Origin: a virus
DNA length: 64,000 nucleotides
Virus record (IMG/VR): IMGVR_UViG_3300020166_000747
Strand: one strand, 5' to 3'
The notes beneath the pieces were generated by a model. It was not told the origin of the DNA. It did no database searches and saw only the letters and a program-made list of their open reading frames with translations. This document shows, piece by piece, positions 1 to 64,000 of this stretch. How positions within the stretch are numbered: position 1 is the first letter of the stretch; every line of letters begins with the position of its first letter. The position numbers and the translations under genes are program-made.

Positions 1-74
1 GAGGGTGTAGTGAAATGGTATCACGCTGGTCTCCAAAACCAGAAGCAGGAGTTCGATTCTCCTCACCTTTGCCA
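1..74 (+). tRNA. tRNA-Trp (CCA)
   Basis: Cloverleaf: GAGGGTG/CACCTTT acceptor, GTGA/TCAC D stem, CTGGT-CTCCAAA-ACCAG anticodon arm, AGGAG-TTCGATT-CTCCT T arm, encoded CCA. Confidence 0.93.
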
Positions 75-80
75 AGTTTA

Positions 81-157
81 CTCGGTGTAGCTTAGTATGG
101 TAAAGCGCCTGGTTTGGGACCAGGAGACCGTAGGTTCGAATCCTACCACCGAGACCA
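81..157 (+). tRNA. tRNA-Pro (TGG)
   Basis: CTCGGTG/CACCGAG acceptor, CCTGG-TTTGGGA-CCAGG anticodon arm, GTAGG-TTCGAAT-CCTAC T arm, CCA end. Confidence 0.96.
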
Positions 158-167
158 AATTTAACTA

Positions 168-196
168 TTGACAAAATAAAATAAATACTATATACT
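168..196 (+). promoter_or_regulatory. sigma70-type promoter
   Basis: TTGACA-N17-TATACT. Confidence 0.75.
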
Positions 197-229
197 ACAA
201 ATCTATTAAATTAACAGGATAGAGTATAC

Positions 230-340
230 ATGGATGAAGAAGAACAATGGTGGGAAAACTTTTTTGACGACCCATGTGATGATATAAGTGGAGTGAATCT
301 TCATCTATGGTTTGAGTATAGGTCAATGCAGGTTAGCTAA
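230..340 (+). CDS. small acidic hypothetical protein (36 aa)
   Basis: ORF MDEEEQWWENFFDDPCDD... read by hand downstream of the promoter; below the ORF-track cutoff. Confidence 0.4.
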   Translation: MDEEEQWWENFFDDPCDDISGVNLHLWFEYRSMQVS

Positions 341-408
341 CAGTAACAGATATTTCAGCAGGCGTCATATCAATTCTGTGGTGAGGTTCGAGTCCTCAAT
401 TGGCACCA
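322..408 (+). ncRNA. atypical tRNA-like element with 13-nt anticodon loop
   Basis: GTCAAT/ATTGGC acceptor + ACCA, GTTA/TAAC D stem, GATAT/ATATC stem, canonical TGAGG-TTCGAGT-CCTCA T arm. Confidence 0.6.
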
Positions 409-425
409 TTTATTAACATATATAA

Positions 426-433
426 GATAAATA
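426..433 (+). promoter_or_regulatory. T4-like late promoter (GATAAATA)
   Basis: Resembles T4 TATAAATA; the motif recurs in intergenic gaps across the window. Confidence 0.6.
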
Positions 434-458
434 TACATAGATGTTTGGGAGAAGCACT

Positions 459-674
459 ATGAAATTTCTATATATTGATGTTAAAAGACGCAAGTTAGTT
501 GCTGTCTTTCAAAACGCAAGAGGCGAGAACTTCTATTGGAGTAAAGAAGAAGTTTTAGAGCAAAAAAAGAAACACGAAATATTATCAAGTTGGGCAATGA
601 TACAACATTGCGATGATGCAATTGAGGCGATGAACGATTACAAAGAGCAAAAGCCTTGGTGGAAATTCTGGTAA
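459..674 (+). CDS. hypothetical protein with C-terminal KPWWKFW motif
   Basis: ORF 441-674; GGGAG SD favours ATG 459. Confidence 0.7.
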   Translation: MKFLYIDVKRRKLVAVFQNARGENFYWSKEEVLEQKKKHEILSSWAMIQHCDDAIEAMNDYKEQKPWWKFW

Positions 675-701
675 TATAACAATAAAATAGATCATTTTAT
701 T

Positions 702-726
702 AAACCCAGCTTCGGCTGGGTTTTTT
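702..726 (+). terminator. intrinsic terminator
   Basis: AAACCCAGC-TTCG-GCTGGGTTT followed by T run. Confidence 0.9.
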
Positions 727-742
727 ATTAGCCAACATAAAT

Positions 743-750
743 GATAAATA
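743..750 (+). promoter_or_regulatory. T4-like late promoter (GATAAATA)
   Basis: Motif between the terminator and the ORF at 785. Confidence 0.65.
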
Positions 751-784
751 CACATAAGCAATTTACAATGGGAAATCTACCACA

Positions 785-2137
785 ATGAGATTATTTGATT
801 TATTTGAAAACGAGAATACAAATCTTGTTGTTATCTATCCGGGACGCTTTCATCCGTTCCACGTAGGTCACGGCAAAGTATTCAAGTATCTAAGACAACA
901 ATATAAAGGTGCTAAAGTTTATATCGCAAGTTCTGGCAAGACAGATGCACATAAATCACCTTTTGAATTCAATGAAAAGAAAAAGATGATGATGCTTGCA
1001 GGTGTTGATCCAAACGCAGTAGTACAAACACGTATACCATACGTTGCATCAGAGATTACAGATAGATTTGATCCAGATAATACAGTAGTTGTATATGCAG
1101 TATCAGAAAAAGATATGTCTGAGGACCCAAGATTTGATTTCCCACCAGCTGGTCCAAAGTTTAAAAAGAATGGCGATCCTGCGCACGTTCAGAAATGGAC
1201 TGGAATAGAAAATGCAAAACCATTACGTGAACATTCATATATCACAACAGTTCCAACATTCACATTCAAAATTCGTGGTGAAGCAGTGAATAGTGCTACG
1301 CAAATTCGTAACATGATTGCGAAAGCAGATGAACGTGAGTTAGTTCAAATCTTACAAGACTTGTATGGTCGTCCTGACATTCCTCACGATGTAGTAGAAA
1401 TCTTTAAGCGTAAGCTAGGTTCTAATACAGTGAGTGAGAACTGGGAAGAAGATTCATTATTCGAATGCTTATTAGAAGTAGAGATTATGTGGGATATGAA
1501 TATCCTTACAGAAGATGAAAAGAAAGATGCAGATTTGGGTTTCAATCCAAAGACTGTTAATGCATTAAAGAATTTAAAAGTGAAGTACCCACATGCGGAC
1601 AATGTTGTTGCAGCACTTGTAGCAGATGTAGAAGATTCACAAATCGTAAGTAAAAAGAATGATACGGAACACGATATCGGTATTGCATCCTTAGAACAAA
1701 AAGTACAAGACCTTACTAATGAACTAAATAAATTAAAGCAACAAAGGGAAAGTACAATGAGAATATCAGATGTAGTAACCGAAGAAATTACACTAACAGA
1801 AGACATTACATTAGAGGATCACGAAGATTTTCATGAAATGTTTGGCGATCTTGCTTATTGTGAGAATGGAATGTTCGAAGCAGAGTATCAAGGACGTACC
1901 GTTAAACTAAACAAGCCAATGCAAGGTGATGTTAAAAAGTTTAAAGTATATGTAAAGAACCCAAAAGGTAATGTAGTTAAAGTTAACTTCGGCCACGGTG
2001 GTACAAGTGCTAAAGGCAAGACTATGAAAATTAGAAAGTCTAACCCAAAAGCACGTAAGAGTTTTAGAGCAAGACATAATTGTGAGAACCCAGGACCAAA
2101 GCATAAGGCACGTTACTGGTCTTGCAGAAAGTGGTAA
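785..2137 (+). CDS. HxGH cytidylyltransferase-like domain fused to coiled coil and basic C-terminal phage domain
   Basis: YPGRFHPFHVGH motif; C-terminal RKSFRARHNC...ARYWSC domain. Confidence 0.75.
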   Translation: MRLFDLFENENTNLVVIYPGRFHPFHVGHGKVFKYLRQQYKGAKVYIASSGKTDAHKSPFEFNEKKKMMMLAGVDPNAVVQTRIPYVASEITDRFDPDNTVVVYAVSEKDMSEDPRFDFPPAGPKFKKNGDPAHVQKWTGIENAKPLREHSYITTVPTFTFKIRGEAVNSATQIRNMIAKADERELVQILQDLYGRPDIPHDVVEIFKRKLGSNTVSENWEEDSLFECLLEVEIMWDMNILTEDEKKDADLGFNPKTVNALKNLKVKYPHADNVVAALVADVEDSQIVSKKNDTEHDIGIASLEQKVQDLTNELNKLKQQRESTMRISDVVTEEITLTEDITLEDHEDFHEMFGDLAYCENGMFEAEYQGRTVKLNKPMQGDVKKFKVYVKNPKGNVVKVNFGHGGTSAKGKTMKIRKSNPKARKSFRARHNCENPGPKHKARYWSCRKW

Positions 2138-2147
2138 GGAGAAATAA

Positions 2148-3002
2148 ATGAGCGATTATACACATGATAACGGTGACCGTAACTTAACAGGTCCACATTA
2201 CGCAATGGAATATAATGTAGCCGGAGAACCTGCGCTACGAGTTATTGGTAATAATTTCGGTTGGGGCATCCAACTAGCAGACGGCGATATCGACGGTGTA
2301 AGTCATATTGAAAAGTTTGGTATGAATACTGATGTAGATAGCGATAAAGAAACAATCTGGGACGGTGGTGGAATTTATACATACATCGAAACAGCAGAAA
2401 CGCTAACTGTAACAAGCAATGATCCAGCAGACAATCCAACAGGCACAGGTGTTCGCAACGTTGAAATACAAGGCATGAACCAAGCTGGTGAGGTTGTTGT
2501 AGAAACAGTTGATATTGGTGCAACTACAGTAGCCGCATTCAAACGTGTATTCCGTGCCAAGGCTGTATCAGTTGGCACAAGCGGTGGCAATGAAGGTACT
2601 ATCAGTATTACTAGTGATGATACATCAACAGTATTAGCAATTATCGGCATTGATGGAACAGGTTCAAATGCAGCAGGACGTGGACAAACGTTTATGGCGT
2701 TGTATACTATACCAGCAGGCAAAACAGGTTACATTACACAATGGACAGTTGGTGCAGGTAAACAAAATACAGATGCAATTGCTATGCTTATGATACGTGA
2801 TCCCGATGCAGGCGGAAATGGTGCTTGGAATGCACGTGACATTATTACAGTAAGTGCAACAACATATGCTAAGAATTATAACATACCTATCAAATTAAAC
2901 GCAGGTGATGACGTAGAAGTTCGTGCTTACAGTACTACAAATAATTCACTAGTAAGTAGTACATTTTGTGTAATCCTAATTGACAACCCAGTAGAGGAAT
3001 AG
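2148..3002 (+). CDS. putative virion structural protein
   Basis: G/T/D-rich beta-type composition, late region, GGAG SD. Confidence 0.5.
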   Translation: MSDYTHDNGDRNLTGPHYAMEYNVAGEPALRVIGNNFGWGIQLADGDIDGVSHIEKFGMNTDVDSDKETIWDGGGIYTYIETAETLTVTSNDPADNPTGTGVRNVEIQGMNQAGEVVVETVDIGATTVAAFKRVFRAKAVSVGTSGGNEGTISITSDDTSTVLAIIGIDGTGSNAAGRGQTFMALYTIPAGKTGYITQWTVGAGKQNTDAIAMLMIRDPDAGGNGAWNARDIITVSATTYAKNYNIPIKLNAGDDVEVRAYSTTNNSLVSSTFCVILIDNPVEE

Positions 3003-3006
3003 TTCT

Positions 3007-3777
3007 ATGAAAATTAATGAGTTAGACAAGGGTGGAGTAACCCAACAGCAACTAGACGCACTAGAAAAAGTACTTGACCAAGTATTTTCTAAAGTTGGTA
3101 TCGATATTGAATTCACACGTCATTTCGTTGACCGCGTTAACGATGAAAGAAACATCCGACCTATCTCTATTAAAGAACTAGCAATGCTATTCAAGAAAGA
3201 GTTTATTAAGTACGGTAAACCAATTGCACAGTTGGGACCAGATGCAGAAGCAGTGATGAAAGATTTAGAGAGTGATATCAATATTCCTTTTGCACTAGAA
3301 TGGAACGGCAAAGAGCTGGAGCTTATCGCTAAGACAGTTATGCGTAAGAAGAACTTTAAAACTCCAAACAAAGAATTTGCAGTAGAAAAGAAAATAGTAG
3401 AAGACTTCGGATCAGTCCCTCCATTAGCAGAACTTATTCTTATGGCAGTTGTAGCAAAGACAACAGTTGGCGTACTAATAGGTATGTTCAAAGTCGCAAT
3501 CAAAACTGGTAAAGGACTTAATAAACTACGTAAACTACATAACCGTATCAAAGATATGGGAGAAGATATCGCAGACTATGCGAATCCACAACGTGAAGCG
3601 GTTGCTCCTGCATCTGAGAGATTTATGGATGCCGCATTAAAAGCACTACATCGTCTAGTATCAGCTAAAGGTAATAGACAAACTGTAGGTGGGTATGCAT
3701 TTGATATTGCACGTGCGTTTGACGGGATTAATGCTAGACAGTTAGAAAAAATATACAACGAAAAGTTTGGTGAATAA
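3007..3777 (+). CDS. putative internal head protein, possible RegB/BECR-like RNase domain
   Basis: N-terminal MKINEL motif; IEFTRHFVDRV resembles T4 RegB LKYSQHLLDRA (from memory). Confidence 0.45.
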   Translation: MKINELDKGGVTQQQLDALEKVLDQVFSKVGIDIEFTRHFVDRVNDERNIRPISIKELAMLFKKEFIKYGKPIAQLGPDAEAVMKDLESDINIPFALEWNGKELELIAKTVMRKKNFKTPNKEFAVEKKIVEDFGSVPPLAELILMAVVAKTTVGVLIGMFKVAIKTGKGLNKLRKLHNRIKDMGEDIADYANPQREAVAPASERFMDAALKALHRLVSAKGNRQTVGGYAFDIARAFDGINARQLEKIYNEKFGE

Positions 3778-3780
3778 GAT

Positions 3781-5850
3781 ATGCGTTTCAGTGAAATCAA
3801 TAGAAAAATAGTTGAAGGCTACAAGCTACAACTAGAACGTGATAAAGAAATGCTAGTGTTAAACATTACTGACACTGCTACAGGCAAGCGTACAGAAGTG
3901 CGTGGTAAGCCTGGATACGAGACCAATGGTTATGATAAAAATGACAAACTACATCAGTTACTAGATAAAATTAGTAAAACTGCTAATATCAGTGAACTAA
4001 TGAACGGTGAAGTAGTCGGTATTAACCCCAAGCACCCAGACGGCGCTAGTGCAAAGTCTGCTACTGACAAAGCATTTAATGAAGCAACAGAAATGAAAAT
4101 TAGCGACTTGACTATTAGCGATGCTGGTATGGCAATTGCACATTCAGCAGGTGGTGGAAGTAGAACAGACGCTCCGTTGGCAGTTACAAAACTCCCATCG
4201 GGCTATGTATATCTTGTAAATGGGTATCATAGATTGGTAGATGCTATGAATTCTGGCAAAGATACTGTATCAGTAGAATATGTTCCATATGAAAAAGTAG
4301 AAATACTTTGGAAACAAGAACGTGAACAAGATATCAAATACGGTAAACAGTTTAACGAAAACTTTGCAGACGGTGCTAGTGCAAAGAAAGCAACAGATGT
4401 AGCATTTAACGAAAATGTTTCAGCATTAGCATCCGAGCTGGAATCAAAATACAATCTTAAATCTTTGTTTTTAGGTGATATGGCTAGTCGCAATGCTATT
4501 GAACTACACAGTATCATTGTTAACAGAGAAGATCAAGGCAAAGGCACTGGTTCGAAAGTAATGCAAGAACTTATCAAGTATGCAGATGACAACGGTAAGA
4601 TTATGGTGCTTGATCCAGGACTATTAGATAAGCAACACGGTACAACATCACAATCAAGATTACGCAAGTTCTATAAACAGTTTGGATTTATTGACAACAA
4701 AGGACGTAACAAGAATTATGAGTTTAGAAACTTGATGATCCGTTACCCACAAAGTAATGAATCAGTAAATGAAGTTTCTAAAGAAGAATTCGATGCTATC
4801 CGAAATGGATACGTAGATATTGAGTTTGATAAGAAATGGTGGCCTTTAAGTAGCGACTACCCACTAATCAAACATATCGGCGAAGCAATTGGTGCAACTA
4901 GCTGGACTAGTTGGGGCAAAGTAGGAGTCCCATGGTCTGAAAAAGAAATGATCGGTGGTGGTGGCACATATATGCTTAAAGGTGATTTCGGTCATATCCT
5001 ATTAGATGCTAGTAAGAGTTTTAGACCAGATAAAATTCTAATGTCACAAATATCTACATCCAAGCGTGGCGGGGGCGTTGGTGTTAAAGTTATGAATGCA
5101 ATAAAGTCATATGCAGATCAAAAGGGCCTACCACTAACAATATATAAAGTAACCAACAAAAAGTTTTTTGATAAGTTTGAGTGGTTGACAAAAACAGGCG
5201 AAGATACATATGAATATAATTCTTCTAAAAATGAATCAATCAATGAAGCATTTGATAATCCATATCCGTTTAAACTTACTGGTCCCGATGAGTCGCAATC
5301 ATTTGTAGCAACAGCACAAACACCAAATGGTCCGCTAATAATGGAATTTTCATCAACTGACTTTGATGACTTTGGTATCGACTTTGCAGTTGGAAATAGC
5401 ATGGGCAAAACAGATTCAGGCGATGAGTTTAGAGTGTTTGCTACTGTAGTTGCAATGATGAAAAAGTGGATTAGCACAGTTGGCATTGAACACGTAGAAG
5501 GTTTTGACTTTGGTGCTAACAAAGGTGAACATGCCAGTGACGGTAGAGCAAAATTGTATACTAGATTTGCTAAAAAACTTGCCAGTCAACTAGGTTGGAA
5601 GTTAGAACAAAGTACTACAGGAAATGGAGACACAGCATTCTTTAGACTAGTTAATCCCAAACCAATTCCACGTGATGATGAGTATTGGGACGCACTTGAA
5701 GAAAATGTTATTGAATCAGCAGGAGTTGGTCGTGTTGTAAAAGGCGTAAATACAACTGTTGATGTAGGACCAAATGAAATTATCAACCAAGTTAAAAAAT
5801 ACGGTAACGATGTAGACCGTAACGGTAAACCAAATAAACATCTAAGATAG
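3781..5850 (+). CDS. multidomain (polyvalent) protein: ParB/Srx-like plus 2-3 GNAT-like domains
   Basis: YLVNGYHRL (ParB/Srx); QGKGTGSKVM...LRKFYKQFGF and RGGGVGVKVM (GNAT acetyl-CoA loops); modules separated by xNE linkers. Confidence 0.7.
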   Translation: MRFSEINRKIVEGYKLQLERDKEMLVLNITDTATGKRTEVRGKPGYETNGYDKNDKLHQLLDKISKTANISELMNGEVVGINPKHPDGASAKSATDKAFNEATEMKISDLTISDAGMAIAHSAGGGSRTDAPLAVTKLPSGYVYLVNGYHRLVDAMNSGKDTVSVEYVPYEKVEILWKQEREQDIKYGKQFNENFADGASAKKATDVAFNENVSALASELESKYNLKSLFLGDMASRNAIELHSIIVNREDQGKGTGSKVMQELIKYADDNGKIMVLDPGLLDKQHGTTSQSRLRKFYKQFGFIDNKGRNKNYEFRNLMIRYPQSNESVNEVSKEEFDAIRNGYVDIEFDKKWWPLSSDYPLIKHIGEAIGATSWTSWGKVGVPWSEKEMIGGGGTYMLKGDFGHILLDASKSFRPDKILMSQISTSKRGGGVGVKVMNAIKSYADQKGLPLTIYKVTNKKFFDKFEWLTKTGEDTYEYNSSKNESINEAFDNPYPFKLTGPDESQSFVATAQTPNGPLIMEFSSTDFDDFGIDFAVGNSMGKTDSGDEFRVFATVVAMMKKWISTVGIEHVEGFDFGANKGEHASDGRAKLYTRFAKKLASQLGWKLEQSTTGNGDTAFFRLVNPKPIPRDDEYWDALEENVIESAGVGRVVKGVNTTVDVGPNEIINQVKKYGNDVDRNGKPNKHLR
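4037..4413 (+). repeat. 47-nt imperfect direct repeat (4037-4083 and 4367-4413)
   Basis: CAGACGGyGCTAGTGCAAAG...AGCATTTAAyGAA, 37/47 identical, 330 nt apart, flanking the ParB-like module. Confidence 0.8.
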
Positions 5851-5857
5851 GCGAAGA

Positions 5858-7237
5858 ATGTCAGAGTTCAATAAGGAAGTTGCAGAGATTAAGAAATCTG
5901 ATACTCCCATTAATCCAAATATACACAATCTAAAAAATACAATGTGCTTTAAGACATGGAATGATATGATTATCAGTTTGCCTCAGCGCACCGTTAAGTG
6001 GTGCTGTAAAGCACAGTATACAGCAGAACAAGAGAAACAACTTACTTTCGACCTTGATATACTAGAACGCGAAGGGTTAGATTTCTTTGTAAATAATCCG
6101 GTACTCGCACAGCGTAAGTATGAACTTAGTGGCGGTACACGCTCTAGTGATTGTGGCGGGTGTTGGAAAACAGAAGATGTAAGCGGAAGTAGTGTACGAA
6201 CTGAGTATACAAAAAACTTTGATCCATTATGGAAACGAAGATTAGAAAAAGCAAAAAATCATCCGAAGAAAGCAATACAATTCCATCAAGAGATGCAGCA
6301 GCATGATGGTTTTCGTTTTATTGAGCTAGAACTAACAAACAAGTGTAATATGGCATGTGTATATTGCTGGGAAGGTGCTAGTACACGTTGGCAGAAAGAA
6401 ACTGGTAATATAATGCCAGACACAGAGGATGCGATATTTTCAAAAGTAATTGAACTACTTAATGAATATTGGGAAGGTGATTTGGGTAAGAATAACCATG
6501 TTAATTTCAGTCTGTTAGGCGGGGAGCCGTTCTTCACTAATCACATGTATGAATTTTTAGAAGACTTTATTATTAACTTAAATGATACAAAACGTACGGA
6601 ACAGCGTATAGACGTAACAGTTACTACCAATCTAAACTTTCCAAAATCTAAGTTCAATAAATTCCTAAAATTAGTAGAACGAACACCAAATATAACATAC
6701 AATATGCAATTATCTGGCGAAGCTGTAGGTAAACGCAGTGAATATATCAGATGGGGTCTTAATTGGGATAATTGGATGCAAAATATTGATGCGTTCTTTA
6801 TTAATTCGAAAAGACTAAACAATCTTGTTGTTGGATTTGGGTGCGCTCATAATTCTCTATCGTTTTTGTATTTCAAAGAATATCTTGAGCTAATAGAAAA
6901 CAAAGTTATAGAGCATGATTTCAAAAGACCAATATACATGCATCATAATTGGGTAGATAATCCATTTCCGTTGTCTGTTGCTATGATTGACTCGAAGCAC
7001 TTAGACACGATAGATGACATTATAAATTATTATGACAACATGCAAGCAAAAATAGTCCCAAGGTCTCGCTACAGAAGTTTATTAGAAACATTAAGAAGCC
7101 ATGTTGCATCGGAAATAAGTGATAACGATAAAGAGGATGCGTTTAGATACTTTGATACACTGGAACAGCGTAGAAATATCTCATTTTCTGACGTTTTCCC
7201 GCATTTTTCGGAATTAGTTAAAAACCCGCGAAAATAA
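5858..7237 (+). CDS. radical SAM protein with N-terminal twitch-like Cys region
   Basis: CNMACVYC, LGGEP, N-terminal C..W...WCC...CGGCW. Confidence 0.9.
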   Translation: MSEFNKEVAEIKKSDTPINPNIHNLKNTMCFKTWNDMIISLPQRTVKWCCKAQYTAEQEKQLTFDLDILEREGLDFFVNNPVLAQRKYELSGGTRSSDCGGCWKTEDVSGSSVRTEYTKNFDPLWKRRLEKAKNHPKKAIQFHQEMQQHDGFRFIELELTNKCNMACVYCWEGASTRWQKETGNIMPDTEDAIFSKVIELLNEYWEGDLGKNNHVNFSLLGGEPFFTNHMYEFLEDFIINLNDTKRTEQRIDVTVTTNLNFPKSKFNKFLKLVERTPNITYNMQLSGEAVGKRSEYIRWGLNWDNWMQNIDAFFINSKRLNNLVVGFGCAHNSLSFLYFKEYLELIENKVIEHDFKRPIYMHHNWVDNPFPLSVAMIDSKHLDTIDDIINYYDNMQAKIVPRSRYRSLLETLRSHVASEISDNDKEDAFRYFDTLEQRRNISFSDVFPHFSELVKNPRK

Positions 7238-7244
7238 CATATAA

Positions 7245-7252
7245 GATAAATA
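7245..7252 (+). promoter_or_regulatory. late promoter, probably leaderless transcript
   Basis: GATAAATA-N5-ATG. Confidence 0.65.
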
Positions 7253-7257
7253 CTATT

Positions 7258-7461
7258 ATGAAAATAAATGAAATCATATCCGAAACTTTCGCTGGCTCAT
7301 TTGCCGGGGTAAACACTTCCTTAGGTGGTGGCGATCCTGCTGCAAGTATATATGCTAAAAAGCCTAAGGGTAAGAAGAAAAAAACTAAAATGGGTTACAG
7401 TGCAGATGTCGGTAATCTTGCATACAACAAACCAGTCAAAACACAAATGATTAAAAGATAA
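7258..7461 (+). CDS. small basic putative internal head protein
   Basis: MKINEIISE N-terminus, Lys-rich. Confidence 0.65.
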   Translation: MKINEIISETFAGSFAGVNTSLGGGDPAASIYAKKPKGKKKKTKMGYSADVGNLAYNKPVKTQMIKR

Positions 7462-7472
7462 GGTAGAATAAA

Positions 7473-8930
7473 ATGAAACTGTCACAACTAATCGAGTCTT
7501 TTGTAATCTCTAACGATGAATTCGAAGATTACCTAAACAGAGCAACAGAACAATTAACACAAGAACTACAGTCAGGTAAGAACCCACGTGACGCAGTTCA
7601 TGATTTAGCATTAACATTTGCTGATCAACACAACAAATCATATGATGCGTACACACGTATGTCAGACTCATTATCAGCAAGAATGCACACGTTAGAACTA
7701 GATGGTTCAACGTCCACTGAAATAGCTCCTGCCGATATGACGAACGGACCAGACATGTCTGACATGGGCGGTGAACCAGAGATGATGACAGACCCAATGG
7801 GCGACATGGAAATGGACGTACCAGCAGAAGATGACATGCCAGGTGACAGTGACATGGACGACTATTCTGCGGTAATGGATAACAAGCCAGAAGTTGAAGA
7901 ATCATATTCTCAAGGTGATGAAAATGAAGAAGGCATGGTAAGTAATTGCTGTGGCGCTCCTATTATGGATGTTTATCAAGGACATGGCAGATGCTCAGAT
8001 TGTAAAGAAATGGCAAGTGCTGAAAGTGTAAACGAAGGTACAAAAGGTTGTGCTGATTGCGAATGGATCAAAGACGAAACCGATGGCGACATTGATACAT
8101 GTGATGAATGTGCGGCGGAAAAGCGCAAGACTAATGAAGCATCAGATGCAGATGAGAAAGCACGCCAACGTGCGTTTGCTAAAGCAGATGAACCAGAGCG
8201 CGGTGAGAAACCTAAAAAGGTATCTCTAAAGAAAGCTCCATGGGAAGAGTCAGTAAACGAAGCGAAAGCATCAATCCTAGACCAACTAAAAGGTATTGTA
8301 GATGACAAGCAAGCGAAATCAATCAAGTTTGATGATGGTTCTTCAAAAGTAGATATGTTCACAGCATCAGCTATTACACAAGTACATGCTAAAGTAAACG
8401 ATGATAACAAAGCTAAAATTGAAAAAATGCTTAACACTCGTACAGGTTTAATGAAGATTGCTAAAGTTGCAATGGGTGCGTTAAAAGAAGGTAAACTAGA
8501 CGAAGTACTTCCAGTACTTCCAGTAGTAGGTGCTGTAGCAGGCGGCATTGCAAGAGCAGCTGCTTCGGCAGTAGGTGGCGTAGCTAAAGCGGCAATGTCA
8601 AAAGGCATTAAAGGTGCTGCAACACGTGCGGGCATCAAGGGTGTTGCAAAGAGTGCGTTCTCTAATGAAGCAGAAGAAATGGCAAATAAGATTGTTCGCA
8701 CAAGTTCGCGTCAATCATTCTCAGAGTACAATGAATTCTATAAAGCACTAGACTCAGCAGCCAAAGCAGGCAAAAAAGCTGGTGACCACATTGAAGTTGG
8801 TGGCAAGAAAGTAAAGCTAAAGTCAGATCCAAAAGAAATTCACAACCTATCAGACGCAGAGATGGATAAAATCGATGCACTAGCACTACGTCTGAACGAA
8901 AAAAGTTGTTCATCAAAATATAAAAAATAA
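7473..8930 (+). CDS. putative prohead core/scaffold-like polyprotein
   Basis: MKLSQLIES start, Met/Asp low-complexity tract, Cys-pair segments, repeated ESVNE linkers. Confidence 0.55.
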   Translation: MKLSQLIESFVISNDEFEDYLNRATEQLTQELQSGKNPRDAVHDLALTFADQHNKSYDAYTRMSDSLSARMHTLELDGSTSTEIAPADMTNGPDMSDMGGEPEMMTDPMGDMEMDVPAEDDMPGDSDMDDYSAVMDNKPEVEESYSQGDENEEGMVSNCCGAPIMDVYQGHGRCSDCKEMASAESVNEGTKGCADCEWIKDETDGDIDTCDECAAEKRKTNEASDADEKARQRAFAKADEPERGEKPKKVSLKKAPWEESVNEAKASILDQLKGIVDDKQAKSIKFDDGSSKVDMFTASAITQVHAKVNDDNKAKIEKMLNTRTGLMKIAKVAMGALKEGKLDEVLPVLPVVGAVAGGIARAAASAVGGVAKAAMSKGIKGAATRAGIKGVAKSAFSNEAEEMANKIVRTSSRQSFSEYNEFYKALDSAAKAGKKAGDHIEVGGKKVKLKSDPKEIHNLSDAEMDKIDALALRLNEKSCSSKYKK

Positions 8931-8933
8931 CTA

Positions 8934-8962
8934 TTGACATAAGAACACCTCTGTGTTATATT
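8934..8962 (+). promoter_or_regulatory. sigma70-type promoter
   Basis: TTGACA-N17-TATATT. Confidence 0.7.
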
Positions 8963-8992
8963 AAAGGGAACTCAAATAGAGTTCCTTTTTTT
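8963..8992 (+). terminator. intrinsic terminator of the late block
   Basis: AAAGGGAACTC-AAATA-GAGTTCCTTTT + T run. Confidence 0.8.
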
Positions 8993-9016
8993 ATGACCTT
9001 ATGAGGAGATTAACAC

Positions 9017-9277
9017 ATGTCATTAGATACTATTTCAAGCGAAGAAAAAGCAAAACTAAAGCAACTTGTAGACGAAGGATGTTCTGTACTACAAGAAGTA
9101 GACGACCTTAAAGGCGGACTACGTGATACAGTAAAAGCAATCGCTGAAGAACTAGATATTAAACCCGCAGTACTTAACAAAGCAATTTCACTTGCACATA
9201 AAGCAAATCTTCAAGGGGCGAAACAAGACTTCGAAGATGTTGAAACTGTTCTACAAACTGTAGGACGCACACTATAA
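9017..9277 (+). CDS. dsDNA-binding protein (T4 DsbA/GapR-like)
   Basis: Small helical protein LKQLVDE...LRDTVKAIAEELDIKPAVLNKAI, directly upstream of the polymerase. Confidence 0.6.
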   Translation: MSLDTISSEEKAKLKQLVDEGCSVLQEVDDLKGGLRDTVKAIAEELDIKPAVLNKAISLAHKANLQGAKQDFEDVETVLQTVGRTL

Positions 9278-12076
9278 ATGAGTTATGTAGACGCATATTA
9301 CAATAAAGATAAAGATATTGTGCAAGTCGTTGAACGTGTCAACGGCAAGCGCATTTATCAAGATTATCCTGCGTGGCGTACATTCTATGTACGTGACGAT
9401 AGGGGTTCTCATACAAGTATTCACGGCGAGAAAGTACGTCAAGTAAAAGTGAAACGCTTGAAGGATATGCATAAAGAGCTACGTATAAACTCAGATAAGA
9501 AGATTTACGAGAGTGATATTAAACCAGAAGTTCGCTGTCTAGCGGAGAACTATCTTGGTAAGGACTCTCCTGAACTGAATGTAGCGTTTTTCGATATCGA
9601 GGTGGACTTTGATGCTGACCGAGGCTTTGCCCCGCCAGAAGATCCGTTCATGCCAATTACAGCGATTACAGTTCATCTACAATGGCTAGATCAACTTGTA
9701 ACGTTTGTTATCCCGCCTGAGGATATGCGCGATGGTGAGGGACTAGAAGAAGCACAACGCTTGTGTGATAAATTCGAGAATACGTTCTTGTATCTATCAG
9801 AAGCAGATATGCTTAACGACTTTCTAGCTCTTATCGAAGATGCAGATGTCCTCAGTGGTTGGAACAGTGAAGGTTTCGATATTCCATATACTGTCAATCG
9901 GATTATTCGTATTCTAAGTAAGTCACACTTGCGTAAACTATGTTTGTGGGACTTGATGCCGAAGTCAAAGATGATTGTCAAGTATGGACGCGAACAGCAA
10001 AGCTATGTATTGTCTGGTCGTATTCACCTCGATTATCTTGAACTGTATCGCAAGTATACATATCACGAAATGCATTCATATTCACTAGATGCTATTGGCG
10101 AGTATGAAGTAGGTGAGAAAAAGATTGCATATGAAGGTACACTAGACCAACTATACAATCAAGACTTCTATAAGTTTATTGAATACAATAGACAAGACGT
10201 TGCACTACTTGACCAACTAGACAAAAAGTTACGTTTCATTGATTTGGCTAATGAAATTGCCCACGATAATACTGTTAATATTCAGACCACAATGGGTGCG
10301 GTTGCTGTTACTGAACAAGCTATCATCAACGAAGCACACAGACGTGGTATGGTTGTGCCAGATAGAAAGCGCCGTAGTTGGGATACAGAAGACGAAGATT
10401 ACGAGCCTACTCTAGAGGAAGAAGCAGAAGCAGAAGCGCAGAAAGCGGCTGGTGCGTTTGTTGCAGATCCTCAAAAGGGTATTCAGCGTTGGGTAGCAGG
10501 TATCGATATTAACTCACTGTATCCTTCTATCATTCGCGCATTGAATATGTCGCCAGAGACTATTACTGCACAGCTCCGCCAAGATTATACAACAGAAATG
10601 ATTTCATCACGTATTCAAAAAGGTCGTGGCGGCAAGAACAAAGGCTTTGGTGCAGCTCAAGCATGGGAGGATACATTCTGTACAGAAGAATTCCGTTTCA
10701 TGAATGAGAAAGACAAAACGCATATGATGCATCTTGACATGGAGAACGAAGAAGTTCACCAAGTATCGGGAGCAGAAGCATATGACTTGCTTTATAACTC
10801 TGGTCTGCCATGGGCAATGAGTGCCAACGGCACAGTGTTCAAGCAAGACGTACAAGGGATCATCCCTAGCTTGTTAGAACGTTGGTATGCAGAGCGACAA
10901 GTAATTCAAAAGAAAATGCGTGAAGTTCGTGAGAACGGTGGCACCAGTGATGAAATCGCATACTATGATAAGCGTCAGCTTGTTAAAAAGATTAACTTGA
11001 ACAGTTTGTATGGTGCGATTCTTAATCAGGGTTGTCGCTTTTACGATAAACGTATTGGTCAATCGACTACTCTTAGCGGGCGGTGTATCACACGTCACAT
11101 GGGCGCCAAGACTAACGAAGTTATCGATGGTACATATGACTACAAAGGCAAGTCTGTAATCTATGGTGATACTGACTCTATCTACTATTCAATGTATCCT
11201 TCATACCAGAAAGAGATTGACAGTGGCGAGATTCAGTGGGACAAAGAGATTGCTCTTACGATGTATGATGAAATTGCAAATCAAGTGAATGCGAGTTTCC
11301 CAGACTTTATGAAAGAGTTCTTTAATTGTCCACGTAAGCAAGGTGAAATCATTGCCGCAGGTCGTGAAAACTTAGCAACGATGGCTATCTTTATTAAGAA
11401 GAAACGTTATGCAATGCTGATTTATGACGATGATGGCGTAAGAAAAGACGTAGACGGTAATCCGGGCAAAGTTAAAGCAATGGGCCTCGACTTGAAGCGC
11501 AGTGATACTCCAGACTACATGCAAAAATTTCTTAGTGAATGTCTGCTAACTGTTCTTACTAATGGTACACAAGATGACCTTGTTGAGATGGTTAAAGAGT
11601 TCAAGCAAGAATTTCGTGAGAAGCCTGGTTGGGAGAAAGGTACTCCCAAGCGTGTTAACAACTTGACTAAGTTCAAGAACGATGTTGCGAAATATAAAAA
11701 AGCACAGAATGCTGATTTCAAATTAACAAGTTCAGAAGATAAGCTACAGAAGCCAAGACTTCCTGGGCATGTTAGTGCAGCTCTTAATTGGAATACATTG
11801 CGTGAAATGAATAGTGACAAATACTCTGTTGAGATTACAGATGGTATGAAAACTATTGTATGTAAACTCAAAGATAATCCAATGAAGATTACAAGTGTTG
11901 CATATCCGATTGATGAAAGTCGAATTCCACAATGGTTTCAAGAATTGCCGTTCGATCATGACTTGATGGAAACAGCAATCATTGATAAGAAGATTGATAA
12001 CCTTATCGGCGTTCTTAAATGGGACTTGAGTGCGGCAAGCACTAGTGAAACTTTTGATAACTTGTTTGATTTCTAA
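9278..12076 (+). CDS. family B DNA polymerase (gp43-like)
   Basis: Exo motifs FFDIE, GWNSEGFDIPY, YNRQD; polymerase motifs DINSLYPS, KINLNSLYG, YGDTDS. Confidence 0.97.
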   Translation: MSYVDAYYNKDKDIVQVVERVNGKRIYQDYPAWRTFYVRDDRGSHTSIHGEKVRQVKVKRLKDMHKELRINSDKKIYESDIKPEVRCLAENYLGKDSPELNVAFFDIEVDFDADRGFAPPEDPFMPITAITVHLQWLDQLVTFVIPPEDMRDGEGLEEAQRLCDKFENTFLYLSEADMLNDFLALIEDADVLSGWNSEGFDIPYTVNRIIRILSKSHLRKLCLWDLMPKSKMIVKYGREQQSYVLSGRIHLDYLELYRKYTYHEMHSYSLDAIGEYEVGEKKIAYEGTLDQLYNQDFYKFIEYNRQDVALLDQLDKKLRFIDLANEIAHDNTVNIQTTMGAVAVTEQAIINEAHRRGMVVPDRKRRSWDTEDEDYEPTLEEEAEAEAQKAAGAFVADPQKGIQRWVAGIDINSLYPSIIRALNMSPETITAQLRQDYTTEMISSRIQKGRGGKNKGFGAAQAWEDTFCTEEFRFMNEKDKTHMMHLDMENEEVHQVSGAEAYDLLYNSGLPWAMSANGTVFKQDVQGIIPSLLERWYAERQVIQKKMREVRENGGTSDEIAYYDKRQLVKKINLNSLYGAILNQGCRFYDKRIGQSTTLSGRCITRHMGAKTNEVIDGTYDYKGKSVIYGDTDSIYYSMYPSYQKEIDSGEIQWDKEIALTMYDEIANQVNASFPDFMKEFFNCPRKQGEIIAAGRENLATMAIFIKKKRYAMLIYDDDGVRKDVDGNPGKVKAMGLDLKRSDTPDYMQKFLSECLLTVLTNGTQDDLVEMVKEFKQEFREKPGWEKGTPKRVNNLTKFKNDVAKYKKAQNADFKLTSSEDKLQKPRLPGHVSAALNWNTLREMNSDKYSVEITDGMKTIVCKLKDNPMKITSVAYPIDESRIPQWFQELPFDHDLMETAIIDKKIDNLIGVLKWDLSAASTSETFDNLFDF

Positions 12077-12660
12077 TGGCTAAAAGAACACACTTAGAAT
12101 TAGTACAGAACTTAGGCAGAAATGCTGCGTCGGATGAGTGTTATACTCCGCCTGATTCAGTTGAGCCACTATTGAAGTACTTAGATAAAGATGCGACATA
12201 CTATGAAGCGACAAGCGGAAAGTCGGGTCTGATTGTAGAAGGGTTTACCAAGTTTGGTTATAATATCAAACCTAGTAACGGCAAAGATTTTTTTGAATGT
12301 GCGCCAAGTGATGTATATGATGGTATCATTACTAACCCTCCCTACTCACTAAAAGATAAGTTTATCCGACATTGCTATGATTTGGGTAAACCGTTTGCAC
12401 TATTCTTACCAGTTGCAAGTTTTCAAGGCGCAGCACGTGGCAAGATGTTTATGGAACACGGTATGTCTGCATTAGTATACAACAATCGTGTTGACTTTAC
12501 TGGCGGTGGATCCCCACCATTCGGAAACGCTTGGTTTATTCATGGTTTCTTACCGCCCAACACTATCTATTGGGTTGATAATCCATCTACAGCCAACCCA
12601 AGAAAAGAAAAAACAGACGATACAAGTGAGAAAACGTTTGACAGTCTGTTTGATTTGTGA
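12076..12660 (+). CDS. DNA N6-adenine (amino) methyltransferase
   Basis: DECYTP, EATSGKSG, DFF, IITNPPYS. Confidence 0.85.
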   Translation: MAKRTHLELVQNLGRNAASDECYTPPDSVEPLLKYLDKDATYYEATSGKSGLIVEGFTKFGYNIKPSNGKDFFECAPSDVYDGIITNPPYSLKDKFIRHCYDLGKPFALFLPVASFQGAARGKMFMEHGMSALVYNNRVDFTGGGSPPFGNAWFIHGFLPPNTIYWVDNPSTANPRKEKTDDTSEKTFDSLFDL

Positions 12661-12700
12661 TAGCATACTTCTACTTAAATCAAATCAGTGAAGGGAAAAA

Positions 12701-13261
12701 ATGAGACTAACTGATATTAAACTAGAGAACTACATAGGCACCGTACTAGAAGTTGAAGGTATCGGTGATGGCAAATATGGCAACGTAATTGAAAAATGGG
12801 CAGTGCATGATGTGCTAGGATTAGATAGTTATAATACTGGCGAAGGACCTGATATTCTCAATGGAGAACACAGTATTGAAATCAAATCACAAAGTACACA
12901 TACTGATGCAAATGTTACAATAACTGGATTGACACCGTCCGATCTTAAAAGTTATGATAACTGGAGTAAATTAAAGAAGCAAAAAGCTAATAGTGATTTT
13001 ATCTTTGTGACATACGATGCATACGATGGTGTAATTGAAATCGTAGATATGATGGTCATTCTTAGAAGTGAATTTGCTGATATATTCGAAAGAAAAATTC
13101 GATCTGCATTAGCTAGACCAGGCAAAACTATTGATGGTGTAATTGTCGAAACTGGAAAGTACCCGAGATTACGTATTACTCAAGATAGAGTAAAAAAAGA
13201 TATCATACGTAAATCTAGTAAAGCAAAACATTCTACTATTGACTCACTGTTCGAAGTGTGA
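12701..13261 (+). CDS. PD-(D/E)XK nuclease, restriction endonuclease-like
   Basis: GPDIL...IEIKSQ motif; adjacent to the MTase. Confidence 0.55.
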   Translation: MRLTDIKLENYIGTVLEVEGIGDGKYGNVIEKWAVHDVLGLDSYNTGEGPDILNGEHSIEIKSQSTHTDANVTITGLTPSDLKSYDNWSKLKKQKANSDFIFVTYDAYDGVIEIVDMMVILRSEFADIFERKIRSALARPGKTIDGVIVETGKYPRLRITQDRVKKDIIRKSSKAKHSTIDSLFEV

Positions 13262-13267
13262 TATAAT
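13239..13267 (+). promoter_or_regulatory. sigma70-type promoter inside the 3' end of the upstream gene
   Basis: TTGACT-N17-TATAAT. Confidence 0.7.
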
Positions 13268-13295
13268 AGTAATTAATAAAATATAGGAGAACGCA

Positions 13296-14051
13296 ATGCG
13301 TGACATTTTAAAAGATATTGTGAAACACACACATTCGCTTGGTATCATCCAAGCAGCAAAAGTGACAACTGATAACGAAACAACAACACTAGATGCAATG
13401 GACGATGACCGTACTGTTGTGCTACGTGCAAAGCTACATGACCGTGTTCCAGAATTTGAAGGTAAGTTCGGTCTAGGTCGTCTTGGTGTACTAAATGGTT
13501 ATCTCGGTTACGAAAGCCGTAACACAGAAAATGAAGTCGTAGGTACACACGTAGAGATTAATCGGGTAGAGCGTAATGGCGAAGAAGTTCCAGCAGAGTT
13601 CAACTTTACTATTCCAGGTATTCTGAATTCTACATATCGTGTAATCACCGCAGAACTTGTTGATGCACAGATTAAAACAGCAAACTTCAAAGGTGCGAAG
13701 TGGGATGTCGAGGTAATGCCAACACAGCAAGCAATCAAAGATTTGCAAACTGTTGCAGGCATTCTGAGTTCATACGATCCGCTATTTACAGTGCGCACAG
13801 TAGATGGCAATCTACAATTCACAATTGGTGATGCATCAACTGATAAAGCAGAAATGACGTTTGCACGTAACGTAAACGGCGAATTGAAATCAGGTTGGTC
13901 TTTCCCACTTGCAACAGTTCTAACTATCTTGAAGCTAGGTGATACATCGTCTATGAGCATTAAGATTTCAGATCAAGGTGCAATGGCTATTCACGTAGAC
14001 TCAGGAATGGGCCTATATGAGTACATTTTGCCTGCTAAATCTGGTAATTAA
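13296..14051 (+). CDS. DNA sliding clamp (gp45-like)
   Basis: 251 aa, replication cluster, EFEGKFG and C-terminal YEYILPA pattern typical of phage clamps. Confidence 0.65.
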   Translation: MRDILKDIVKHTHSLGIIQAAKVTTDNETTTLDAMDDDRTVVLRAKLHDRVPEFEGKFGLGRLGVLNGYLGYESRNTENEVVGTHVEINRVERNGEEVPAEFNFTIPGILNSTYRVITAELVDAQIKTANFKGAKWDVEVMPTQQAIKDLQTVAGILSSYDPLFTVRTVDGNLQFTIGDASTDKAEMTFARNVNGELKSGWSFPLATVLTILKLGDTSSMSIKISDQGAMAIHVDSGMGLYEYILPAKSGN

Positions 14052-14095
14052 CCTAAATAATACCATAAGCAATTAATATAAGGATACAATAATAA

Positions 14096-15658
14096 ATGGT
14101 AAAAGACTTAGGTAAAAACAATATCAATAGCGGATATGCAGTATTTCTGCCCGCTATCTCTAACTTCTATGTTCGCAAAGTATCACAGCACTATGCAGGT
14201 ACAACAGACATGTTCCCTCCTGAGCGTATCCCTGAGGGGTTCGAGCATGGTCTGGATGGGCTAAACATCTTAGACAAAGATAAAGGCTATGTGTATTATT
14301 CACATGGTCTTTATTCTGCTGGTCACGCTGAACTAGATTTAGAAAAAACTAAAATCGAAGATGGAATGATTGTTAACCGTAATCGTGAAGACACAGTTCT
14401 AGTAGGGGATTCAGGCGGGTATCAGATTGGTACTGGTGCTTGGAAACTAGACTGGTCTTCATTCTATGATAAAGAAGGCGATTGGGCTAAAACACGTCAT
14501 GGTATCATGGCGTGGTTAGAAGAATATTGTGACTACTCTATGACACTTGATATTCCGGGTTGGGCATGTTTGCCGCAATATCGTGATAAGAACGGTATTA
14601 AAAACTGGGATGAATGCGTAGATAAAACAATCTTCAATCACGAATACTTTATCAACAACCGTACACCAGGCAAGACTAAGTTTCTAAACACTTTACACGG
14701 TTCTAATTGGGACACTAGTGAAAAGTGGTATGAGAAAGTCAAGCACTTCAATGACAAGTCAGTATATGGCGACAGGGCATTTGAAGGTTATGCGATGGCA
14801 GGGGATCATGCAGGTGATGCGGAACTACTACTACGTAGACTTATTCGTTTACGAGATGATGGTTTGCTGGGACAAGCAGACCAATCAGATGTTTGGATTC
14901 ATACTCTTGGTATTAGCGTTCTCCCATGGGGTGCTATGTTAACAGCAATCCAACGACAACTACGAAAGCATGTCAATCCAAACATTACAATCTCTTTTGA
15001 TGCGGCATCTCCCTACATTACAGCATCAAAAGGGTTAGCTTATGACTATCCTGACTTGAATGGTAACGCTTGGTCTTACAAGACTAAGAAGTTGAATTGG
15101 CGTCAAGATATCAGCAATGATAAACAACCCTGGTTGTATGAAGGGGAAATCGGCTCACGTTTGAATATGCGAGATATCAATTACATGCAACCCGGTATGC
15201 TAAATCGCAACAAAAAAGAAGCTAAATCAAGTTGGGATAGTCTAAGCTATATTTTAATTCAAGCACATAATGCTGAATATCATATTCGTGGTATGCAAGA
15301 CGCAATACGCAGGTTCGACCATGAATACGAAATGTTGCATGATAAACTAGATATCAACAACATGAGTTTGGGTAAAACTAACGTACTATCCGATGTAGTC
15401 CCAGATAGAGTTCTATACTTCGCTAAGTTCGTAGAAGAATTGTTTGATCCCAAGACAACTGATCCTATGCAAATGCTAGGTGACTTTAAAGCGTTTCTAC
15501 GTAAATGTGAAGGTTCACGTGTTCAGAACATTTCTACTACTCCAGACTTTATGGAGTTTGAAGAAGCAAATGTGAAGACCGAAGAATTTGTAGAAGCAGT
15601 TAAGGGCAAGAAGAAAGAATACGAAGAACCTGAAGGAATAGCAGACTTATTCGGATAA
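14096..15658 (+). CDS. TGT-fold guanine transglycosylase (DpdA-like)
   Basis: GDSGGYQ and MTLDIP TGT motifs, HTLG, SFDAAS; clustered with queD-like, folE and queE. Confidence 0.75.
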   Translation: MVKDLGKNNINSGYAVFLPAISNFYVRKVSQHYAGTTDMFPPERIPEGFEHGLDGLNILDKDKGYVYYSHGLYSAGHAELDLEKTKIEDGMIVNRNREDTVLVGDSGGYQIGTGAWKLDWSSFYDKEGDWAKTRHGIMAWLEEYCDYSMTLDIPGWACLPQYRDKNGIKNWDECVDKTIFNHEYFINNRTPGKTKFLNTLHGSNWDTSEKWYEKVKHFNDKSVYGDRAFEGYAMAGDHAGDAELLLRRLIRLRDDGLLGQADQSDVWIHTLGISVLPWGAMLTAIQRQLRKHVNPNITISFDAASPYITASKGLAYDYPDLNGNAWSYKTKKLNWRQDISNDKQPWLYEGEIGSRLNMRDINYMQPGMLNRNKKEAKSSWDSLSYILIQAHNAEYHIRGMQDAIRRFDHEYEMLHDKLDINNMSLGKTNVLSDVVPDRVLYFAKFVEELFDPKTTDPMQMLGDFKAFLRKCEGSRVQNISTTPDFMEFEEANVKTEEFVEAVKGKKKEYEEPEGIADLFG

Positions 15659-15668
15659 GGAGGTATAT

Positions 15669-15848
15669 ATGACACCCGAAAAGAAACAAGCACGACTAGA
15701 AAGCCTAAAAAAGAAGCACAGAGAACTTGACAACACCATCAAAAAAGAGTATAACTTACACTTAGATGTGAATCATTTAAAATCTGAGAAACTACGAATG
15801 AAATCTGAGATTTATGCTTTAGAGCGGGAACTAGGAGACAATGGGTAG
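15669..15848 (+). CDS. DUF465/YdcH-like small coiled-coil protein (59 aa)
   Basis: RLESLKKKHRELDNTI...LKSEKLRMKSEI; GGAGG SD; read by hand. Confidence 0.7.
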   Translation: MTPEKKQARLESLKKKHRELDNTIKKEYNLHLDVNHLKSEKLRMKSEIYALERELGDNG

Positions 15849-16284
15849 TTATTATAACTATATGCTAACAGAAAGTAGAAAAGCAAACATGGAACAAGTA
15901 AAAGCAAACGCACAACGATGGATTTGGGTAACTTTCAAAAAAGAAGGTATCCACAAGTATCCAGCAGCACTAGAAGATCCTGCACTTGCTACTGGCGATG
16001 AATATGATGTTTCATTCTTGGGATATCCGCATCGCCATCAATTTCACTTTCGAGTAGCAATCAAAGTAACACACAACGATAGAGACATTGAATTTATTCA
16101 ATTTCAACGTTGGCTAGAGAACTTGTATAAAGATGATGTTATTCAACTTGATTACAAATCATGTGAAATGATGTCTGATGATTTGTTCGATCAAATCGTT
16201 GCGAAATATCCCGGACGAGATATCAAAATTGAAATCTCCGAAGATGGTGAAAACGGAGCGTTGATTGAATATGTCTCTCAGTAA
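15841..16284 (+). CDS. QueD-like T-fold enzyme
   Basis: EGIH, HRH metal motif, SCE near the C-terminus; cluster context. Confidence 0.7.
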   Translation: MGSYYNYMLTESRKANMEQVKANAQRWIWVTFKKEGIHKYPAALEDPALATGDEYDVSFLGYPHRHQFHFRVAIKVTHNDRDIEFIQFQRWLENLYKDDVIQLDYKSCEMMSDDLFDQIVAKYPGRDIKIEISEDGENGALIEYVSQ

Positions 16285-16795
16285 TGAAATACAGGAGATG
16301 GTTCGGGTAGTTCCGGATCATCCTCAACCTGGTATTATGTATCAGGACATGGCAAGTATCTTTAATCATCCATCTGGATTGACTAAAGTTGTACAAGCAT
16401 TTCAAGAACAGAATATCATCTATGATAGAATAGTAGGACTTGATGCACGTGGCTTTCCAATGGCTGGCGCATTAAGTGCTATTACAGGTAAACCGTTTGC
16501 AATGGCGCGCAAAAAGGGCAAATTACCCGGCGAGACTATTTTTACGGAATACGAATTAGAATACGGTACAGACGAACTACACCTTCAAAATGACTCAGTG
16601 TTAGACGGCGACCGTGTTCTAGTAATTGATGATGTAATCGCAACTGGTGGGACACTACTAGCGGCAACATCATTGATTGAACGATTGAATGGCAACGTAG
16701 TTGGTATTCTTTCGATTATGGACTTGACTTTTTTAAGCGGGTCTGATAAGTTGAGAGCTAAGGGTTATCCCGTGTTCTCAATATTAAGTGAGTAA
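16271..16795 (+). CDS. apt: adenine (purine) phosphoribosyltransferase
   Basis: PDHPQPGI, GLDARGF, RKKGKLPG, LEYGTD, VIDDVIATGGT. Confidence 0.92.
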   Translation: MSLSNEIQEMVRVVPDHPQPGIMYQDMASIFNHPSGLTKVVQAFQEQNIIYDRIVGLDARGFPMAGALSAITGKPFAMARKKGKLPGETIFTEYELEYGTDELHLQNDSVLDGDRVLVIDDVIATGGTLLAATSLIERLNGNVVGILSIMDLTFLSGSDKLRAKGYPVFSILSE

Positions 16796-16819
16796 CTGGT
16801 AAAACGAATAGGAAATCTA

Positions 16820-17890
16820 ATGTTATATCTTATAGACTTGGAGAGTGTTGAATCCCGCTACACAAAGCAATGGAAGACACATCTCCCCACATTGTTAAGA
16901 AGCAAAGGTATTGATGTTACTGTGATTGAAGGTCCAACTGATATCCCAGAAGCCACTACGCCCGGTGCATTTCTCAACTTTGGTGGTACAAATATCTATA
17001 AGAGCGCACAGTTAGAGAAGATAGCAAAGCTAATCTGCGATGGCGAAGTCAAGGATGGCGACTATTTTCTCTATACAGATGCGTGGAATCCCACTGTCAT
17101 CCAGCTTAAATATATGGCAGAATTACTTGGGATAAAACTCCGTATCGGTGGATTATGGCATGCTGGCAGCTATGACCCACAAGATTTCTTAGGTCGTTTG
17201 ATTGGCGATGCCCCATGGGTTCGTAAAGCGGAAATGAGTATGTATGATTGTTATGATGATAACTTCTTTGCTACTCAGTTTCATATTGATTTGTTCACAA
17301 ATACATTCTGGGATGATGACCGCGATATCGACAGGCAACTGCTTCACTCTATTAGACAAGTGGGATGGCCTATGGAATACATTGAAGAGGATCTCAGTGA
17401 GTACAAGAATATGGCGAAAGAGGACATAATTTTATTTCCACATCGTATAGCTCCTGAAAAACAGCCAGAAGTTTTTGACTACATTGCTGAACAGATGCCA
17501 GAGTATCAGTTCATTAAATGTCAGGACTTAAACTTAACAAAGCCAGAATATCACACCTTACTTGGTAAATCCAAGTTAGTGTTTAGTGCTAACTTGCAGG
17601 AAACTCTGGGTATCTCAGTATACGAAGGCCTGCAGGTTGGTGCTATTCCAATGGTACCAGATAGACTTTCATATAGTGAAATGTGGACTGAACACTTCAA
17701 ATATCCAAGTGAGTGGACTACATCATTAGAAGCAACAAAGAAAAATATTGAAAATATTAAAGCATATATTCATATGCAAATGTCAAAGAATAGTGACCTA
17801 ACTTGGACAATGAATGAAGAACTACGTAACGTAGAAAAGTTCTATAGTGGCAATAAACTCGTTAGTTATATCCAAAAACACTCTGGATAA
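16820..17890 (+). CDS. GT-B fold glycosyltransferase
   Basis: HRIAPEKQ and QETLGISVYEG (EX7E-type) motifs. Confidence 0.8.
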   Translation: MLYLIDLESVESRYTKQWKTHLPTLLRSKGIDVTVIEGPTDIPEATTPGAFLNFGGTNIYKSAQLEKIAKLICDGEVKDGDYFLYTDAWNPTVIQLKYMAELLGIKLRIGGLWHAGSYDPQDFLGRLIGDAPWVRKAEMSMYDCYDDNFFATQFHIDLFTNTFWDDDRDIDRQLLHSIRQVGWPMEYIEEDLSEYKNMAKEDIILFPHRIAPEKQPEVFDYIAEQMPEYQFIKCQDLNLTKPEYHTLLGKSKLVFSANLQETLGISVYEGLQVGAIPMVPDRLSYSEMWTEHFKYPSEWTTSLEATKKNIENIKAYIHMQMSKNSDLTWTMNEELRNVEKFYSGNKLVSYIQKHSG

Positions 17891-17893
17891 ATA
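17886..17893 (+). promoter_or_regulatory. late promoter GATAAATA
   Basis: Motif overlapping the GT stop codon. Confidence 0.6.
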
Positions 17894-17943
17894 CATATGA
17901 TAGGGAGTGTCCCAGCTACCTATCATATATTGGGAGACACAAT

Positions 17944-18246
17944 ATGGCTCGTTACAGAGGTATGATTACCAACAATATCAAGTTTGATGCAACATTTAAA
18001 GTTCGCCGTTCAATCGACTTACGTGAATTGTCAGACTTTGGTTCAATCGCAGATGCCGCACAGGATTTACCAACATCAGGTGCAACACATCGCAAAGCAA
18101 CTAGTGGCTCAACATCAGCAACACGTGGATATGCAAATCTATCAACAGTTGCAGATGGCGCAATCGTAGACCGCCAAGATATGGGTTCAATTGCTAACAC
18201 AGCAAGAGACACATTAGGCTATAATGATGAACCTTACCTACACTAA
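17944..18246 (+). CDS. small late protein, possibly virion decoration
   Basis: Own late promoter and terminator; repeated DxGSIA motif. Confidence 0.5.
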   Translation: MARYRGMITNNIKFDATFKVRRSIDLRELSDFGSIADAAQDLPTSGATHRKATSGSTSATRGYANLSTVADGAIVDRQDMGSIANTARDTLGYNDEPYLH

Positions 18247-18264
18247 TATTTTTTAAATAAAGTA

Positions 18265-18313
18265 TTGACAATCTAACCCACTTGTAGTATTATAATATTA
18301 TGAGTGGGTTTTT
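18265..18313 (+). terminator. 16-bp hairpin terminator enclosing a sigma70 -10 box
   Basis: Stem 18275-18290/18295-18310 with three G-U pairs plus T run; TTGACA at 18265, TATTAT at 18288. Confidence 0.75.
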
Positions 18314-18347
18314 CCATATCCATATCTAAAATAAAGGAACATAGTAT

Positions 18348-19034
18348 ATGACAAAGACTTCCGAAATTAAGGAACGCTTGATGGCAGAAAATATCAGGCA
18401 TTGGGCAGGGGACAATATTAGTCAAGTCCTAGAACCCGGAGACAAAGAAATTCTAATAGATGAAGCAACAGATGCGTTTGAAGCTGTATTAGATGCACTA
18501 CTAATCGATAGACATAACGATCCGAATAGTATGGGAACAGCAAAACGTCTAGCAAAGATGTACTTCAATGAGATTATGCAGGGTCGTTATGATCCAGCAC
18601 CTAGCGCAACAGCGTTTCCTAACGATAACGGACATACATATAAAGGTATGTTAGTAGTTCGTTCTGAACTTAAATCAATGTGTTCGCATCATCATCAACC
18701 TGTTACAGGCATTGCATACATCGGTATCATTCCAGGTGAGAAAGTTATCGGACTTTCAAAGTACACACGCATTGCACAGTGGTGTGCAAGACGTGGTACG
18801 CTACAAGAAGAACTATGCAATGATATCATGCGAGAAATTATTAAAGCAACCGATAGTGAACATGTAGGTGTTTACATTCAAGCAACACATGGCTGTTGTG
18901 AGAATCGTGGCATTATGGCACATAGTTCACTTACACAGACAACAGTACTTAATGGTGGGTTCTTAGAAGATCCAAGTGTTAAGAAAGAATTCTTTGATAA
19001 CATTAAACTACAACAGGAGTTTGCACCGCGATGA
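18348..19034 (+). CDS. folE: GTP cyclohydrolase I
   Basis: SMCSHH, GLSK, LQE, HGC...RG. Confidence 0.95.
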   Translation: MTKTSEIKERLMAENIRHWAGDNISQVLEPGDKEILIDEATDAFEAVLDALLIDRHNDPNSMGTAKRLAKMYFNEIMQGRYDPAPSATAFPNDNGHTYKGMLVVRSELKSMCSHHHQPVTGIAYIGIIPGEKVIGLSKYTRIAQWCARRGTLQEELCNDIMREIIKATDSEHVGVYIQATHGCCENRGIMAHSSLTQTTVLNGGFLEDPSVKKEFFDNIKLQQEFAPR

Positions 19035-19240
19035 AGGATCCAAAAGTAACAGAGCTTGTTAAGCAACTCAATAAAGATATCATTGCTCTAAACAAAACTT
19101 GGGCAGAATTACATAAGAATGATGTTTATGTGCGTATGGAAATTGTTGGTGATTCCACATACGCAACGTTGAAATCTTTAAATGCAAAAGAAATCACACA
19201 ACATGTTAAGTATGTTACAGAATCTAAGGAGATTAACTAA
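19031..19240 (+). CDS. hypothetical protein
   Basis: ORF coupled to folE by ATGA overlap. Confidence 0.65.
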   Translation: MKDPKVTELVKQLNKDIIALNKTWAELHKNDVYVRMEIVGDSTYATLKSLNAKEITQHVKYVTESKEIN

Positions 19241-19350
19241 TGGGTTATTATATTGCAGTGCGTCTTGCACAAGTGTTCATTGTAGCAGTGTTTGTAATGG
19301 GCATGGTTAGTTTAGGTATTGAACTTTACACAGGAAGGCTTCCGCTATGA
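19240..19350 (+). CDS. small membrane protein (36 aa)
   Basis: MGYYIAVRLAQVFIVAVFVMGMVSLGIELYTGRLPL; GGAG SD, TAATG overlap. Confidence 0.6.
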   Translation: MGYYIAVRLAQVFIVAVFVMGMVSLGIELYTGRLPL

Positions 19351-19481
19351 TTGATAAATTGATATATGTAACATCAGCTTTTATTATTATTGTTGGATTA
19401 GGCGTTTACATGGAGCATATCTGGAGTGATTGCCTAGAAGAAAACAGCTTTTTTACTTGTGTAAGGATGTTAAACAAATGA
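19347..19481 (+). CDS. small membrane protein (44 aa)
   Basis: MIDKLIYVTSAFIIIVGLGVYM...; ATGA overlaps at both ends. Confidence 0.6.
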   Translation: MIDKLIYVTSAFIIIVGLGVYMEHIWSDCLEENSFFTCVRMLNK

Positions 19482-20350
19482 AACTAAGATATTCAGAAGC
19501 ATTCTATTCACTACAAGGTGAAGGTATGTTTGTAGGAGTACCTAGTGTATTTCTGCGAACATTTGGTTGTAATCTACGTTGTCAAAATTTCGGACTAAAT
19601 AAAGATAGAGTTAAATCTAGATATAACCCAGAAGTAGAACAACTTATTAAGGATGGGGTGCATGAGACTACAAAACGATTTGAAGACTTACCTATTATAC
19701 ACACAGGATGCGACACATATGCTAGTATCTATCCTGAGTTCAAGCATCTAGTTCATGATTCAACTATTGATGAAGTAGTAGAGCATTTGCTTTCTTTGAC
19801 TCCTCAAGGTAAATGGACACAAGATGATGGACAAGATATCCATCTTATCCTTACAGGCGGCGAGCCGTTGTTAGCGTGGCAACGACTTTACGTAGAATTA
19901 TTCGAACACCCACGTATGGCGGATCTTAAAAATGTCACATTTGAAACAAACACTACACAACCTTTACACGATGAACTGTACAATTATCTCAACAATTCAG
20001 ACAGAATTACAGTCACATTTAGTTGTTCACCAAAACTCTCTGTTTCGGGCGAGTCTTGGGATGATGCTATCAAGCCTAACATTGCTAGTGAGTATTCCTG
20101 TGTTACTGATAGCAACATTTATTTTAAGTTCGTTGTTGCTAATCAAGACGATTTTGATGAAGTCGATAGGGCTGTTGATGCATACCGGGTTGCCGGGGTA
20201 CAATGTCCAATCTATCTTATGCCGTTGGGTGGACGCAGTGAAGAATATTCCCTCAATGTTAAAGACGTGGCGGAAGCCTGCATGTCGAGAGGATGGCGAT
20301 TCACTCCCCGACTCCACATCAGCTTATTCGGAAATGCCTGGGGGACTTAA
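19478..20350 (+). CDS. queE: 7-carboxy-7-deazaguanine synthase (radical SAM)
   Basis: EAFYSLQGEG, RTFGCNLRC...GCDT, LTGGEP, SPKL, RLH. Confidence 0.92.
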   Translation: MKLRYSEAFYSLQGEGMFVGVPSVFLRTFGCNLRCQNFGLNKDRVKSRYNPEVEQLIKDGVHETTKRFEDLPIIHTGCDTYASIYPEFKHLVHDSTIDEVVEHLLSLTPQGKWTQDDGQDIHLILTGGEPLLAWQRLYVELFEHPRMADLKNVTFETNTTQPLHDELYNYLNNSDRITVTFSCSPKLSVSGESWDDAIKPNIASEYSCVTDSNIYFKFVVANQDDFDEVDRAVDAYRVAGVQCPIYLMPLGGRSEEYSLNVKDVAEACMSRGWRFTPRLHISLFGNAWGT

Positions 20351-20419
20351 GGAGAACGAACAATTGCGCAAAGCGATGGAAGCGCCCATCAACTATGAAA
20401 AAATAAGGAAACAACTATA

Positions 20420-21502
20420 ATGAACCAAAACTATATTTTTACGAGCGAAAGTGTTAGTGACGGGCATCCTGATAAGGTCGCAGACCAAATTAGTGATGCT
20501 TTAGTTGATGCCGGGTTCAAGGCAGGCGATGAAACGACTCGTGTTGCTGTTGAAACACTTGTAACTACCAATCATGTAACATTGGCGGGCGAAGTAAAAA
20601 ACTTTAACGTTTCTAAAGAAGAAGTTAAAGAAATCGTGCGAAACAAGGTTAAAGAAATTGGTTATGAGCAAGAAGGGTTTCACTGGGATAACTTAAATAT
20701 CTATAATGAACTGCATGAACAGAGTGCAGATATTGCACTTGGCACAGATGACTTCGGTGCAGGAGATCAGGGCATTATGTTTGGTTATGCATGTAACGAC
20801 AATGATGCGTACCTTCCAGCACCTATCTATTATGCACATGAAGTGCTTAAAGAACTTAAAAGTCAAAGACAACATGTATTAGGTCCTGATGCAAAGTCAC
20901 AGGTTAGTGTACAATACGATGGTGGGCGTGTACAACGCATCGACCAAGTTGTTATTTCAACACAACATGGCGAAGGGCAAGTGGAGCAAGCAAGAAATAT
21001 TAGTAAACTTTCTGCAATGAATGTATTAGGAGATTTAATTGATAGCAATACTATATGGCATCTTAACCCTACTGGCAATTTTGTTATTGGTGGTCCTGAT
21101 GGTGACGCCGGAGTTACTGGGAGAAAGATTATTGTTGATACTTATGGGGGGTTTGCTCCTCATGGGGGTGGTGCTTTTAGTGGTAAAGATCCTACTAAGG
21201 TTGACAGGAGTGCAGCATACATGGCACGGTGGTTAGCAAAGAACGTAGTAGCAGATGAAATGGCAGACTGGTGTAACATTCAGCTATCATATGCTATTGG
21301 TGTAAAGCAACCAACAAGTATCTATGTCGAGTCAAATGGCTACAGCAAAAGTATTGAGAAGTTTATTCGTGACAATATCGATTTAAGTCCCAAGGGAATT
21401 ATTGATAGATTTGATATGTTTAACTTCTACAACTACAGTGAAAACTGTGTGTATGGCCACTTTGGCGACAAAGATGTACCGTGGGAAAAGATTGGCTGGT
21501 GA
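20420..21502 (+). CDS. metK: S-adenosylmethionine synthetase
   Basis: SESVSDGHPDK, GAGDQG, GGGAFSGKD. Confidence 0.98.
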   Translation: MNQNYIFTSESVSDGHPDKVADQISDALVDAGFKAGDETTRVAVETLVTTNHVTLAGEVKNFNVSKEEVKEIVRNKVKEIGYEQEGFHWDNLNIYNELHEQSADIALGTDDFGAGDQGIMFGYACNDNDAYLPAPIYYAHEVLKELKSQRQHVLGPDAKSQVSVQYDGGRVQRIDQVVISTQHGEGQVEQARNISKLSAMNVLGDLIDSNTIWHLNPTGNFVIGGPDGDAGVTGRKIIVDTYGGFAPHGGGAFSGKDPTKVDRSAAYMARWLAKNVVADEMADWCNIQLSYAIGVKQPTSIYVESNGYSKSIEKFIRDNIDLSPKGIIDRFDMFNFYNYSENCVYGHFGDKDVPWEKIGW

Positions 21503-21503
21503 T

Positions 21504-21845
21504 ATGAGTTTTTATAAAACTAACGAAGAACAAGAAGTTATTTCAATTGATGAATTTACCAACGAATGGTATGACAAGCAAGATTATATCTTTGTTGATA
21601 TCAGAGAAGAAAATGAAATTAAAGAAACGGGAGGCATTAAAAATGCCTTCCAAATTTCAATGTATGACATTCCAGAAAATATAGATATGGCGCCCACATA
21701 TATTATATGCATTCTTATATGCGATAACGGCGCAAGAGCAGAACAGGTTGCAAAGTATTTAAAGAACAATGACTATAACAACATGTTTGCAATTGAAGGT
21801 GGCACAGAAAAACTATTTGAAGCACTACCAGAATTGAAGGGGTAA
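21504..21845 (+). CDS. rhodanese-like domain protein
   Basis: VDIREENE, GGIKNA, ICDNGARA, IEGG. Confidence 0.85.
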   Translation: MSFYKTNEEQEVISIDEFTNEWYDKQDYIFVDIREENEIKETGGIKNAFQISMYDIPENIDMAPTYIICILICDNGARAEQVAKYLKNNDYNNMFAIEGGTEKLFEALPELKG

Positions 21846-21846
21846 T

Positions 21847-22314
21847 ATGATTAATATACTAAAACCAAAGACTTGGTTCATGACTGATGAAGAAATCAAA
21901 CGCAGTGACGCACGACAAATCACAGATGAAACAGAAATGGAATTACGTTTCTCTGAAATCGATTTAGAGTTTGGGAGGATCGCACAGGATGAACACGACA
22001 AAAAAGTAGCAACCTTAAATGGTGATCCGTATGTAAAAGTTCTTAATATTGATTTAGACGAAAACGCACCAGGTGCTGGCTTTTTTGAATTAGATTTCAA
22101 TGAACATTTTGTTGAGTATCTTGCTAACAGTGGATACGAAGGTGTAGAACCAGATGAAATCGTAGACAATTGGTTTAACGATTTGTGTAAAAATATCGTA
22201 CTGAATGATTTAGAAGATGAAGCAGGAGATCCTCGTAGCTTTGATGTAGCGAGTAAAGAAGGTCTAATCATTAATCGTTTAAAAACTGATAATGGCAATG
22301 CAGAATACTCTTGA
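21847..22314 (+). CDS. hypothetical phage protein
   Basis: Acidic 155-aa ORF in the operon. Confidence 0.7.
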   Translation: MINILKPKTWFMTDEEIKRSDARQITDETEMELRFSEIDLEFGRIAQDEHDKKVATLNGDPYVKVLNIDLDENAPGAGFFELDFNEHFVEYLANSGYEGVEPDEIVDNWFNDLCKNIVLNDLEDEAGDPRSFDVASKEGLIINRLKTDNGNAEYS

Positions 22315-22339
22315 CATTATAACACTTACAGTGTAAGAT
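22311..22339 (+). promoter_or_regulatory. sigma70-type promoter
   Basis: TTGACA-N17-TAAGAT. Confidence 0.6.
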
Positions 22340-22365
22340 AGAATCAAATTACAATAGAGGTTACA

Positions 22366-23367
22366 ATGGCTACATTCATTCTTGTTGACAGTTTCAACAT
22401 GTATCACAGAGCAAAGCACGTTGCAATGCGCGGCGCTGATATCGACATGAAAATCGGTATGGCATTTCATATTATGATGAACAGCGTCAAAATGTGTTAC
22501 CAAAAGTTTCAAGCGGACCATGCAGTGTTTTGTCTCGAAGGACGTTCATGGCGTAAAGATTTTTATACTCCATATAAAGCACAACGCAAAGTAGCACAAC
22601 AAGCTAAGTCCGTGCGCGAACAAGAAGAAGATGCAATCATGTTTGGTGCATATGATGACCTTGTTACATTCTTGCGTGAAAAGACTAACGTAACAATGTT
22701 GAGACATCAAGAAGCAGAAGCAGATGATATGATTGCTCTATTCATTGCATCGCACCCCAATGACCATCATATCATCGTAAGTAGTGATAGTGACTATCAG
22801 CAACTTATCTGTGATAACGTAACTATCTATGATGGTGTGCAGAACCGTATTATCACTAAAGATGGGTTCTTTAAAGATGATAAGAATATGACTCCTATCA
22901 AAGATAAGAAGACCAAAGAAGTGATGGGTGCTCCTGACCCTGAGTGGTTGTTGTTTGAAAAGTGCATTCGTGGTGACACAAGTGATAACATCTTTTCAGC
23001 ATATCCTGGTTGTCGTAAGAAAGGCACTAAGAATAAAGTCGGGATGATTGAAGCATTCGAAGACCGTAATACGGGCGGGTTTAGTTGGAATAACTTTATG
23101 CTACAGCGTTGGACAGACCATAACGGTGAAGAACATGTAGTCCGTGATATGTATGAACGCAATAAGACACTCATTGACTTGACTGAACAACCCACAGACT
23201 TGAAAGTAAAGTTCATTGAAACTATCGCAGAAGAAAGTACTCCAAAGCGTGTCAATGGTGTTGGTCTTAACTTCCTTAAATGGTGTGGGGTGTGGGATTT
23301 ACAGAACTTAGCTAAAGCTCCAGATGAAATGGCTGCCATTCTTAATAAGGCGTATCCGCATGATTAG
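22366..23367 (+). CDS. rnh: T4 RNase H-like 5'-3' exonuclease (FEN family)
   Basis: LVDSFN, SWRK...YKAQR, EADD, SSDSD, GDTSDNI. Confidence 0.9.
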   Translation: MATFILVDSFNMYHRAKHVAMRGADIDMKIGMAFHIMMNSVKMCYQKFQADHAVFCLEGRSWRKDFYTPYKAQRKVAQQAKSVREQEEDAIMFGAYDDLVTFLREKTNVTMLRHQEAEADDMIALFIASHPNDHHIIVSSDSDYQQLICDNVTIYDGVQNRIITKDGFFKDDKNMTPIKDKKTKEVMGAPDPEWLLFEKCIRGDTSDNIFSAYPGCRKKGTKNKVGMIEAFEDRNTGGFSWNNFMLQRWTDHNGEEHVVRDMYERNKTLIDLTEQPTDLKVKFIETIAEESTPKRVNGVGLNFLKWCGVWDLQNLAKAPDEMAAILNKAYPHD

Positions 23368-24076
23368 ATACATCTTTGATGTAGATGGTACGCTGACCCC
23401 TAGCAGAGGAGCGATTGATCCAAAATTTCTTCGCTTTATGTTAAAATTCTGCAAGGATAATTATGTATACCTCGCTACCGGTAGCGATGCACCAAAGACT
23501 ATTGAACAAGTCGGAGACATGCTGTTTAACAGTGTAACACGTTCTTATAACTGTAATGGTAATTCTGTGTGGGAGAAAGGGGTTAACGTACATAACAACC
23601 CTTGGAAGATACAGGTTCCAGCACACCAAACATTGAGATACTGGTTAGAGAATACACAGTTTCCGCATCTTACAGGCACTCATATCGAAGAACGTCCTGG
23701 CATGGTCAACTTCTCAATTGTAGGTCGAGGTGCCAATGCTGAACAACGTGCAGAATATGTAAAATGGGATAAGCAATATAATGAACGTGATAACATGGCA
23801 TTGTATATCAATTATAATGATGATGAATTTAAAGGGATAACTGCTACAGTCGGTGGTGAAACTGGCATCGACATTGCTCCAACTGGATCAGATAAAAGCC
23901 AAATACTTAAAGATTTTACAAAGTCTGATACAATTATATTCTTCGGTGATGCTATCTTTGATGGCGGAAATGATTATACAATTGCACAAGCAATTAAGAA
24001 AAAAGGTGTAGGCAGAGCCCATAAAGTATCTGGTTGGGAAGAAACTTACAAAATACTAACAGATGTATACAGTTGA
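23360..24076 (+). CDS. HAD-IIB phosphomannomutase-like protein
   Basis: FDVDGTLTPSR, IEERPGMVNFSIVGR, FFGD...GGND. Confidence 0.85.
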   Translation: MIRYIFDVDGTLTPSRGAIDPKFLRFMLKFCKDNYVYLATGSDAPKTIEQVGDMLFNSVTRSYNCNGNSVWEKGVNVHNNPWKIQVPAHQTLRYWLENTQFPHLTGTHIEERPGMVNFSIVGRGANAEQRAEYVKWDKQYNERDNMALYINYNDDEFKGITATVGGETGIDIAPTGSDKSQILKDFTKSDTIIFFGDAIFDGGNDYTIAQAIKKKGVGRAHKVSGWEETYKILTDVYS

Positions 24077-24554
24077 AATCGTAAAAGATAGATTTTGGAT
24101 CGTAGAAGATGCAGGAATAAAACTAGGTCTTATACGTAAGACTCAGTCTTCTGACTTTGAAGTTATCATGCAGGATGCTCTAGCTATAGAAACTCTACCA
24201 TTCGATGCCCTTACTTCAAAGTACGGAAGTAAAATACTAGAATCTAAACAAAACAAAAAGATTGAAAGCGTAGAATACGGCAAAGATATTGATGAAGTTA
24301 ATGGCGTTCCGGCCAAACACAAAGCGTTCAACAAGCAATCAGTTGTTATAGCAGAAAAAAATATTCCAACATATACTAAAACTGAGAAATCACAAGTTGT
24401 ATACGCTGCAGGATATTATGGATTAAAATTCCCAGAAGCAGGGTGGAAGAACGCATACTGTGTGAAACTAGAAACATTATATAACTACGTATTCATCGGT
24501 CCATTTAAATCCAAGACACAATTAGAAGCAGAGATCCACCGTGCAAACATTTAA
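24063..24554 (+). CDS. hypothetical phage protein
   Basis: 163-aa ORF in the operon. Confidence 0.7.
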   Translation: MYTVEIVKDRFWIVEDAGIKLGLIRKTQSSDFEVIMQDALAIETLPFDALTSKYGSKILESKQNKKIESVEYGKDIDEVNGVPAKHKAFNKQSVVIAEKNIPTYTKTEKSQVVYAAGYYGLKFPEAGWKNAYCVKLETLYNYVFIGPFKSKTQLEAEIHRANI

Positions 24555-24732
24555 AAATATAAAGAACTTTTTGGCAGTTGTTAATCGTGCTACACTCAAG
24601 GGAGAAAAGCACATTCGCATGACAACAGATGACGCAACAAAGCTACATACAGAGATTAGTTTACTGTTGCTAGAACTAAAAGAAAGTGAGCGACCCGCTC
24701 GTATAACAACATTAGACGGAGGAAATTTCTAA
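24541..24732 (+). CDS. hypothetical protein
   Basis: 63-aa ORF overlapping its neighbours. Confidence 0.55.
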   Translation: MQTFKNIKNFLAVVNRATLKGEKHIRMTTDDATKLHTEISLLLLELKESERPARITTLDGGNF

Positions 24733-25046
24733 TGCCAGACTTTAACGCAGTAATGATTATTGGACACTTTGTAGTAAGTGTATTCAACGTTCCACTAGGA
24801 CAACCATTGTATCAGTTTGTTCCATTTCCAAATATGGAAATCTGCCAGGAACATGTACAGTATCAAGTGACCCCACAAACAGGACATCAAATGAGTCTTG
24901 AATATAAAATGTATAAGAATGCACAGTGTGTAACACGTGAAGAATTTGAAGCGCAAATGAAGCTGAGACAGCAAGCACCGGTTCAACCACAAGATATCAT
25001 ACCAGATACTACGCCAGTCGTACCAAAAGGATGGGACACAAAATAA
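24732..25046 (+). CDS. hypothetical protein with hydrophobic N-terminus
   Basis: 104-aa ORF, two Cys. Confidence 0.6.
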   Translation: MPDFNAVMIIGHFVVSVFNVPLGQPLYQFVPFPNMEICQEHVQYQVTPQTGHQMSLEYKMYKNAQCVTREEFEAQMKLRQQAPVQPQDIIPDTTPVVPKGWDTK

Positions 25047-25048
25047 AA

Positions 25049-25056
25049 GATAAATA
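25049..25056 (+). promoter_or_regulatory. late promoter GATAAATA
   Basis: Intergenic motif. Confidence 0.6.
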
Positions 25057-25084
25057 CTAAGTAATAATAACTTAGGAAACAAGT

Positions 25085-25948
25085 ATGGCATTTTTTAAAA
25101 AGGTAGTAAACTTTATCACAGACGCAATTAAGTCAACATGGATTTATACAAAGCTAGTATATGTCATAAAACGCCCACTATTATTAGTTCTAGTACTACT
25201 AGTTGTAGGACTTTCTTACAATCAAGGACGTATATACTATGAGCAATATGCAGAAGAATACAAACGTCTAAATTCTGAAAAGAAGGAAGAGGCGGAAGAT
25301 ACATCTGATAATCTAGTGTTTACAAAAGTAGATGACTTTTTGTATATACTAACAGGTTCAGTAGGCGAGGGCGACTGTGATAGAATTTCTCCACAAATGC
25401 CATCAGATTTCACTCTTATTTTAGAAAGCCCAGGCGGCAATCTTGCAGAAGGTTCTTGTCTAGCGGCACATATCAAGCTAAGAAATGTTGTTACTGTTGT
25501 ACGTGATACTCCAGTAATGAATTCAGAAGGAAAAATAATCTATGCACCGGGCACAGTAGGTGCAGAGTTAGGAATTGACCATCTAAAAGATAAAGTAGTA
25601 TGCGCATCAGCATGTGGTTTACTATTTCTAGGTGGTGATAGACGATATCTTATGGGAGATGTTTGGTTCGGTATTCACGGTCCAGGAACTCCAGCAGAAT
25701 TTATCGGTAAAATGAATCCAATGCAAGCTGAATCCGGTGCATACCGTACTGCTTCTAACTTACTAGGGTTACTAGAACGACTGGGCGTTGAAGATCCAGA
25801 AGTTCGCAAACTATTTGTTCAGATCCCAAATCAAACGATGTATTGGTTAAAGCCAGATGGCATTGAGATTAAACCAAATCTTATCAAACTAGCTACTAAC
25901 TATGTAGATTTTTGGGGCTTAACAACGGCGACATTGGATCCAGTCTAA
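25085..25948 (+). CDS. membrane-anchored ClpP/crotonase-like protein
   Basis: N-terminal TM helix; ESPGG, CASAC, GIH motifs. Confidence 0.7.
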   Translation: MAFFKKVVNFITDAIKSTWIYTKLVYVIKRPLLLVLVLLVVGLSYNQGRIYYEQYAEEYKRLNSEKKEEAEDTSDNLVFTKVDDFLYILTGSVGEGDCDRISPQMPSDFTLILESPGGNLAEGSCLAAHIKLRNVVTVVRDTPVMNSEGKIIYAPGTVGAELGIDHLKDKVVCASACGLLFLGGDRRYLMGDVWFGIHGPGTPAEFIGKMNPMQAESGAYRTASNLLGLLERLGVEDPEVRKLFVQIPNQTMYWLKPDGIEIKPNLIKLATNYVDFWGLTTATLDPV

Positions 25949-25972
25949 GTCGCTCTAACGGAGGACTAAACA

Positions 25973-27007
25973 ATGCTAAAGAGTTTCTTTGCAACGTCCG
26001 ACCGTGCATTGTATGCTTGGCTAATGCTTGCTTGGCTTCTATTCATCGGTTGGTATAACGTACAAATTCTCGTATACTATAACGCATGGAACCGAGAGTT
26101 CTATGACGCAATACAAACACTACAAGAAGAAAGATTTTGGCAACTGTTCTGGAGCTTTGATCTAGCACGGTTCATTGATTTTTTAAATTTTAATATGGAT
26201 GAAACAACAACAGTACCAAGTTTCTTAGAAATCTTGCTTATCTATGTACCAATGGCAACATATGCTACGTGGCAAACACAAAGATATACATTTGCTTGGC
26301 GCGAAGCTAATACATACTACTATCTGCGCCGTTGGGAGGGTTCAACAGCACAGATTGAAGGTGGGTCACAACGTATCCAAGAAGACTTAATGATTTTCGG
26401 TAAGACTCTACAATCACTGTTCTCAGGATTTGTAAACAAGATTTTCATTCTAGCGGCTTTCATTCCAGTACTATGGACACTAAGTGAAGGACTGCCTATC
26501 TGGAACGGTCAGATTATTCCTGGCTTCTTAGTATGGGCGGCGCTAACAATGAGTATCGGTGGTACACTACTATCATTCTTACTAGGTATCAAACTACCAG
26601 GTCTAGAATATCGTAACCAAGTAGTCGAAGCTAAGTTTCGTAAGAAGCTAGTGTATTCAGAAGATGATTTTGCAGAACGTGCAACCGCAGACTTGTTCCC
26701 AATGTTTGCGAGTGTTAAACGCAATTACTATCGTCTATTCAACTATTACATGGGCTTTGGGATATGGCAAACAGGCTTCTCACTATTAGCTGGTAACGTT
26801 GCTATCATCGTACTAGCACCAAGCTACTTTGCTCAGTTAATCACATTCGGTGTTCTTATTCAGGTGCTTAACGCATTTGGTCGAGTAGAGGGCGCATTAA
26901 CATTCTTTATCGATAGATGGACGACAATCGTTGACTTTCAATCAGTTATCAAGCGTTTGAATGAATTCAACCGCGCACTTGATGAAGCTGATAAAGAATC
27001 AGCATAA
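25973..27007 (+). CDS. SbmA/BacA-like peptide transporter
   Basis: Multi-TM; IEGGSQRIQED, KLPGLEYRNQVVEAKFRKKLV. Confidence 0.88.
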   Translation: MLKSFFATSDRALYAWLMLAWLLFIGWYNVQILVYYNAWNREFYDAIQTLQEERFWQLFWSFDLARFIDFLNFNMDETTTVPSFLEILLIYVPMATYATWQTQRYTFAWREANTYYYLRRWEGSTAQIEGGSQRIQEDLMIFGKTLQSLFSGFVNKIFILAAFIPVLWTLSEGLPIWNGQIIPGFLVWAALTMSIGGTLLSFLLGIKLPGLEYRNQVVEAKFRKKLVYSEDDFAERATADLFPMFASVKRNYYRLFNYYMGFGIWQTGFSLLAGNVAIIVLAPSYFAQLITFGVLIQVLNAFGRVEGALTFFIDRWTTIVDFQSVIKRLNEFNRALDEADKESA

Positions 27008-27024
27008 CAACTTAATTATACATT

Positions 27025-27048
27025 GGGCGTCTTTAAAAGACGCCCTTT
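27025..27048 (+). terminator. hairpin terminator
   Basis: GGGCGTCTT-TAA-AAGACGCCC-TTT. Confidence 0.7.
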
Positions 27049-27122
27049 CCATCATTGTGACACTTTTCACACAAGCATATACTACAAAATACATTTATAT
27101 ACGTAGATAACTAGTCAAATTA

Positions 27123-27130
27123 GATAAATA
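27123..27130 (+). promoter_or_regulatory. late promoter GATAAATA
   Basis: Intergenic motif. Confidence 0.6.
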
Positions 27131-27168
27131 TACTTAACAATAGAGTACTTATTGAGGATGATACTAAT

Positions 27169-27459
27169 ATGGCAAGACCAAAGCCGACTATAATTCTAGA
27201 ACATACAGACAACAAGACATACCGCAGTGAGCAAGTACTCAAGGCAGATGCCGTCTATGCAGTGTTCTATAAAGGAGAGGCTATTAACTTACGTAGTCTA
27301 AATTCACTAGTTAACTTTCCGGGACCAAAGTATAAAAAATGCTCCTTCTCTAATCCTGGACATGCTATTAATTTGGCAGAACGTTTGAATGACCTATTCA
27401 AGTGTGACGATTTTGAAGTTTTCATTTTGACCAAGGGCGATAAACTAGAACCTACCTAA
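27169..27459 (+). CDS. hypothetical phage protein
   Basis: MARPKP...GPKYKKCSFSNPGHA ORF with GAGG SD. Confidence 0.75.
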   Translation: MARPKPTIILEHTDNKTYRSEQVLKADAVYAVFYKGEAINLRSLNSLVNFPGPKYKKCSFSNPGHAINLAERLNDLFKCDDFEVFILTKGDKLEPT

Positions 27460-27809
27460 TGAATAAACTAGAACTAATACAATATCTAAACGATAATACT
27501 AAAGGTAGGAAAGCCGGGCGTAAAGAATTTAAGATGAATGATATTTTCATTAGTTCAACTAGAAATTCAACCAACTTCCGTTTAACACGTTATGGTAAAG
27601 ATATAGTAGAAAAGCACTTTAGAGCATACAAAATTAATCTAACAACAAAGAATACAGAAGTAGGTTCAAAGATTATAGCAATTGATCGCTATATGAAGTC
27701 CCCATATTTCTTACATAACGCTACACTTGTAGTATACGAAGAAGGTGTGGCAGCAGAACTTTTACTATTAGATGGCGACTTCGATCTTTGGGTTGAAAAC
27801 AAAACTTGA
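27459..27809 (+). CDS. hypothetical protein
   Basis: Coupled ORF (TAATG overlap). Confidence 0.7.
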   Translation: MNKLELIQYLNDNTKGRKAGRKEFKMNDIFISSTRNSTNFRLTRYGKDIVEKHFRAYKINLTTKNTEVGSKIIAIDRYMKSPYFLHNATLVVYEEGVAAELLLLDGDFDLWVENKT

Positions 27810-27864
27810 CAAACTAAACGAATCATACTATAGTAATTAAGTAATCAAAGAGAGGAACTTAATT

Positions 27865-28002
27865 ATGTATACTGTTGAGTATCGTTACTACAATTTTCCT
27901 AGCAAAACAAAAGAATTCAAAACGTATGAAAGTGCGAAGAAATTCTTTTACTACATCAGCAAACAAAATGGTGTAAAAAAATCTGAATTGTCCGGTGCTT
28001 AA
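27865..28002 (+). CDS. small early protein (45 aa)
   Basis: MYTVEYRYYNFPSKTKEF...; own promoter and GAGG SD. Confidence 0.7.
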   Translation: MYTVEYRYYNFPSKTKEFKTYESAKKFFYYISKQNGVKKSELSGA

Positions 28003-28064
28003 AACTTGACAAATCAGCGAATCATGCTATATTAATTAAGTAATCAGAAGAAAGAGAGAATCAT

Positions 28065-28253
28065 ATGTTCGATAATTTTTACAACGATTTGGTCTCATGT
28101 GCATCTAATGCAGAGAATACAAACAGTGACGGTACCGTTAACTGGAACTTCGTTGATAGTGATATGTTCGAAAAGTATCAAGTTCTACTAGATGGCGAAA
28201 CATACTCTACATACTTCGATAAAGCCGCTGATATTGTTGAGAGTGCTGTTTAA
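28065..28253 (+). CDS. small early protein
   Basis: Own promoter module. Confidence 0.7.
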   Translation: MFDNFYNDLVSCASNAENTNSDGTVNWNFVDSDMFEKYQVLLDGETYSTYFDKAADIVESAV

Positions 28254-28315
28254 AAACTTGACAAATCTTGCGAATCACGCTATAGTATATAAGTAATCAA
28301 ACAAAGGAATACAAA

Positions 28316-29446
28316 ATGTCTGCAAAAGTTTCAACACACGATATGGATGTTCGTTTAGTTCGCCCGAGCGATATTCGTTCAGAAATTAACTACGCTATGA
28401 ATCGCAAGCGTCCGGTCTTCATTTGGGGTCCTCCTGGGATTGGTAAATCTGAGATTGTTGACTCAATCACACAAGAGCGTTCAGGTTATATGATTGATAT
28501 GCGTCTTGCTCTTATGGAACCCACTGACTTGCGTGGTATCCCAGTGCCTAATATGAACACGGGCTTGATGGAATGGCTTCCGCCTGCTGACTTGCCTACT
28601 CAAGAACTCGCTGATCAATTCGAATGTATTGTTCTGTTTCTTGATGAAATGAATCAGGCTCCTCAATCTGTACAAGCTGCTGCTTATCAGCTAATTCTTA
28701 ATCGTCGGCTGGGTAACTATCGTCTTCCTGACAATGTTCTAATCGTTGCTGCAGGTAATCGTGAAAGTGATCGTGGCGTTGCGTATCGTATGCCTAGTCC
28801 GCTTGCTAACCGTTTTGTTCATCTTGAAATGACAACTGACTTCGAAGATTGGCAGACATGGGCGTTGCAAAACAATATAGATGCTGAGGTTGTAGGTTAC
28901 GTTACTGCTAACAAGATGGATCTGATGAACTTTGATCCTCGTACTGCATCACGTGCTTTCGCTACACCTCGTTCATGGACATTCGTTTCACAAATGCTTC
29001 CGATGGAAGGTGAGCAAATCACAGATGGTCGTTTACACGACTTGATTGCTGGTACAGTTGGTGACGGCATCGCTACTAAGTTCATGGCACACCGTGCAAT
29101 TTCAGGTAAACTTCCTAACCCAACAGATATCTTGAATGGTACTGTTAAAACACTAGGTAAAGAAGGTAGTGAAATCTCTGCAATGTTCTCACTGACTGCT
29201 TCACTTTGCTACGAACTACGTGACTTTGTTGACCGTAACGGTAAAGACAAAATGGACGAGTTGTACAAAATGGCTGACAACTTCTTCCGCTTCATGATGG
29301 ACAACTTTGAGACAGAAATGACCGTACTTGGTGGTCGTACTGCACTGAAAGTTTACAAACTTCCTCTCGAACCTCGCAAAGTTCCTTGCATCGAGGAGTT
29401 CTTCAAGAAGTATGGTAAACTAATTATCGAGGCACATAACGCTTAA
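28316..29446 (+). CDS. MoxR-like AAA+ ATPase
   Basis: GPPGIGKS, LFLDE, AAGN, PLANRF, TPRSW. Confidence 0.92.
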   Translation: MSAKVSTHDMDVRLVRPSDIRSEINYAMNRKRPVFIWGPPGIGKSEIVDSITQERSGYMIDMRLALMEPTDLRGIPVPNMNTGLMEWLPPADLPTQELADQFECIVLFLDEMNQAPQSVQAAAYQLILNRRLGNYRLPDNVLIVAAGNRESDRGVAYRMPSPLANRFVHLEMTTDFEDWQTWALQNNIDAEVVGYVTANKMDLMNFDPRTASRAFATPRSWTFVSQMLPMEGEQITDGRLHDLIAGTVGDGIATKFMAHRAISGKLPNPTDILNGTVKTLGKEGSEISAMFSLTASLCYELRDFVDRNGKDKMDELYKMADNFFRFMMDNFETEMTVLGGRTALKVYKLPLEPRKVPCIEEFFKKYGKLIIEAHNA

Positions 29447-29467
29447 TTGCAGACTAAGCGTTATAGC

Positions 29468-29509
29468 AAAGGGAGAGGTCTTGACTTCTCCCTTTTTTTG
29501 TAGTATAAT
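29468..29509 (+). terminator. terminator overlapping a sigma70 promoter
   Basis: AAAGGGAGAGGT/ACTTCTCCCTTT stem + T run; TTGACT(29481)-N17-TATAAT(29504). Confidence 0.8.
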
Positions 29510-29516
29510 AAGAACA

Positions 29517-30884
29517 ATGATATATCAAACATTTAAACAAACTGCAAAAAGATTTCCAAATAAGGATGCGCTTATTTGCGGTGATAAAACATATACATAT
29601 TCAGAACTAGCAGCAAGTGTTGATAACCTGATTGCTGTACTTAGTACCGCGGTAATGCCAAATGAACGCATACTGTTTGCAAGTGAACGTTGGCATAACT
29701 ATGTGAGAATGGTTCTGGCATGTGATGCTCTAGGTGTCACATTTATGCCGACATATTATGATTTACCCAAAGCAGTTATTGACGATATATCCGAAGCGAG
29801 TAAACCAGACCATATCATTCTAAATGAAGATGATGCTAGTAATCTTAAACCCCATAATAAGGGATTAGTTTGCGTTAAGGGAAAGGAATACGTTTATACT
29901 GTTCTATTCACTAGCGGTACTACAGGAGCGCCTAAGGCTGTCGCACATAGCAATAAGGCGTGCTATGATGCTTGTATACAAAACATCGAAATATTCAGTA
30001 TGAATTCAAATGATGTTATTTTAGCACAACTCCCCCCGCCGACAGTAGCAGGATTATACTTATTCCCACTACCAGCACTTATGATAGGTGCTACTGTTGT
30101 TATGGAAACATTTAGCCCAAGACGTTATGCAGAATTAAATCTAACATACAAACCAACAGTTGGTATTATTGTTCCAGCAATGATTGTTGCTATGAATAGA
30201 GTGCGCAGTTGGCATGAACTTGATATGTCACACTGGCGCGAACTAAGTGTAGGCAGTACGGTCATCCCAGAAGAAATGCTAAACATGTTGTTTGACAAGG
30301 GCGTTCCTGTAATACGTGATTTGTATGGATGCACTGAAACTCACGTCCCACCGTTTACATATCTAATTGAACCAGATACTCAACACAAGTTACAATTAGA
30401 ATGCACCCCAAACTATCAATACAAACTTGATAGATATGGAGTTATGTGGATCAAAGGTTCACCTGTAATGGTAGACTATCTAAATGATGATGCAAAGTTT
30501 GACGAATATGGGTACTGGTGCACCGGAGACGTATTCGAGCGTAGACACAATAAGCTATTTTATAAATCACGCCAGAAAGATTTGATTAAAGTGAATAGTT
30601 ATAATGTATCACCAGTATCAATTGAGAATGCAATCATGGTGTTTCCCGGTGTAGAAGAAGTATGTGTGACGTTTAGAAGTAGGGAAATGTTAGGAGAATG
30701 TGAGATTGTCGCACTAGTAAAGTCTGAAAAAGAGATAAATATAATTGAGCTACAATTATCTATCAAAGATAAATTATTCCCATATGAAATCCCCAAAGAA
30801 ATTATCGTAGTAGACGAACCTTTAGTTCGTAATAGAATGGGAAAAATCCAACGAGAACAAAATAGAGAGAAATTTGTATTATGA
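29517..30884 (+). CDS. ANL-superfamily adenylate-forming (acyl-CoA ligase-like) enzyme
   Basis: FTSGTTGAPK, YGCTE, TGD, RQKDLIK, RMGKI. Confidence 0.92.
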   Translation: MIYQTFKQTAKRFPNKDALICGDKTYTYSELAASVDNLIAVLSTAVMPNERILFASERWHNYVRMVLACDALGVTFMPTYYDLPKAVIDDISEASKPDHIILNEDDASNLKPHNKGLVCVKGKEYVYTVLFTSGTTGAPKAVAHSNKACYDACIQNIEIFSMNSNDVILAQLPPPTVAGLYLFPLPALMIGATVVMETFSPRRYAELNLTYKPTVGIIVPAMIVAMNRVRSWHELDMSHWRELSVGSTVIPEEMLNMLFDKGVPVIRDLYGCTETHVPPFTYLIEPDTQHKLQLECTPNYQYKLDRYGVMWIKGSPVMVDYLNDDAKFDEYGYWCTGDVFERRHNKLFYKSRQKDLIKVNSYNVSPVSIENAIMVFPGVEEVCVTFRSREMLGECEIVALVKSEKEINIIELQLSIKDKLFPYEIPKEIIVVDEPLVRNRMGKIQREQNREKFVL

Positions 30885-32575
30885 AATCGCAAGTTAAAAA
30901 GATTGTTGTTTTAGGAGGTGGTGCCGCTGGATGGTTCACTGCTGGTTATCTAAAGCAAAAGAACCCAGAAATTGATATCACACTTATCGAAAGTCAAAAG
31001 GTAGGAATTATCGGTGTAGGCGAATCTACTATTCCACAACTAGGTGATTTCTTCCGAGAAATGGGAATCCAAGAACGTGATTGGATGGCATCTAGTAACT
31101 CAATCTACAAACTTGGAAATAAATTTGTTGGTTGGAACAAAGAAGGTAATAGACATCACGTAACAAACCATTGGCATTGCCATCAGGAAGATGAACAATA
31201 CTTTACATTTTCTTGGACACTACCAGAAAAACATATCAAAACTAGTTACTACAATCAATTGACAACTGATGATTATTATTATAATTCAGATGGTGCAAAT
31301 GGCGTAGATGATAAATGGAATGATTATTGGTTACAATCTCTACGTGATGGAACTTCAAACGCACGTGAAATGTCAGAAGATTTAATGGAAGCTACATTCT
31401 TAATGGAGAATAGAAAAGCACCATTTGATATGGATGATCATCAGATGATTGGATCTTACAATTCATATGCTTGGCATGTTGACGCAGAACGTTTTCCAGA
31501 AATCGTTAGAGATAGAGTTGCGCTACCAGCTGGTGTAAAACACATATGGGGGCATGTTGCAGATATTCAAAAAGATGAACAGGGTTACATTACTAAATTA
31601 GTACTTGAAGATGGAACAGAACATGAAGCAGATTTATTCTGTGATGCAACCGGATTCAATCGTATTCTGACCGGGACAATGGACAATGGTTGGCATGATT
31701 ACGAGCATATTTTTACACGTGATGCTATTGTTGGGCCAGTAAAATACAAAGACGTTTATAATGAAATGCGCCCGTATACACAATCGTATGCACAGGATCA
31801 TGGCTGGAACTTTATCATCCCTCTATTCAATCGCATGGGATCAGGTTACATCTTTGATAGTACAGAAATCTCACCAGAACAAGCAATGGAAGATTTTAAG
31901 AAGTATTGGGATGGATATGAATTTATCAAAGAGCCGCGTCATATCTCATGGGATTCAGGCCGTATGGAAACTCCTTGGAATAAGAACGTTGTGGGTGTTG
32001 GTATGGCAGGTGCCTTCGTTGAACCAATGGAAGCTAACTCGTTATACGTAGCACAGGCATCTATTCAACTTATTAATAGAATCATCAATCGTGCAAAAGA
32101 AGAAGATCCAGTAATTACAAATTCACAAATTCATGCATTCAATAAGAATATGTGCAAACTAGAAGATGGCATAGCTGACTTTATTTCCTATCACTTTACA
32201 CTTTCTGACCGTGAAGATTCTACATTTTGGAAAAAAGTTAAGCAGTACGGAATCGACCACAATCACAAAGAAGCAAATTGGGAACACTACCGTAGACCCG
32301 TTAACTTCTTAGGCAACGGCGTATACCCGGACCAAATGTGGGCAATGCTTGGTGTATATATGGATAAGTTTGATGACAGTGTGGAACTACACACCAAACC
32401 TGAACTAATGGAGATGGCAAAGATTAAATTTGATTACATTCATAAATCAAGTAAAGCTATTGGGAACTATGCGCCACACGCATATGATTGGCATCGTAAA
32501 TTCTTATATGAAGGTAAATCATATGAAACTGTACTTGCAGAAGCATTAGCTAAAGCGAGTAGGAATTTATATTAA
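30881..32575 (+). CDS. flavin-dependent halogenase (tryptophan halogenase family)
   Basis: GGGAAGW, GVGESTIP, catalytic-Lys region YKLGNKF, GWNFIIPL, FVEPME. Confidence 0.9.
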   Translation: MKSQVKKIVVLGGGAAGWFTAGYLKQKNPEIDITLIESQKVGIIGVGESTIPQLGDFFREMGIQERDWMASSNSIYKLGNKFVGWNKEGNRHHVTNHWHCHQEDEQYFTFSWTLPEKHIKTSYYNQLTTDDYYYNSDGANGVDDKWNDYWLQSLRDGTSNAREMSEDLMEATFLMENRKAPFDMDDHQMIGSYNSYAWHVDAERFPEIVRDRVALPAGVKHIWGHVADIQKDEQGYITKLVLEDGTEHEADLFCDATGFNRILTGTMDNGWHDYEHIFTRDAIVGPVKYKDVYNEMRPYTQSYAQDHGWNFIIPLFNRMGSGYIFDSTEISPEQAMEDFKKYWDGYEFIKEPRHISWDSGRMETPWNKNVVGVGMAGAFVEPMEANSLYVAQASIQLINRIINRAKEEDPVITNSQIHAFNKNMCKLEDGIADFISYHFTLSDREDSTFWKKVKQYGIDHNHKEANWEHYRRPVNFLGNGVYPDQMWAMLGVYMDKFDDSVELHTKPELMEMAKIKFDYIHKSSKAIGNYAPHAYDWHRKFLYEGKSYETVLAEALAKASRNLY

Positions 32576-33171
32576 TGATATTAGAAGAATTCGTAGGGGC
32601 GAATGGGCTAGAATTTAGGATAGTTGAATGTGGTTCTTCTCATATGTCCGATATCAAAGAGTTTTGCAAAGCATGTAAAGACGATGGTTTCCAAAATAAT
32701 TCTAGTTTATCTGCGTTAAAAATTGGTAAATGGGGTAGAGAAGAAAAATGGTGGGCAGTATACTTTAATGATAAGATCATTAGTTTAAGCGGCGCACATT
32801 ACTTACCACATCTGCATAAGGATTGCTATGTAATTGCTTATAGACTCGCAACGTTAGATTCATTTAAAGGTATGGCAAATGATATCATGTCTAGTCGTAT
32901 GTTAACATGTTTTGGTATGGGTAGGATGTTACCGCATATGGCTGATTGGTGCAAATTACGTGGTGCTAAATATATTGTTATGACTTTTAACTCACCCGAC
33001 AACGGATCAGATCCGAGTGGTACTATGCACAAAGCACACAGAGTTGCTCACATGGTACTACCGAAAGATAACAAATTTACATTACTGTATAGAGATATTC
33101 CACTATATGGTACCAAGCAAGATGTTTGGAAATTAAATTACCGAAACTTTATCACAATGGAAGAACTATGA
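32575..33171 (+). CDS. hypothetical, possibly GNAT-fold protein
   Basis: 198-aa ORF in the cassette; weak GNAT-like pattern. Confidence 0.5.
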   Translation: MILEEFVGANGLEFRIVECGSSHMSDIKEFCKACKDDGFQNNSSLSALKIGKWGREEKWWAVYFNDKIISLSGAHYLPHLHKDCYVIAYRLATLDSFKGMANDIMSSRMLTCFGMGRMLPHMADWCKLRGAKYIVMTFNSPDNGSDPSGTMHKAHRVAHMVLPKDNKFTLLYRDIPLYGTKQDVWKLNYRNFITMEEL

Positions 33172-34328
33172 CAATTTTTGTAGAAAACGTTTCTATGATT
33201 ACCCCATTTGGGCTTACAAATTCATCATGGGATAATATTTGTAACAATAATGTTGCATATAATACACTTACTAGATTTGATTCAAGTTCTAGTAGATACA
33301 TACGTTCTAAAGTGGCTGGTGAGGTTAACTTTAGTGCAGAAGAACACACGATTTTATCCGAAAATGATAAGGATAGATTACCAGAATATATGCAATGGGC
33401 ATTAGCGTTGACAGAGGAACTGATCGGCAATAGGGAATTGCCATTGGGACGTACTGCTGTATTAGTATCTCCGGGACTATCGATATATATCGAAAGTGTG
33501 GAAGCAAAAAATGCAAATAGAACGAATAGTTTTACTTTCTGTTCAAATATGACTGCACACAATATTAATATTAAATATGGATTTACTGGACCTAGTGCTA
33601 TGACCATGACTGCATGTAGTACCGGAATGTATAGTATTATTCTAGGGTGCATGTTATTAGAAACAGGACAAGCAGATTATGTTATTGCAGGCTCAGTAGA
33701 TAAAAGTGTTTCATTTGATTCCGTAATGCAAATGGGAAAATTAAGGGCATTGTCTACTCGGTACAATGATGCTCCGAAATTAGCAAGTAGACCATGGGAT
33801 ACAAAACGTGATGGACTTGTAATGTCCGAAGGCGGAGCATTGTTCTTATTAACAAATAAAAAAACAGAAAATACAATTTGCGAGATTGCAAGTTATGCAA
33901 TGAACAATGATGCGTATCAAGTTGTTGCGCCGCATCCCGAGGGTACATTAATTGAACGTTGTATGAGCGATGCCGTAATGAAAGCGGGACATGCACCTGA
34001 TTTAATTAACGCACATGCTACAAGTACACCTATGGGAGACTATATTGAAATTGATGCTATCAGACGCATTGGTTTAGGCGATATGCCAATAACTGCAAAC
34101 AAGTCACAGTTGGGTCATTCTATGGGTGCCGCAGGTGCAATAGAATGCGCACTTAGTGTACTTTCATTAAAAAATAATATAATCACACCATCGATAAATA
34201 TTGATAATATAGAAGACGGTTACGACATTAACTATTACAGCGAGTCTAAAACACAAGAAATAAACTCTGTAATGTGTAACAGTTTCGGCTTTGGTGGCAC
34301 AAACGCAAGTATAATCTTTAGAGAATAA
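33168..34328 (+). CDS. fabF: beta-ketoacyl synthase (FabF-like)
   Basis: TACSTG, NAHATST, KSQLGH, NSFGFGGTN (Cys-His-His). Confidence 0.92.
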   Translation: MTIFVENVSMITPFGLTNSSWDNICNNNVAYNTLTRFDSSSSRYIRSKVAGEVNFSAEEHTILSENDKDRLPEYMQWALALTEELIGNRELPLGRTAVLVSPGLSIYIESVEAKNANRTNSFTFCSNMTAHNINIKYGFTGPSAMTMTACSTGMYSIILGCMLLETGQADYVIAGSVDKSVSFDSVMQMGKLRALSTRYNDAPKLASRPWDTKRDGLVMSEGGALFLLTNKKTENTICEIASYAMNNDAYQVVAPHPEGTLIERCMSDAVMKAGHAPDLINAHATSTPMGDYIEIDAIRRIGLGDMPITANKSQLGHSMGAAGAIECALSVLSLKNNIITPSINIDNIEDGYDINYYSESKTQEINSVMCNSFGFGGTNASIIFRE

Positions 34329-34329
34329 A

Positions 34330-34962
34330 ATGCATAACACACAAAAAATACTATTCTTTCATCATCTAGCGATTATTGCCGGTCTGTTATACTATGGTTT
34401 TAATATACAATATGCAGTTCTAATACTAATCGGCTGTATCTTGTGGGCATATATCGTAGGTCATAAGGGGCTACATATATATCTTGCACACCACGATTAC
34501 AAAGATAACATAAAAAGTTATCTATATACTATAGGTGCTTTGGTCACTGGTGTTGGCTCTCCATTAATGTTTGCTGCAACACACCGACAGCACCACAAAT
34601 TTCACGACACCGAAAAAGACCCACATTCTCCAGAACATATTGGCTGGTTAAATGTGTGGTTTATGAACTACAATTCTCAACACATATCTCCTAGACTAGT
34701 TAGAGATTATCTAAAATCAAACTTTCAAAAGTTTATGAATAGACACTGGATGAAATTGACAGTTGCTATGATTGTCGTTCTGGGACTAATAGACCCGAGA
34801 ATTGTTTGCTTCATTATATCACCTTTCAGCGTCTATACTTTCCATGGTTCATCTGCAATCAATGTATTCGGACATCTTAATGGTTCGCCTAGAAACTCAA
34901 AAGAAGTCCTATTTTGGAATCCATGGGACACAAAGCATAAGGAACACCACGAATGGAAATAA
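34330..34962 (+). CDS. membrane fatty-acid desaturase (delta-9 type)
   Basis: His boxes HIYLAH, HRQHH..D...DPHSP, HKEHH; TM segments. Confidence 0.88.
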   Translation: MHNTQKILFFHHLAIIAGLLYYGFNIQYAVLILIGCILWAYIVGHKGLHIYLAHHDYKDNIKSYLYTIGALVTGVGSPLMFAATHRQHHKFHDTEKDPHSPEHIGWLNVWFMNYNSQHISPRLVRDYLKSNFQKFMNRHWMKLTVAMIVVLGLIDPRIVCFIISPFSVYTFHGSSAINVFGHLNGSPRNSKEVLFWNPWDTKHKEHHEWK

Positions 34963-34993
34963 AAAATAACGTAACGGCCTCGAAAAAGGGCGT

Positions 34994-35392
34994 TTGAACT
35001 TTCAAGATTTATTCAGAAACAACCCTAAAATATGGATGCCAATAGCAGAACTGCTAGACAATGTTTTAACGGTAGGAATAAATGATAGATTTATACGTGC
35101 AGAACGTGAATACATTTTTGCATACTTTTCAAAAGAAAACATGTGCGTCTTTTGTTATGAACACCATATAGAATTTGCATATGATTTAGGTTACAATGAT
35201 AGCATTGTTATTGAAAACTTAACTGACAGAGACGCACTAGAAAATATATTTTGGATTAGAAATATTGCATTACTAGTGAACACTGCTATAAAAGAGTACG
35301 ACATAACACAAGTTAATCCCACAGATAAAAAACTAAAAGACACTACTATTAAAGAATATGGATATAACTTCAAAAAAAGCATAGGAAGATAA
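34994..35392 (+). CDS. hypothetical protein
   Basis: 132-aa ORF, start uncertain. Confidence 0.5.
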   Translation: MNFQDLFRNNPKIWMPIAELLDNVLTVGINDRFIRAEREYIFAYFSKENMCVFCYEHHIEFAYDLGYNDSIVIENLTDRDALENIFWIRNIALLVNTAIKEYDITQVNPTDKKLKDTTIKEYGYNFKKSIGR

Positions 35393-35437
35393 AAACAAAG
35401 CAAACCACGAAGATGCGAAATATTTTGCTAAAAAAAC

Positions 35438-35465
35438 TTGACAATATCCTCACATGTGTTATATT
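35438..35465 (+). promoter_or_regulatory. sigma70-type promoter
   Basis: AAAACTTGACA-N16-TATATT, related to the 27.8-28.3 kb modules. Confidence 0.7.
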
Positions 35466-35496
35466 AATAGAGTAGTCAGAAAAGAGGACGAATCAT

Positions 35497-36834
35497 ATGC
35501 AAATCGAACCTAAGAAAATTATAACAGAAGACGATTTCAATGCAGTACTAGATGATCTGCTTAAAGAAAACGGCATCGAAGTTGACGAAAATTCAGAAGA
35601 ACCTGTAGTGTTTGAATACACTGATACAGAAGTCAAAGAAATGATTGTATCAGGTCGTGTACGCATGTTGATTAAGCATCCGTTTTTCGGTACTCTCGCT
35701 ACACGTTTGAAGCTAGTCGAAGCTGAGTGGTGTCCTACTGCGGCTGTTGACGGTAAACACTTCTACTACAACTGTGATTTCTTTCGTACACTGACTAGCG
35801 AAGAAATTGACTTTGTTGTAGGTCATGAAGTAATGCACTGTGTGTACGAACATTGTGGTGAGTCTGGACGTTTGATGGATTACAAAGATGAAAATCGTGA
35901 TCCTAAACTATGGAATATCGCAGCCGATTACAAAGTAAATCAAGCATGTGTAGAATCTAAAATCGGTGTTATGCCTAAAATGGCTCTTTATGATAGAAAG
36001 TATTACAAACAATACACTGAGGAAATCTATGCTGACCTACTTCAACAGAAGAAAGATGGCAAGGACTTCTCAAATACAAACACACTTGATGAACACTTGT
36101 TCGGCGATGGTGAAGGTTCAGGCAAAGATGGCGAAAATGATCCTACAGGTCGTAGCGCGCCTATCAAAGTTTCTAAAGAAGAAGCTAAAGCTATCAAAGA
36201 CCAGATGAAACAAGCTGTACTACAAGCTGCACAAGCGGCGGGGGCAGGCAATCTACCAGGTGATGTTAAACGTATCATCAAGGAAATGACAGAGCCAAAG
36301 ATGGACTGGCGTGAGCATTTGAACCTTGCAGTTCAATCATCACTAAAATCTGACTTTACATGGATGCGTCAATCACGTAAATCACGTTCACTAGGTATCT
36401 ATCTGCCTGGCACTGACAATGATTATCAAGTAGATGCCGCAATCGGTATTGATGTTTCAGGTTCTATCTCGCATCAAATGATTCAAGATTTTATGGGAGA
36501 AATCTCAGGCATCATGGATCAGTTTCAGGACTTTCGTTTGCGTGTATGGACATTTGATACACAAGTGTACGCAGACTCATACAAAGAATTCACACCGATG
36601 AATGCAGATGAAATCAAAGATTACGAAATCATCGGCTGTGGCGGTACTGATTTTGAATGTAACTTTAACTTCATGGAAGAGAACGATATTGTTCCTGACA
36701 AGTTCATCATGTTCACTGATGGTTACCCATTCGGTTCATGGGGAAATGAAGCATATTGTGATACGCTATTCGTTATTCACGGGTCAGATCATATCATCCC
36801 ACCATTTGGTGACCACACTTACTACTCTAACTAA
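35497..36834 (+). CDS. metallopeptidase-like + VWA domain protein (MoxR partner)
   Basis: HEVMH; IDVSGS MIDAS, GGTDF, FTDG. Confidence 0.9.
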   Translation: MQIEPKKIITEDDFNAVLDDLLKENGIEVDENSEEPVVFEYTDTEVKEMIVSGRVRMLIKHPFFGTLATRLKLVEAEWCPTAAVDGKHFYYNCDFFRTLTSEEIDFVVGHEVMHCVYEHCGESGRLMDYKDENRDPKLWNIAADYKVNQACVESKIGVMPKMALYDRKYYKQYTEEIYADLLQQKKDGKDFSNTNTLDEHLFGDGEGSGKDGENDPTGRSAPIKVSKEEAKAIKDQMKQAVLQAAQAAGAGNLPGDVKRIIKEMTEPKMDWREHLNLAVQSSLKSDFTWMRQSRKSRSLGIYLPGTDNDYQVDAAIGIDVSGSISHQMIQDFMGEISGIMDQFQDFRLRVWTFDTQVYADSYKEFTPMNADEIKDYEIIGCGGTDFECNFNFMEENDIVPDKFIMFTDGYPFGSWGNEAYCDTLFVIHGSDHIIPPFGDHTYYSN

Positions 36835-36850
36835 AAGCATAAATATTATC

Positions 36851-37390
36851 ATGAGCGATACATTACTCTTGAATGCTGATGGCGCGCCACTAAGCATCAC
36901 TCCACTTTCAACACTCACGTGGCAAGAAAGCATTAAACTAATATGGTTGGATAAGATTAATGTACTCGAATGGCATAACGATTGGGAGGTACATTCTCCC
37001 AATCATACGTTGCTTGTACCAGCAGTTATATCAGTACGTGATTACGTTAAGAGTGCAGGTGATGTTAATTTCTCACGCAAGAATATCTTTATAAGAGATA
37101 ATCATAAATGCCAATATTGCTTACAAACATTCAAAACATCAGAACTTACCCTAGACCATGTCATTCCTAGATCCAGAGGCGGTAAGACAAGTTGGACAAA
37201 TATCGTAAGTGCATGTAAAAAATGCAATCATGCAAAAGCGAATAGAATGGATATTCGCCCAATAACAATGCCGAAACAACCCAATCTTTATCAGATGATA
37301 GGTAATAAGAATTTTACACTATCAATCAGACATGAAATCTGGCTCAAATACCTTAATTGGCCAGAAGAATTTGTTCGTAGAGTAGCATAA
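36851..37390 (+). CDS. HNH endonuclease
   Basis: RDNHKCQYC, TLDHVIPRSRGG, WTNIVSACKKCN; CATAAATA-N5-ATG. Confidence 0.92.
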   Translation: MSDTLLLNADGAPLSITPLSTLTWQESIKLIWLDKINVLEWHNDWEVHSPNHTLLVPAVISVRDYVKSAGDVNFSRKNIFIRDNHKCQYCLQTFKTSELTLDHVIPRSRGGKTSWTNIVSACKKCNHAKANRMDIRPITMPKQPNLYQMIGNKNFTLSIRHEIWLKYLNWPEEFVRRVA

Positions 37391-37403
37391 CAATAAAAAA
37401 GTG

Positions 37404-37432
37404 TTGACAATCACCAAATAATTTAGTATAAT
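37404..37432 (+). promoter_or_regulatory. sigma70-type promoter
   Basis: TTGACA-N17-TATAAT. Confidence 0.8.
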
Positions 37433-37507
37433 AGTATTATGATTAGATATGTTCTATTCATATTATATATAATAATGAAATGACATCAACCTATAGGAGA
37501 ATATAAA

Positions 37508-37756
37508 ATGTCAGAAGAAACTCAAGTAGAAGCGCAGGCGGAAGCTCCAGCAGTAACAGTCAATGATTTGGCTAACGTATATGCAGTAATCGATCTTGCA
37601 TCAAAGCGTGGTGCATTCCAAGCTGGTGAACTTTCAGCAGTAGGCGCAGTTGCTAATAAAATCAAATCATTTATTGATTTTGTACAAGCAGCACAGGCAG
37701 AACAAGCAGAACAAGCAGAGGGCGAAGCACCAGCAGAAGCTCCTGCAGAAGGTTAA
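37508..37756 (+). CDS. hypothetical phage protein
   Basis: IDLASKRGAFQAGEL; GGAG SD. Confidence 0.75.
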   Translation: MSEETQVEAQAEAPAVTVNDLANVYAVIDLASKRGAFQAGELSAVGAVANKIKSFIDFVQAAQAEQAEQAEGEAPAEAPAEG

Positions 37757-37759
37757 GAT

Positions 37760-38398
37760 ATGGCTTTTCTAAAACATGTCGGTAGACACGAAGGTACGGG
37801 ACAACGTTTAAGTGTTGTCTTCCTTCAGTTGCCAGACGATAAAGAAAATGCACTTGTTGTATACAGTGATTCATTACCGGATCGATATCATGACGATTAC
37901 ATGCAGGCGGTAGAATCACCAGAAGGACAACAATCAGCAAACTTGTATGAAGTTCTTGGACGTAAAGTATTTTGGCATGGTACTACTATGCTTGATACAT
38001 TGCACAAAGAAGGACACTTAGTGAAGATTCCAACAGGTTCAATTATTATGACACCTAATTCTAATACTAATGTTCCTCTAAATGATATTCTTGCACAAAT
38101 GGATAAAGATGAAATGGAAATCCCAGCAACGAATGATACAACGCAGACTCCTGCGGAATCTCAAGTTGATGCAAATGTAGCAGAATCACAACAAGACGAG
38201 AATAAAGCAATTGCTCAAAATCTCTTGATCCAAGCTAATCTTCTACAACAAGATGCCGAAGCGAAACGTCAGGAAGCATATAAGTATGATCCTACACTAG
38301 CACCAAAGACAGAAGCAAAGCCGAAAGTACGTGTTACTAAAGCTAAAACATCTGACGCACCAAAGAAACGTGGGCGTCCGAAGAAGTCTGAGGCATAA
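37760..38398 (+). CDS. hypothetical phage protein
   Basis: 212 aa, ends KKRGRPKK (AT-hook-like). Confidence 0.75.
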   Translation: MAFLKHVGRHEGTGQRLSVVFLQLPDDKENALVVYSDSLPDRYHDDYMQAVESPEGQQSANLYEVLGRKVFWHGTTMLDTLHKEGHLVKIPTGSIIMTPNSNTNVPLNDILAQMDKDEMEIPATNDTTQTPAESQVDANVAESQQDENKAIAQNLLIQANLLQQDAEAKRQEAYKYDPTLAPKTEAKPKVRVTKAKTSDAPKKRGRPKKSEA

Positions 38399-38399
38399 T

Positions 38400-38672
38400 A
38401 TGTCAATCAAGCGTGGTAGCATTATAGACCGTATTAAGCAGGAACGTGAACGTCAAGTTGATATTCCTGGTAGCGAATTCGATGCAAACAACTCTCCGAA
38501 TGATTGGATTGCAATTGCAACTTATTATCTTGCGCAAGAGACTAGACGTGCTACTATGCTTGAAGCACCAAGTTCGGTAGAATTTGAAAAAGAACTTATC
38601 AAAGCTGCGGCAGTAATTGTCGCAGCTTTGGAACATACAGAACTAATGAAAGAAGAAGGTAAACTTTCATAA
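38400..38672 (+). CDS. small helical protein, possibly MazG-like
   Basis: ERERQ...W...ELIKAAAVIVAALE pattern. Confidence 0.5.
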   Translation: MSIKRGSIIDRIKQERERQVDIPGSEFDANNSPNDWIAIATYYLAQETRRATMLEAPSSVEFEKELIKAAAVIVAALEHTELMKEEGKLS

Positions 38673-38989
38673 TGGATTTTGATAGAGACGGTGAATTTGA
38701 TAGGCTCATGGAAGAAATCTTCCCTATGAGTATACCAGCGCAATTTGTTAAGTCAATCATTGTTAAGATGAAAAATGGACAAGACATTGAACTAACTGGA
38801 GATGAACTACTACACCCATTGCCAATGGCAGAGAATATGGGGTGGGATAAACTAGCATCACATTTCGAACAAATAGATGATATTGAAGTACAAATCGATG
38901 TAGATGGCATCAAAGAAAGTGTTGTTATGAATGTACAGAATATTCTTTCAAACCACTTTAATGACGGATCGGGGGGAACAATTGATTAG
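38672..38989 (+). CDS. hypothetical protein
   Basis: Coupled acidic ORF. Confidence 0.65.
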   Translation: MDFDRDGEFDRLMEEIFPMSIPAQFVKSIIVKMKNGQDIELTGDELLHPLPMAENMGWDKLASHFEQIDDIEVQIDVDGIKESVVMNVQNILSNHFNDGSGGTID

Positions 38990-39497
38990 TATGATTTTTG
39001 CCTGTGACAACGCAGGCGGCATTGGATATAAAAATGGTCTACCTTGGCCTCATATTTCAGAAGACTTGCAACATTTTAAACGTATAACTGAAAACAGTGT
39101 AGTAATTATGGGCAGTAACACTTGGGATAGTCTTGGCGGGTTAGCACCTCTCAGAGGCCGTACTAACTATGTTATTACTGTGAAAGGATTGTCAAATTTT
39201 GCAGGTGCCTTCGACTGCTACGATTATACACAGTATACAATGGAAAACATTATCACTGCCATTGATTTTAGGCATCCAGGTAAGGACACAATTATCATAG
39301 GCGGTAAGAAGATTTATGACGAAGCATATAAGTATTGTGATACAATATATATGACAAGAGTTATGGATACATATAAGTGTGATACAGTGGTAGATACTGA
39401 TATGTATCTAGATGGGTTCGAATGTCGCTCTACACGTAGAGTAGCAGGCGACCAGCATAAACCGTCTGTTTCAATTGAACGTTGGGAAAGAGCATGA
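38982..39497 (+). CDS. folA: dihydrofolate reductase
   Basis: GIGYKNGLPW, VIMGSNTWDS, LRGRTN, IIGG; start TTG 38982 or ATG 38991. Confidence 0.93.
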   Translation: MISMIFACDNAGGIGYKNGLPWPHISEDLQHFKRITENSVVIMGSNTWDSLGGLAPLRGRTNYVITVKGLSNFAGAFDCYDYTQYTMENIITAIDFRHPGKDTIIIGGKKIYDEAYKYCDTIYMTRVMDTYKCDTVVDTDMYLDGFECRSTRRVAGDQHKPSVSIERWERA

Positions 39498-40369
39498 GTA
39501 GTAATAACTGGAATGAAGATATGTACTTGGACCTTTTGCATACTGTATTACATACAGGTGAGCAAAGAGGACAAGAACGCACTGGTGTCGGTACGCGGGC
39601 ACGATTTATGTCATGGTTAGACTTTGACTTACGCAATGGATTCCCACTGCTAACAACTAAGAAAGTAGCTTTTAAAAGTGTACTAAGTGAATTACTTTGG
39701 TTCATTGAGGGTTCACAAAATGAACGTAGACTTGCTGAAATTCATTACGGCAAACCACGTACCGAACTCAGAGGTAAAACTACTATCTGGACAGCAAATG
39801 CTGACAATCAAGGAAAAGCCCTTGGTCATTACAATAGTGAAGACAATAAGGACTTAGGTCCAGTATACGGTGTACAATGGCGTAACTGGAATGGTGTAGA
39901 CCAACTTGCTAATGTAATTGAAGGTATTAAAAATGACCCACAGGGACGTAGGCATATTTTAAGTGCGTGGAATGTCTCTGACTTAGACAAGATGGCTCTG
40001 CCGCCATGTCACACATTCTCACAATTCTATGTAAACAATGAGAATGAACTTAATTGCAATCTATATCAGCGTAGTGCAGATTTGTTCTTGGGAGTACCGT
40101 TTAACATTGCAAGCTATGCTCTACTAACACATATGATTGCACATGTATGCGGACTTAAAGTTGGAGATTACTACCACACTATTGGTGATGGTCATATCTA
40201 CAATAATCACGTAGATGCAGTTAACACGCAATTAGAAAGAGAAGCAAAGCCGTTTCCCAAACTAAAGATTATCGGTGAACATAAGTCTATCGATGATTTT
40301 ACTATGGACAGTTTTGAAATTGTAGGTTACGACCCTGAACCGTTTATTAAAGCACCAATGGCAGTTTAG
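39494..40369 (+). CDS. thyA: thymidylate synthase
   Basis: RTGVGT, PLLTTKK, LPPCH, YQRSADLFLGVPFN. Confidence 0.97.
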   Translation: MSSNNWNEDMYLDLLHTVLHTGEQRGQERTGVGTRARFMSWLDFDLRNGFPLLTTKKVAFKSVLSELLWFIEGSQNERRLAEIHYGKPRTELRGKTTIWTANADNQGKALGHYNSEDNKDLGPVYGVQWRNWNGVDQLANVIEGIKNDPQGRRHILSAWNVSDLDKMALPPCHTFSQFYVNNENELNCNLYQRSADLFLGVPFNIASYALLTHMIAHVCGLKVGDYYHTIGDGHIYNNHVDAVNTQLEREAKPFPKLKIIGEHKSIDDFTMDSFEIVGYDPEPFIKAPMAV

Positions 40370-40370
40370 A

Positions 40371-41426
40371 TTATTCTACTGTACTTAGGCCGTCTATAAC
40401 ATCTCCATCGATGACCATATCAACCGGATGTTTTTCTCCATAGAATTCATTTTGTTCCCAGCATTGGTCTTCTTCATTCCAATCAAACCAAGGGCTAACT
40501 GCTAATACATAGTTAGTCCTTTTATGCCCTGGCATCGGCTTTGCTACATATGGCCTGTGTGTTACATATGTATCCCATACATACCAATTTCCGGGAGTAA
40601 ACGATTTTGTTCCGTAATCTTCTATTTCGATACCATATGCATTCTCTGGATTATCAAGTGCTAGGTTTATACGAAGTTCGTAAAACCAGCTTTCATCTCT
40701 ATGCCATAAGTATTTGTTTGCATTCTCTTGCGTTGCTTTATCGTCAATGCCTTTAATTTGAGCAATACGACTACGCACGGGAGAAGACTTAATCCTATCT
40801 CTGAGAGTGCCCAGATATCCATGCCCAGAACATTCACTCCAATTCCTAAACCCCCATGTGTCTGGGTACGTATCTTTGTTGATACGTTCGCCTACATCTT
40901 TTCTATCTTCATACGTATCTAAAAGTTCACTTAGCATCTTATCATCAATTATACCATGTTGATGTAAGTACTTAAAGCCGTGATGCATACCAAACTCTTG
41001 AGTTTCGCTCCACAGGTCTTTATCTAAACGTTTTTCCATGATTTTTTCAAATAGTGAAAAGTTCTTCATAAACAGTTCGTCTGGGATATTATTTCTAGGA
41101 TATCCTAATGTCTGTGCGTTCGATGGAATGTTGCCATATCTATATGTAGGATTAGTTACTAAACTTAATCCGCCATAATTAGAACTTCTAGCAAACTTTC
41201 CTTGATATATATTTAAAAACCCATACCAACCATACTTAACGAATGCATCTTCAATGCTATCTTTTAGTGCATCTATGTCTAACTGTGAATCTTTAAATTC
41301 AAACAGAACACCTTCTTTACTCGGTTTCATTGTTTTTGCATACTTGTCAGTGTCTAGTGTTTCTGCAATCCAAGCATGTACGGCTTTTCTGTCTGGGCAA
41401 TCTTTTATATAAAATCTTTTCTTCAT
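40371..41426 (-). CDS. putative 2OG-Fe(II)/Asp-Asn hydroxylase-like oxygenase
   Basis: WHRD...DTYVTH facial-triad pattern. Confidence 0.6.
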   Translation of the reverse strand: MKKRFYIKDCPDRKAVHAWIAETLDTDKYAKTMKPSKEGVLFEFKDSQLDIDALKDSIEDAFVKYGWYGFLNIYQGKFARSSNYGGLSLVTNPTYRYGNIPSNAQTLGYPRNNIPDELFMKNFSLFEKIMEKRLDKDLWSETQEFGMHHGFKYLHQHGIIDDKMLSELLDTYEDRKDVGERINKDTYPDTWGFRNWSECSGHGYLGTLRDRIKSSPVRSRIAQIKGIDDKATQENANKYLWHRDESWFYELRINLALDNPENAYGIEIEDYGTKSFTPGNWYVWDTYVTHRPYVAKPMPGHKRTNYVLAVSPWFDWNEEDQCWEQNEFYGEKHPVDMVIDGDVIDGLSTVE

Positions 41427-42598
41427 TTCTTATAACTCACATCACCTGGGTAGATCGGAACCATTGCACCAGGCGCGCGTTTTGGGATCTTACTATCTGC
41501 ACTAGATACGCAACTATCTGAAATACATACCTTAGGTGCATCGAACAGTTTAAACCCGCTTTCAATATACCCTAGAGGCTCGTCGGAGCAACTGTAAGAG
41601 CGTTTAATAGACCCATCAGGTTCACGTATGATAATACCCTTAAACCCACTTGTGCAATCCCAGCCTTTAAACTTATTAAAGTTAAACGCATTGAAACGTT
41701 CTGCTTGGTCCATATAGTACTTGTCGCCCTTACTATCTTCAAACTCAACTTGCATGATAGGTGGGACGTTCTTATCATCACCGTTTAACATATCCATCTT
41801 ATACATAGAACCTGTACGAGGTTTTGGACGCTTTGCTTTGATATCATTTGCTTTCGCAATAGTATCAGTATACGCACGTTGCGGCATACCGTTCTGCATC
41901 ATCTTTAATTGTTCATCAGTATAACCATCTACAACACGTGACGCTGTAGGATCGGACTGAGGTTTTAGTGTAACATTGATGCCACGCTTATGAAAGTACA
42001 TTGCATTGTCCCAATCTCTTTCGAACCACTCGGGGACTAGAACCATGTTAATTGTCACTTGCACATCGTGTTCCATACAGAACAACAGCTTATCAGCAAA
42101 TTCTTCCTGCTTTGCATATTCACTGTGGAATGATGCAGTAATACTAGCACGATGAAACTTTGCAACAATATCACAATATGTCTGAAACCAATCCATCTTA
42201 CGTGCCATATTTGTTGTCATATGAACAGAGGTATAATTAGTGTTATCGACATCATCAGCCAAATGCTGCAAAATATCCAGGTATCCTGGATGAAAAGTAG
42301 GCTCACCGCCTGACAGACTAAAATGAAAGCTATTAAAACTGTTATCACGTGCTTGCCTCTTTATTTCATCTATTGTTGCTAAACATAACTCTGTGGGCCT
42401 GTGGTCTTTTCTATCGCTCCTAGCATAAGGCCAGCAGTACGAACACTTGTAATTACAGAAACGTCCTAATAACCAAGATACTGAAAATAAGTCTCTGTAT
42501 AAAAGTGTTCGCTGCCCGACTTTTACAATATCATCGTATGGAGTTGCAGTAAAGTCATATTGTGACCAATAGTCTGCGTCTTTCTTAATCTCTGTCAT
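41423..42598 (-). CDS. radical SAM protein
   Basis: WLLGRFCNYKCSYC, SGGEPT, C-terminal Cys cluster. Confidence 0.92.
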   Translation of the reverse strand: MTEIKKDADYWSQYDFTATPYDDIVKVGQRTLLYRDLFSVSWLLGRFCNYKCSYCWPYARSDRKDHRPTELCLATIDEIKRQARDNSFNSFHFSLSGGEPTFHPGYLDILQHLADDVDNTNYTSVHMTTNMARKMDWFQTYCDIVAKFHRASITASFHSEYAKQEEFADKLLFCMEHDVQVTINMVLVPEWFERDWDNAMYFHKRGINVTLKPQSDPTASRVVDGYTDEQLKMMQNGMPQRAYTDTIAKANDIKAKRPKPRTGSMYKMDMLNGDDKNVPPIMQVEFEDSKGDKYYMDQAERFNAFNFNKFKGWDCTSGFKGIIIREPDGSIKRSYSCSDEPLGYIESGFKLFDAPKVCISDSCVSSADSKIPKRAPGAMVPIYPGDVSYKK

Positions 42599-42600
42599 AT

Positions 42601-44028
42601 TTATACCTTATACTTCTTCATTGCTGTATATAGTTCTGGCAGTTGCCGTTCCATATCTTCATCTCTGATATTATCTAACTTACCATTGTAGTCCCAAAAC
42701 TTCTTATTATTTTCTTCTGTAAACCAATCTTCTCCATACATAAAATTAATGTTAGTATCTAGAAGTTGGTTCATCTTTTCAATTGCCCATTCTCTATTAG
42801 CTGGCTTAATCATTCCCATCATAGCAGGATTCTTTTTTGCTGGACTATGAAAGTCAATAGTATCTACGATACTATCTTTGAATTCTGTTCTGAACGCTTC
42901 CCAACTATCACGTACTTGATCTTTGACATCTTTTGGTAAGAAGCGTGTACTCAATTCGTGTGGTCTATGTATAGGATGTACGTTAGCATAAGGTTTAGGA
43001 TTGTTTTTTAGCATAGGAGATATAACAGCAAAGTCCTGTTGTATCTTCCATTTTAAAAACTCAGGTAAATGAAATGCATTCAATGAGCCGATAGTAAAAG
43101 CGATCCATGCTCTAAACTTCATTGTTTCTGTGCCAACTTCATCTAGCTTCTTTAGATTTTTTTCTATTAGTTTCGACTTTAGCGGATTACGTACATACTC
43201 TAGTGTATCACCTATGCCGTCCATTGAGATACCAAACTGCACTTGCTTAAATTCTGACCACAGTTCTAATGCACGTGGCTGAATATTAGTAAGGTTTGTA
43301 TTGTATTCTAGTGTAATATCCTTAGAATATCCTTTTTCTACACAATGATTAAGGAATTCATAATGACGTTCAATAATTAGTGGCTCTCCACCAACTAGAT
43401 ATACATGTTGCATACCAGCGACATTGTTTTCTAAATTTTCCCAGAAATGGTCACGATGTACCCAATCATAGTCATCAGCAACGAACTTGCCCTTTTCATT
43501 CTTATACATTTCTACGATGCCATGGGTGTCTTTGAATCTGTTTGTCCCCCACATCTTCACGTAATCATCATACCATGCACTTGAATCCATTGGAGAACAC
43601 ATACGACACTTTAGATTACAAAAGTTACCTAAACGAATATCGTAATAAGTTTGTTTGATGTGGTCTAAGTCAATTTTGCCGTGTTCATCTGTATGCTTAA
43701 CTGCATCTTCCCAAGTAATATGTTTAGCAAATCTTTCACCATCATTAATGCGGCGCGATTTCATACCTGCTTTTTCTTCACGTACACAACGTACACATTC
43801 AGGATGCCATTCCCCATCTAACATAGTCTTGCGAATTTCTTTGGCAAGGGGTGAGTTAATAGCATCAGTGATATTATCACGATGCAAGTTATAATTTTTA
43901 CCGTCTTCCTTCTTATATATTCCTCGTGTTGGTCCCTGATTAGCATGACAACAAACTCTCAAGTCACCGTTTGCACGTGTTGAAATATTAATCCAAGGAA
44001 GAATACAGAATGTATCACTCTTTTGCAT
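42601..44028 (-). CDS. twitch-domain radical SAM protein
   Basis: FCILPW, VCC, CVRC, CNLKCRMC, GGEP. Confidence 0.92.
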   Translation of the reverse strand: MQKSDTFCILPWINISTRANGDLRVCCHANQGPTRGIYKKEDGKNYNLHRDNITDAINSPLAKEIRKTMLDGEWHPECVRCVREEKAGMKSRRINDGERFAKHITWEDAVKHTDEHGKIDLDHIKQTYYDIRLGNFCNLKCRMCSPMDSSAWYDDYVKMWGTNRFKDTHGIVEMYKNEKGKFVADDYDWVHRDHFWENLENNVAGMQHVYLVGGEPLIIERHYEFLNHCVEKGYSKDITLEYNTNLTNIQPRALELWSEFKQVQFGISMDGIGDTLEYVRNPLKSKLIEKNLKKLDEVGTETMKFRAWIAFTIGSLNAFHLPEFLKWKIQQDFAVISPMLKNNPKPYANVHPIHRPHELSTRFLPKDVKDQVRDSWEAFRTEFKDSIVDTIDFHSPAKKNPAMMGMIKPANREWAIEKMNQLLDTNINFMYGEDWFTEENNKKFWDYNGKLDNIRDEDMERQLPELYTAMKKYKV

Positions 44029-45241
44029 ATTCGTTCATCTCCGTATCTTCAAAGTTTTGCTCACCGTTGCCTCTGAAATCTAATTCTTTGCCACAAGTCT
44101 TACCGCATATCCAAAGACGTTCTTGTGAGTTAGTATTCCAGCTTGAAACTAAATCGTTTGAGAAGTATGGTGACTTTAAGATTTCAAAGATACTATGCTT
44201 TGATAGATTATTAAAGTCAGCTCCATACTTTTCCCACATATCTTTGTTATCTTCAATGCGTCTTGGCGTTGCCATGTCATGACCAATCTTACTGTAGTAA
44301 TGTCCCTGCCAACAGCACGGCCAAACTTTACCTTGATAGTCAACAAAGATACTTTTATCTCTTGCTGTTTGGCATTCTATCTCTGTTGTATTTACATAAT
44401 TATCAAAGCTCTTGTGTTTCTTGATAACTGCATCTACTTTCTCTGTAGTGTTAGCTTGCTTCTTTGGTGCAGCAAGAATAGTCTCTAATGCTTTTTCTTT
44501 TTGTTCTGTAGTCTTTTCTTGCTTTTTCTTTTGCGCTACATGTTGTTTAGCAACGAACTGAATCTCTGTACGCTTAACAATCTGCTCTTGTTCTTCGCCA
44601 TCATAATGTGTTGGGATTACATAACGATTTGATTTCTTATAGCGAAACTTGACAAAGCCCATGTCTTCTGCTAGTTGTCGTGCTTCTTCAATTTGATGTT
44701 CATTGTGCGCAAAACCAATGTAATCCCAACGTGCAATCCCGCCGGCGGCGATGAATGCTTTTGAATTGCGCATAATCGTTGACCATTTAGAGTTTACACG
44801 ATACAAGTGATTAGTATCTTCTAATCCATCAATAGCAAAGATTACCTTGTCTGGTTTTCGCATGATAGTAGCAAGCTCAGTCCACCATGCTTCTGTCTGT
44901 GCTGAACCATTTGTACTAAGTGTTACTTGTGGTACTCCCATATCTTTGCACATCTTAACTACTTCAAGTAGATAAGGATACATAATAGGATCACCATAGT
45001 TACCATTGATAAAGACATGATTGGGAAGAAACGGCTTAGTGTCTTCTAATATCTGTTGAATTAGTCTAGGATCAGTGTCAGTTAAGTCTAAGTCATCACG
45101 CTTTCGGAGATTTCCATCGTCCCCATCCATTCCGGTTGTTCTTCCGCACATAGGACATAGCAAATTGCATCTAGAAGTTAATTCTAAATGTAATACACCG
45201 ATGTTAAAGTCTATATACTTTAAGTTCTCTGATTTCGCCAT
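44015..45241 (-). CDS. radical SAM/SPASM-type protein
   Basis: CNLLCPMC, GNYGDP, PCCW, CGKTC. Confidence 0.92.
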   Translation of the reverse strand: MAKSENLKYIDFNIGVLHLELTSRCNLLCPMCGRTTGMDGDDGNLRKRDDLDLTDTDPRLIQQILEDTKPFLPNHVFINGNYGDPIMYPYLLEVVKMCKDMGVPQVTLSTNGSAQTEAWWTELATIMRKPDKVIFAIDGLEDTNHLYRVNSKWSTIMRNSKAFIAAGGIARWDYIGFAHNEHQIEEARQLAEDMGFVKFRYKKSNRYVIPTHYDGEEQEQIVKRTEIQFVAKQHVAQKKKQEKTTEQKEKALETILAAPKKQANTTEKVDAVIKKHKSFDNYVNTTEIECQTARDKSIFVDYQGKVWPCCWQGHYYSKIGHDMATPRRIEDNKDMWEKYGADFNNLSKHSIFEILKSPYFSNDLVSSWNTNSQERLWICGKTCGKELDFRGNGEQNFEDTEMNEYAKE

Positions 45242-46812
45242 CTCATAAACACTTTTTCTGGCATACTATTATATGCGTTATTTAATTCTGATACTTGCAT
45301 TCCTCGCGTAGGAGACCCGTCCCAATCTGCACTATGAACACGCATACGCGCATTAATCTCTGACAGGTCATTCATGAATTTAGAATAAACCTCTCTGCGT
45401 TCTTCATATGATAGAACCCAAGTTGTATAACGTGTAGTAATGTAGTTACTACTCCATAATACATCATCAAAGTTATCATCTGGTTCTTCGATTATATTCA
45501 ATAAAGAACTCCAATCTCTTATGAGATTAGACTGTGTATATGTAGTTTCATTATGTCTTACACGCTCAAAGAATTCGTACCATTCTTCCATGCTATCAAA
45601 AATACGTAGGATACTTGCTTCATATGCATCTTTCGCACGTTCTCTTTCACTTGCCCAATCTTCTGATTCATAGTCAAAGTCTTCGTAAATAGAGATTAGC
45701 CCTATATCTTTATTATAATAGTTTTCTTTCAAAAAGTCAAGATACATATTGAAGTTTCTTGGATCCCATTCTTCATTTACCCACTTACGTACATTAAGTG
45801 CATTCTGTGAGATATCAAAGTATTTAACCTTTACATCGTCAATACTTGTATCGGCATGCCAATTTCTCATGAATGCGAATGTTTTGAAACCTGCTGCAAC
45901 TGAATATAAATTTCGCAGTGGCTTCTTTGATGGTACAAATTTAATATCATCAATACTTTCAGTGTTTAGAATCCACATGGCATGCGGTGACCGTTCTACT
46001 GTAAACTGTTGGTAATCTAGGAAATCTTTCTTTGTGCCATCAAGTGGCGTGTCCCACTTCTTAAAGTTTGCACAATCTTCTCTAAAGAACTTTTTAAATT
46101 CTGCTTGTTCTTCTTTGATTTCTGGATACACATATGTTTTTGTTGCGCGTGCCGATTCATCAAAGTTAGGAACAGACAGTCCCATTTTTAAGCTCTCGTT
46201 AATGAAGTTCCACCCAAAGCCAGTACGTTTGATTTCTTCTTGTGCTGGGCCGGGAGCTAGATACTTAGGTGTATGACTATCATGAAAGTTTTCTGTACTA
46301 CGAATAGCTTGTCTTACTTCTGTCTTTTTAACACTGAAATCGCCAAACAACGGTTCTCCAAGTTCTTTCCATAGCTTATAATTAATAACAAAGCATTGCT
46401 CATGTAACCTAAACCAACGATCCTTATGTTGTTCATCAAGAATATGCCCCATTACTAGAAACTTATTCTGTTGCGCCATTGGTAGATATTCATGATTACA
46501 GTATTCTCTAAAAAGACTATAACCATGCTCAAGCGGTTTCCAAGCATCATATAAAAAATTACCATATGCTTGCACGACAACCATATCAATGTTTGATTCT
46601 TTTTCATCAGTCTTTACAGCTTGTAAAATTTTATCTACTGAATTTTCTTCATAGATTGGATGCTTAAAGAAACTGTAATTGTTTCTTAAAAAATTATAAG
46701 TAATCGCTCTCATATAATTACTGATTTCATCATCACCAATCGTTTTAGATGTGTCTAGTACTGCACATCTAATCTGTGGCATGAAGTTGTAAGAGCGTTG
46801 ATTTTTCTTCAT
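45220..46812 (-). CDS. uncharacterised 530-aa enzyme
   Basis: Long ORF in the operon; C-half YSVAAG...YFDIS suggests a Rossmann-like fold. Confidence 0.6.
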   Translation of the reverse strand: MKKNQRSYNFMPQIRCAVLDTSKTIGDDEISNYMRAITYNFLRNNYSFFKHPIYEENSVDKILQAVKTDEKESNIDMVVVQAYGNFLYDAWKPLEHGYSLFREYCNHEYLPMAQQNKFLVMGHILDEQHKDRWFRLHEQCFVINYKLWKELGEPLFGDFSVKKTEVRQAIRSTENFHDSHTPKYLAPGPAQEEIKRTGFGWNFINESLKMGLSVPNFDESARATKTYVYPEIKEEQAEFKKFFREDCANFKKWDTPLDGTKKDFLDYQQFTVERSPHAMWILNTESIDDIKFVPSKKPLRNLYSVAAGFKTFAFMRNWHADTSIDDVKVKYFDISQNALNVRKWVNEEWDPRNFNMYLDFLKENYYNKDIGLISIYEDFDYESEDWASERERAKDAYEASILRIFDSMEEWYEFFERVRHNETTYTQSNLIRDWSSLLNIIEEPDDNFDDVLWSSNYITTRYTTWVLSYEERREVYSKFMNDLSEINARMRVHSADWDGSPTRGMQVSELNNAYNSMPEKVFMRWRNQRT

Positions 46813-47609
46813 TGTGTCACTTTATTCCAACTGTTTAGTATTAAATCTTCAAATTCTTTTCCGCCATACTGTCCATGAACAATCATATGTACACGAACTT
46901 CATCTGTGTCATTCATCACAGCATGTTTGTGTCCTACATTCATCTTAAACATTTTGCCTGGCTTCCACGGAACATACGCATTGTCATCAATCATTTTAAA
47001 GTAACAATGCTCTGGGTTGTTCAACGATATATTTAGCGGTCCTAATTTGTCGTGTTCGTAATCAGTATGCGGAGTGATATAACCGCCTGGTTCTAGATAC
47101 ATGAAACGTACTCGATCAAACGCATTATATCCGGGGATAGATTTAATCATCTCTACTGTTGTTGGGCATTTATCTGCAATCTCTGTCCAGCCATATGCTT
47201 TACGTGCTTCATATTCGTTTTCATATGTAAACCCGGCTGCAATTACATCTTTACTATCCCAATGTTGTGATATGTGCTTGTGTAACCCATGTAGAGTCAG
47301 GGAGCGCCAACCACGATGCCCATAATCGTTTGGATCATTTTCATCATAGTCATTTGAACGATGCTGAATTGCCTCATCATAGACTTCCATCGCCTCATCA
47401 TAGCATTTCTTCCAATCAAACTCTGGGACATCTAATTCAAGCCAAGGTATACTAGACTCATGTGTTACCCACTTTGATTTTCTAAAACGTGCAGTTGGTG
47501 GGAACATAGGCTCATTCATCATAGCATCTACAAACGAACCTGGCATTGTATCAAAGCTATAACTATTTCTATCTTTGAAATGTTCTTCTATTGTTTTTGG
47601 ATAATCCAT
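46809..47609 (-). CDS. aspartyl/asparaginyl beta-hydroxylase-like 2OG-Fe(II) oxygenase
   Basis: LEPGGYITPHTD...KHAVMN...RVHMIVH. Confidence 0.85.
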   Translation of the reverse strand: MDYPKTIEEHFKDRNSYSFDTMPGSFVDAMMNEPMFPPTARFRKSKWVTHESSIPWLELDVPEFDWKKCYDEAMEVYDEAIQHRSNDYDENDPNDYGHRGWRSLTLHGLHKHISQHWDSKDVIAAGFTYENEYEARKAYGWTEIADKCPTTVEMIKSIPGYNAFDRVRFMYLEPGGYITPHTDYEHDKLGPLNISLNNPEHCYFKMIDDNAYVPWKPGKMFKMNVGHKHAVMNDTDEVRVHMIVHGQYGGKEFEDLILNSWNKVTQ

Positions 47610-48271
47610 TATTCTAATCTCCCAAATGCCCATTTACGTTCTTCGCACCACCAACATTCACCACAATGCCCAAGTCCGGGGTCTTCTATTTTTTCAAAAT
47701 AATCACTTGTAGGATCATATTCGCAACTACGTGTAATACTATATAAATCTTCTAGTAGATTTTCTTCATTATACATTTTTGCAATTGATCTTTTATCTAC
47801 GTTTGTCCATGGTGTATATGCAACGCCATTGACGATAAACGGCTTAATTACTCCAGGATTACGCTTTGTCTCTGTAATCTTTAATTTAAAATTATCTGAT
47901 ATATTAGTCGGCGGGTTCTCTGTTATGCCAGTGTATAGCATTTTTATAACGCCATTATCTATATAAGGTCTCAGCTTTGGAAATAGTGTCTCAGAACTCT
48001 GTACTTCACAGTATGAAATATGATGCTCTATATTACTGTTGCCTGTTAATTGAATACAACGTTCAACTACTTTAGTAGCGACCTCTACGTTATGTCTGCT
48101 ACGTTGATTATTACCAGTAGAGAATATATAAATCTTATCTTCGCAATGCTTCATTAGGTTATACAAAAGTATAGAGCTATCTGCTCCTCCGCTACAGCTT
48201 ACGCCTACCGGTCCTTCATATATATCTAAATTCACACCAGATACATCGATAGATTTAATTACTCTAGTCAA
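47609..48271 (-). CDS. QueC-like PP-loop ATPase
   Basis: SGGADS PP-loop; TRSC...HCGECWWC Zn motif. Confidence 0.8.
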   Translation of the reverse strand: MTRVIKSIDVSGVNLDIYEGPVGVSCSGGADSSILLYNLMKHCEDKIYIFSTGNNQRSRHNVEVATKVVERCIQLTGNSNIEHHISYCEVQSSETLFPKLRPYIDNGVIKMLYTGITENPPTNISDNFKLKITETKRNPGVIKPFIVNGVAYTPWTNVDKRSIAKMYNEENLLEDLYSITRSCEYDPTSDYFEKIEDPGLGHCGECWWCEERKWAFGRLE

Positions 48272-49820
48272 TATCTAACTCCTGCTGATTGACGTGGAAC
48301 CCACTATCTTCTAATTCTTTTAATAGTCTGTCATCGAACTCGCCGTCCCAATCATCACCAGCTTCTGGTGTCCAATCTAGTAATGGTGCCATCTCTGGGA
48401 ACACATCTCTAAAGTTTGTATCTCTAATAGCATCCATCTTTTCAATATACTCAATAAATTCTGGCATACGCTCACGTGACCAGTCGCCACTATTCATAAA
48501 TGATATCATACCTTTAAGTCTTCGCACACCATATGCGGCATGTAACCACTCATCTTTGCTCGTCTGTGTCTCTGTTACGCCATCACATTTTTCCCAGTTG
48601 TCTTCAAGCCACTCAATAAAGGTATCAAATTTAGCTTCACACATTTGCTTGAACCAGTTAGGAAGAACTTTAACATTCAAATGTGGTGGGTGATAAACAA
48701 AATGATAGTTAATCATACCTGCACCCAGTGGCCACAGATTGATTTTCTTAAAGTTTTGCTCAATTTTCCACTTGACAAAATCAGGTAAGTAGTATATGTT
48801 TAGTGCTTGTACGGCACACGCTACTGTTACTTCTACATTAGGACCCGTATTGTCTAGTACATGAAACATGTCTACTGTATGTTGCCATGTTGATGGGAAA
48901 CGAATATAATCGTTCATCTCACTAATCGAGTCAACTGAGTAATGAAAACGTACACGCTTGAACAGTTTCCACAAGTCGAACAAACGCTGTGGCATCTCTA
49001 AACCATTGGAGTTATAGCGTAGTTCAATCTGCGGAGCATAACCTCTACGAACAACTTCTTCAAGTAGAGTGTAATGTTCTTCGATGATAGTCGCTTCGCC
49101 ACCAGCAAAATACAATTGCTTCATGTGTGGGATTTGTTCATATAACTGTTCCCAAAACGCTTCGTTCTTTTTATGCCAGTTGTAACTTGCACCATCAATC
49201 TGACCTTTGTTACCCCATTGCATTGTTTCTTTCAGTGATTCATTCTCAATAGTCGGATGCAGTTTAAGCCAATCTTTAACCCACATTGAACTATCATGTG
49301 GCGAACACATAATACATTTCAAGTTACATTTACTGCCAAGACGTAAATCTAAGTATCTGATCTTCGGAGGGATTTCGCCTTCGTCAGATGTCTCATCGAT
49401 GATTTGCTCCATATCTACTCTACGTGACCAGTACTCAGTTTCCCAAAAACGCTTAGACATGTGACCAGCATCTTCTTCATTATAACATTTAATACATGAT
49501 GGTGGTTTCTTATTATTAAGCATCTGCATACGCACATTTTTCATGTAATCGTTGTTCCAACTAGACATTAAGTCTGTGTGATTCAAGTTAGCAGGTTTAC
49601 CATCGGCATTTTTTAAAACACCAACTTCGCCACCGTGTTCTTTGTCGTTAGTCGCGCCAACCGAACTCGCATTCGCTGTACAACAAACACGCATATGTCC
49701 ATTTGGGCGAGTAGACAAATGAACCCATGGCAATAAGCAAAACGTATCGCTAGGTGCATGTGGTACTCGTTTACGAAACTCTGCTAAATTCTTATTAAGT
49801 TCTTCTGATTTGTCAGACAT
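48264..49820 (-). CDS. twitch-domain radical SAM protein
   Basis: FCLLPW, VCC, CIKC, CNLKCIMC. Confidence 0.92.
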   Translation of the reverse strand: MSDKSEELNKNLAEFRKRVPHAPSDTFCLLPWVHLSTRPNGHMRVCCTANASSVGATNDKEHGGEVGVLKNADGKPANLNHTDLMSSWNNDYMKNVRMQMLNNKKPPSCIKCYNEEDAGHMSKRFWETEYWSRRVDMEQIIDETSDEGEIPPKIRYLDLRLGSKCNLKCIMCSPHDSSMWVKDWLKLHPTIENESLKETMQWGNKGQIDGASYNWHKKNEAFWEQLYEQIPHMKQLYFAGGEATIIEEHYTLLEEVVRRGYAPQIELRYNSNGLEMPQRLFDLWKLFKRVRFHYSVDSISEMNDYIRFPSTWQHTVDMFHVLDNTGPNVEVTVACAVQALNIYYLPDFVKWKIEQNFKKINLWPLGAGMINYHFVYHPPHLNVKVLPNWFKQMCEAKFDTFIEWLEDNWEKCDGVTETQTSKDEWLHAAYGVRRLKGMISFMNSGDWSRERMPEFIEYIEKMDAIRDTNFRDVFPEMAPLLDWTPEAGDDWDGEFDDRLLKELEDSGFHVNQQELDID

Positions 49821-49846
49821 GTTAACTCCAATTTTAATTATATACG

Positions 49847-49854
49847 TATTTATT
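49847..49854 (-). promoter_or_regulatory. late promoter-like AATAAATA
   Basis: Minus-strand motif upstream of the 49820 gene. Confidence 0.45.
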
Positions 49855-50911
49855 CAACTCTATACTTAGTTGCCTCAACATCAGCAATACAGCTACACCA
49901 ATCGTATTCACAGATTCTACCAGTTACTGGAAATTCTATGTTATCTGGATCGTTCATCATTCCGTGTTTCAAATCCGAAAAACAACTGCTACCAGAAGTT
50001 ACAACGCCGCGTTCATCAACTTTTAATGTTTCAACCCCTATATTACACATCCAGCCTTTCCAACTATTTCTGCCCGCGGCCATTGTATCATTTGATTGAG
50101 TGAACTCTATTTTTCCAGTATACGTATTAACAAATCGCATTAGTTTTCCATATGCTACCCGGCTTTGTTTTCTTTTATTCAACTCATGTTCAAAATTATC
50201 ACTATTTTTTAAATCGACATTAAAAAATTTAGGCTCACCTGCATATTTCTTAATTTCTTCTAAAAAGTCTGCACTATAATCAAATGTTTTATCATCGACA
50301 ATCGTTACTTGTAAACTTTTTGGGATAATACTACTACATTTAGCGTTTTCATAATAATATTTTGCTGCTTCTAAGCAATGATCCTCCAATGGCGGATACA
50401 TACATACCTGTACGCTAGTGACTACTCCCGCATCGTATAATATATTAAGTACATCGGTACAGTGAACATAATCTGCATTTTCGGGATGCCAACTAATAAT
50501 AACTTCATCAAATAAGTTAGCATTGCGTTTCCACCAATTCAAAGTACGAGATCCATTGGTCAATACACGCACAACACAATCTGGATCATATTCTTTGACT
50601 TTATTGAAAAATTTAGAGAAGTCTTTCCAGACCGTAGGTTCACCACCTAGTAAGTTCCATACAATCTTTTGTTTTCCAATTGAACGGTAATGGTCAGTAG
50701 TGCGTTTCACAAAATTAAATGCTATATCAACCTCTGGCCAAGCAAAGGTACCACCATACGACATTGGATGACAATAAGTACACTTATAATTACACGTGTT
50801 ACCTAAGGTCCAATCCACTATTACATAATCGTTTCCCATAATAGATTCATATCTATTATATTCTGAATTTAATTGGTCATTAGATTTGCTGATAAACTTA
50901 ATCTCTTGCAT
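49850..50911 (-). CDS. radical SAM protein
   Basis: WTLGNTCNYKCTYC, GGEPT, C-terminal Cys cluster; ATG 50911. Confidence 0.92.
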   Translation of the reverse strand: MQEIKFISKSNDQLNSEYNRYESIMGNDYVIVDWTLGNTCNYKCTYCHPMSYGGTFAWPEVDIAFNFVKRTTDHYRSIGKQKIVWNLLGGEPTVWKDFSKFFNKVKEYDPDCVVRVLTNGSRTLNWWKRNANLFDEVIISWHPENADYVHCTDVLNILYDAGVVTSVQVCMYPPLEDHCLEAAKYYYENAKCSSIIPKSLQVTIVDDKTFDYSADFLEEIKKYAGEPKFFNVDLKNSDNFEHELNKRKQSRVAYGKLMRFVNTYTGKIEFTQSNDTMAAGRNSWKGWMCNIGVETLKVDERGVVTSGSSCFSDLKHGMMNDPDNIEFPVTGRICEYDWCSCIADVEATKYRVE

Positions 50912-51999
50912 TATTGAAACTGTGCCTTGAATGCATCGAACTCTTTGCCACATGTTTTAGAACATACCATTGGTTTGCCAGCATGAGTATTTGGTTTACC
51001 CCAACTATCAACTAAGTTTTTAGTGAAGTAATCATTTTCAAGTACAGCCTTGATGCCATGCTTTCCGGCATCAAATGCATCTTTGCCACCACTACCTTGT
51101 ATTAGTTCCCATACTTGATTTTGTCCTGGCTTTTGCCACCACTTATACATGTTGCCTGCAACCCAACAACATGGGAGTACAAGACCTTCAGCACTTAGAT
51201 ACATGTTCTTTTCTTTTGCAACTTTACAGCTAATTTGTACATTGTCAAAGTATTGTTCTAGTGATCCGTGTTTCTCTTTTAGTTCTTCGATCTTGTCGAG
51301 TGCTTTATTTTGGTACTTAACTTCTTTTGGCTTTGCAAGTAATTGTTGCTTTTCGCCCTTGCGATTAACAGCTTGGTGCTTTTCTTTGCCTGCAATTTGC
51401 ATAGTAGAAAAGAAGCGACCAGTCTTCTTTGGCATAAACTTTCTAAACCCAACTTTTTCAGCAAGCGCCCGTGCTTCTTCAACCTGATGCTCGTTGTGTT
51501 CAAAGATAAGATAATCCCATTCTGCTTTACCGCCTGCTTCAATGAATGCTAGTGCATTCTCCCAAGCGATATCCCAATTAACACCTTGTCTGTATAGATG
51601 ATTTGTATCACCAAGTCCATCAAACGAGAACTTTAGATATGACCAGTTACCTAGAGTCTTAGCAAGTTCTCTCCACCAGTCTGGCTTCTTTGCACCAGCG
51701 TTTGTATTCATGCCTAATGTAAGTTCTTTCTTACATGAACGAAAATATTGAAATACTTCTAGCGTATCTTTAGCTACGATAGGATCACCAAAATTTCCAC
51801 ATAGATAAATTCTATCAAGTTGTTTGACAAACTCTGGCGGCATAATACGCTGTACATCTTCTAATGACAGTTCATGCATTCCCAAGTTTGGGTTGTCAGC
51901 ACCACCGTTCTGATTTCGATCACACATAGGACATGTCGCCTGACACTTCTCTGTAATTTCTAAATGTACAACCCTAATATCTTCATAGCTGTATAGCAT
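50911..51999 (-). CDS. radical SAM/SPASM-type protein
   Basis: CQATCPMC, GNFGDP, PCCW, CSKTC. Confidence 0.92.
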   Translation of the reverse strand: MLYSYEDIRVVHLEITEKCQATCPMCDRNQNGGADNPNLGMHELSLEDVQRIMPPEFVKQLDRIYLCGNFGDPIVAKDTLEVFQYFRSCKKELTLGMNTNAGAKKPDWWRELAKTLGNWSYLKFSFDGLGDTNHLYRQGVNWDIAWENALAFIEAGGKAEWDYLIFEHNEHQVEEARALAEKVGFRKFMPKKTGRFFSTMQIAGKEKHQAVNRKGEKQQLLAKPKEVKYQNKALDKIEELKEKHGSLEQYFDNVQISCKVAKEKNMYLSAEGLVLPCCWVAGNMYKWWQKPGQNQVWELIQGSGGKDAFDAGKHGIKAVLENDYFTKNLVDSWGKPNTHAGKPMVCSKTCGKEFDAFKAQFQ

Positions 52000-53197
52000 T
52001 GTATTCCTCTTTTATAAAATCCCAAACTTCTGGGATATAATCTTTAATATGTTGATTTCTGGACTTGTCAACAATCTTGGTACGGTGAGCCAAATCAGTA
52101 ATAGGAAATTCCCTATCATCGTAGTATAACCGTTCTAATACTGGTATTACTTTTTTCTTCATATGCGTCCTGTTCAACTCGCCTTTATCTATATCATCAA
52201 GTAAACGAATTAATAACTGTATGCGTTTATCTCTAATCTTTTTTGGTATCGATAAACAACTTAATGTTTCGGGGGTAATTAGTAATTCTGGTCTTGTATA
52301 GACACCTATCTCGCTACTCCATTTAAGCATTTCATGTAAATTGAATAGATTGTATGCTTGTAAAGTATAACTTATTTCTCCATAAGATGCAAGAGAATGA
52401 TACGTTCTTATGTTCTTATTTATTGAATTAAATTTTACGGGGTGCCTGATATACTCAACTGTTTTACTAGTACCGTCTATACTGTAATTAAACGATATCT
52501 CACTGAACTTAGAAATCTTGTCAATAAAACGCTTGTTACCATTAGTACAGTTCGTAGTAAAATGAATAGGTACATCTAACATATCACGTTCAATAAGAAT
52601 ATCTAAGAACTTATCTACTTCTGGCATAATTGTAGGTTCACCACCAAGAAACTTGACTCTTCTACCTTTATCAGCATTTTCTAGAAGAAACTCGATATTA
52701 TGTTCTCTCTGTAAAACATTACTCTCTCTAATGTTACCTCTACCGAACACAGGTTCCAATGTCGTGTCTTTTTTTACTTCTTTTTGTATTGTTGAACTTG
52801 CTACAGGACCACACATTCTACAACCGAGATTACATAAGTTTCCGGGACGAATATCTAAATCAATAGGAGAACCATATTGGTTTCCAGTTTTAAGATTGGG
52901 AATAATGCCCAACGTCTCATACGAATTAGCAAATCTATTTCGGTCACTTACACCACCATTGTCTTCTAAATCAAAACATTTACTACACATAGATGGACGT
53001 TTATCATCTAAGAAATCTTGTCTAATACCAGTTAAGTATTCATTAGTCCAACGTTTTTTTAAATCTAGTTCAGTCCAGTCTTTTACTACGTTATCCATTT
53101 CATCAGTTGACATACAACATACACGTTCGCCTTCATTGCTATGAACATACATATGAATAAAAGGAGCATAGCAAAAGTTTTTAGGTAAATCTGTCAT
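51983..53197 (-). CDS. twitch-domain radical SAM protein
   Basis: FCYAPF, VCC, CSKC, CNLGCRMC, GGEP. Confidence 0.92.
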   Translation of the reverse strand: MTDLPKNFCYAPFIHMYVHSNEGERVCCMSTDEMDNVVKDWTELDLKKRWTNEYLTGIRQDFLDDKRPSMCSKCFDLEDNGGVSDRNRFANSYETLGIIPNLKTGNQYGSPIDLDIRPGNLCNLGCRMCGPVASSTIQKEVKKDTTLEPVFGRGNIRESNVLQREHNIEFLLENADKGRRVKFLGGEPTIMPEVDKFLDILIERDMLDVPIHFTTNCTNGNKRFIDKISKFSEISFNYSIDGTSKTVEYIRHPVKFNSINKNIRTYHSLASYGEISYTLQAYNLFNLHEMLKWSSEIGVYTRPELLITPETLSCLSIPKKIRDKRIQLLIRLLDDIDKGELNRTHMKKKVIPVLERLYYDDREFPITDLAHRTKIVDKSRNQHIKDYIPEVWDFIKEEYNAIQL

Positions 53198-54604
53198 TTA
53201 TTTTCTTCCAATAACCATATATCTGTCATACTTTTCTAAATTAAGTGTACCTTTGAAAATGACTTCTGACAAGTTAAGTTTATCGGACCATGCATCCTCA
53301 TGTCCGATAGTATTCACTACTGTATCATCATCATGTTCTACAAAGTTGTTGTTCTGCATAATAACAAGTGTTCCTTTTGGAATGCTGCCGAACCATTCAT
53401 CAAAATCTTCAATGTGTTCACAACTAGTATTGATAACGCAGGTTGGACCTTCAATATCAAGTGTAGATTTAGTCTTCTCAAATTCTGTTGCATCGCTATA
53501 CTTGTAATGATTAACAGGCAATGTTTGTGCCTCATATTTTAGTTTACGGACATCACGCACGAAACTCTTAAATCTCATGTTATCCATGATGTACTCTTTA
53601 TTAAGAGTGTCAGCTGGATTATCCGTACTAGGGTCAATATCAAAACTGTAGATGTTTTTAGCATCGATACGTTCAAACATTAATGCACTTAATACGCCAT
53701 ACCACCCAGCGCATACATATATGGTGTCACCTAAATCAATCTCAAGTGCGGTCACCATGTCAATCAACCACTTCTTAGAGCGCAGTTGTCCACGCGAAAA
53801 CGCATCTGTTAGCGCATCGCCTTCAAAACGATTAATCATCTTTTTCATATTCTGTGGGATGATGTATCTGCTTCCAGTAATAAAGTCAACAGTATCAGCC
53901 ATCTTTGTTTTCATGAGCGTGTTTGATTTAAGGAGTCCAACTTCTTCACATTCTGGATCAATAGCTTGTAGAACTTTAAATAGTAAGAATAAGTCTGGAT
54001 CAGTTTCTACTGCAACAATGTTCTTCAATGCGTCAAGTATCTCAACTGTTGGGTCTGGCATTTCCATAACTACTCTGAATAGTAATTCAGTTTGTAGCAA
54101 CACAAAGCGATTAGTACCACATGCATTTTTTAACGCACCAAGTACTTCACTTTCACCCAATGCACGTTCAATAACATTGAATAGAACAAAGATATTATCA
54201 CGTGAGAACTCACCGTCACCACATGTAATGTTCTTTAAATTGTCAATAAAGTCAGTTTCATCAGGATACAATCCATGTAGAACTCTGAAAACAAGATAAA
54301 GTTTTTGTCTATCTGGTGTATCTACTGCCATAAAATTACGCAATGCATCAAGTGCATCTTCATCTTGTGAAATTGCATTGATTACTTTAAATAGAACGAA
54401 TACGTTGTCATCTTCTGTACGTTCATATACAAGGTTCATAAACGCTCTTACAGTCTCACTATGCTTGCGTCCTAGCATAAACTGTGCAAGTGTAAATATA
54501 CTAGAAAGTTCTTCTGTGTTTACGACACGCTCTAGTTCTTGTACAAGTGGATACTTCTCGCCGTATAGCAGTGATAGTCTATCTGCAATTTGATATGGTT
54601 TCAT
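53198..54604 (-). CDS. class I SAM-dependent MTase-fold protein with N-terminal helical repeats
   Basis: VCAGWYG...SFDID, INTSCEH; about 35-aa repeats. Confidence 0.7.
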   Translation of the reverse strand: MKPYQIADRLSLLYGEKYPLVQELERVVNTEELSSIFTLAQFMLGRKHSETVRAFMNLVYERTEDDNVFVLFKVINAISQDEDALDALRNFMAVDTPDRQKLYLVFRVLHGLYPDETDFIDNLKNITCGDGEFSRDNIFVLFNVIERALGESEVLGALKNACGTNRFVLLQTELLFRVVMEMPDPTVEILDALKNIVAVETDPDLFLLFKVLQAIDPECEEVGLLKSNTLMKTKMADTVDFITGSRYIIPQNMKKMINRFEGDALTDAFSRGQLRSKKWLIDMVTALEIDLGDTIYVCAGWYGVLSALMFERIDAKNIYSFDIDPSTDNPADTLNKEYIMDNMRFKSFVRDVRKLKYEAQTLPVNHYKYSDATEFEKTKSTLDIEGPTCVINTSCEHIEDFDEWFGSIPKGTLVIMQNNNFVEHDDDTVVNTIGHEDAWSDKLNLSEVIFKGTLNLEKYDRYMVIGRK

Positions 54605-55536
54605 TATTTGTATCCTATTTTCATGTAATATTGTTTATCACCGTATGTGATAACACCAGTGTATAGTTCAAAACTCATTGGAAATTGCTTGTTAAAGTTT
54701 TGTGAACTTGCAAACGGTTTAGGTACATCACCAGTTTCACCGACTAGTACAAGTCTGCGCATGTCTGGAATCATCTTATACCAATCTTTATAGTTCTTCA
54801 AATAACTAATATTAGTATTAATAAGAGTTCCAGGAATTTCTGAGAATGGATTACTTAGCTCACCGTTCTGTAATTGTGTGATAAACGTATGTTCATCATA
54901 TCCGATATTGAACAAGTCTTGTGTCGTTGCTTTGAAGCGCCAGTCTGCAAGTAGTTCTTTACTCATCATTTCATCTGCTAAGAATTGACATACACCATTG
55001 ATGTCAAATGAGCGGATATTCTCGAATCTAAGTCTAGTGTCAAATAGCATCGCTGGAAGGATTCCCATGCCGCCGCCAAGAACATAGATTGCACCAAGAT
55101 ACTTTTCACCGAATGCATGTTGCATCTGTTGTGTAATCCAACTATATACTTTAGCATTCTCTTTGTTAACGAAAGATGAAATGTCAACGTTTGGATACGA
55201 GTAAATGATTTCTTTTAATCTGTCTGTTAGCTTGTCTTCAATTGGCGGAGTAATATGTGTCAAGAAGTCCATTGCTTGGCGATAGTTACCTAGTTGTTGT
55301 GCAACGTTCTCTTTTGAGTATGTAACTGCCATATCTTGATAATCGTAATCAAGTTTCGCTAGTGGCTTTTCACGTCTACGACTAACACGCTTGTAGTTGA
55401 TTGTTTCAGTAATCTCTGGTTCTTCGTCCAATTCTTCCTGTTCAATCAAGTCTGTTACGCCAACCTCATCGTATAACTCATCATTCTTTTTAATGTTTGC
55501 AGCTCTGCGGTTTCTACGTTCACGTATATTACTCAT
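54604..55536 (-). CDS. MTase-fold paralogue
   Basis: VLGGGMG...SFDIN, INTN, C-terminal M.IG.K shared with the neighbour. Confidence 0.65.
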   Translation of the reverse strand: MSNIRERRNRRAANIKKNDELYDEVGVTDLIEQEELDEEPEITETINYKRVSRRREKPLAKLDYDYQDMAVTYSKENVAQQLGNYRQAMDFLTHITPPIEDKLTDRLKEIIYSYPNVDISSFVNKENAKVYSWITQQMQHAFGEKYLGAIYVLGGGMGILPAMLFDTRLRFENIRSFDINGVCQFLADEMMSKELLADWRFKATTQDLFNIGYDEHTFITQLQNGELSNPFSEIPGTLINTNISYLKNYKDWYKMIPDMRRLVLVGETGDVPKPFASSQNFNKQFPMSFELYTGVITYGDKQYYMKIGYK

Positions 55537-58500
55537 CGTTCTTTTCCTTAAACTTTTCTTCTAGCCATTCAAAGTCGTTAATCTTTCCTAGCATTTCATC
55601 ATTGCCTGCATATTCTGTTCCCCATGCACGTCCTGCTCTAGCACCTGCAATTGCATACGTACCGAACTCACGGTCTTCACCTTTAGTACACCATGCTTCT
55701 AATCTTTCATCGTCTTCGTCTTGTTTGTTACGATGAATAATGCTAGAACTCAACTTAGTACATTCGCGGAAAGCAGACTTCCAAGTATTGAATGGGTCTG
55801 TATTAAATGCCGTGTAGTTAGCTGGTGTTGGCATCGGCTTAAACTTCTCAGAGATAGATGTTGTAAAGTCAATGCGCCAGTCTTTTGCATCACGTAGCAA
55901 CTGTGTTGGGAATAGTTTTAGTCCGCCATAACCATAAATCAAATCATTCACTGGGTTCTTAGACTTCCAAGTGTGTACTGTGTCTTCGTCCCATACGCTT
56001 GGGAAATATTCAAAGTTGAATTCTTCAAGCAATAGAGCATCAGCATCAATCACATAGAACATGCGAGTATCAGCTAAGTTTGCTGCCGCTTGGTGTGCAT
56101 TAAAGATACCTTTAACCCCATGTACTCTCTTTGCATGTGGCACACGTTCTAATAGTTTAGCATAGTTTCTATCAGCGAACTTCTCCTGATAACTCAACAT
56201 GATAACATCATATGGAATGTCACGTGTAACCGCTGTTGCCTTCTTGATTGGTTTCTTATTCTTAAAAGTCATCTTACGTAACTTGTCAGCATCAGGTTTT
56301 AATTCTTTAATTGCACTTGCTGGAATAAGTTTTAGTCCGCCGAATTGATGCACAAACCCAGTGTATGGGTTTTCTTTAGGCCACAGATGAAAGTGTGACT
56401 TATGATGTCGATCAACATAGTGTGTTCTGTCAAAATCTTCTAGCATTTCTACATCATTGTCTAGTGCCCAGAAATAACCGGTCTTTGTCATCCTAGCGGC
56501 TTTTTGATATGCCTCTGCCAAGTCTGTTGCATCAATCACATCAATGTTCTTGTGTTCTGTGAACTTTGCAGTGTTTTCAGAATACATACCTTCATCAAAA
56601 TAGAATGCTGGGTGACCTACAACACGTGATGCAGTTTTATCTACACGAATAATATTTTTAAATCTATCAAATGAGAAGTCTTCTTTGCTCGGATTGAATT
56701 GCTCAAGATGTGGTCTATGTACAAGATATACACCAGCTTCCCCGTCACCCTCACTTTTAAACGCAAATACGTTTTCGATAGAGTGAATATCTGGATAGTA
56801 ATCAAAATCCCAATCTTCTAGTAGGTCAACCGCAGTATCAACTACCCAATAAAACACGTGCTTCTTGGATTGTGTGTATGCTTTGTATGGGTCGCGGGTG
56901 TAATACTTTTTGATAGTGTGTCTATCTGGAATACGTGCCACGATATCATCATAATATTTTACATTCTCTGAATGATATGCTTTATTTGATAGAGCAAGAC
57001 CGCCATGTCCTAGTCTTTCACCTTTGCGTGACTCAAAAGAGAAAATATGCGTAGGACCAGTGTCATACAAGTCTGGATAGAAATCATCAATCGTAGTATC
57101 CGTTAATTGTAAATCTGGGTTAACCATCCAGAATGTATCTTGTGTAGCAAGTTTTACTGCCTCTTCAACTGTACGTGCTTCGACACGTTCAATTGTTTGT
57201 AGTTTACCTGCAACTATATCAGTATCTTTTTGTTGTTCAGTATCGCCGCCATTATGCGGAACAAGGCGTACTCCGTTACGAATAGCGGTGTCTCCATTAA
57301 GAACATTAAAGTTATGCGTATAGTGTCTATCATATGATAATGGCACATAGTCTGGTTGTTCAAAGTCTACGTGGTTCGCAACTAACCAAACCATTTCTGT
57401 ATCAGCTTTTGATGCAACCGACGTATCTAACAAATCATCTACACGCATAACATCAAATGGTATGTCAGTAAGTTCTTTAGTTTCTACATAAGATGCTCTA
57501 CGTCTAAAGTTAAATTTTGTGTATTGCTTATCATCGAATTCTGCATAGTCTTTTCTGAATAATCCAACCCCATAGAATTCACGTGCATCACCTGCATGAT
57601 TTGTTCTTTGCCATACGACAATCTGTTTGCGACCTTCTTCAGTTAATGAAAAATCAAATTCGTAATCAAAGTTGAAGTCTCCAACTTTAGTATCGGCAGT
57701 TATGATGTAATAATAATTGTACTTAGAATTCTTACTTGCATACTCATGCAATTCTATCCCAGTCTTGTGATTGCAACGTTCTATACGTGGAAAGCGTTTT
57801 TCAAGTTCTTTAAAGTTTGCATCACCGAAGCCACGATCCCAATAGAATATATTATATTCTGGTACTACAGAAACTTCACGTTCATGGAACTTTACACTGT
57901 ATTCATCATATTCCTTAGTTAATAGAACTACGCCCTTTTGAAAAATATGTGCAGATGCTTGTTCATATAAATCAGGATAGAAATCAAAATTAGTAAGTTC
58001 AACTGCTGGATCAACAATAAGTGACGGGTATGATTTTACTTGTTCTATTCCTCCTTTGAGTGTTGATGACAGAATAACATCAAACTCTTTCACATTGCCC
58101 AACACCTTATCAATATCTTTTTGTTTTTCTTCATCATAGTTACATGGAACAAGTTTGATATGATTACGTGCTACTGCACCTGTATGTGTTACAATGTTAA
58201 AATTATGAATATACTTTTTATCATACGATGGTGGAACAAAGTCTGGTGTGAAGTTTTCTACACAATCATCTACTACCCAAGCCATTTCATAACCACATTT
58301 GTTAACATCATCTATAGATTTAACAGTCGGATACATGATTGGTTTCACATCATTCGTTTGTGCATAGATTGCTCTACGCCTGAAATCAAAGTTATGATAC
58401 TTCTTATCTGCAAATAAGTCATAGTCTTTTCTGAACAGGCCCACACCTTTATATTCTAATGGCATATCATTAAAGTCTGTTTTCTGCCACACCACAATCT

Positions 58501-60049
58501 GTTGTCTGCCTTCTTCTGTCATAGAAAAATCAAACTCGTAATTGAAGTCAAAATTACTCACATCAACATCATCTGTAATGAAATAGTAATAATTGAATTT
58601 ACTTTTCTCTTGTGCTTGTTTGTGTGCTTCTACAATGTCACCTGATAGCACAGTATAATCTGTATATTGTTTTACACTCTCTGTATTATTTCCAGAGTCA
58701 TATACAAACACATCATATTTTGGGATATGGGAAACCACTGTCTCATGGAACTTTACATTATATTCGTCATACTCACTATTAATAAACACAACGCCTTTAT
58801 TGAACACATGTGCGCTTGCTAAGTCATACAAGTCAGGATAAAAGTCAAAACTATCTACTAGTTCTACTGCTGGATCAACAATTAAAGTAGGATAAGTTTC
58901 AGCTTTTGATATCCCACCTTTAAGTGTAGATGCATTAACAACATTTGTTTCTTTTAAAGTACCTACTACTTGATCAATATCTTTTTGTAACTCAATGTCT
59001 ACATTTTTGGGGACAAGTCTAACACCATTTCGTACTACATTACCGTTCGATGTTTTTACGTTAAAGTTATGAATGACTTCTCTATCATATGAAAACGGAT
59101 AGTATTCGTCAGAAAAATCTTCTACATCATCATGTACAAGCCAATACATATCAGTATCAACATCATGATTTAAATTATGAAGGTCTTTAGTACGAATTAC
59201 AGGAAACTCTAAGTCACGTGCAATAGGGTCACGTTCATATACTGCTTTGCGTCTAAAGTTAAAGATAGCATACTCACGTTCTTTAAACATGAGACCATCT
59301 TTTGGGAACAATCCAATACCGTGATACTCTCTAACTAAATTTGTCTTGGGGTTTTCTTTTTGCCATACAACAACTTTTTGATTTTCTTTATCTAGTCCAA
59401 ATGCAAACGAGTAATCAAAATTGAATGTGTCAAAAATCTCTGTATTTGGATGTATTAGATAATAGAAATCAGTACGTGTTTCTTTGCGACACATTTCATG
59501 TACATCAATATTAGTTTCGCCACGAACTACATTTATACCAGGGAACCGTTCTTTTAGCTTTTCAAAGTTTTCTTTCCCATAGTCTTTTTCCCAATAAAAG
59601 ATATCATATGTTTCAGTAGTCGGCTTGTATTCTACATTGTCAGTAGTATGCTCTTTAAAGTCACCAGTCAAATAATATGCATCTTGGATATACTGAACTT
59701 CTTTGTTCTTCACATCACTAGTTTTAAATAGCTTAACACCAACAACTGAACGGAATACATTACGCTCCTCTGCATTCCAAACATGTACAACGTCTTCATC
59801 CCAATTATCGGTCTGAAAGTCGAAATCGAAATCATCATCGACACATACATCTGGATCAATAATCCAGAAGTGTTTTGTGTTTGTGATAGCAGCAATTTTA
59901 CTAATCGCTTTATCAATCTTTGGATCGCTCCAGTCTTCTAGATTGATTTTAACCATGCGAAAGTTAGGATATTTTTTACATATCCTATCTAAACGTTCAT
60001 TAGTTTCTCTATCTGATTTGTAAGTTAGATAAAAACCGTCGTATGCCAT
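55529..60049 (-). CDS. giant protein of tandem GT-A glycosyltransferase-like repeats
   Basis: Recurring aromatic-x-x-DxD-like motifs (IIDPD, ALDND, VIDAD); about 290-aa internal repeats. Confidence 0.7.
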   Translation of the reverse strand: MAYDGFYLTYKSDRETNERLDRICKKYPNFRMVKINLEDWSDPKIDKAISKIAAITNTKHFWIIDPDVCVDDDFDFDFQTDNWDEDVVHVWNAEERNVFRSVVGVKLFKTSDVKNKEVQYIQDAYYLTGDFKEHTTDNVEYKPTTETYDIFYWEKDYGKENFEKLKERFPGINVVRGETNIDVHEMCRKETRTDFYYLIHPNTEIFDTFNFDYSFAFGLDKENQKVVVWQKENPKTNLVREYHGIGLFPKDGLMFKEREYAIFNFRRKAVYERDPIARDLEFPVIRTKDLHNLNHDVDTDMYWLVHDDVEDFSDEYYPFSYDREVIHNFNVKTSNGNVVRNGVRLVPKNVDIELQKDIDQVVGTLKETNVVNASTLKGGISKAETYPTLIVDPAVELVDSFDFYPDLYDLASAHVFNKGVVFINSEYDEYNVKFHETVVSHIPKYDVFVYDSGNNTESVKQYTDYTVLSGDIVEAHKQAQEKSKFNYYYFITDDVDVSNFDFNYEFDFSMTEEGRQQIVVWQKTDFNDMPLEYKGVGLFRKDYDLFADKKYHNFDFRRRAIYAQTNDVKPIMYPTVKSIDDVNKCGYEMAWVVDDCVENFTPDFVPPSYDKKYIHNFNIVTHTGAVARNHIKLVPCNYDEEKQKDIDKVLGNVKEFDVILSSTLKGGIEQVKSYPSLIVDPAVELTNFDFYPDLYEQASAHIFQKGVVLLTKEYDEYSVKFHEREVSVVPEYNIFYWDRGFGDANFKELEKRFPRIERCNHKTGIELHEYASKNSKYNYYYIITADTKVGDFNFDYEFDFSLTEEGRKQIVVWQRTNHAGDAREFYGVGLFRKDYAEFDDKQYTKFNFRRRASYVETKELTDIPFDVMRVDDLLDTSVASKADTEMVWLVANHVDFEQPDYVPLSYDRHYTHNFNVLNGDTAIRNGVRLVPHNGGDTEQQKDTDIVAGKLQTIERVEARTVEEAVKLATQDTFWMVNPDLQLTDTTIDDFYPDLYDTGPTHIFSFESRKGERLGHGGLALSNKAYHSENVKYYDDIVARIPDRHTIKKYYTRDPYKAYTQSKKHVFYWVVDTAVDLLEDWDFDYYPDIHSIENVFAFKSEGDGEAGVYLVHRPHLEQFNPSKEDFSFDRFKNIIRVDKTASRVVGHPAFYFDEGMYSENTAKFTEHKNIDVIDATDLAEAYQKAARMTKTGYFWALDNDVEMLEDFDRTHYVDRHHKSHFHLWPKENPYTGFVHQFGGLKLIPASAIKELKPDADKLRKMTFKNKKPIKKATAVTRDIPYDVIMLSYQEKFADRNYAKLLERVPHAKRVHGVKGIFNAHQAAANLADTRMFYVIDADALLLEEFNFEYFPSVWDEDTVHTWKSKNPVNDLIYGYGGLKLFPTQLLRDAKDWRIDFTTSISEKFKPMPTPANYTAFNTDPFNTWKSAFRECTKLSSSIIHRNKQDEDDERLEAWCTKGEDREFGTYAIAGARAGRAWGTEYAGNDEMLGKINDFEWLEEKFKEKNDE

Positions 60050-60087
60050 ACTTACCCTATAGTTGTAATTTCTTACATTATAACAGA

Positions 60088-61620
60088 TTATTCGTCTGTT
60101 GTAAAGACTTTAATTCCGTAATGATTAGAAAAATCTTCTGCATCTTTCAAGTCATTGACAATTGGTTGTCCTTTAATGTTCAATGATGTATTTACTAAGA
60201 TTGGACAACCAGTCTTTTCTTTAAACTTTGTTAACAACTCGTATAGACCTGGATGTGTTTCTTTGTTTACTGTCTGCACACGTGATGTTCCGTCTTTGTG
60301 TATAATAGCTGGAAACTTTTCTGGATACTTACATGTTGCAACGAACTGCATATAAGGAGATTGTGTGATGTTCTTTGGCATATCGAAGTAATCATGCACA
60401 TCCTCTTCTAAAATCATAGGAGCAAATGGTCTAAACTTCTGTCTGCGTTTGATTTCATTCATACGATCCTTAATAGTATCTCCACGAGGATCTGCTGTGA
60501 GTGTACGATTACCCAATGCTCTTGGACCAAACTCTGCTCGTCCATTTGCAATGCCAATGATATCTCCATTAAGCAATGCCGCTAATGACTTCTCTACGGG
60601 ATACGTACCTTCGATATTGTGACCTAGATATGCAGTAGTCCAGTTAATTCTATTCTTAAAGAATTTTTGTGAAGCACCAATACAACTACCAGCATCACCC
60701 GGGTTTGGCATAATCCATACATTATCATAGTTGTGCGTGATGTTACTATTAGCACTACAGTTAAGTGCGCAACCTCCCATGATAACTAGATTTTTACTCT
60801 TACATACTTTTCTAGCATGTGAGATTATATTATCAAGTATCATTTCATAAACTTTCTGTGTCGCTGCCGCTAAATCAAATAAGTCTTGTTCGATCGTTAG
60901 TTCTGGTAGTAACCACTTACAACCCCTATGTAAATTTTTTCTAAAAGATACAATCGTAAAAAATTCACCGCTGTGGTCATTTAGTTTAATACCAATCTCA
61001 TCTAATAAATGAGATACTAAAGTTTTACCTTGATATTCTCTATTTGGATTACCATATGCTGCCATGCCCATGAGAATGTATTCGTCTTCCTGTGGCTTTA
61101 GTCCTAAACGCTGTGTCATTGCACTATAGAATAGCCCAACTGAATTAGGATAAGACTGTTCGTACTCTCTTAATAGCGTATCATTCACACCATTCCAAAT
61201 AGTAAGAGTTTCAAATTCTCCCATACTATCGATGACAACAACTGCGGCATCATCAAATCCACTAGTGAAATAGCCACTAGCAGCATGTGTGTAATGATGC
61301 GATTGATATTTAATCTTAATACCATTAAGTTCAGGGAAGTTCTTCAAATACCGTTTTGGCATTTCTTCTTTGTCAAATGCTAAACTATATTGTCTAGCAG
61401 TGAATTGTCTAAACTTCTTTAGTAATGGTCTTTCATACCACGCAATAAAATCTGGCTTACCATACGATAGTGCCTCTTGAATGATTTCATCATTCAGAAG
61501 CGGGTCATTTTTAATCTTAGAATAGCGTTCACTATGACTAGCAAATAGAATTTCGCCGTCTTTAATAACACTAACTGCGGCATCATGGTTAAGTGCGCCA
61601 GATATACCTAGTACAATCAT
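60088..61620 (-). CDS. O-carbamoyltransferase (NodU/CmcH/TobZ family)
   Basis: HDAA, ERYS..K, HHYTHA, GGCALN, PGDAG, EFGPRALGNR, RPFAP, DGTSRVQTV, NTSLN. Confidence 0.95.
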   Translation of the reverse strand: MIVLGISGALNHDAAVSVIKDGEILFASHSERYSKIKNDPLLNDEIIQEALSYGKPDFIAWYERPLLKKFRQFTARQYSLAFDKEEMPKRYLKNFPELNGIKIKYQSHHYTHAASGYFTSGFDDAAVVVIDSMGEFETLTIWNGVNDTLLREYEQSYPNSVGLFYSAMTQRLGLKPQEDEYILMGMAAYGNPNREYQGKTLVSHLLDEIGIKLNDHSGEFFTIVSFRKNLHRGCKWLLPELTIEQDLFDLAAATQKVYEMILDNIISHARKVCKSKNLVIMGGCALNCSANSNITHNYDNVWIMPNPGDAGSCIGASQKFFKNRINWTTAYLGHNIEGTYPVEKSLAALLNGDIIGIANGRAEFGPRALGNRTLTADPRGDTIKDRMNEIKRRQKFRPFAPMILEEDVHDYFDMPKNITQSPYMQFVATCKYPEKFPAIIHKDGTSRVQTVNKETHPGLYELLTKFKEKTGCPILVNTSLNIKGQPIVNDLKDAEDFSNHYGIKVFTTDE

Positions 61621-61627
61621 TTAATTC

Positions 61628-61741
61628 TCACTTATAGATGAATGGATCACGCTTGCGTAGTTCTTCTAAACGTGCTTTTAGTTCTTTGCGTCTTTTATAC
61701 TCTGCCCATGGCCAAGTAATAATTTCCCAAATCTTTCTCAT
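61628..61741 (-). CDS. small basic protein (37 aa)
   Basis: MRKIWEIITWPWAEYKRRKELKARLEELRKRDPFIYK fills the gap; ATGA overlap and GAAGG SD. Confidence 0.7.
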   Translation of the reverse strand: MRKIWEIITWPWAEYKRRKELKARLEELRKRDPFIYK

Positions 61742-62472
61742 TGTCCTTCTCCTTTTCTTGTTGTTTCGATATCATCGAACAAAATCTTTGCCCAGTCTGC
61801 GTGTGCAGTTTCGTCTGGATGCATGTAGCGTTCATCGCCTTCTTGTTTGAAATACATTTCGTTGTCATGCATGTATGTAAAGAACGTTTGCTGTTCGTAT
61901 ACACGTGTCATATCAAGTTGTGTCAATACGTTATTCATATCAGCTTGTTCGCATAGTTCAGTAAACTTAGTTGGCTCAAGTAAATTGGGCGTTAGATTTA
62001 ATGAATTAAAAATCACATACTCTAAGCCTGCATTCTTAAAGAAATTCTGTAGTGTAAGAACGTGAATTAAATATTGATGGAAGTCATACACTGGAGACCA
62101 GAAATGTTTCATATACAGTGTATTAAATAAATCAACATCACGATTTGTTTGTTCATCTAACATAATATTACCGTGATACTCATGTGCAGGAACATTATGA
62201 ATTAGTGTATTCGATGCTTCAATAAAGTGTTCACGTCTGCTCGGCGCAGTCATACCGATAGCACAGAATGGTTTCTTACCTTCTGCTAACAAGTCACTTA
62301 CTGTTGTAATAGTATTACGAACAATAAACTGATTACTTACGCCACGCTGTGCTTCTGTAACTGTTTCGCCCCTGTCCAATCCAAGCATCTCTGCTAGTTC
62401 AAAAGGCCACGCTTTATCTTTTAGTGCAAGACCAGTTCCGTATGTAAAACTACATCCGTTCGCATATAACAT
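61738..62472 (-). CDS. SGNH/GDSL-like protein
   Basis: ANGCSFT, GVSN, C-terminal HP...H. Confidence 0.7.
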   Translation of the reverse strand: MLYANGCSFTYGTGLALKDKAWPFELAEMLGLDRGETVTEAQRGVSNQFIVRNTITTVSDLLAEGKKPFCAIGMTAPSRREHFIEASNTLIHNVPAHEYHGNIMLDEQTNRDVDLFNTLYMKHFWSPVYDFHQYLIHVLTLQNFFKNAGLEYVIFNSLNLTPNLLEPTKFTELCEQADMNNVLTQLDMTRVYEQQTFFTYMHDNEMYFKQEGDERYMHPDETAHADWAKILFDDIETTRKGEGQ

Positions 62473-62489
62473 ATTTTTATTCCTCTAAT

Positions 62490-63104
62490 TTACTTCTGAT
62501 TATAATCGAAACAGCCTAATAATGCAAGACGTTGTCCCGGTCCAGTATTTTCTACTTTGTGTTCCCAATTACTATTTAGGTACCATAGTTCACCAGGATT
62601 CATTAATTGCTTAACGACCACATCATCTTCTGTTTTCATATGCATGATTTGTTCGCCTTGTACTACAACCGTAAAGCGATCCTTGCCAGGTTGGTCAATA
62701 TGATATCGCAACTCATCATTATTTTTTATAGTTGCATAACGCATTCTATAAAGCGGTGACTGTAGCATATATGCTACTTCTTCATAAACGTGTTGAAATT
62801 CTTCTCTGAGTACAGTGAAGTTATGTTCAATATACTCGGTGCCGTCTAAGTGAGTTTGTATGTCATGCTGACTATAGTTTAAAACATCCGCTCCAGTAAC
62901 CTGGTTAAGGTCATCCGATAGTTGCGCCTTTCTTAATTTAACGGCGCTATCTAGAGACGGTGGCGTATTATGAAAGTTATTTGAGAGTGTCAATATGGCA
63001 GATTCACTTATGTTTCCGAAATATTTAAAGTACGGATATTTTAGTCTCTTCCGTATGATATCGCGCTTACCTAGATACTTAATTTTATTAAAGTTATCAT
63101 CCAT
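62490..63104 (-). CDS. Asp/Asn hydroxylase-like cupin oxygenase
   Basis: YHID...WEHKVEN...RLAL. Confidence 0.75.
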   Translation of the reverse strand: MDDNFNKIKYLGKRDIIRKRLKYPYFKYFGNISESAILTLSNNFHNTPPSLDSAVKLRKAQLSDDLNQVTGADVLNYSQHDIQTHLDGTEYIEHNFTVLREEFQHVYEEVAYMLQSPLYRMRYATIKNNDELRYHIDQPGKDRFTVVVQGEQIMHMKTEDDVVVKQLMNPGELWYLNSNWEHKVENTGPGQRLALLGCFDYNQK

Positions 63105-63129
63105 GTTAAATCCTGCTATAATTTTATTT

Positions 63130-63145
63130 GATAAATATATTTATG
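63130..63145. promoter_or_regulatory. back-to-back late promoters
   Basis: Palindrome ATAAATATATTTAT (63131-63144) gives GATAAATA (+) and CATAAATA (-). Confidence 0.6.
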
Positions 63146-64000
63146 CAAACAAAATCATTAAATTATTATGAGGTGATACCAGAAGAAAACACATTTGTGG
63201 ATATTATGGTAGATATTACGCACAAATGTAATATGACATGTAAGAACTGTTATATTCCAAATCGTGATGTTCCCGATATGGATTTAGAAAAATATAGAGA
63301 TTTTATTTCAAGACTCAAAGGTAGGTGTATGATTAGAATCGTAGGTGCTGAACCGACGATGAATCCACTGTGCGAAGAGTATATTAAAATTGCGTTTGAG
63401 TATGGACATAGATGCATCGTATTAACCAATGGATTAAGATTAGCTCATAAGAATTATGTCGATAAACTACATACTTCTGGATTAAGACATATATATTTGA
63501 GTCTGAATGGTGTAAACAACGATGACTGGTATGTAGAAATAGACGAAATGCGATGTGCTACTAAGAAAATTGCGGCACTGCGTAATATCAGAGATAGAAA
63601 ATTTATCTTAGATATTGGTACTATTATTGTCCCGGATGTAAACGAAGACGCGCCAAGAGCGTTACTAGAGTTATTTGATCAAGAGAATGTAAAGAATGTT
63701 CTAATGCGAATTAAGAATGTAGGCCAATTAGGTCGCTTTCAGACAGAAGCAGATGACAATGTAAAAATGGATCAACTAGTAACCTTATGCTCAGAACAAA
63801 TGGGAGTGAGTGCAGACTATATAAATAGTTTCAGAGATAAAAAATTATACGGTGTGTATGAAGAAAAGAATTCAATATTATTCCCATTACGTGAAGGGAA
63901 TACTATTCTGAATAGAGGAAGATGGGTCAAGATAACAAACTGGGATACTGATAATGAAAGCGGTATTCCAGATCCTAACTCACAAAGACGTGGGCGTGTT
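63143..64000 (+). CDS. radical SAM protein (partial, runs off the window)
   Basis: Read by hand: MQTKSLNYY...ITHKCNMTCKNCY...GAEPT...TNG. Confidence 0.9.
   Translation, partial: MQTKSLNYYEVIPEENTFVDIMVDITHKCNMTCKNCYIPNRDVPDMDLEKYRDFISRLKGRCMIRIVGAEPTMNPLCEEYIKIAFEYGHRCIVLTNGLRLAHKNYVDKLHTSGLRHIYLSLNGVNNDDWYVEIDEMRCATKKIAALRNIRDRKFILDIGTIIVPDVNEDAPRALLELFDQENVKNVLMRIKNVGQLGRFQTEADDNVKMDQLVTLCSEQMGVSADYINSFRDKKLYGVYEEKNSILFPLREGNTILNRGRWVKITNWDTDNESGIPDPNSQRRGRV

Follow-up and report, generated by a model that had tools for sequence, protein, structure and literature searches.

In eukaryotic maintenance methylation, DNMT1 is recruited to PCNA via an internal PIP box, and bacterial beta clamps bind peptides whose consensus contains LF. 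T4 gp43 ends in ...SLDFLFG and T4 gp55 in SLDFLYEAND. Together with gp33, these two T4 proteins have C-terminal sliding-clamp-binding peptides, and the RB69 clamp has been co-crystallized with the 11 C-terminal residues of the polymerase (PMC2988020). The one earlier proposal for a phage DNA-modifying enzyme placed T4 alpha-glucosyltransferase on gp45, but pull-downs did not reproduce this, and in the same preprint neither in vitro nor in vivo work reproduced the interaction (10.64898/2025.12.06.692756). DNA transglycosylases are described as phage DpdA1-DpdA4 and bacterial bDpdA (PMC10516641; PMC6884629), modular shuffling mediated by PeSL promoter cassettes is described in T4-type phages (PMC2839356, PMC4122927), and jumbo phages of the replication type considered here have an RFC-type loader and a PCNA-superfamily clamp (PMC7824862).

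Here, we analyzed a window of 64,000 nucleotides, which is a portion of an uncultured marine jumbo phage genome of ~340 kb, in which several genes around a candidate clamp gene end in LF-containing tails. The reading we favor, with a probability of roughly 0.6, is that the polymerase and a DpdA-like enzyme dock on that clamp, while the tails of a methylase and a nuclease-like protein are either optional docking peptides or by-products of gene insertion.

Gene order and the candidate clamp

The locus has the order family B polymerase, methylase, nuclease-like gene, PCNA/gp45-like clamp, and DpdA-like transglycosylase, followed by 7-deazaguanine synthesis genes, among them FolE and a radical-SAM QueE-like gene. 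All four tail-bearing ORFs lie on the same (+) strand, and the features are as follows:

9278..12076, + strand: family B DNA polymerase, 932 aa, ending ...SETFDNLFDF (Pfam DNA_pol_B 3e-36, DNA_pol_B_exo1 2e-20)
12050..12073, + strand: polymerase tail TFDNLFDF, putative clamp-binding peptide (sequence and ortholog comparison)
12076..12660, + strand: DNA methyltransferase, 194 aa, ending ...EKTFDSLFDL (phrog_799 'DNA methyltransferase' 6e-33, residues 17-180)
12634..12657, + strand: methylase tail TFDSLFDL (sequence; ortholog comparison)
12638..12666, + strand: promoter-like site TTGACA-17-TAGCAT inside the methylase tail, upstream of the nuclease-like gene, with TG before the -10
12701..13261, + strand: small nuclease-like protein, 186 aa, ending ...HSTIDSLFEV, with motif GPD(49-52)...EIK(60-62)
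13235..13258, + strand: nuclease-like tail TIDSLFEV (sequence; database homologs)
13239..13267, + strand: clamp-gene promoter TTGACT-17-TATAAT, 11/12 consensus positions, TG present
13296..14051, + strand: putative sliding clamp, 251 aa (ESM Atlas neighbors, homolog names, partial gp45 profile match)
14096..15658, + strand: TGT/DpdA-like transglycosylase, 520 aa, ending ...EPEGIADLFG, with DSGGYQ at 105, GYAMAG at 231, and FDAASP at 301
15542..15565, + strand: degenerate internal site PDFMEFEE of the DpdA-like enzyme (in the homolog alignment most carry N-T-F-x-x-L-F-E here)
15635..15655, + strand: DpdA-like tail GIADLFG, after the charged linker KGKKKEYEEPE

The four C-termini reported in the earlier note (TFDNLFDF, TFDSLFDL, TIDSLFEV, GIADLFG) matched the ORF translations exactly. 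Across the whole window, the strict form [DE]xLF.{0,3}$ occurred in 3 of 532 stop-to-stop frames of at least 40 aa, namely the polymerase, methylase, and nuclease-like ORFs, which are three consecutive genes adjoining the clamp gene; the DpdA-like tail (DLFG) has a different, shorter form than the three upstream tails. For comparison, 81 related loci were picked via the candidate clamp gene, which was located directly between tail-bearing genes in all 81 of these loci chosen through it.

The 13296 protein had no match to curated models (Pfam, PHROGs, NCBIfam), a PDB sequence search returned nothing meaningful, and an internal repeat was not detected. Its ESM Atlas neighbors pointed to a sliding clamp, homologs at 38-40% identity had been named PCNA or beta clamp by their depositors, and residues 140-251 aligned to a gp45 profile in hhalign with E 3.6e-5 and probability 71% (controls, E 0.5), profile evidence that tentatively suggests a clamp. 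A clamp loader was present in four of four related genomes, and the same four had no Pfam-recognizable clamp.

The DpdA-like protein likewise had no Pfam TGT match, PHROGs and NCBIfam gave it no name, and nothing meaningful was returned by a PDB sequence search. ESM Atlas supplied a TGT lead, and the three motifs were collinear with E. coli Tgt DSGGFQ 89, GYAVGG 209, and FDCVMP 263 (hhalign E 0.0025, probability 12%), a profile match that hints at TGT identity. As in DpdA systems, a TGT-superfamily enzyme would here stand beside FolE and QueE-type genes, with the motifs DSGG[FY]Q and FDxxxP present, and it would resemble DpdA3 as a distant TGT homolog overlooked by standard searches (PMC10516641). 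By tblastn, the only matches in the collection were to PA5oct-like phages, Phosso, and 2.275.O, and none of its named DpdA phages was detectably related.

Tails of the polymerase and the DpdA-like enzyme

Polymerase orthologs were found in 78 of the 81 loci, and every one retained the tail, which took the form of 15 different peptides and 25 different DNA sequences. Its codons read TTTGAT, not TTGAC, and no promoter overlaps it. By analogy to T4 gp43, this acidic-hydrophobic C-terminal peptide is most likely a clamp-binding peptide, and on rough odds we consider it highly probable that it is a working clamp ligand.

In the DpdA-like protein, LF plus one residue was kept in all 38 loci compared, through 16 distinct DNAs in which the core codons varied synonymously (Leu tta/ttg/ctt/cta, Phe ttt/ttc). 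The wider family exhibited F..[LMF]F in 105 of 120 homologs, in 90 of these at 34-35 residues from the end, while shuffled tails gave the motif in 3.6 of 120 and no instance was found among 840 60-residue windows taken elsewhere in these proteins. Five more homologs, belonging to the window's clade, had a terminal LF in place of the internal motif. These alignments indicate that an LF motif in the C-terminal region characterizes the family as a whole, and that the window's clade has lost the internal F-x-x-L-F site and has the terminal LF instead. After the motif, most DpdA-like homologs have a further conserved element, the acidic DDDELRxLEE.

Distant lineages allowed the motif to be compared with the polymerase tail of the same phage. 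In 2.275.O, the polymerase has NNTDLFDW and the DpdA-like protein NNNDLFGW; nine further LF-x-[WFLC]-stop sites were followed up there, and none ended a long ORF. In the L136-L215 clade, the polymerase has NTFxKLFDFE and the DpdA-like protein ANTFGSLFDFDD. In both pairs, the DpdA motif is similar to the phage's own polymerase tail, and in the L136-L215 clade it copies that tail. The Phosso DpdA-like protein ends in VEGLF, and in PA5oct, a cultured relative, the DpdA-like motif reads NSFNSLFDVD. In the window, the two tails share only D-L-F, which, like the unreproduced T4 alpha-glucosyltransferase coupling, counts against docking, and literature searches found no paper on a DpdA/polymerase tail.

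The proposal in the earlier note that these proteins ride the clamp thus gained good comparative support for the polymerase and the DpdA-like enzyme, where the motif is conserved across orthologs while linker and codons vary, and docking by both appears likely; we think there is a good chance, again on rough odds, that the DpdA-like tail is a working ligand. The polymerase would hold the clamp by its C-terminal peptide, as T4 gp43 does. The DpdA-like enzyme, with an LF motif of the polymerase-tail type on a flexible charged linker, a motif that would have moved in the window's clade from ~35 residues before the end to the extreme C-terminus, most likely docks on the same clamp. Exchange of guanine for deazaguanine would then take place at the fork, on DNA just behind it, and, if the tails dock, DNA modification may be hooked to replication.

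Such an arrangement would be akin to T4 gp43, gp55, and gp33 in that a short hydrophobic, acidic LF-core peptide lies at the extreme C-terminus after a variable linker in several proteins per phage. Unlike in T4, the putative clients are not transcription factors but DNA-modifying enzymes (transglycosylase, methylase, nuclease-like), docking is predicted and gp45 is only a remote relative of the clamp, and in most DpdA-like homologs the motif is internal, ~35 residues from the end. The idea is the same as for T4 alpha-glucosyltransferase and gp45, that is, a phage DNA-modifying enzyme riding the phage clamp such that modification accompanies replication; however, the T4 enzyme is without an LF tail and ends in ...KEQFDIITK, whereas a conserved polymerase-like motif is present here.

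Methylase and nuclease-like tails and the clamp-gene promoter

The methylase has NPPY at residue 87; WVDNP (166-170) closes its conserved core, and a linker leads from there to the tail. The LF tail occurred in 28 of 61 orthologs and was missing in 33. Tail-less methylases retained the TTGACA box and not LF, such that promoter constraint alone does not produce LF, and a second tail form (QF[DN]ILFE and relatives) is conserved, through synonymous changes, at a position outside the promoter. The 12701-13261 protein, without a Pfam, PHROG, or NCBIfam match, is probably a PD-(D/E)XK-type nuclease, as judged solely from its GPD...EIK motif. Four of 81 loci had its gene, in each case with the tail, and the protein belongs to a family of only nine database clusters, all at least 60% identical; the STID[ST]LFE core was kept in 9/9 database homologs, three of which had extra or altered residues after it. 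Tail conservation among homologs, to which the earlier note had pointed, was complete across the related loci for the polymerase (78/78), TGT (38/38), and nuclease-like protein (4/4), but not for the methylase (28/61).

Both TTGAC boxes described in that note are present, TTGACA-17-TAGCAT (12638-12666) and TTGACT-17-TATAAT with TG (13239-13267). In the latter, the -35 and spacer lie inside the nuclease-like tail codons and the stop codon TGA supplies the TGn of an extended -10. By eye, a TTGAC-type -35 with a -10-like hexamer preceded the clamp gene in 19 of the 20 own-group loci shown and in Phosso; L043 had the -35 and no clear -10, and no such pair was seen before the clamp gene of PA5oct or 2.275.O. 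L008 and L012 had the same methylase-tail/promoter junction as the window, upstream of the nuclease-like gene. From this comparison, the gene immediately upstream of the clamp gene, whichever it is, carries tail codons that also serve as the clamp-gene promoter.

At the DNA level, the polymerase, methylase, and nuclease-like tails form a direct-repeat family, 70-73% identical over 30 nt, with the polymerase and methylase copies 76% identical over 33 nt. The stretch of L080 that comprises the methylase tail and the DNA after it matches the 3' end of the L071 polymerase gene, indicating duplication. Ahead of its clamp gene, L043 retains a mini-ORF of 22 codons with a tail-like remnant, TIDRLFEL, so that tail DNA can survive without a full-length host gene. 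We propose a composite element of ~24 nt that would encode [F/I]-D-x-L-F-[D/E]-[L/V]-stop and also supply a sigma-70-type promoter with its -35 box, spacer, and TGn. This promoter would drive the next gene, which is the clamp gene in most relatives; in the window, the nuclease-like gene is preceded by a weaker site with TAGCAT as its -10. The element would be copied upon insertion of genes downstream of the polymerase and ahead of the clamp gene. For the methylase and the nuclease-like protein, the tails may then give optional clamp docking or be by-products.

This would resemble PeSL cassettes in that variable genes lie between repeats that contain a promoter, and insertions and deletions occur at these repeats; unlike in PeSL, the repeated unit also encodes the C-terminal peptide of the upstream gene, and the likeness lies in the promoter repeat. 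A docked methylase would recall DNMT1-PCNA, where a short peptide ties a DNA methyltransferase to the replication clamp with (here putative) replication-coupled modification, but it is a small phage NPPY methylase with an optional tail (28/61 loci) that overlaps a promoter.

Competing explanations of the tails

For the methylase and nuclease-like protein, clamp docking is uncertain, and the proposal made for them in the earlier note came out ambiguous, with the methylase tail absent from 33/61, both tails overlapping a promoter, and the methylase tail of one relative being a DNA duplicate of the polymerase 3' end. Both tails could instead be inert by-products of insertion by recombination at the repeated tail-plus-promoter sequence, whereby each inserted ORF would run on into a duplicate of the polymerase 3' end, itself retained as the promoter of the next gene. 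The repeat family, the -35 box, spacer, and TGn within tail codons, the L080-L071 match, the loss of the methylase tail, the persistence of the untranslated or barely translated L043 remnant, and the sporadic occurrence of the nuclease-like gene, as for mobile genes, all favor this, as do the variable residue after F/I-D, which always has an A-starting codon as TTGACA requires, and the promoter-flanked cassette shuffling known in T4-type phages (PMC2839356, PMC4122927). However, a sigma-70 spacer needs no set sequence and non-coding spacers here differ freely (L071, L021, L042), yet every spacer that is part of a read-through ORF codes for [LMF]F[DE][LVM], with codons that vary synonymously. 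The tail-less methylases with TTGACA, the second methylase tail form, and the nuclease-like core kept at 60% overall identity also speak against inert peptides, a possibility that we lean against. On rough odds, we see an even chance that the methylase tail is a working clamp ligand and a somewhat poorer one for the nuclease-like tail. The promoter-constrained duplication that the earlier note offered as its own alternative is thus partly right for these two tails, and, as that note held, it leaves the DpdA-like tail uncovered: no TTGAC-type box was seen in or just after it in the printed locus sequences or the window promoter listing.

That the tails dock on another partner, such as the host beta clamp, the clamp loader, a helicase, or a single-strand binding protein, draws on the lack of a curated model recognizing the 13296 protein as a clamp, on the affinity of beta clamps for LF-containing peptides, and on the DDDELRxLEE element. 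We regard this as improbable beside docking on the 13296 protein, given the resemblance of the tails to the gp43 and gp55 ends, the position of the clamp gene in the 81 loci (selected via that gene), the phage clamp loader in 4/4 related genomes, and the weak homology to gp45. This AT-rich genome has many loose LF endings, with [LMIF]F.{0,2}$ in 13/475 and 14/464 called genes and in 89/1535 and 68/1040 non-gene ORFs of two relatives, as chance resemblance without a common cause would have it. Chance is nonetheless hardly credible and is contradicted by the strict-form count (3/532, all consecutive genes beside the clamp gene), by conservation across 81 loci, and by the motif of the DpdA-like family.

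C-terminal tails in the window and at related loci

Four C-termini around the putative sliding clamp gene at 13296 had been described in the earlier note as clamp-binding-like, and the ORF ends in the window sequence were identical to those it gave.

Tail-bearing open reading frames of the window
9278-12076, polymerase, ending ...SETFDNLFDF
12076-12660, methylase, ending ...EKTFDSLFDL
12701-13261, 186-aa nuclease-like protein, ending ...HSTIDSLFEV
14096-15658, 520-aa DpdA-like protein, ending ...EPEGIADLFG

Across the whole window, among 532 stop-to-stop frames of at least 40 aa, the pattern [DE]xLF.{0,3}$ was found only in the polymerase, methylase, and 186-aa ORFs; the DpdA-like tail is a shorter form than the other three. 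At the DNA level, the polymerase, methylase, and 186-aa tails formed a family of direct repeats with 70-76% identity across 30-33 nt.

Searched with the putative clamp, IMG/VR yielded 80 loci at 70-98% identity, making 81 compared loci with the window. Two of the 80 sit on nearly complete 342-kb genomes (termed G001 and G002), and the nearest named phages were jumbo phages, specifically PA5oct and its kin, Phosso, and Vibrio phage 2.275.O. The polymerase 3′ end was found in 78 loci and carried the tail in all 78 (15 distinct peptides, 25 DNAs), and the DpdA-like gene, found in 38 loci, ended in [VI]x[DEA]LF[GASR] in every one (14 peptides, 16 DNAs), with Leu encoded by tta, ttg, ctt, or cta and Phe by ttt or ttc. 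Linkers preceding the conserved tails varied across the 81-locus comparison (e.g., EPEGIA, TPDTVS, and HPESVD). The nuclease-like gene was found in four loci, with the tail in all four, and its STID[ST]LFE core was present in 9/9 database homologues. Tail conservation in homologues, which the earlier note had named as a check on its proposal, was seen for these three proteins and only in part for the methylase, which was found in 61 loci and had an LF tail in only 28. The shared tails are real and not a product of chance. In PA5oct (L001, 3685-8911), the polymerase is annotated as two CDSs with a Hef-like homing endonuclease gene between them, the second part ending in HFDSLFGW.

The window tails resemble the ends of T4 gp43 (SLDFLFG) and gp55 (SLDFLYEAND) in being short, hydrophobic and acidic, and in placing an aromatic/Leu-Phe core at the C-terminus or close to it. 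The available part of PMC2988020 describes the similar hydrophobic-acidic ends of gp43, gp55, and gp33 as interchangeable and as binding gp45. The T4-type trait of a motif that is kept while its linker diverges was matched by the polymerase (78/78) and the DpdA-like enzyme (38/38), but by only 28/61 methylases. An older proposal that T4 alpha-glucosyltransferase rides on gp45 was not reproduced, according to the available part of a 2025 preprint (10.64898/2025.12.06.692756); unlike the window proteins, that enzyme is without an LF tail.

We also surveyed the motif in the wider DpdA-like family (about 1500 homologues), using the best 120 of 1531. F..[LMF]F was present in 105/120, a count that measures conservation and not independent origin because the 120 sequences are homologues; in 90 of these it lay 34-35 residues from the C-terminus, usually in the form NTFGSLFE. 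The controls gave 3.6/120 for shuffled tails and 0/840 for 60-residue windows taken elsewhere in these proteins. Five of the 120, representing the window's own clade, had a terminal LF tail instead of the internal motif, and the other ten were mostly variants at the same site (e.g., NKDLFDW). In the alignment, the window's clade had a degenerate PDFMEFEE where the family normally carries the motif, with a new LF at the extreme C-terminus; turnover of this kind is typical of selected short linear motifs. In the cultured phage PA5oct, the internal motif of the DpdA-like protein is NSFNSLFDVD. Most of the homologues (P0006-P0120; PA5oct, 10075-11697) had a second acidic element, NPDDDELRxLEE, at the very end, after F-x-x-L-F, which was absent from the window's clade.

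The polymerase tail and the DpdA-like motif were compared over 161 loci, and in lineages other than the window's, the two were alike within a phage. At 80 loci of a distant clade, the polymerase ends in NTFxKLFDFE and the DpdA-like motif was often ANTFGSLFDFDD, and the NKDLFDW variants in this clade also co-occurred with that polymerase tail. In Vibrio phage 2.275.O, the polymerase ends in NNTDLFDW and the DpdA-like protein in NNNDLFGW, and the Phosso DpdA-like homologue ends in VEGLF. The Phosso polymerase ends in TTFNDLFTF, and a 135-aa Phosso protein without a Pfam match, encoded between FolE and QueE (L002, 12520-12927), ends in NLNDLFDFG.

Identity of the probable clamp and of the tail-bearing proteins

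The polymerase belongs to family B (Pfam). The methylase matched phrog_799 'DNA methyltransferase' (6e-33) and had NPPY at residue 87, combining a family profile match with a (D/N)PPY motif as in N6-adenine/N4-cytosine DNA methyltransferases. The 186-aa protein had no profile match in Pfam, PHROGs, or NCBIfam; its family comprised nine database clusters, all at least 60% identical, and a GPD-x8-EIK pattern was kept in 10/10 members. This pattern fits a PD-(D/E)XK nuclease, which at the level of a motif is our guess for the protein.

The 13296 protein is a probable, not a proven, sliding clamp. It had no match to PCNA_N, gp45-slide_C, DNA_pol3_beta, or any other curated model in Pfam and NCBIfam, and a Pfam search with 136 relatives gave one match to PCNA_N (E 0.028) and one to DNA_pol3_beta (E 0.033). 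No Pfam-recognizable clamp was present in four related genomes, and a clamp-loader AAA+ gene of the DNA_pol3_delta2 type was above the Pfam cut-off in 4/4 related genomes. Homologues with 38-40% identity had been named 'proliferating cell nuclear antigen' (PAC2) and 'sliding clamp beta' (Phosso) by their depositors, and the ESM Atlas neighbors included clusters with PCNA_N or gp45-slide_C (scores 0.93-0.95, 188-199 shared features). When a 136-sequence family profile was aligned to a 10-sequence gp45 profile using hhalign, residues 140-251 aligned with gp45 domain 1 (E 3.6e-5, probability 71%) and residues 2-138 with domain 2 (E 0.0055, probability 7%), with reversed and unrelated controls at E 0.5. 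The likeness is suggestive only against the 10-sequence profile; the family gave no significant alignment to T4 gp45 alone. Aligning the N-terminal with the C-terminal half revealed no internal repeat (hhalign, E 0.3), although 251 aa would be a suitable length for a clamp of two domains. In 78 of the 81 loci, the polymerase gene was located 5′ of the clamp gene; the two were adjacent at some loci, and at others, the window among them, one to three genes intervened. Jumbo phages with this replication type are described in the available part of PMC7824862 as having an RFC-family loader and a PCNA-superfamily clamp.

For the 14096 protein, the Pfam TGT model (PF01702) had no match in the protein itself, in 34 relatives, or in five related genomes, and matched 14/14 control genomes. 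The protein has DSGGYQ at residue 105, GYAMAG at 231, and FDAASP at 301, collinear with DSGGFQ (89), GYAVGG (209), and FDCVMP (263) of E. coli Tgt; we take the DSGG[FY]Q, GYAxGG, and [FM]DCxxP motifs to hold the catalytic aspartates. DSGGFQ was also found in the PA5oct, Phosso, and 2.275.O homologues. An hhalign comparison with E. coli Tgt extended over 306 columns (E 0.0025, probability 12%), and the ESM Atlas search also pointed to TGT. Downstream were FolE (GTP cyclohydrolase I, 2e-38) and a radical-SAM QueE-like gene (weak, E 0.0083), and QueE and FolE are annotated in the same order in the records of PA5oct and Phosso. PA5oct is described as having a system for making and incorporating deazaguanine (PMC7824862, available part), and DpdA3 and DpdA4 are described as distant TGT homologues that escape standard searches (PMC10516641, available part). 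PDB sequence searches with the clamp and TGT candidates, singly and as profiles (A1, A2, and A3), gave nothing meaningful. Pfam searches of 34, 34, and 136 family members gave no convincing clamp or TGT family, NCBIfam gave nothing, and the sole megablast match between the region and phages was 51 nt of polymerase sequence.

Overlap between tail codons and the putative clamp-gene promoter

As an alternative to docking, the earlier note had proposed that the tails at 12638 and 13239 could be promoter-constrained duplications of the polymerase 3′ end. The TTGAC boxes at 12638 and 13239 to which it pointed were present, the second within a near-consensus TTGACT-17-TATAAT with TG at 13239-13267, matching 11 of 12 consensus positions. 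Promoter-like sites were not in excess in the region (30 versus 35.7 in shuffles). Further near-consensus sites (11/12 positions each) were located at 8934-8962 and 18265-18293, one preceding an 86-aa gene and the polymerase operon and the other folE. The 86-aa protein (9017-9277) matched phrog_12534 and, more weakly, phrog_639 'transcriptional regulator', and its gene was 5′ of the polymerase in the window and in those relatives whose region was inspected.

By eye, a TTGAC-type -35 and a -10-like hexamer were present 5′ of the clamp gene in 19 of 20 loci inspected from the window's own group and in Phosso, while one locus (L043) kept the -35 with no clear -10, and no TTGAC-type promoter was seen at this position in PA5oct or 2.275.O. 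In the window's clade, the promoter-like site lies within the tail codons of whichever gene precedes the clamp gene. Specifically, [F/I]-D and an A-starting codon form TTGACA, x-L-F-[D/E]-[L/V] forms the 17-nt spacer, and the stop codon TGA forms the TGn element, followed by TATAAT. The polymerase tail codons read TTTGAT, so the polymerase tail is free of promoter constraint; at L071, where no gene separates polymerase and clamp, the promoter-like site lies 3′ of the polymerase stop codon.

Several arrangements bear on how the tails spread. At locus L080, the sequence for the methylase tail, NNLFDL, and the adjoining downstream DNA match the L071 polymerase 3′ end, and the polymerase of L080 itself uses other synonymous codons in its tail, from which we infer that the tail was duplicated upon insertion. 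The nuclease-like gene is flanked by two copies of the tail repeat. A 22-codon mini-ORF in L043 (~8195-8265; MDFLRLEKYKTSNYTIDRLFEL) begins within the preceding gene, includes the promoter-like site of the clamp gene, and ends in TIDRLFEL just 5′ of the clamp gene; it resembles what a deleted tail-bearing gene would leave behind. These arrangements favor the duplication proposed in the earlier note. Against the promoter alone having dictated the tail sequences, the non-coding spacers of the clamp promoter vary freely (L071, L021, and L042), and methylases without the tail retain TTGACA but encode IDIGNE or similar. A second methylase tail form (QF[DN]ILFE, VFDDLFE, and IFNDLFE) stops short of the promoter that follows, yet it too is conserved, its codons showing synonymous differences. 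The methylase and nuclease-like tails stem at least in part from the duplication of an element that encodes a tail and a promoter at once.

Two further gene families were observed in this interval. Proteins of 202-205 aa without a Pfam or PHROG match were encoded directly 5′ of the clamp gene (L016, 9352-9969; L017, 6586-7203; L030, 9356-9964), and the DNA for their ends (DNTFDKHFNM and DNMFDNMFEL) also includes the clamp promoter -35 box. An 822-905 aa ORF without a family match was located between the methylase and clamp genes in some relatives (L021, 4259-6886; L030, 6557-9223; L041, 7445-9913; L043, 5487-8204) and ends in ...SWTF, without the acidic LF tail.

Proposed clamp docking and candidate clients elsewhere in the genomes

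For the polymerase and the DpdA-like enzyme, docking on the clamp appears to be the best reading of the tails. Modification of DNA with 7-deazaguanine is described as a post-replicative base exchange in the available part of PMC10516641, in which the manner in which the enzyme finds new DNA is not addressed. A docking motif conserved across the large jumbo-phage DpdA-like family would provide a concrete, testable mechanism, could explain how modification matches the pace of replication and hence how new phage DNA escapes restriction, and would extend the clients of phage clamps beyond polymerase and late-transcription factors to DNA-modifying enzymes. Judged mostly by titles and abstracts, we found no published link of DpdA or 7-deazaguanine with a sliding clamp, or of clamp-binding motifs with phage methylases.

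A broader proposal, to which we would give about one chance in five, is that the 24-30 nt tail and promoter module is a dual-coding mobile junction element and the phage clamp a tool-belt for replication-coupled hypermodification. The module would drive the clamp gene and at the same time lend a clamp-docking peptide to any ORF landing upstream, and newly acquired enzymes that modify or cut DNA (the methylase, the nuclease, and the 202-205 aa protein) would join the replisome on arrival. A clamp-tethered DpdA-like enzyme, together with such tail-bearing newcomers, would then make the clamp a tool-belt for modifying the genome as it is replicated. A docking peptide that overlaps the next gene's promoter would be an unusual case of dual coding and a route for motif spread between genes.

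Genome-wide, loose LF endings were not enriched in the two 342-kb relatives, being present in 13/475 and 14/464 genes versus 89/1535 and 68/1040 non-gene ORFs. Those conserved between both genomes belonged to the polymerase, the DpdA-like enzyme, a GreA-like protein, TerL, and one 295/298-aa protein. An LF ending on the methylase was confined to one genome, the G002 orthologue ending in ...SIDIGID. We rejected the GreA/GreB-like protein as a tail bearer because its ending lies inside the Gre C-terminal domain, and the large terminase (G002, 223153-224712; G001, 239416-241014) because its conserved ending, PLPVLF/PLPIVF, is not acidic. As a degenerate DNA pattern, LF-x-[WFLC]-stop was too loose for PA5oct, Phosso, and 2.275.O, since controls were matched about as often, and none of nine further sites among the matches listed ended a long ORF (the longest open frame was 89 aa, of which 29 aa followed from the first Met). 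Finally, the 298/295-aa proteins are orthologues with 61% identity and no family match (G002, 336343-337239, + strand; G001, 228150-229037, - strand). They have an 'ADSDA' DxD-like pattern and a linker followed by the LF endings FGSLFD and KNALFSF, and may represent a further clamp-tail client, perhaps a glycosyltransferase.

Follow-up and report, generated by a model that had tools for sequence, protein, structure and literature searches.

The jamaicamide starter set comprises the acyl-ACP synthetase JamA, the membrane desaturase/acetylenase JamB, and the ACP JamC. The same system has JamD, a flavin halogenase that brominates terminal alkynes (PMC12645471). In altemicidin biosynthesis, SbzL, SbzG, and SbzI act in turn as adenylating enzyme, carrier protein, and carrier-protein-dependent GNAT (PMC11685415), and GNATs of lipopeptide and N-acyl amino acid pathways, such as FeeM, GdvG (goadvionins), and the selidamide GNATs, transfer long-chain acyl groups from ACP onto amines (PMC8784127). 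Phages are also known to carry flavin-dependent halogenases (FDHs) of the Trp-halogenase family: VirX1 and its cyanophage and pelagiphage homologs possess GxGxxG, the catalytic Lys, and the Glu (PMC8407142).

We analyzed a cassette of six co-oriented genes with intact reading frames (29517–35392, + strand) in IMGVR_UViG_3300020166_000747. The window, i.e., the whole 64-kb stretch of DNA analyzed, comes from a T4-like marine jumbo phage. A literature search found no paper describing this cassette. Its ligase, membrane di-iron desaturase, and flavin halogenase would feed a ketosynthase (KS), as in the Jam set, and phage relatives with two desaturases resemble alkene/alkyne-forming sets. However, no ACP gene adjoins the cassette, relatives may lack the desaturase, whose copy in the window is truncated, the KS is a free FabF-like enzyme rather than a PKS module, and a GNAT is present. 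As in the Sbz system, free-standing ANL and GNAT proteins occur as a pair, which is the constant core of the phage island, and phosphopantetheinyl carriers and AcpS are encoded in the phage lineage. In contrast to the Sbz genes, the phage operon contains no carrier gene and adds a KS, a halogenase, and desaturases, and the phage GNAT, having no Pfam match, shows no detectable sequence relationship to SbzI. FeeM, GdvG, and the selidamide GNATs share the GNAT fold with the cassette protein, but dozens of ordinary acetyltransferases match it at least as well as FeeM does, and the cassette contains neither a precursor-peptide gene nor an amino-acid-activating gene.

Genomic Context and Organization

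The cassette lies between a conserved backbone gene for an AAA_5 (MoxR/CobS-like) ATPase (28316–29446, + strand) and a DUF2201 gene (35497–36834, + strand; metallopeptidase-like and VWA-like), which is the usual direct neighbor of the AAA gene. An earlier note, made from the sequence alone, had called its first five genes correctly, even the GNAT that was a guess, and left the sixth unnamed. It had also described them as tightly coupled, and their junctions consist of an ATGA overlap (ANL/halogenase), a TAATG overlap (halogenase/GNAT), a second ATGA overlap (GNAT/KS), and a 1-nt gap (KS/desaturase). The cassette genes are translationally coupled.

A terminator-like hairpin with a 12-pair stem and a T-run (29468–29495, + strand) is located 3' of the AAA gene. 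Its loop and 3' arm contain the −35 box of a putative sigma-70-type promoter (29481–29509, + strand; 11 of 12 consensus matches), the TTGACT-N17-TATAAT element that had been assigned to the cassette: TTGACT at 29481–29486, a 17-nt spacer, and TATAAT at 29504–29509. Taken as a class, promoter-like sites are no more frequent in the region than shuffles predict (42 observed vs. 43.1 expected); it is because the hairpin–promoter arrangement is kept in both position and sequence in 12 of 12 distinct relatives inspected that we consider this promoter more than a chance match. The ATG of the ANL gene is 7 nt 3' of the −10 box in the window, and this spacing is 4–7 nt in 11 of the 12 relatives. This distance is so short that the mRNA of the first cassette gene probably lacks a leader. 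On its 3' side, the inserted cassette is bounded by the promoter of the DUF2201 gene (35438–35465, + strand). In contigs from RNA libraries, coverage of the whole region is as even as in DNA contigs, which is no sign of cassette transcription. A gene for an SbmA/BacA-like membrane protein was found 2.5 kb upstream of the cassette.

Distribution of the Cassette in Related Phages

Our IMG/VR search found 488 related stretches, and 80 loci were examined. Among informative close relatives, 29 carry the ANL–halogenase–GNAT–KS block, in some cases together with desaturases, the site is empty in 17, which lack the whole block, and seven have a reduced island, which in five cases is a truncated ANL gene directly followed by a divergent GNAT gene. 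At the empty site, the AAA terminator is directly followed by the same DUF2201 promoter, leader, and SD that the window has 3' of the cassette. Halogenase and KS genes were found only inside the block, and no inspected locus had the KS but lacked ANL, halogenase, and GNAT. Since the block is present in 29 relatives and absent from 17, it behaves as an insertable unit and not as scattered genes, which answers the question of synteny that the earlier note had raised. We read the cassette as an accessory operon ("moron") with its own promoter that has been inserted into the phage backbone at the AAA–DUF2201 junction. The four core proteins have correlated pairwise-identity matrices (r = 0.63–0.83). 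Each cassette enzyme forms a metagenome-only clade with 27–37% identity to the nearest outside proteins, and the catalytic residues are kept across this deep divergence. The ligase and GNAT form the constant pair, which suggests that the core step is acyl transfer and not lipid desaturation; the desaturase gene is optional (0–2 copies).

Enzymes Encoded by the Cassette

The ANL adenylating enzyme (29517–30884, + strand; 455 aa) matches the Pfam families AMP-binding (PF00501, 142.8 bits) and AMP-binding_C (PF13193, 26.9 bits) and contains the motifs TSGTTGAPK, YGCTE, TGD, and GK, which are conserved in relatives. Its phage-only clade has at least 49% identity within and at most 29% identity to cellular ligases. 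It is a putative acyl/aryl-CoA or acyl-carrier-protein ligase. The catalytic motifs of the cassette had been thought apparently intact, and the expected ones are present in the ANL enzyme, the halogenase, and the KS, as are three His boxes in the desaturase.

The flavin-dependent halogenase (30881–32575, + strand; 564 aa) matches Trp_halogenase (PF04820) with 316.7 bits and contains GGGAAG, Lys77 within SIYKLGNKF, EPME, and, at residue 309, WNFIIP, exactly the altered form of WxWxIP that had been reported. Alignment to Thal confirms the motif equivalences and leaves uncovered an insertion at about residues 90–146. Among solved structures, its nearest matches are without exception true halogenases, namely Thal, PrnA, and RebH (E = 1e-57 to 1e-62) and VirX1 (PDB 6qgm, E = 3.9e-54). 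The phage enzyme belongs to a separate clade within the family, whose motif is WxFxI[PST]: the second Trp is replaced by Phe in 20 of 20 members inspected, and 10 of these 20 have Ser or Thr instead of the Pro. No clade member departs from the catalytic Lys (K79 equivalent) or from the Glu of EPxE. The Fx.Px.Sx.G motif takes the form FVEPMEANS, with Ala for its Ser and Ser for its Gly. Identity to the cyanophage halogenases is only about 29%, and these adjoin 2OG oxygenases, whereas the cassette enzyme is part of a multi-enzyme operon.

The 198-aa protein (32575–33171, + strand) has no Pfam or NCBIfam match. Its AF2 model (pLDDT 88) has a GNAT fold, and Foldseek gave a probability of 1.0 to GNATs, in line with its earlier description as GNAT-like. 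A wide range of GNATs tie as fold matches, including VIA (Z = 12.1), a PAT GNAT bound to an ANL C-domain (4u5y, Z = 11.8), and FeeM (PDB 2g0b, Z = 10.7); no PKS loading-domain GNAT stood out in these searches, which does not exclude one. The family is rare (143 clusters among 1.84 billion proteins), its conserved residues (NN, R, Q..W) are family-specific, and one metagenomic protein consists of an ANL N-domain fused to a GNAT like that of the cassette. Based on the model, we propose that it is an acyl transferase of a rare family without a name.

The FabF-like β-ketoacyl synthase (33168–34328, + strand; 386 aa; PF00109 and PF02801) likely starts at ATG 33168, with the ATGA overlap seen in relatives, and not at TTG 33126. 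It shares with bacterial FabF the thiolase fold, the Cys-His-His triad, a Lys, and the C-terminal GFGG motif; the motifs ACSTG, HATST, and GHS are present, and the triad is conserved in relatives. Its best PDB matches are FabF enzymes (E = 3e-63), and the NCBIfam fabF model gave 277 bits, which is below the equivalog cut-off of 493.75. The phage clade has at least 56% identity within but only 32–37% to cellular FabF, is about 25–30 residues shorter, and is always linked to ANL, halogenase, and GNAT rather than to fab genes. It is predicted to be a KS of the decarboxylating, chain-extending type.

The short SCD-type di-iron desaturase (34330–34962, + strand; 210 aa) scored 22.8 bits in Pfam, below the cut-off of 29.7, and a relative's copy scored 39.6 bits on PF00487. 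The His residues of its boxes (HIYLAH, HRQHH, and HKEHH) are invariant, and stearoyl-CoA desaturase SCD1 was the sole clear fold match of its AF2 model (TMq 0.68–0.71). In the window, the protein is truncated, with the C terminus directly after the third box. Relatives have zero, one, or two desaturase copies in varying positions, making this the least constant cassette member.

Carrier Proteins and Proposed Pathway

No ACP was found in the 64-kb window, in agreement with the earlier note, which had suggested a distal or host ACP and a search for ACP and PPTase genes. ACPs were detected in 9 of 10 cassette-bearing records and in 0 of 10 cassette-less records (Fisher's exact test, ~1e-4 by hand calculation), a count that rests on related, fragmentary records. 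The one complete relative (342.6 kb) encodes three ACPs and AcpS, and a second cassette-bearing record has AcpS too. The closest relative has an ACP gene after the homolog of the gene cut by the 3' end of the window; by synteny, an ACP gene would lie just past this end. These findings bear out the suggestion of a distal ACP. The ACPs found adjoin radical-SAM or Fe-S genes, not the cassette, and may serve other pathways. The complete relative contains neither FabD nor a flavin reductase, which fits a pathway that depends on the host. No ketoreductase, dehydratase, or thioesterase is encoded in the cassette, so that the KS product would remain a β-keto acyl group or be processed by host enzymes.

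On balance, we lean toward the view that the cassette is a small carrier-protein-dependent acyl pathway encoded by the phage. The ANL enzyme would adenylate a carboxylic acid and load it onto a phosphopantetheinyl carrier, which may be a distal phage ACP activated by the phage AcpS, or a host ACP or CoA. The KS would then extend the chain using host malonyl-ACP, and the desaturase, where present, would add unsaturation. The halogenase, with FADH2 from a host reductase, would halogenate either the acyl chain or the acceptor at an electron-rich carbon, and the GNAT-fold protein would move the acyl group onto an amine acceptor, all in an order that we only infer. The infected cell would be expected to make a halogenated acyl amide or lipid, possibly unsaturated, which could serve in signaling, toxicity, action against competitors, or envelope modification. 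The observation of the earlier note is confirmed, and its interpretation, an acylated, unsaturated, possibly halogenated product, is in part supported.

It is conceivable, though unlikely, that the cassette serves to remodel host lipids, with KS, desaturase, and ligase as auxiliary metabolic genes that work independently of one another, next to an unrelated halogenase and GNAT. FabF-like elongation, Δ9-type desaturation, and fatty-acid reactivation would then adjust the membrane fatty acids of the infected host. The KS has its nearest counterpart in housekeeping FabF, the desaturases carry classic Δ9-type boxes (HRxxxH/HRxHH/HNNHH), a related small desaturase stands alone, without the other cassette genes, in Pelagibacter phage Mosig, and the SbmA/BacA-like gene is close by; however, the confinement of halogenase and KS to the block, the start/stop overlaps, the divergence and shortness of the KS clade, and the inconstancy of the desaturase argue against this reading. 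Distinctly unlikely is a role of the GNAT-fold protein in chain initiation, in which it would decarboxylate malonyl-ACP like curacin-type PKS loading domains and prime the KS, the product being a halogenated (keto)acid, free or ACP-bound, and not an amide. In the window and most relatives, the GNAT gene lies immediately 5' of the KS gene and overlaps it, GNAT-fold decarboxylases that start polyketides are on record (Skiba et al. 2020, as cited in PMC11685415), and FabB and FabF accept an acetyl-ACP primer (PMC8666670). Yet five reduced islands keep ANL and GNAT without KS, the sole natural fusion joins the GNAT to ANL, a desaturase gene separates GNAT from KS in four loci (L005, L006, L008, and L010), the MadA decarboxylase is a hot-dog and not a GNAT domain, and the fold searches favored no loading-domain GNAT.

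The absence of the canonical second Trp of WxWxIP, and in many relatives of the Pro too, counts against the proposed pathway, and could mean that the "halogenase" is a flavin monooxygenase or hydroxylase whose motif keeping substrate from flavin is degraded, giving an oxygenated product; the Ala and Ser in Fx.Px.Sx.G point the same way. We judge this very improbable, as the catalytic Lys and Glu are invariant, Trp to Phe is conservative, all closest structures are true halogenases, active FDHs without WxWxIP are known, e.g., Bmp5 (PMC8407142), and the habitat is halide-rich seawater. Least probable of all is that a macromolecule receives the acyl group, be it the bases of phage DNA, a protein of the virion or host, or LPS/capsule, with no diffusible metabolite, comparable to Mom-type GNAT acylation of DNA or to the decoration clusters predicted in cyanophages. 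DNA-modification, glycosyl-, carbamoyl-, and radical-SAM genes are plentiful in the phage, GNAT-based systems for base acylation have been described in jumbo phages, a cyanophage halogenase cluster may decorate capsular polysaccharide (PMC7824862), and the best fold matches, which are tied, include 4u5y. The breadth of that tie, however, makes the 4u5y match nonspecific, and close relatives manage without the cassette, which is thus not needed for virion or DNA integrity. KS, membrane desaturases, and Trp-halogenase-type enzymes belong to lipid or small-molecule chemistry, for which we know of no precedent in nucleic-acid modification.

The sixth gene (35036–35392, + strand; alternative start TTG 34994) encodes a small CxxC..HH protein, a putative redox protein, that is weakly AhpD/CMD-like (TIGR04030, E = 0.0012; Atlas score of 0.91 to CMD clusters). 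It is present only in the closest relatives of the window (L001–L003).

Gene Organization and Occurrence of the Cassette

Six plus-strand genes fill positions 29517-35392 of the window, five of which had been called and named in an earlier note made from the sequence alone. They encode a ligase (ANL, 29517-30884), a halogenase (Hal, 30881-32575), a 198-aa GNAT-like protein (X198, 32575-33171), a ketosynthase (KS, 33168-34328), a desaturase (34330-34962), and a small, weakly AhpD-like protein with CxxC..HH (35036-35392), and are flanked by an AAA (MoxR/CobS-like) gene (28316-29446) and a DUF2201 gene (35497-36834). Going through the genes in order, neighbors overlap by ATGA, TAATG, and ATGA, and the next two are separated by 1 nt. 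For KS, the most probable start is ATG 33168, the one used by its relatives, rather than TTG 33126.

To investigate the distribution of this cassette, we used a survey anchored on the flanking AAA gene, in which 80 IMG/VR loci were examined out of 488 related stretches. Only close relatives (AAA identity ≥79%) with enough sequence were counted. ANL-Hal-GNAT-KS was found in that order in 29 of them, a reduced island in 7, and no cassette in 17, where the AAA terminator directly abuts the promoter, leader, and SD of DUF2201, elements that in the window are located at 35438-35496. The genes had been regarded as one biosynthetic cassette in the earlier note, and the 29 full blocks against 17 empty sites agree with this, independent scattering not being observed among the relatives. 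In five of the seven reduced islands (L072:10266-13635, L084:10178-12887, L103, L065, and L089, all related IMG/VR loci), an ANL without the C domain (341–361 aa) directly precedes a divergent GNAT (25–27% identity), which is followed, depending on the locus, by a DUF6356 protein and then a second AMP-binding fragment or a class IV aminotransferase. The other two contain a truncated ANL next to different genes or a halogenase remnant. The desaturase is optional: it occurs in zero, one, or two copies, before or after GNAT, and roughly half of the full cassettes lack it. The AhpD-like gene is confined to the nearest relatives of the window. Together, these full, empty, and reduced sites, the optional desaturase, and the rare AhpD-like gene indicate that the cassette is an insertable transcription unit with a constant ligase–GNAT core.

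Several additional features of these islands were observed. The halogenase remnant (L078:11752-11973; 74 residues, 53% identity) lies outside any ORF, adjoins the truncated ANL, and looks like a decaying cassette. ANLs that lack the C-terminal domain, as in the reduced islands, form approximately 25 clusters in metagenomes and are therefore probably functional. The second AMP-binding fragment is 227 aa long and is accompanied by a 266-aa unknown protein. A conserved 266–270-aa protein without family match is located 3' of KS in desaturase-less cassettes (L011–L020, ~13.5–14.4 kb) and also closes reduced islands (L072:12835-13635); it is missing from the window at that position.

The TTGACT-N17-TATAAT promoter described in the earlier note is present at 29481-29509, embedded in the hairpin that terminates the preceding AAA gene. 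As a class, sites resembling promoters show no enrichment in this region. Both position and sequence of the promoter are kept in all 12 distinct relatives, and the ATG lies 4–7 nt past the -10 box in 11 of the 12, suggesting that the first cistron is leaderless. At 29468-29519, the loop and 3' arm of the hairpin terminator contain the -35 box; a T-run spacer comes next, and then the -10 box. This hairpin-promoter behaves as a portable module: in one related locus (L055:10150-10215), the same module drives an unrelated 210-aa gene with a normal SD. On the other side of the cassette, the leader of DUF2201 has ...AGGACGAATCA(T/C)ATG as its 3' end, both in the window (35466-35499) and in the cassette-less empty sites L047, L054, and L099; in all of them, a conserved GANTC-containing box directly adjoins the start codon.

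Two marine metatranscriptome runs contain the region as contigs, with a depth that is flat across 19 kb and mirrors the DNA run, and in a third study, coverage of the ANL and Hal genes is limited to short fragments of low depth. The metatranscriptome contigs covering the cassette show no readable start site or transcript, and the region may have entered these runs by DNA carry-over.

Enzymes Encoded by the Cassette

ANL matches PF00501 (142.8 bits) and, in its C domain, PF13193 (26.9 bits). Both domains and the motifs A3 (TSGTTGAPK), A5 (YGCTE), A7 (TGD), and A10 (GK) are present in the window. Among the relatives, YGCTE (except in L006), TGD, and GK are all matched, and the A3 pattern is unmatched in 5 of 15. 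The protein is short (455 aa), and its Pfam match spans less sequence than the profile, not more, which may argue against the insertion between the N and C domains by which fatty acyl-AMP ligases (FAAL) are prevented from ligating CoA. One metagenomic protein is a natural fusion of an ANL N-domain with an X198-like GNAT.

Hal belongs to the PF04820 family (316.7 bits, cut-off 21 bits) and is matched by PDB halogenases with E-values of 1e-46 to 1e-62. Its GxGxxG motif is GGGAAG (residues 12–17), corresponding to GGG[AIV][AGN]G in the clade. Alignment with Thal pairs SIYKLGNKF, containing K77, with ASYKMAVKF (the PrnA K79 position) and FVEPMEA with FVEPLES, whose glutamate occupies the PrnA E346 position. 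All 20 clade members inspected share an identical EPME core, and the Lys motif pattern is matched in 19 (exception: L010). The strict WxWxIP pattern is absent; its alteration to WNFIIP, reported in the earlier note, is supported by the Thal alignment, which places WNFIIP at this site, and the 20 clade members share W-x-F-[IV]-I-[P/S/T]. The Thal alignment confirms Lys77, the EPxE glutamate, and WNFIIP as the equivalents of the catalytic Lys, the Glu, and WxWxIP in true halogenases. Hal is a tryptophan-halogenase-family enzyme and a candidate for halide-dependent halogenation.

KS is FabF-like and has both ketosynthase domains of the elongating FabF/FabB type (PF00109, 88.1 bits; PF02801, 86.8 bits) with a Cys-His-His triad in ACSTG, HATST, and GHS. 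The triad is kept in 16 of 16 sequences, some of which have conservative motif variants (ACSSG, HGTST, HATGT, and GH[L/M/C]). The score against the housekeeping FabF equivalog (TIGR03150) is 277.2 bits, below the cut-off of 493.75.

The desaturase is a 210-aa membrane protein that scores 22.8 bits in Pfam, below the gathering cut-off of 29.7; for a paralogue in a relative, the score is 39.6 bits. It contains the boxes HIYLAH, HRQHH, and HKEHH (HX4H, HX2HH, and HX2HH), in which all His residues are invariant in an alignment of 11 sequences including 10 paralogues from relatives. Its structural model matches only SCD1 entries at E < 1e-3 (4zyo, 4ymk, and 6wf2; TMq 0.65–0.71), the next match having an E-value of 0.35. 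The boxes and the model mark the protein as a membrane di-iron desaturase with the SCD fold. The protein ends directly after box 3 and is shorter than its relatives. The product of the sixth gene contains CVFCYEHH and has a weak match to TIGR04030 (E = 0.0012, 19 bits), no Pfam match, and an Atlas score of 0.91 to clusters carrying a carboxymuconolactone decarboxylase (CMD) domain.

X198 has no Pfam or NCBIfam match even at E = 10. An AF2 model built from 13 homologues (pLDDT 88, pTM 0.86) matched GNATs in Foldseek with a probability of 1.0, with 344 matches at E ≤ 1e-3, and an all-against-all structural search (VIA) gave a top Z of 12.1 and 185 chains at Z ≥ 8. The tie among these matches is broad, with PAT (11.8) and FeeM (10.7) among its members, and Atlas neighbors are annotated as Acetyltransf_1. 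The GNAT-like assignment of the earlier note was therefore right as far as the predicted fold is concerned, and we leave the subfamily unnamed. At the Q/RxxGxG/A position after strand 4, which falls in a low-confidence loop of the model, the relatives have YRGMAS and the window FKGMAN. Likeness to LuxI-type synthases was considered and provisionally set aside, as none of them was prominent among the structural matches.

The X198 family is rare; at 50% identity, it makes up 143 clusters in a set of 1.84 billion proteins. Ten clusters were traced to their sources, which were all metagenomic or run-derived assemblies with uninformative names, and distant members used as queries in two metagenome scans and one IMG/VR scan found nothing. 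In two more distant phages (AAA 57%; L126:3634-5760 and L127:5947-8498), X198-family genes are located away from any ligase and have a weak PP-loop ATPase match or radical-SAM genes as neighbors.

Carrier Proteins

No ACP is visible in the window or the operon, as the earlier note remarked. The genomic search for an ACP and a PPTase that it proposed gave both in a complete 342.6-kb relative, which encodes three ACPs and an AcpS-type transferase, and no ACP in the window itself. Neither FabD nor a Flavin_Reduct protein was found in this complete relative. In the closest relative, a radical-SAM gene, cut in the window by its end, is directly followed 3' by an ACP gene; by this synteny, an ACP should lie just past base 64000. 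ACPs are present in 9 of 10 cassette-bearing records versus none of 10 cassette-less records (Fisher's exact test by hand, ~1e-4, the records being related fragments). Because of this relatedness, and because the ACPs adjoin radical-SAM or IscA-like genes, the link between ACP and cassette is only suggestive.

A recurring unit of a radical-SAM gene, an ACP gene, and genes for one or two unknown proteins of ~330–340 aa occurs twice in the complete relative; instances are found at L037:8239-11411 and L040:7062-9296, and in the window its start is seen at the very end (63128-64000, 3' open). A stand-alone phage ACP (L039:7766-8364, ~33.8–34.4 kb of its record G001) is located directly 3' of IscA-like Fe-S assembly and nitroreductase-like genes, and has a MotA/ExbB-like gene as its 3' neighbor.

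Phage Relatives and Evolution of the Cassette

The window is phage DNA and encodes a T4-type DNA polymerase. Its nearest isolates are the jumbo phages Sinorhizobium phage Phosso and Agrobacterium phage Atu_ph07 and the Rak2-like group, with ~42–48% amino acid identity. No megablast match to the cassette DNA was detected in isolate phage genomes, and an exact 40-mer search of IMG/VR gave no match. Uncultured relatives are numerous in IMG/VR, and the complete one has terminal repeats. Near-identical DNA was found in 12 studies (2014–2025), in metagenomes of marine, seawater, and estuary origin.

Each core enzyme forms a clade that is seen only in metagenomic and uncultured-virus sequences and beyond which identity falls sharply: at least 43% within the Hal clade and ~34% to the next sequence outside, at least 56% within the KS clade and at most 37% to cellular FabF, and at least 49% within the ANL clade and at most 29% outside. 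Recent capture of a bacterial gene cluster was ruled out, as Hal, KS, and ANL are all at most 37% identical to their nearest outside-clade sequences. The proteins of the cassette evolve more rapidly than those of the flanking genes (mean pairwise identity 0.51–0.68 vs. 0.76–0.87), GNAT being the fastest, and their distance matrices correlate (r = 0.63–0.83). Between the window and its closest relative, identity changes from 99% in AAA, 95% in ANL, and 79% in Hal to 46% in GNAT, 67% in KS, and 91% in DUF2201. This mosaic gradient indicates that recombination has occurred within the cassette.

Our literature search found no publication describing the cassette; a jumbo-phage survey predicts a different cluster, halogenase–carbamoyltransferase, in cyanophages (PMC7824862).

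Possible Function of the Cassette

The best-supported reading is that the cassette encodes a carrier-protein-dependent acyl pathway. The ligase would activate an acid and load a carrier, KS would extend the chain using host malonyl-ACP, the desaturase and Hal would tailor it, and GNAT would move the acyl group onto an amine; for the substrate, the step order, and the product, this scheme is what we infer. Evidence for pairing ligase with GNAT comes from the five reduced islands retaining both and from the natural fusion. A precedent for Hal acting within such a set is JamD, a flavin halogenase (PMC12645471) that reportedly works with a ligase–desaturase starter set. Unlike in the JamABCD alkynyl-halide starter cassette, where ligase, desaturase/acetylenase, and ACP are neighbors and an FDH is added, the phage ACP is not adjacent, and half or so of the full phage cassettes have no desaturase. 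In the SbzL/SbzG/SbzI system, the order adenylating enzyme, carrier protein, GNAT has been experimentally established (PMC11685415). For the phage set, no ACP is encoded in the operon or the window, and the ACPs elsewhere in cassette-bearing records are candidates for shuttling the acyl group between ligase and GNAT.

Other explanations should be considered. KS, desaturase, and ligase might be independent lipid-remodelling genes. It is also possible that GNAT is a decarboxylating primer enzyme. MadA was considered as a precedent for a GNAT decarboxylase and dropped, since its activity belongs to a hot-dog domain. The cassette might instead modify a macromolecule; the structural matches of X198, among which PAT and FeeM are nearly tied, single out no subfamily. 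Finally, Hal might perform oxygenase rather than halogenase chemistry. Its tryptophan motif departs from the strict pattern, the Lys and Glu positions are kept, and some active FDHs are missing WxWxIP or variants of it (review PMC8407142); variants of this motif are also known in active FDHs.

Taking the carrier-protein-dependent acyl pathway further, we tentatively propose, with somewhat more doubt than confidence, that giant marine phages possess a natural-product pathway of their own. Such a pathway would have evolved in viruses as a hybrid of fatty-acid/polyketide chemistry (ligase, KS, and desaturase), halogenation, and GNAT acyl transfer. It would use phage ACP and AcpS, and infected cells would contain its product, a halogenated acyl amide or beta-keto lipid. 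The GNAT/KS half, which evolves fast and recombines, would diversify this product between lineages. If so, this lineage-specific product might serve as a signal, as an anti-defence molecule, or as a toxin directed at competitors or grazers. Phage "auxiliary" genes mostly encode one enzyme that enhances the metabolism of the host; if a conserved multi-enzyme pathway with its own promoter combines KS, halogenase, and a dedicated acyl-transfer protein, viruses would be producers of specialised metabolites in their own right. With the cassette found repeatedly across marine and estuarine metagenomes, any product could matter for ocean halogen chemistry and phage–host–competitor interactions. The deep phage-specific clades also offer new starting points for biocatalysis (a variant-motif halogenase, a compact ligase, a free-standing KS, and an unnamed GNAT family), and the natural cassette-plus, cassette-minus, and reduced variants provide a ready comparative test.

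Other Genes in the Window

An SbmA/BacA-like inner-membrane transporter (Pfam, 259 bits) is encoded at 25973-27007. Its identity is 96–97% in the closest relatives versus only ~33% in other relatives. A minus-strand block at 40371-63104 contains several radical-SAM genes, a Nol-like carbamoyltransferase gene (60088-61620), and genes for a DUF6071 protein and a 1506-aa protein without family match; this block is a second, larger modification or biosynthesis region.

Follow-up and report, generated by a model that had tools for sequence, protein, structure and literature searches.

Gene content and setting of the cluster

Seventeen co-oriented ORFs were called on the minus strand between positions 40371 and 63104 of the window, i.e., the whole 64-kb stretch of DNA analyzed, which comes from an uncultured marine giant (jumbo) phage. 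Most of them overlap a neighbor by 1–40 nt and, together with a conserved 37-aa ORF (61628-61741), they make up 18 genes in 23 kb, the remaining intergenic gaps being of 18–39 nt. The sequence-only reading of this DNA had counted about 19 co-oriented, mostly overlapping genes; the arrangement stands, while the count is 18 (17 ORFs plus the microprotein). As computed, all 18 genes are intact and co-transcribable and encode soluble products. The gene inventory given earlier was real, as the radical SAM, oxygenase, PP-loop, methyltransferase (MTase)-fold, glycosyltransferase (GT) and carbamoyltransferase genes were all confirmed: seven radical SAM enzymes of three classes, three cupin/AspH-type oxygenases, one PP-loop ATPase, two MTase-fold proteins, a 1506-aa GT-A-like multi-module protein, a carbamoyltransferase and a DUF6071 protein.

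The cluster proteins are all acidic and soluble. Within the 23 kb there is no gene for a membrane protein, flippase, polymerase, ligase or carrier-lipid transferase, nor for NDP-sugar synthesis, and no DNA-transglycosylase gene was seen for the cluster. The cluster adjoins replication genes and thyA, whose product, a canonical thymidylate synthase, exceeds its equivalog cut-off by 342 bits. A halogenase-ketosynthase cassette is located in the same 64-kb window. The coordinates of genes and domains given below are all on the minus strand.

Radical SAM enzymes

The CxxxCxxC motif is intact in all seven radical SAM enzymes, and six pass Pfam PF04055; g10 remains below the cut-off (26.1 versus 29.5 bits) with the radical SAM motif present. 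The A class is formed by g03 (475 aa, 42601..44028, CNLKCRMC), the core gene g08 (518 aa, 48264..49820) and g11 (404 aa, 51983..53197, CNLGCRMC at residue 122), which pass NCBIfam NF033640 (N_Twi_rSAM) with 364, 426 and 292 bits, respectively (curated cut-off, 170 bits). Like that family, they carry an N-terminal, Cys-rich auxiliary-cluster region (N-terminal twitch) ahead of CxxxCxxC. To our knowledge NF033640 is a catalogued family only, with no member of known substrate or reaction, so that membership of g03, g08 and g11 gives no function. The B class comprises the core gene g02 (391 aa, 41423..42598, CNYKCSYC, PF04055 47.5 bits) and its divergent paralogue g09 (367 aa, 49850..50953, CNYKCTYC, PF04055 41 bits). 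The most conserved gene of the cluster is g02 (82–98% identity in relatives), which had no match in the cultured phages searched. The C class contains two paralogues with 33% identity, the core gene g10 (362 aa, 50911..51999, CQATCPMC, SPASM-like C-terminus) and g04 (408 aa, 44015..45241, CNLLCPMC, PF04055 33 bits, SPASM domain 24 bits).

A profile search gave no PDB relative of g08, and a characterized close relative was found for no cluster enzyme. The NCBIfam equivalogs for sugar, peptide and nucleotide radical SAM enzymes were all far under cut-off for the cluster enzymes; the BlsE model TIGR04466 matched only a neighboring plus-strand gene (37 bits versus 400), and no sugar equivalog was approached. 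Twitch-type radical SAM enzymes act on sugars and cyclitols. Enzymes of the BtrN, DesII, AprD4, NeoN and BlsE type have sugar substrates and are clustered with carbamoyl-, methyl- and glycosyltransferases; like those of the cluster, they combine a radical SAM domain with auxiliary Fe-S clusters. Unlike them, the A class of the cluster has its auxiliary domain at the N-terminus, and sets of all three classes recur, with fusions between classes and with a GT-A module.

Oxygenases, PP-loop ATPase and other conserved proteins

Three 2OG-type hydroxylases had been proposed, and all three were recovered, g06 by passing PF05118, g17 and g01 by hhalign with HxD...H in register. The Asp/Asn beta-hydroxylase-family Fe(II)/2OG oxygenase g06 (274 aa, 46809..47633) scores 63 bits with PF05118 and shows weak LpxO and OlsC matches. 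The cupin/AspH-like Fe(II)/2OG oxygenase g17 (204 aa, 62490..63104) aligns with the g06 family (hhalign, 94%) at H135-x-D137...H182, its Pfam matches being sub-threshold (Cupin_2, 19 bits; PF05118, 17 bits). A probable cupin/AspH-like oxygenase is g01 (351 aa, 40371..41426, WHRDE...H), with metal ligands aligned to those of the g06 family (hhalign, 85%, E = 7e-6) and a sub-threshold score of 13 bits with PF05118; this gene is replaced in two lineages and absent in L082 and L083.

The PP-loop ATPase g07 (220 aa, 47609..48271), which belongs to an accessory cassette, was borne out by its SGGxDS motif, a match to the QueC family PF06508 (34 bits over 47 residues) and a QueC-like CxxCxxC at the C-terminus. 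It is absent from L001 and L003, and the QueC and QueE equivalogs were far below their cut-offs in the cluster. For the conserved protein g05 (530 aa, 45220..46812, 54–85% identity in relatives) family searches gave no assignment, and hhalign to an MTase-like family reached just 5%. The DUF6071 protein g16 (244 aa, 61738..62472, 72–89% identity to relatives) matches PF19547 (39.5 bits, cut-off 27), and no PDB relative came from the profile search. Its putative SGNH-like character is a resemblance, drawn from DUF6071 membership and from motifs.

Transfer and decoration proteins

The GT-repeat protein of the sequence-only reading is g14 (1506 aa, 55529..60049), which consists of about 13 tandem GT-A-like modules, with three super-repeats of ~295 aa (56948-59608), a conserved catalytic-type terminal module (55793-56218), in which DxD is DAD, and a helical C-terminal domain (55532-55792). 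Residues 1180-1506 were modeled with AF2 (pLDDT 84.6); the terminal module, whose DxD is invariant, matches GT-A/nucleotide-diphospho-sugar-transferase folds. The family has 5489 metagenomic clusters, and its versions in relatives are 917–1520 aa long. As nucleotidyltransferases such as IspD and MobA also have the GT-A fold, sugar transfer by g14 is only putative. No canonical GT2 was found in five related phage fragments of 70–116 kb. Among the fold matches of the terminal module are PBCV-1 A064R of a chlorovirus and mimivirus R699/R655, virus-encoded, soluble, multi-domain transferases of GT-A fold, which belong to cytoplasmic glycosylation of virion proteins. The likeness to g14 is at the fold level only (TM 0.2–0.3, Z about 8) and, unlike the cluster, those glycosylation systems have no radical SAM enzymes.

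Both MTase-fold proteins were corroborated, g12 by the predicted fold of its C-terminal domain and g13 as its paralogue. The core gene g12 (468 aa, 53198..54604) encodes N-terminal helical repeats and a class I SAM-methyltransferase-fold domain (53201-53878, AF2 pLDDT 89.1), for which the top Foldseek match was NodS (3ofk, E = 4e-9, TM 0.58/0.66). In g13 (310 aa, 54604..55536) a charged N-terminus precedes an MTase-fold domain with 21% identity to that of g12 and motifs in common; a Pfam TENA match was sub-threshold only. Homologues of g12 adjoin the cassette in Bdellovibrionota and in phage RsoM2USA.

Concerning the carbamoyltransferase, both Pfam domains are strong in g15 (510 aa, 60088..61620; Carbam_trans_N 143 bits, Carbam_trans_C 184 bits), which is of the NodU/CmcH/TobZ type, matches phrog_1601 (E = 1.5e-103) and shows 49.8% identity to a gene of Ralstonia phage RsoM2USA. 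In rhizobia, the N-methyltransferase NodS and the carbamoyltransferase NodU decorate the same oligosaccharide, the Nod factor; here, the g12 domain has its best structural match in NodS, with g15 belonging to the NodU/CmcH type. However, the NodU equivalog gave 150 bits versus a cut-off of 1000, identity between the g12 domain and NodS is about 9%, and the cluster has neither NodC nor NodB. The Nod-factor parallel is to be taken as an analogy of logic, not as membership.

The conserved microprotein (37 aa, 61628..61741) ends in ...KRDPFIYK, with an invariant C-terminal KRDPFIY motif. Its ATG overlaps the stop of g16, and its end lies 7 nt ahead of g15. The exact sequence is a called gene on 124 public contigs. 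In divergent islands the microprotein adjoins the carbamoyltransferase, either before or after it; it tracks this enzyme rather than the radical SAM enzymes and is absent from bacterial cassettes.

Promoter-like elements

The 38-nt divergent gap contains a palindromic GATAAATA/CATAAATA element (63130..63145), which shows the late-promoter-like NATAAATA on both strands and precedes the ATG of g17 by 34 nt; ATAAATA is kept at this place in L001, L002 and L003. Another late-promoter-like motif, AATAAATA (49847..49854, minus strand), occupies the 30-nt gap before g08, and NATAAATA is kept there in L001-L003. The late-promoter motifs noted earlier, CATAAATA at 63138-63145 and AATAAATA at 49847-49854, both on the minus strand, are thus conserved in position among relatives, but both are one-off variants of the NATAAATA kind. 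Neither is the exact T4 late consensus TATAAATA, for which the window shows no enrichment. The best site of the promoter scan had been missed in that reading: a sigma-70-type promoter directly upstream of g14 (60077..60105, minus strand; TTTACA, 17-nt spacer, TG-TATAAT), with 11 of 12 positions matched and an extended -10, kept in all four related lineages. The description as a late pathway has partial support at most, the cited motifs being NATAAATA variants and the strongest conserved promoter being of the sigma-70 type. Transcription probably takes place both from the latter and from the late-like motifs of g17 and g08.

Conservation in phages and bacteria

The gene order from ThyA to g17 is shared by related phage contigs of four lineages. 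At least 515 stretches of IMG/VR contain the backbone, made of the terminal GT-A module of g14, g12, g10 (C class), g08 (A class) and g02 (B class). Conserved co-occurrence, the absence of which had been named earlier as speaking against the pathway, is thus clear. In 51 long viral loci with the order g14-g12-g10-g08-g02, g10 was present in 50, and g14 and g12 in 46 each. The same core was found in 69 bacterial loci, mostly of Bdellovibrionota, and in 21 of 121 sampled Bdellovibrionales genomes (about 17%), there with 45–68% identity. Identities were 57–69% between g08 and most of the proteins of Bdellovibrionota chromosomes and MAGs, 53–63% for g02 in Bdellovibrionota, and 45–55% between g10 and neighbors of the g08 orthologues there.

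The bacterial backbone is interleaved with family-2 glycosyltransferase (GT2) genes: six are translationally coupled to radical SAM genes in Bdellovibrio sp. HCB2-146, three accompany the core in Halobacteriovoraceae, and in a Bacteriovoracaceae chromosome it occurs with GT2 and a GT-C (PMT_2) gene. Natural fusions join a GT-A module to the A-class g08 family (P0186, P0215) and the C class to the A class (P0247, P0249); these fusions bind the core into one. Among cultured phages, RsoM2USA of Ralstonia carries a mini-cassette in which GT-A, A-class radical SAM, GT-A and MTase-fold genes are combined.

No published description of this island was found in the literature search. The earlier statement that no characterized phage pathway has this composition agrees with that outcome, but two observations are in print: radical SAM cassettes within pelagimyophage islands (PMC7029224) and, in jumbo cyanophages, a cluster with carbamoyltransferase, cupin and methylase genes (PMC7824862). 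The latter, carried by phages such as S-SSM6a, comprises a carbamoyltransferase, a cupin, a 2OG oxygenase, a methylase and a halogenase, and was predicted to serve polysaccharide decoration or to make a sugar-derived metabolite (Iyer, Anantharaman, Krishnan, Burroughs and Aravind 2021, PMC7824862). It resembles the present cluster in its phage-borne carbamoyltransferase, DSBH/cupin hydroxylases and methyltransferases, but lacks radical SAM sets and a multi-module GT-A protein, and cyanophage carbamoyltransferases show only about 30% identity to g15. Hypervariability and a location from VrlC to gp14 define the host recognition cluster of pelagimyophages and cyanomyophages (Zaragoza-Solas et al. 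2020, PMC7029224), whereas the present cluster adjoins thyA and is strongly syntenic; enzymes of this kind were never analyzed in that paper.

Proposed pathway and alternatives

One conserved tailoring pathway, with sugar chemistry as the best fit, is in agreement with the earlier proposal. The fit comes from the GT-A fold, the GT-A/radical SAM fusions, the GT2-rich bacterial contexts and the NodU-type carbamoyltransferase alongside a NodS-like MTase fold; since the core also lies among sugar-transferase genes in predatory bacteria of the Bdellovibrio type, an unusual sugar decoration is the likeliest product. That the chemistry concerns sugars seems probable. The fuller reading is given an even chance: a self-contained cytoplasmic pathway in which an unusual sugar or short glycan is built, chemically edited and passed to a macromolecular acceptor. 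The A, B and C radical SAM sets would abstract hydrogen from sugar carbons, leading to epimerization, dehydration, oxidation or C-C/C-methyl chemistry; g17, g06 and g01 would hydroxylate; g07 may adenylate a carboxylate for its amidation; g12 and g13 would methylate, g15 would O-carbamoylate via carbamoyl-AMP, and g16 may add or remove an O-acyl group. Transfer of the product to the acceptor would fall to the terminal DxD module of g14, the degenerate repeats possibly acting as scaffold or binding modules. With all proteins soluble and no carrier-lipid, flippase or polymerase gene, the acceptor is more likely a protein of the infected cell than an exported polysaccharide. A phage protein is a tentative candidate, and we lean towards a virion or fiber protein. 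The order suggested earlier, hydroxylation of the target before attachment of sugars, is pure conjecture. It counts against sugars that modification of peptides and proteins is likewise a classic role of SPASM/twitch enzymes and AspH-type oxygenases, and that the operon includes a conserved microprotein.

The same sugar chemistry might instead yield, inside the infected cell, a free secondary metabolite derived from a sugar, cyclitol or nucleoside and resembling aminoglycosides or peptidyl nucleosides. This could be an antibiotic, a toxin or a signal that aids the infected host or shuts out competitors. Such enzymes (TobZ, BtrN, PolO/PolH) are known from the gene clusters of aminoglycoside and nucleoside antibiotics, and the mix of twitch radical SAM enzymes, carbamoyltransferase, methyltransferases, 2OG oxygenases and amidating PP-loop protein is that of antibiotic clusters. 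All enzymes are soluble, acceptor, carrier and export genes are lacking, the halogenase-ketosynthase cassette shares the window, and for the jumbo cyanophage cluster a secondary metabolite was suggested by Iyer et al. (PMC7824862). A free product is nevertheless rather unlikely, as a GT-A family is firmly linked to the core and its bacterial copies lie amid many GT2 genes and a GT-C gene, which resembles polymer or glycoconjugate assembly, and a 13-module transferase-like protein would be hard to account for. Delivery of the sugar to the host envelope (LPS, capsule or surface protein), blocking superinfection or altering receptor display, is the published reading of comparable glycosyltransferase islands of pelagimyophages and cyanophages (PMC7029224, PMC7824862), and is favored by the early-looking sigma-70-type promoter ahead of g14 and by the bacterial homologues, whose GT2 and GT-C companions are typical of envelope glycans. 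However, the 23 kb lack membrane protein, flippase, polymerase, ligase and carrier-lipid transferase genes, no canonical GT2 was found in the five related fragments, and the phage would be obliged to feed host machinery; we consider this destination unlikely.

Hypermodification of DNA or RNA bases, with hydroxylation, glycosylation and further decoration protecting phage DNA against restriction, would suit the adjoining thyA and replication genes, the QueC-like PP-loop protein, the weak QueE, viperin and MoaA-type matches of the radical SAM enzymes and the early-type promoter; other systems use GT-A-like enzymes for the glycosylation of DNA bases. It is very improbable: ThyA is canonical, the QueC and QueE equivalogs are far under cut-off, no TGT/DpdA was found in five related fragments, all the proteins are acidic and the bacterial homologues lie in glycan loci, so the DNA base named earlier as a possible target found no support. 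More plausible, though still doubtful to a high degree, is that radical SAM and AspH-type enzymes act on side chains of amino acids in a peptide or protein. The substrate would be the 37-aa microprotein, giving a RiPP-like product, or directly a virion protein, and the GT-A protein would add sugar later, unless it has another role. SPASM/twitch radical SAM enzymes and Asp/Asn hydroxylases are typical of such chemistry, the invariant KRDPFIY of the operon's microprotein is compatible with it, and weak matches to many peptide maturase models lend it loose support. Yet no maturase equivalog reaches its cut-off, the microprotein follows the carbamoyltransferase and is missing from bacterial cassettes, and the other gaps (18–39 nt) are too small for a precursor gene. 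Moreover, g08 and g02 keep 60–68% identity between phages and bacteria, which argues for an invariant small substrate.

Organization of the cluster

The source phage is a marine, uncultured jumbo phage whose family-B DNA polymerase is 45–48% identical to the enzymes of Sinorhizobium phage Phosso and Agrobacterium phage Atu_ph07. A cluster-wide nucleotide search against cultured phages gave no match. The minus strand of 40371-63104 contains 17 ORFs, numbered here from g01 (at 40371) to g17 (at 63104) and transcribed in the order g17 to g01, with overlaps mostly of a few bases. The GC skew changes sign exactly at the cluster edge. The 118-nt 'gap' between g16 and g15 contains a translationally coupled ORF of 37 amino acids, so the operon comprises 18 genes; the co-oriented, overlapping set described in the sequence-only reading stands, with 18 genes versus about 19 given there. 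The left neighbour, on the opposite strand, is a canonical thymidylate synthase (ThyA, 342 bits over the equivalog cut-off), and the right neighbour is a divergent, plus-strand radical SAM gene. None of the 17 proteins displays a membrane-type hydrophobic segment, and no genes for carrier lipid, flippase or polymerase were found in the cluster. An Rfam search of 39–64 kb (E ≤ 0.1) returned no RNA family.

The 37-aa ORF (61628-61741, minus strand) encodes a microprotein with the C-terminus KRDPFIYK, kept in all four phage lineages studied, its invariant part being the C-terminal KRDPFIY. In more distant islands the ORF always adjoins the carbamoyltransferase gene (g15 in the cluster), on either side of it, and 124 public contigs have a gene call with the identical 37-aa sequence. 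The microprotein is missing from the bacterial cassettes related to the cluster, which links it to g15 rather than the radical SAM core. Small subunit, regulator and substrate are all conceivable roles.

Radical SAM enzymes

Membership of the radical SAM superfamily (PF04055) was judged from the motif CxxxCxxC, which binds the SAM-cleaving 4Fe-4S cluster, together with a domain score above the cut-off. The proposal of seven such enzymes was borne out by one intact CxxxCxxC in each of them and by PF04055 scores above the cut-off in six. The remaining one, g10, scored 26.1 versus a cut-off of 29.5, and its homologues at 45–55% identity carry PF04055. The seven proteins fall into three classes: class A (g03, g08 and g11), with an N-terminal twitch-like Cys region, the motif CNLxCxMC and a match to NF033640; class B (g02 and g09), with CNYKCxYC; and class C (g04 and g10), with CxxxCPMC and a SPASM-like C-terminus.

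Assignment to NF033640 (N_Twi_rSAM) implied at least 170 bits over the whole protein and a match along the full length, the N-terminal twitch-like Cys region included. The scores of g03, g08 and g11 were 364, 426 and 292 bits, with profile positions 1-398 covered in each case, and the class A enzymes are thus members of a family that is catalogued and uncharacterised. The other four (g02, g04, g09 and g10) were rejected as members, with 34–54 bits versus 170. A PDB profile search with the g08 alignment gave no usable relative, and an Atlas look-up for g02 gave nothing.

A RiPP radical SAM/SPASM system, understood as a maturase equivalog with a precursor peptide next to it that co-varies with the maturase, was also considered. 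It was rejected because all the maturase models scored 15–32 bits versus cut-offs of 300–650. The 37-aa ORF was rejected as a precursor since, while being the sole small ORF, it follows the carbamoyltransferase gene and does not occur in the bacterial cassettes.

Glycosyltransferase-like and methyltransferase-fold proteins

The 1506-aa protein g14 consists of 13 tandem modules, as detected with a profile of its terminal domain, and includes three super-repeats of ~295 aa with three GT-A-like modules each (56948-59608, minus strand). The lengths of its relatives (917, about 1219 and about 1520 aa) are explained by the presence of one, two or three super-repeats, that is, by copy-number variation within a coding gene. 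Strong conservation is confined to the last module and the helical C-terminal domain. This terminal part has 5489 metagenomic relatives, mostly stand-alone proteins of ~366 or 530 aa without a Pfam label.

GT-A proteins are recognized by a Rossmann-like fold with a DxD motif, and the DxD of g14 (D156-x-D158) is invariant in 16 sequences. An AF2 model of residues 1180–1506 (pLDDT 84.6) was matched by Foldseek, with probabilities of 0.96–1.0, to RmlT, mimivirus R699, SunS, LH3 and PBCV-1 A64R, and VIA-align gave Z values of 8–10 for model residues 98–239. In the model, the terminal module of g14 clearly adopts the GT-A fold, in keeping with its earlier description as a GT-repeat protein. This fold class also takes in nucleotidyltransferases, so from the model we infer, rather than observe, that g14 transfers sugar. 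Assignment of g14 to GT2 (PF00535 or PF13641) was rejected, as there was no Pfam hit; among 120 g14 homologues listed, only a few carry PF13641 or PF00535. A complex prediction for g08 and the g14 terminal module scored 0.00, which counts neither for nor against their association.

Class I SAM methyltransferases have a seven-strand Rossmann-like fold with two marks, a glycine-rich motif I and, further on, an acidic residue after beta-2. A model of the C-terminal 226 residues of g12 (g12C; pLDDT 89.1) shows this fold. Foldseek gave more than 500 matches at E ≤ 0.001, and among the matches listed almost all were SAM-dependent methyltransferases, the top one being the Nod-factor N-methyltransferase NodS (TM 0.58/0.66). 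Motif I of g12C is atypical (xGW.G), with a conserved S-x-D-I-D after it. So, g12C is a predicted class I SAM-methyltransferase-fold domain. An Atlas look-up for g12 gave only a weak methyltransferase lead. As g13 contains a domain paralogous to g12C, the two MTase-fold proteins anticipated from the sequence are accounted for. The family of g05 was not recognised in profile searches, and profile comparison gave 5% for an MTase-like family and 0.1% for GT-A. Sequence and profile searches of the PDB for g01, g05, g12, g14 and g12C returned nothing usable.

Oxygenases and accessory proteins

For the Asp/Asn beta-hydroxylase family (PF05118), a score above 22.6 bits and the iron ligands HxD/G...H were considered. 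Of three 2OG-type hydroxylases originally proposed, g06 passes on both counts (63.2 bits, with H189-x-D191...H237). The other two, g17 and g01, are below the cut-off (16.8 and 13.2 bits) and are grouped with the family only by profile-profile comparison to the g06 family (94% and 85%, respectively), with the iron ligands in register; they should be taken as candidate members.

A PP-loop ATPase had also been claimed, and g07 indeed has the SGGxDS motif. It also has a C-terminal CxxCxxC, a QueC-like zinc-ribbon end, and reaches 24 bits, over the PP-loop region only, with the QueC model TIGR00364 (equivalog cut-off 150.3 bits), so it is a PP-loop ATPase and not QueC. Carbamoyltransferases of the NodU/CmcH/TobZ type combine a Kae1-like N-terminal and a YrdC-like C-terminal domain; both Pfam domains are found in g15 (Carbam_trans_N, 142.7 bits; Carbam_trans_C, 183.9 bits), in agreement with the activity first ascribed to it. 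As a NodU orthologue g15 was rejected (NF041651, 149.5 bits versus a cut-off of 1000), and it is a superfamily member only. Concerning g16, a putative SGNH-like protein, SGNH/GDSL proteins have a catalytic Ser in block I (GDS), a Gly, an Asn and a DxxH in block V. The sole family whose threshold g16 passed is DUF6071; it starts with an N-terminal NGCSFTYG stretch and has a D...H close to the C-terminus. A profile search with g16 against the PDB gave no match.

Conservation in phages

Nine IMG/VR loci from four lineages share the order g17-g16-g15-g14-g13-g12-(g11)-g10-(g9)-g8-(g7)-g6-g5. In longer stretches of the relatives the cluster extends to g02 and ThyA, with g02 82–98% identical and g01 replaced in two lineages. 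A scan based on g08 recovered at least 515 viral stretches, and gene order was counted in the 51 viral loci with sufficient flank. Their backbone order is g14, g12, g10, g08, then a g03-like gene and g02, individual genes being present in 50 (g10), 46 (g14), 46 (g12), 25 (g07) and 18 (g15) loci. The cluster hypothesis depended on conserved co-occurrence, and this was found, both as the order kept in four lineages and as the backbone of the 51 loci. In a contig from one public RNA library (X17), position 47603 is joined to 48273, with exactly g07 missing; g07 is also missing in two lineages (L001 and L003). It is thus a presence/absence cassette in natural populations.

In one related genome (G002; L166, 3700-15700), another island follows about 20 kb past the cluster; it contains seven further paralogues of the radical SAM genes and a GT-A gene resembling g14, which indicates that such phages carry two islands.

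Bacterial homologues and natural fusions

Relatives of g08 with 64–69% identity occur on bacterial chromosomes. Scanning species-representative genomes gave 69 loci, mainly from Bdellovibrionota, the remaining ones being a few from CPR bacteria plus probably mis-binned phage contigs. One copy was present in 21 of 121 sampled genomes (17%) of the Bdellovibrionales, the order to which Bdellovibrio sp. HCB2-146 belongs. The g08 neighbours in bacterial loci are g10-like (45–50%), g02-like (55–63%), g14-terminal-like (30–50%) and g12C-like (30–36%), and these loci often include extra paralogues of classes A and C as well as genes for PP-loop, cupin and carbamoyltransferase proteins. The radical SAM genes of the cultured Bdellovibrio sp. 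HCB2-146 are interspersed among, and translationally coupled with, six family-2 glycosyltransferase genes; one GT2 gene and one GT-C (PMT_2) gene are found in a Bacteriovoracaceae chromosome locus, and three GT2 genes in a Halobacteriovoraceae locus. It is mainly because of these GT2 and GT-C contexts that a sugar substrate is proposed.

In the same Bdellovibrio genome, the gene next to the radical-SAM/GT2 cassette (L050, 17260-21327) encodes a fibre-like protein of at least 1355 aa that ends in a Peptidase_S74 intramolecular chaperone; the genome has only four S74-chaperone genes. This adjacency was seen in one genome and not in the other four checked, so it is an anecdote and not a rule.

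Two kinds of fusion were found, one of 713–722 aa joining a GT-A module, a helical domain and a g08 orthologue, and the other of 802–810 aa joining a C-class and an A-class enzyme. Such natural fusions suggest that the core parts of the cluster may be physically associated. In another fusion, the dinoflagellate (Symbiodinium) proteins P0243–P0246 join a class C g10 homologue (41–44% identity) to flavodoxin and FNR-type reductase domains, a built-in electron donor; with them, the g10 family is found in a eukaryote as well. The cultured Ralstonia phage RsoM2USA has a mini-cassette of GT-A, A-class radical SAM, GT-A and MTase-fold genes, and elsewhere in its genome a carbamoyltransferase 50% identical to g15. 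Core parts are therefore present in two culturable systems, this phage and Bdellovibrio sp. HCB2-146.

Possible function of the cluster

The best reading of the cluster is a cytoplasmic pathway in which a sugar would be built and edited, its transfer by g14 being the last step. We consider this statement, taken whole, about equally apt to be right or wrong. Its parts deserve different degrees of confidence: that the chemistry is sugar chemistry is fairly probable, while a phage protein as the acceptor is a tentative idea, leaning to the unlikely side. More speculative, and rather doubtful, is that the three radical SAM classes work with the GT-A module and the MTase-fold protein as a single machine, not recognised before, that edits a sugar by radical chemistry during its transfer. 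Glycans would then be made in a new way, common to agents that attack bacteria (giant phages, Bdellovibrionota and some CPR bacteria) and serving to decorate their own prey- or host-recognition fibres.

Among the alternatives, it seems unlikely that the product is a free sugar-derived metabolite, quite unlikely that the cluster serves host-envelope remodelling, and very unlikely that it performs peptide or protein side-chain chemistry. Hypermodification of nucleic acid, a DNA base having been one of the targets originally contemplated, is highly improbable, as several observations speak against it: the neighbouring ThyA is canonical, the cluster proteins are acidic (all 17 except g10, with pI 7.9), QueC and QueE equivalog cut-offs are not reached, and the bacterial homologues stand in glycan contexts. 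Moreover, Dpd-type 7-deazaguanine DNA modification uses a DpdA/TGT transglycosylase plus QueC, QueD and QueE, and no match to PF01702 (DpdA/TGT) was found in five related fragments (70–116 kb, 17–32% complete). As regards virion genes beside the cluster, Baseplate_J and GT2 searches of these five fragments gave nothing, and two large neighbouring ORFs of one relative had no match among cultured phages.

If the pathway that builds, edits and transfers a sugar is the right one, a new sugar modification is possible, and its study would tell whether giant phages put the decoration on their own particles, on their DNA or on their hosts. With seven radical SAM enzymes from three uncharacterised classes, the operon is a large untouched block of enzyme chemistry. 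The radical SAM enzymes of marine giant phages and predatory bacteria are 60–68% identical, and with relatives in at least 515 viral stretches, the identity of the product would give a function to thousands of 'hypothetical' genes of the ocean virome. No description of the radical SAM/GT-A island was found in the literature. The closest published systems are the host-recognition clusters of pelagimyophages, in which radical-SAM cassettes were noted (PMC7029224), and, in jumbo cyanophages, a cluster of carbamoyltransferase, cupin and methylase genes (PMC7824862); the core studied here was analysed in neither.

Promoters, transcription and other genes of the window

A T4-type late promoter was defined as an exact TATAAATA ~10 nt upstream of the transcript start. 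The two sites cited as 'late' in the sequence-only reading are CATAAATA and AATAAATA, neither of them exact, and exact TATAAATA occurs in the window twice versus 7.5 times expected by chance, never at the cluster promoter positions. A NATAAATA variant is kept before g17 and g08 in relatives. Before g17 (63130-63145), the late-like motif is a perfect palindrome (ATAAATAT/ATATTTAT), which gives NATAAATA on both strands of the 38-nt divergent gap; it also overlaps the start codon (ATG) of the radical SAM gene on the plus strand. Among sigma-70-type sites in the region, the best is TTTACA-17-TGTTATAAT, near-perfect and with an extended -10 (60105-60077, minus strand). It is located in the g15-g14 gap and kept in all four lineages, which suggests transcription of g14 and the downstream genes by the host RNA polymerase (early). 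With this site beside the NATAAATA variants, expression is probably not purely late: of the late-promoter claim, the conserved variant holds, while the exact motif is missing at both cited sites and the best site is of the sigma-70 type.

In two public RNA libraries (X3 and X5), the depth is flat across the whole stretch and the contigs reach 67–71 kb, which points to DNA carry-over. Libraries X17 and X19, from two other studies, contain only short contigs of relatives (90–97%), which carry no strand or start information and are at most a weak hint of transcription.

Elsewhere in the window, 35 kb left of the cluster, 785-7237 (plus strand) encodes a cytidylyltransferase-like protein, a 689-aa GNAT-containing protein and another radical SAM enzyme, which may form a sugar-activation or acylation module. 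An AAA+ ATPase (phrog_1297; 28316-29446, plus strand) and a protein combining DUF2201 metallopeptidase and vWA-like domains (35497-36834, plus strand) together resemble the MoxR-vWA chaperone pair reported for group 2.2 jumbo phages (Iyer et al. 2021, PMC7824862).
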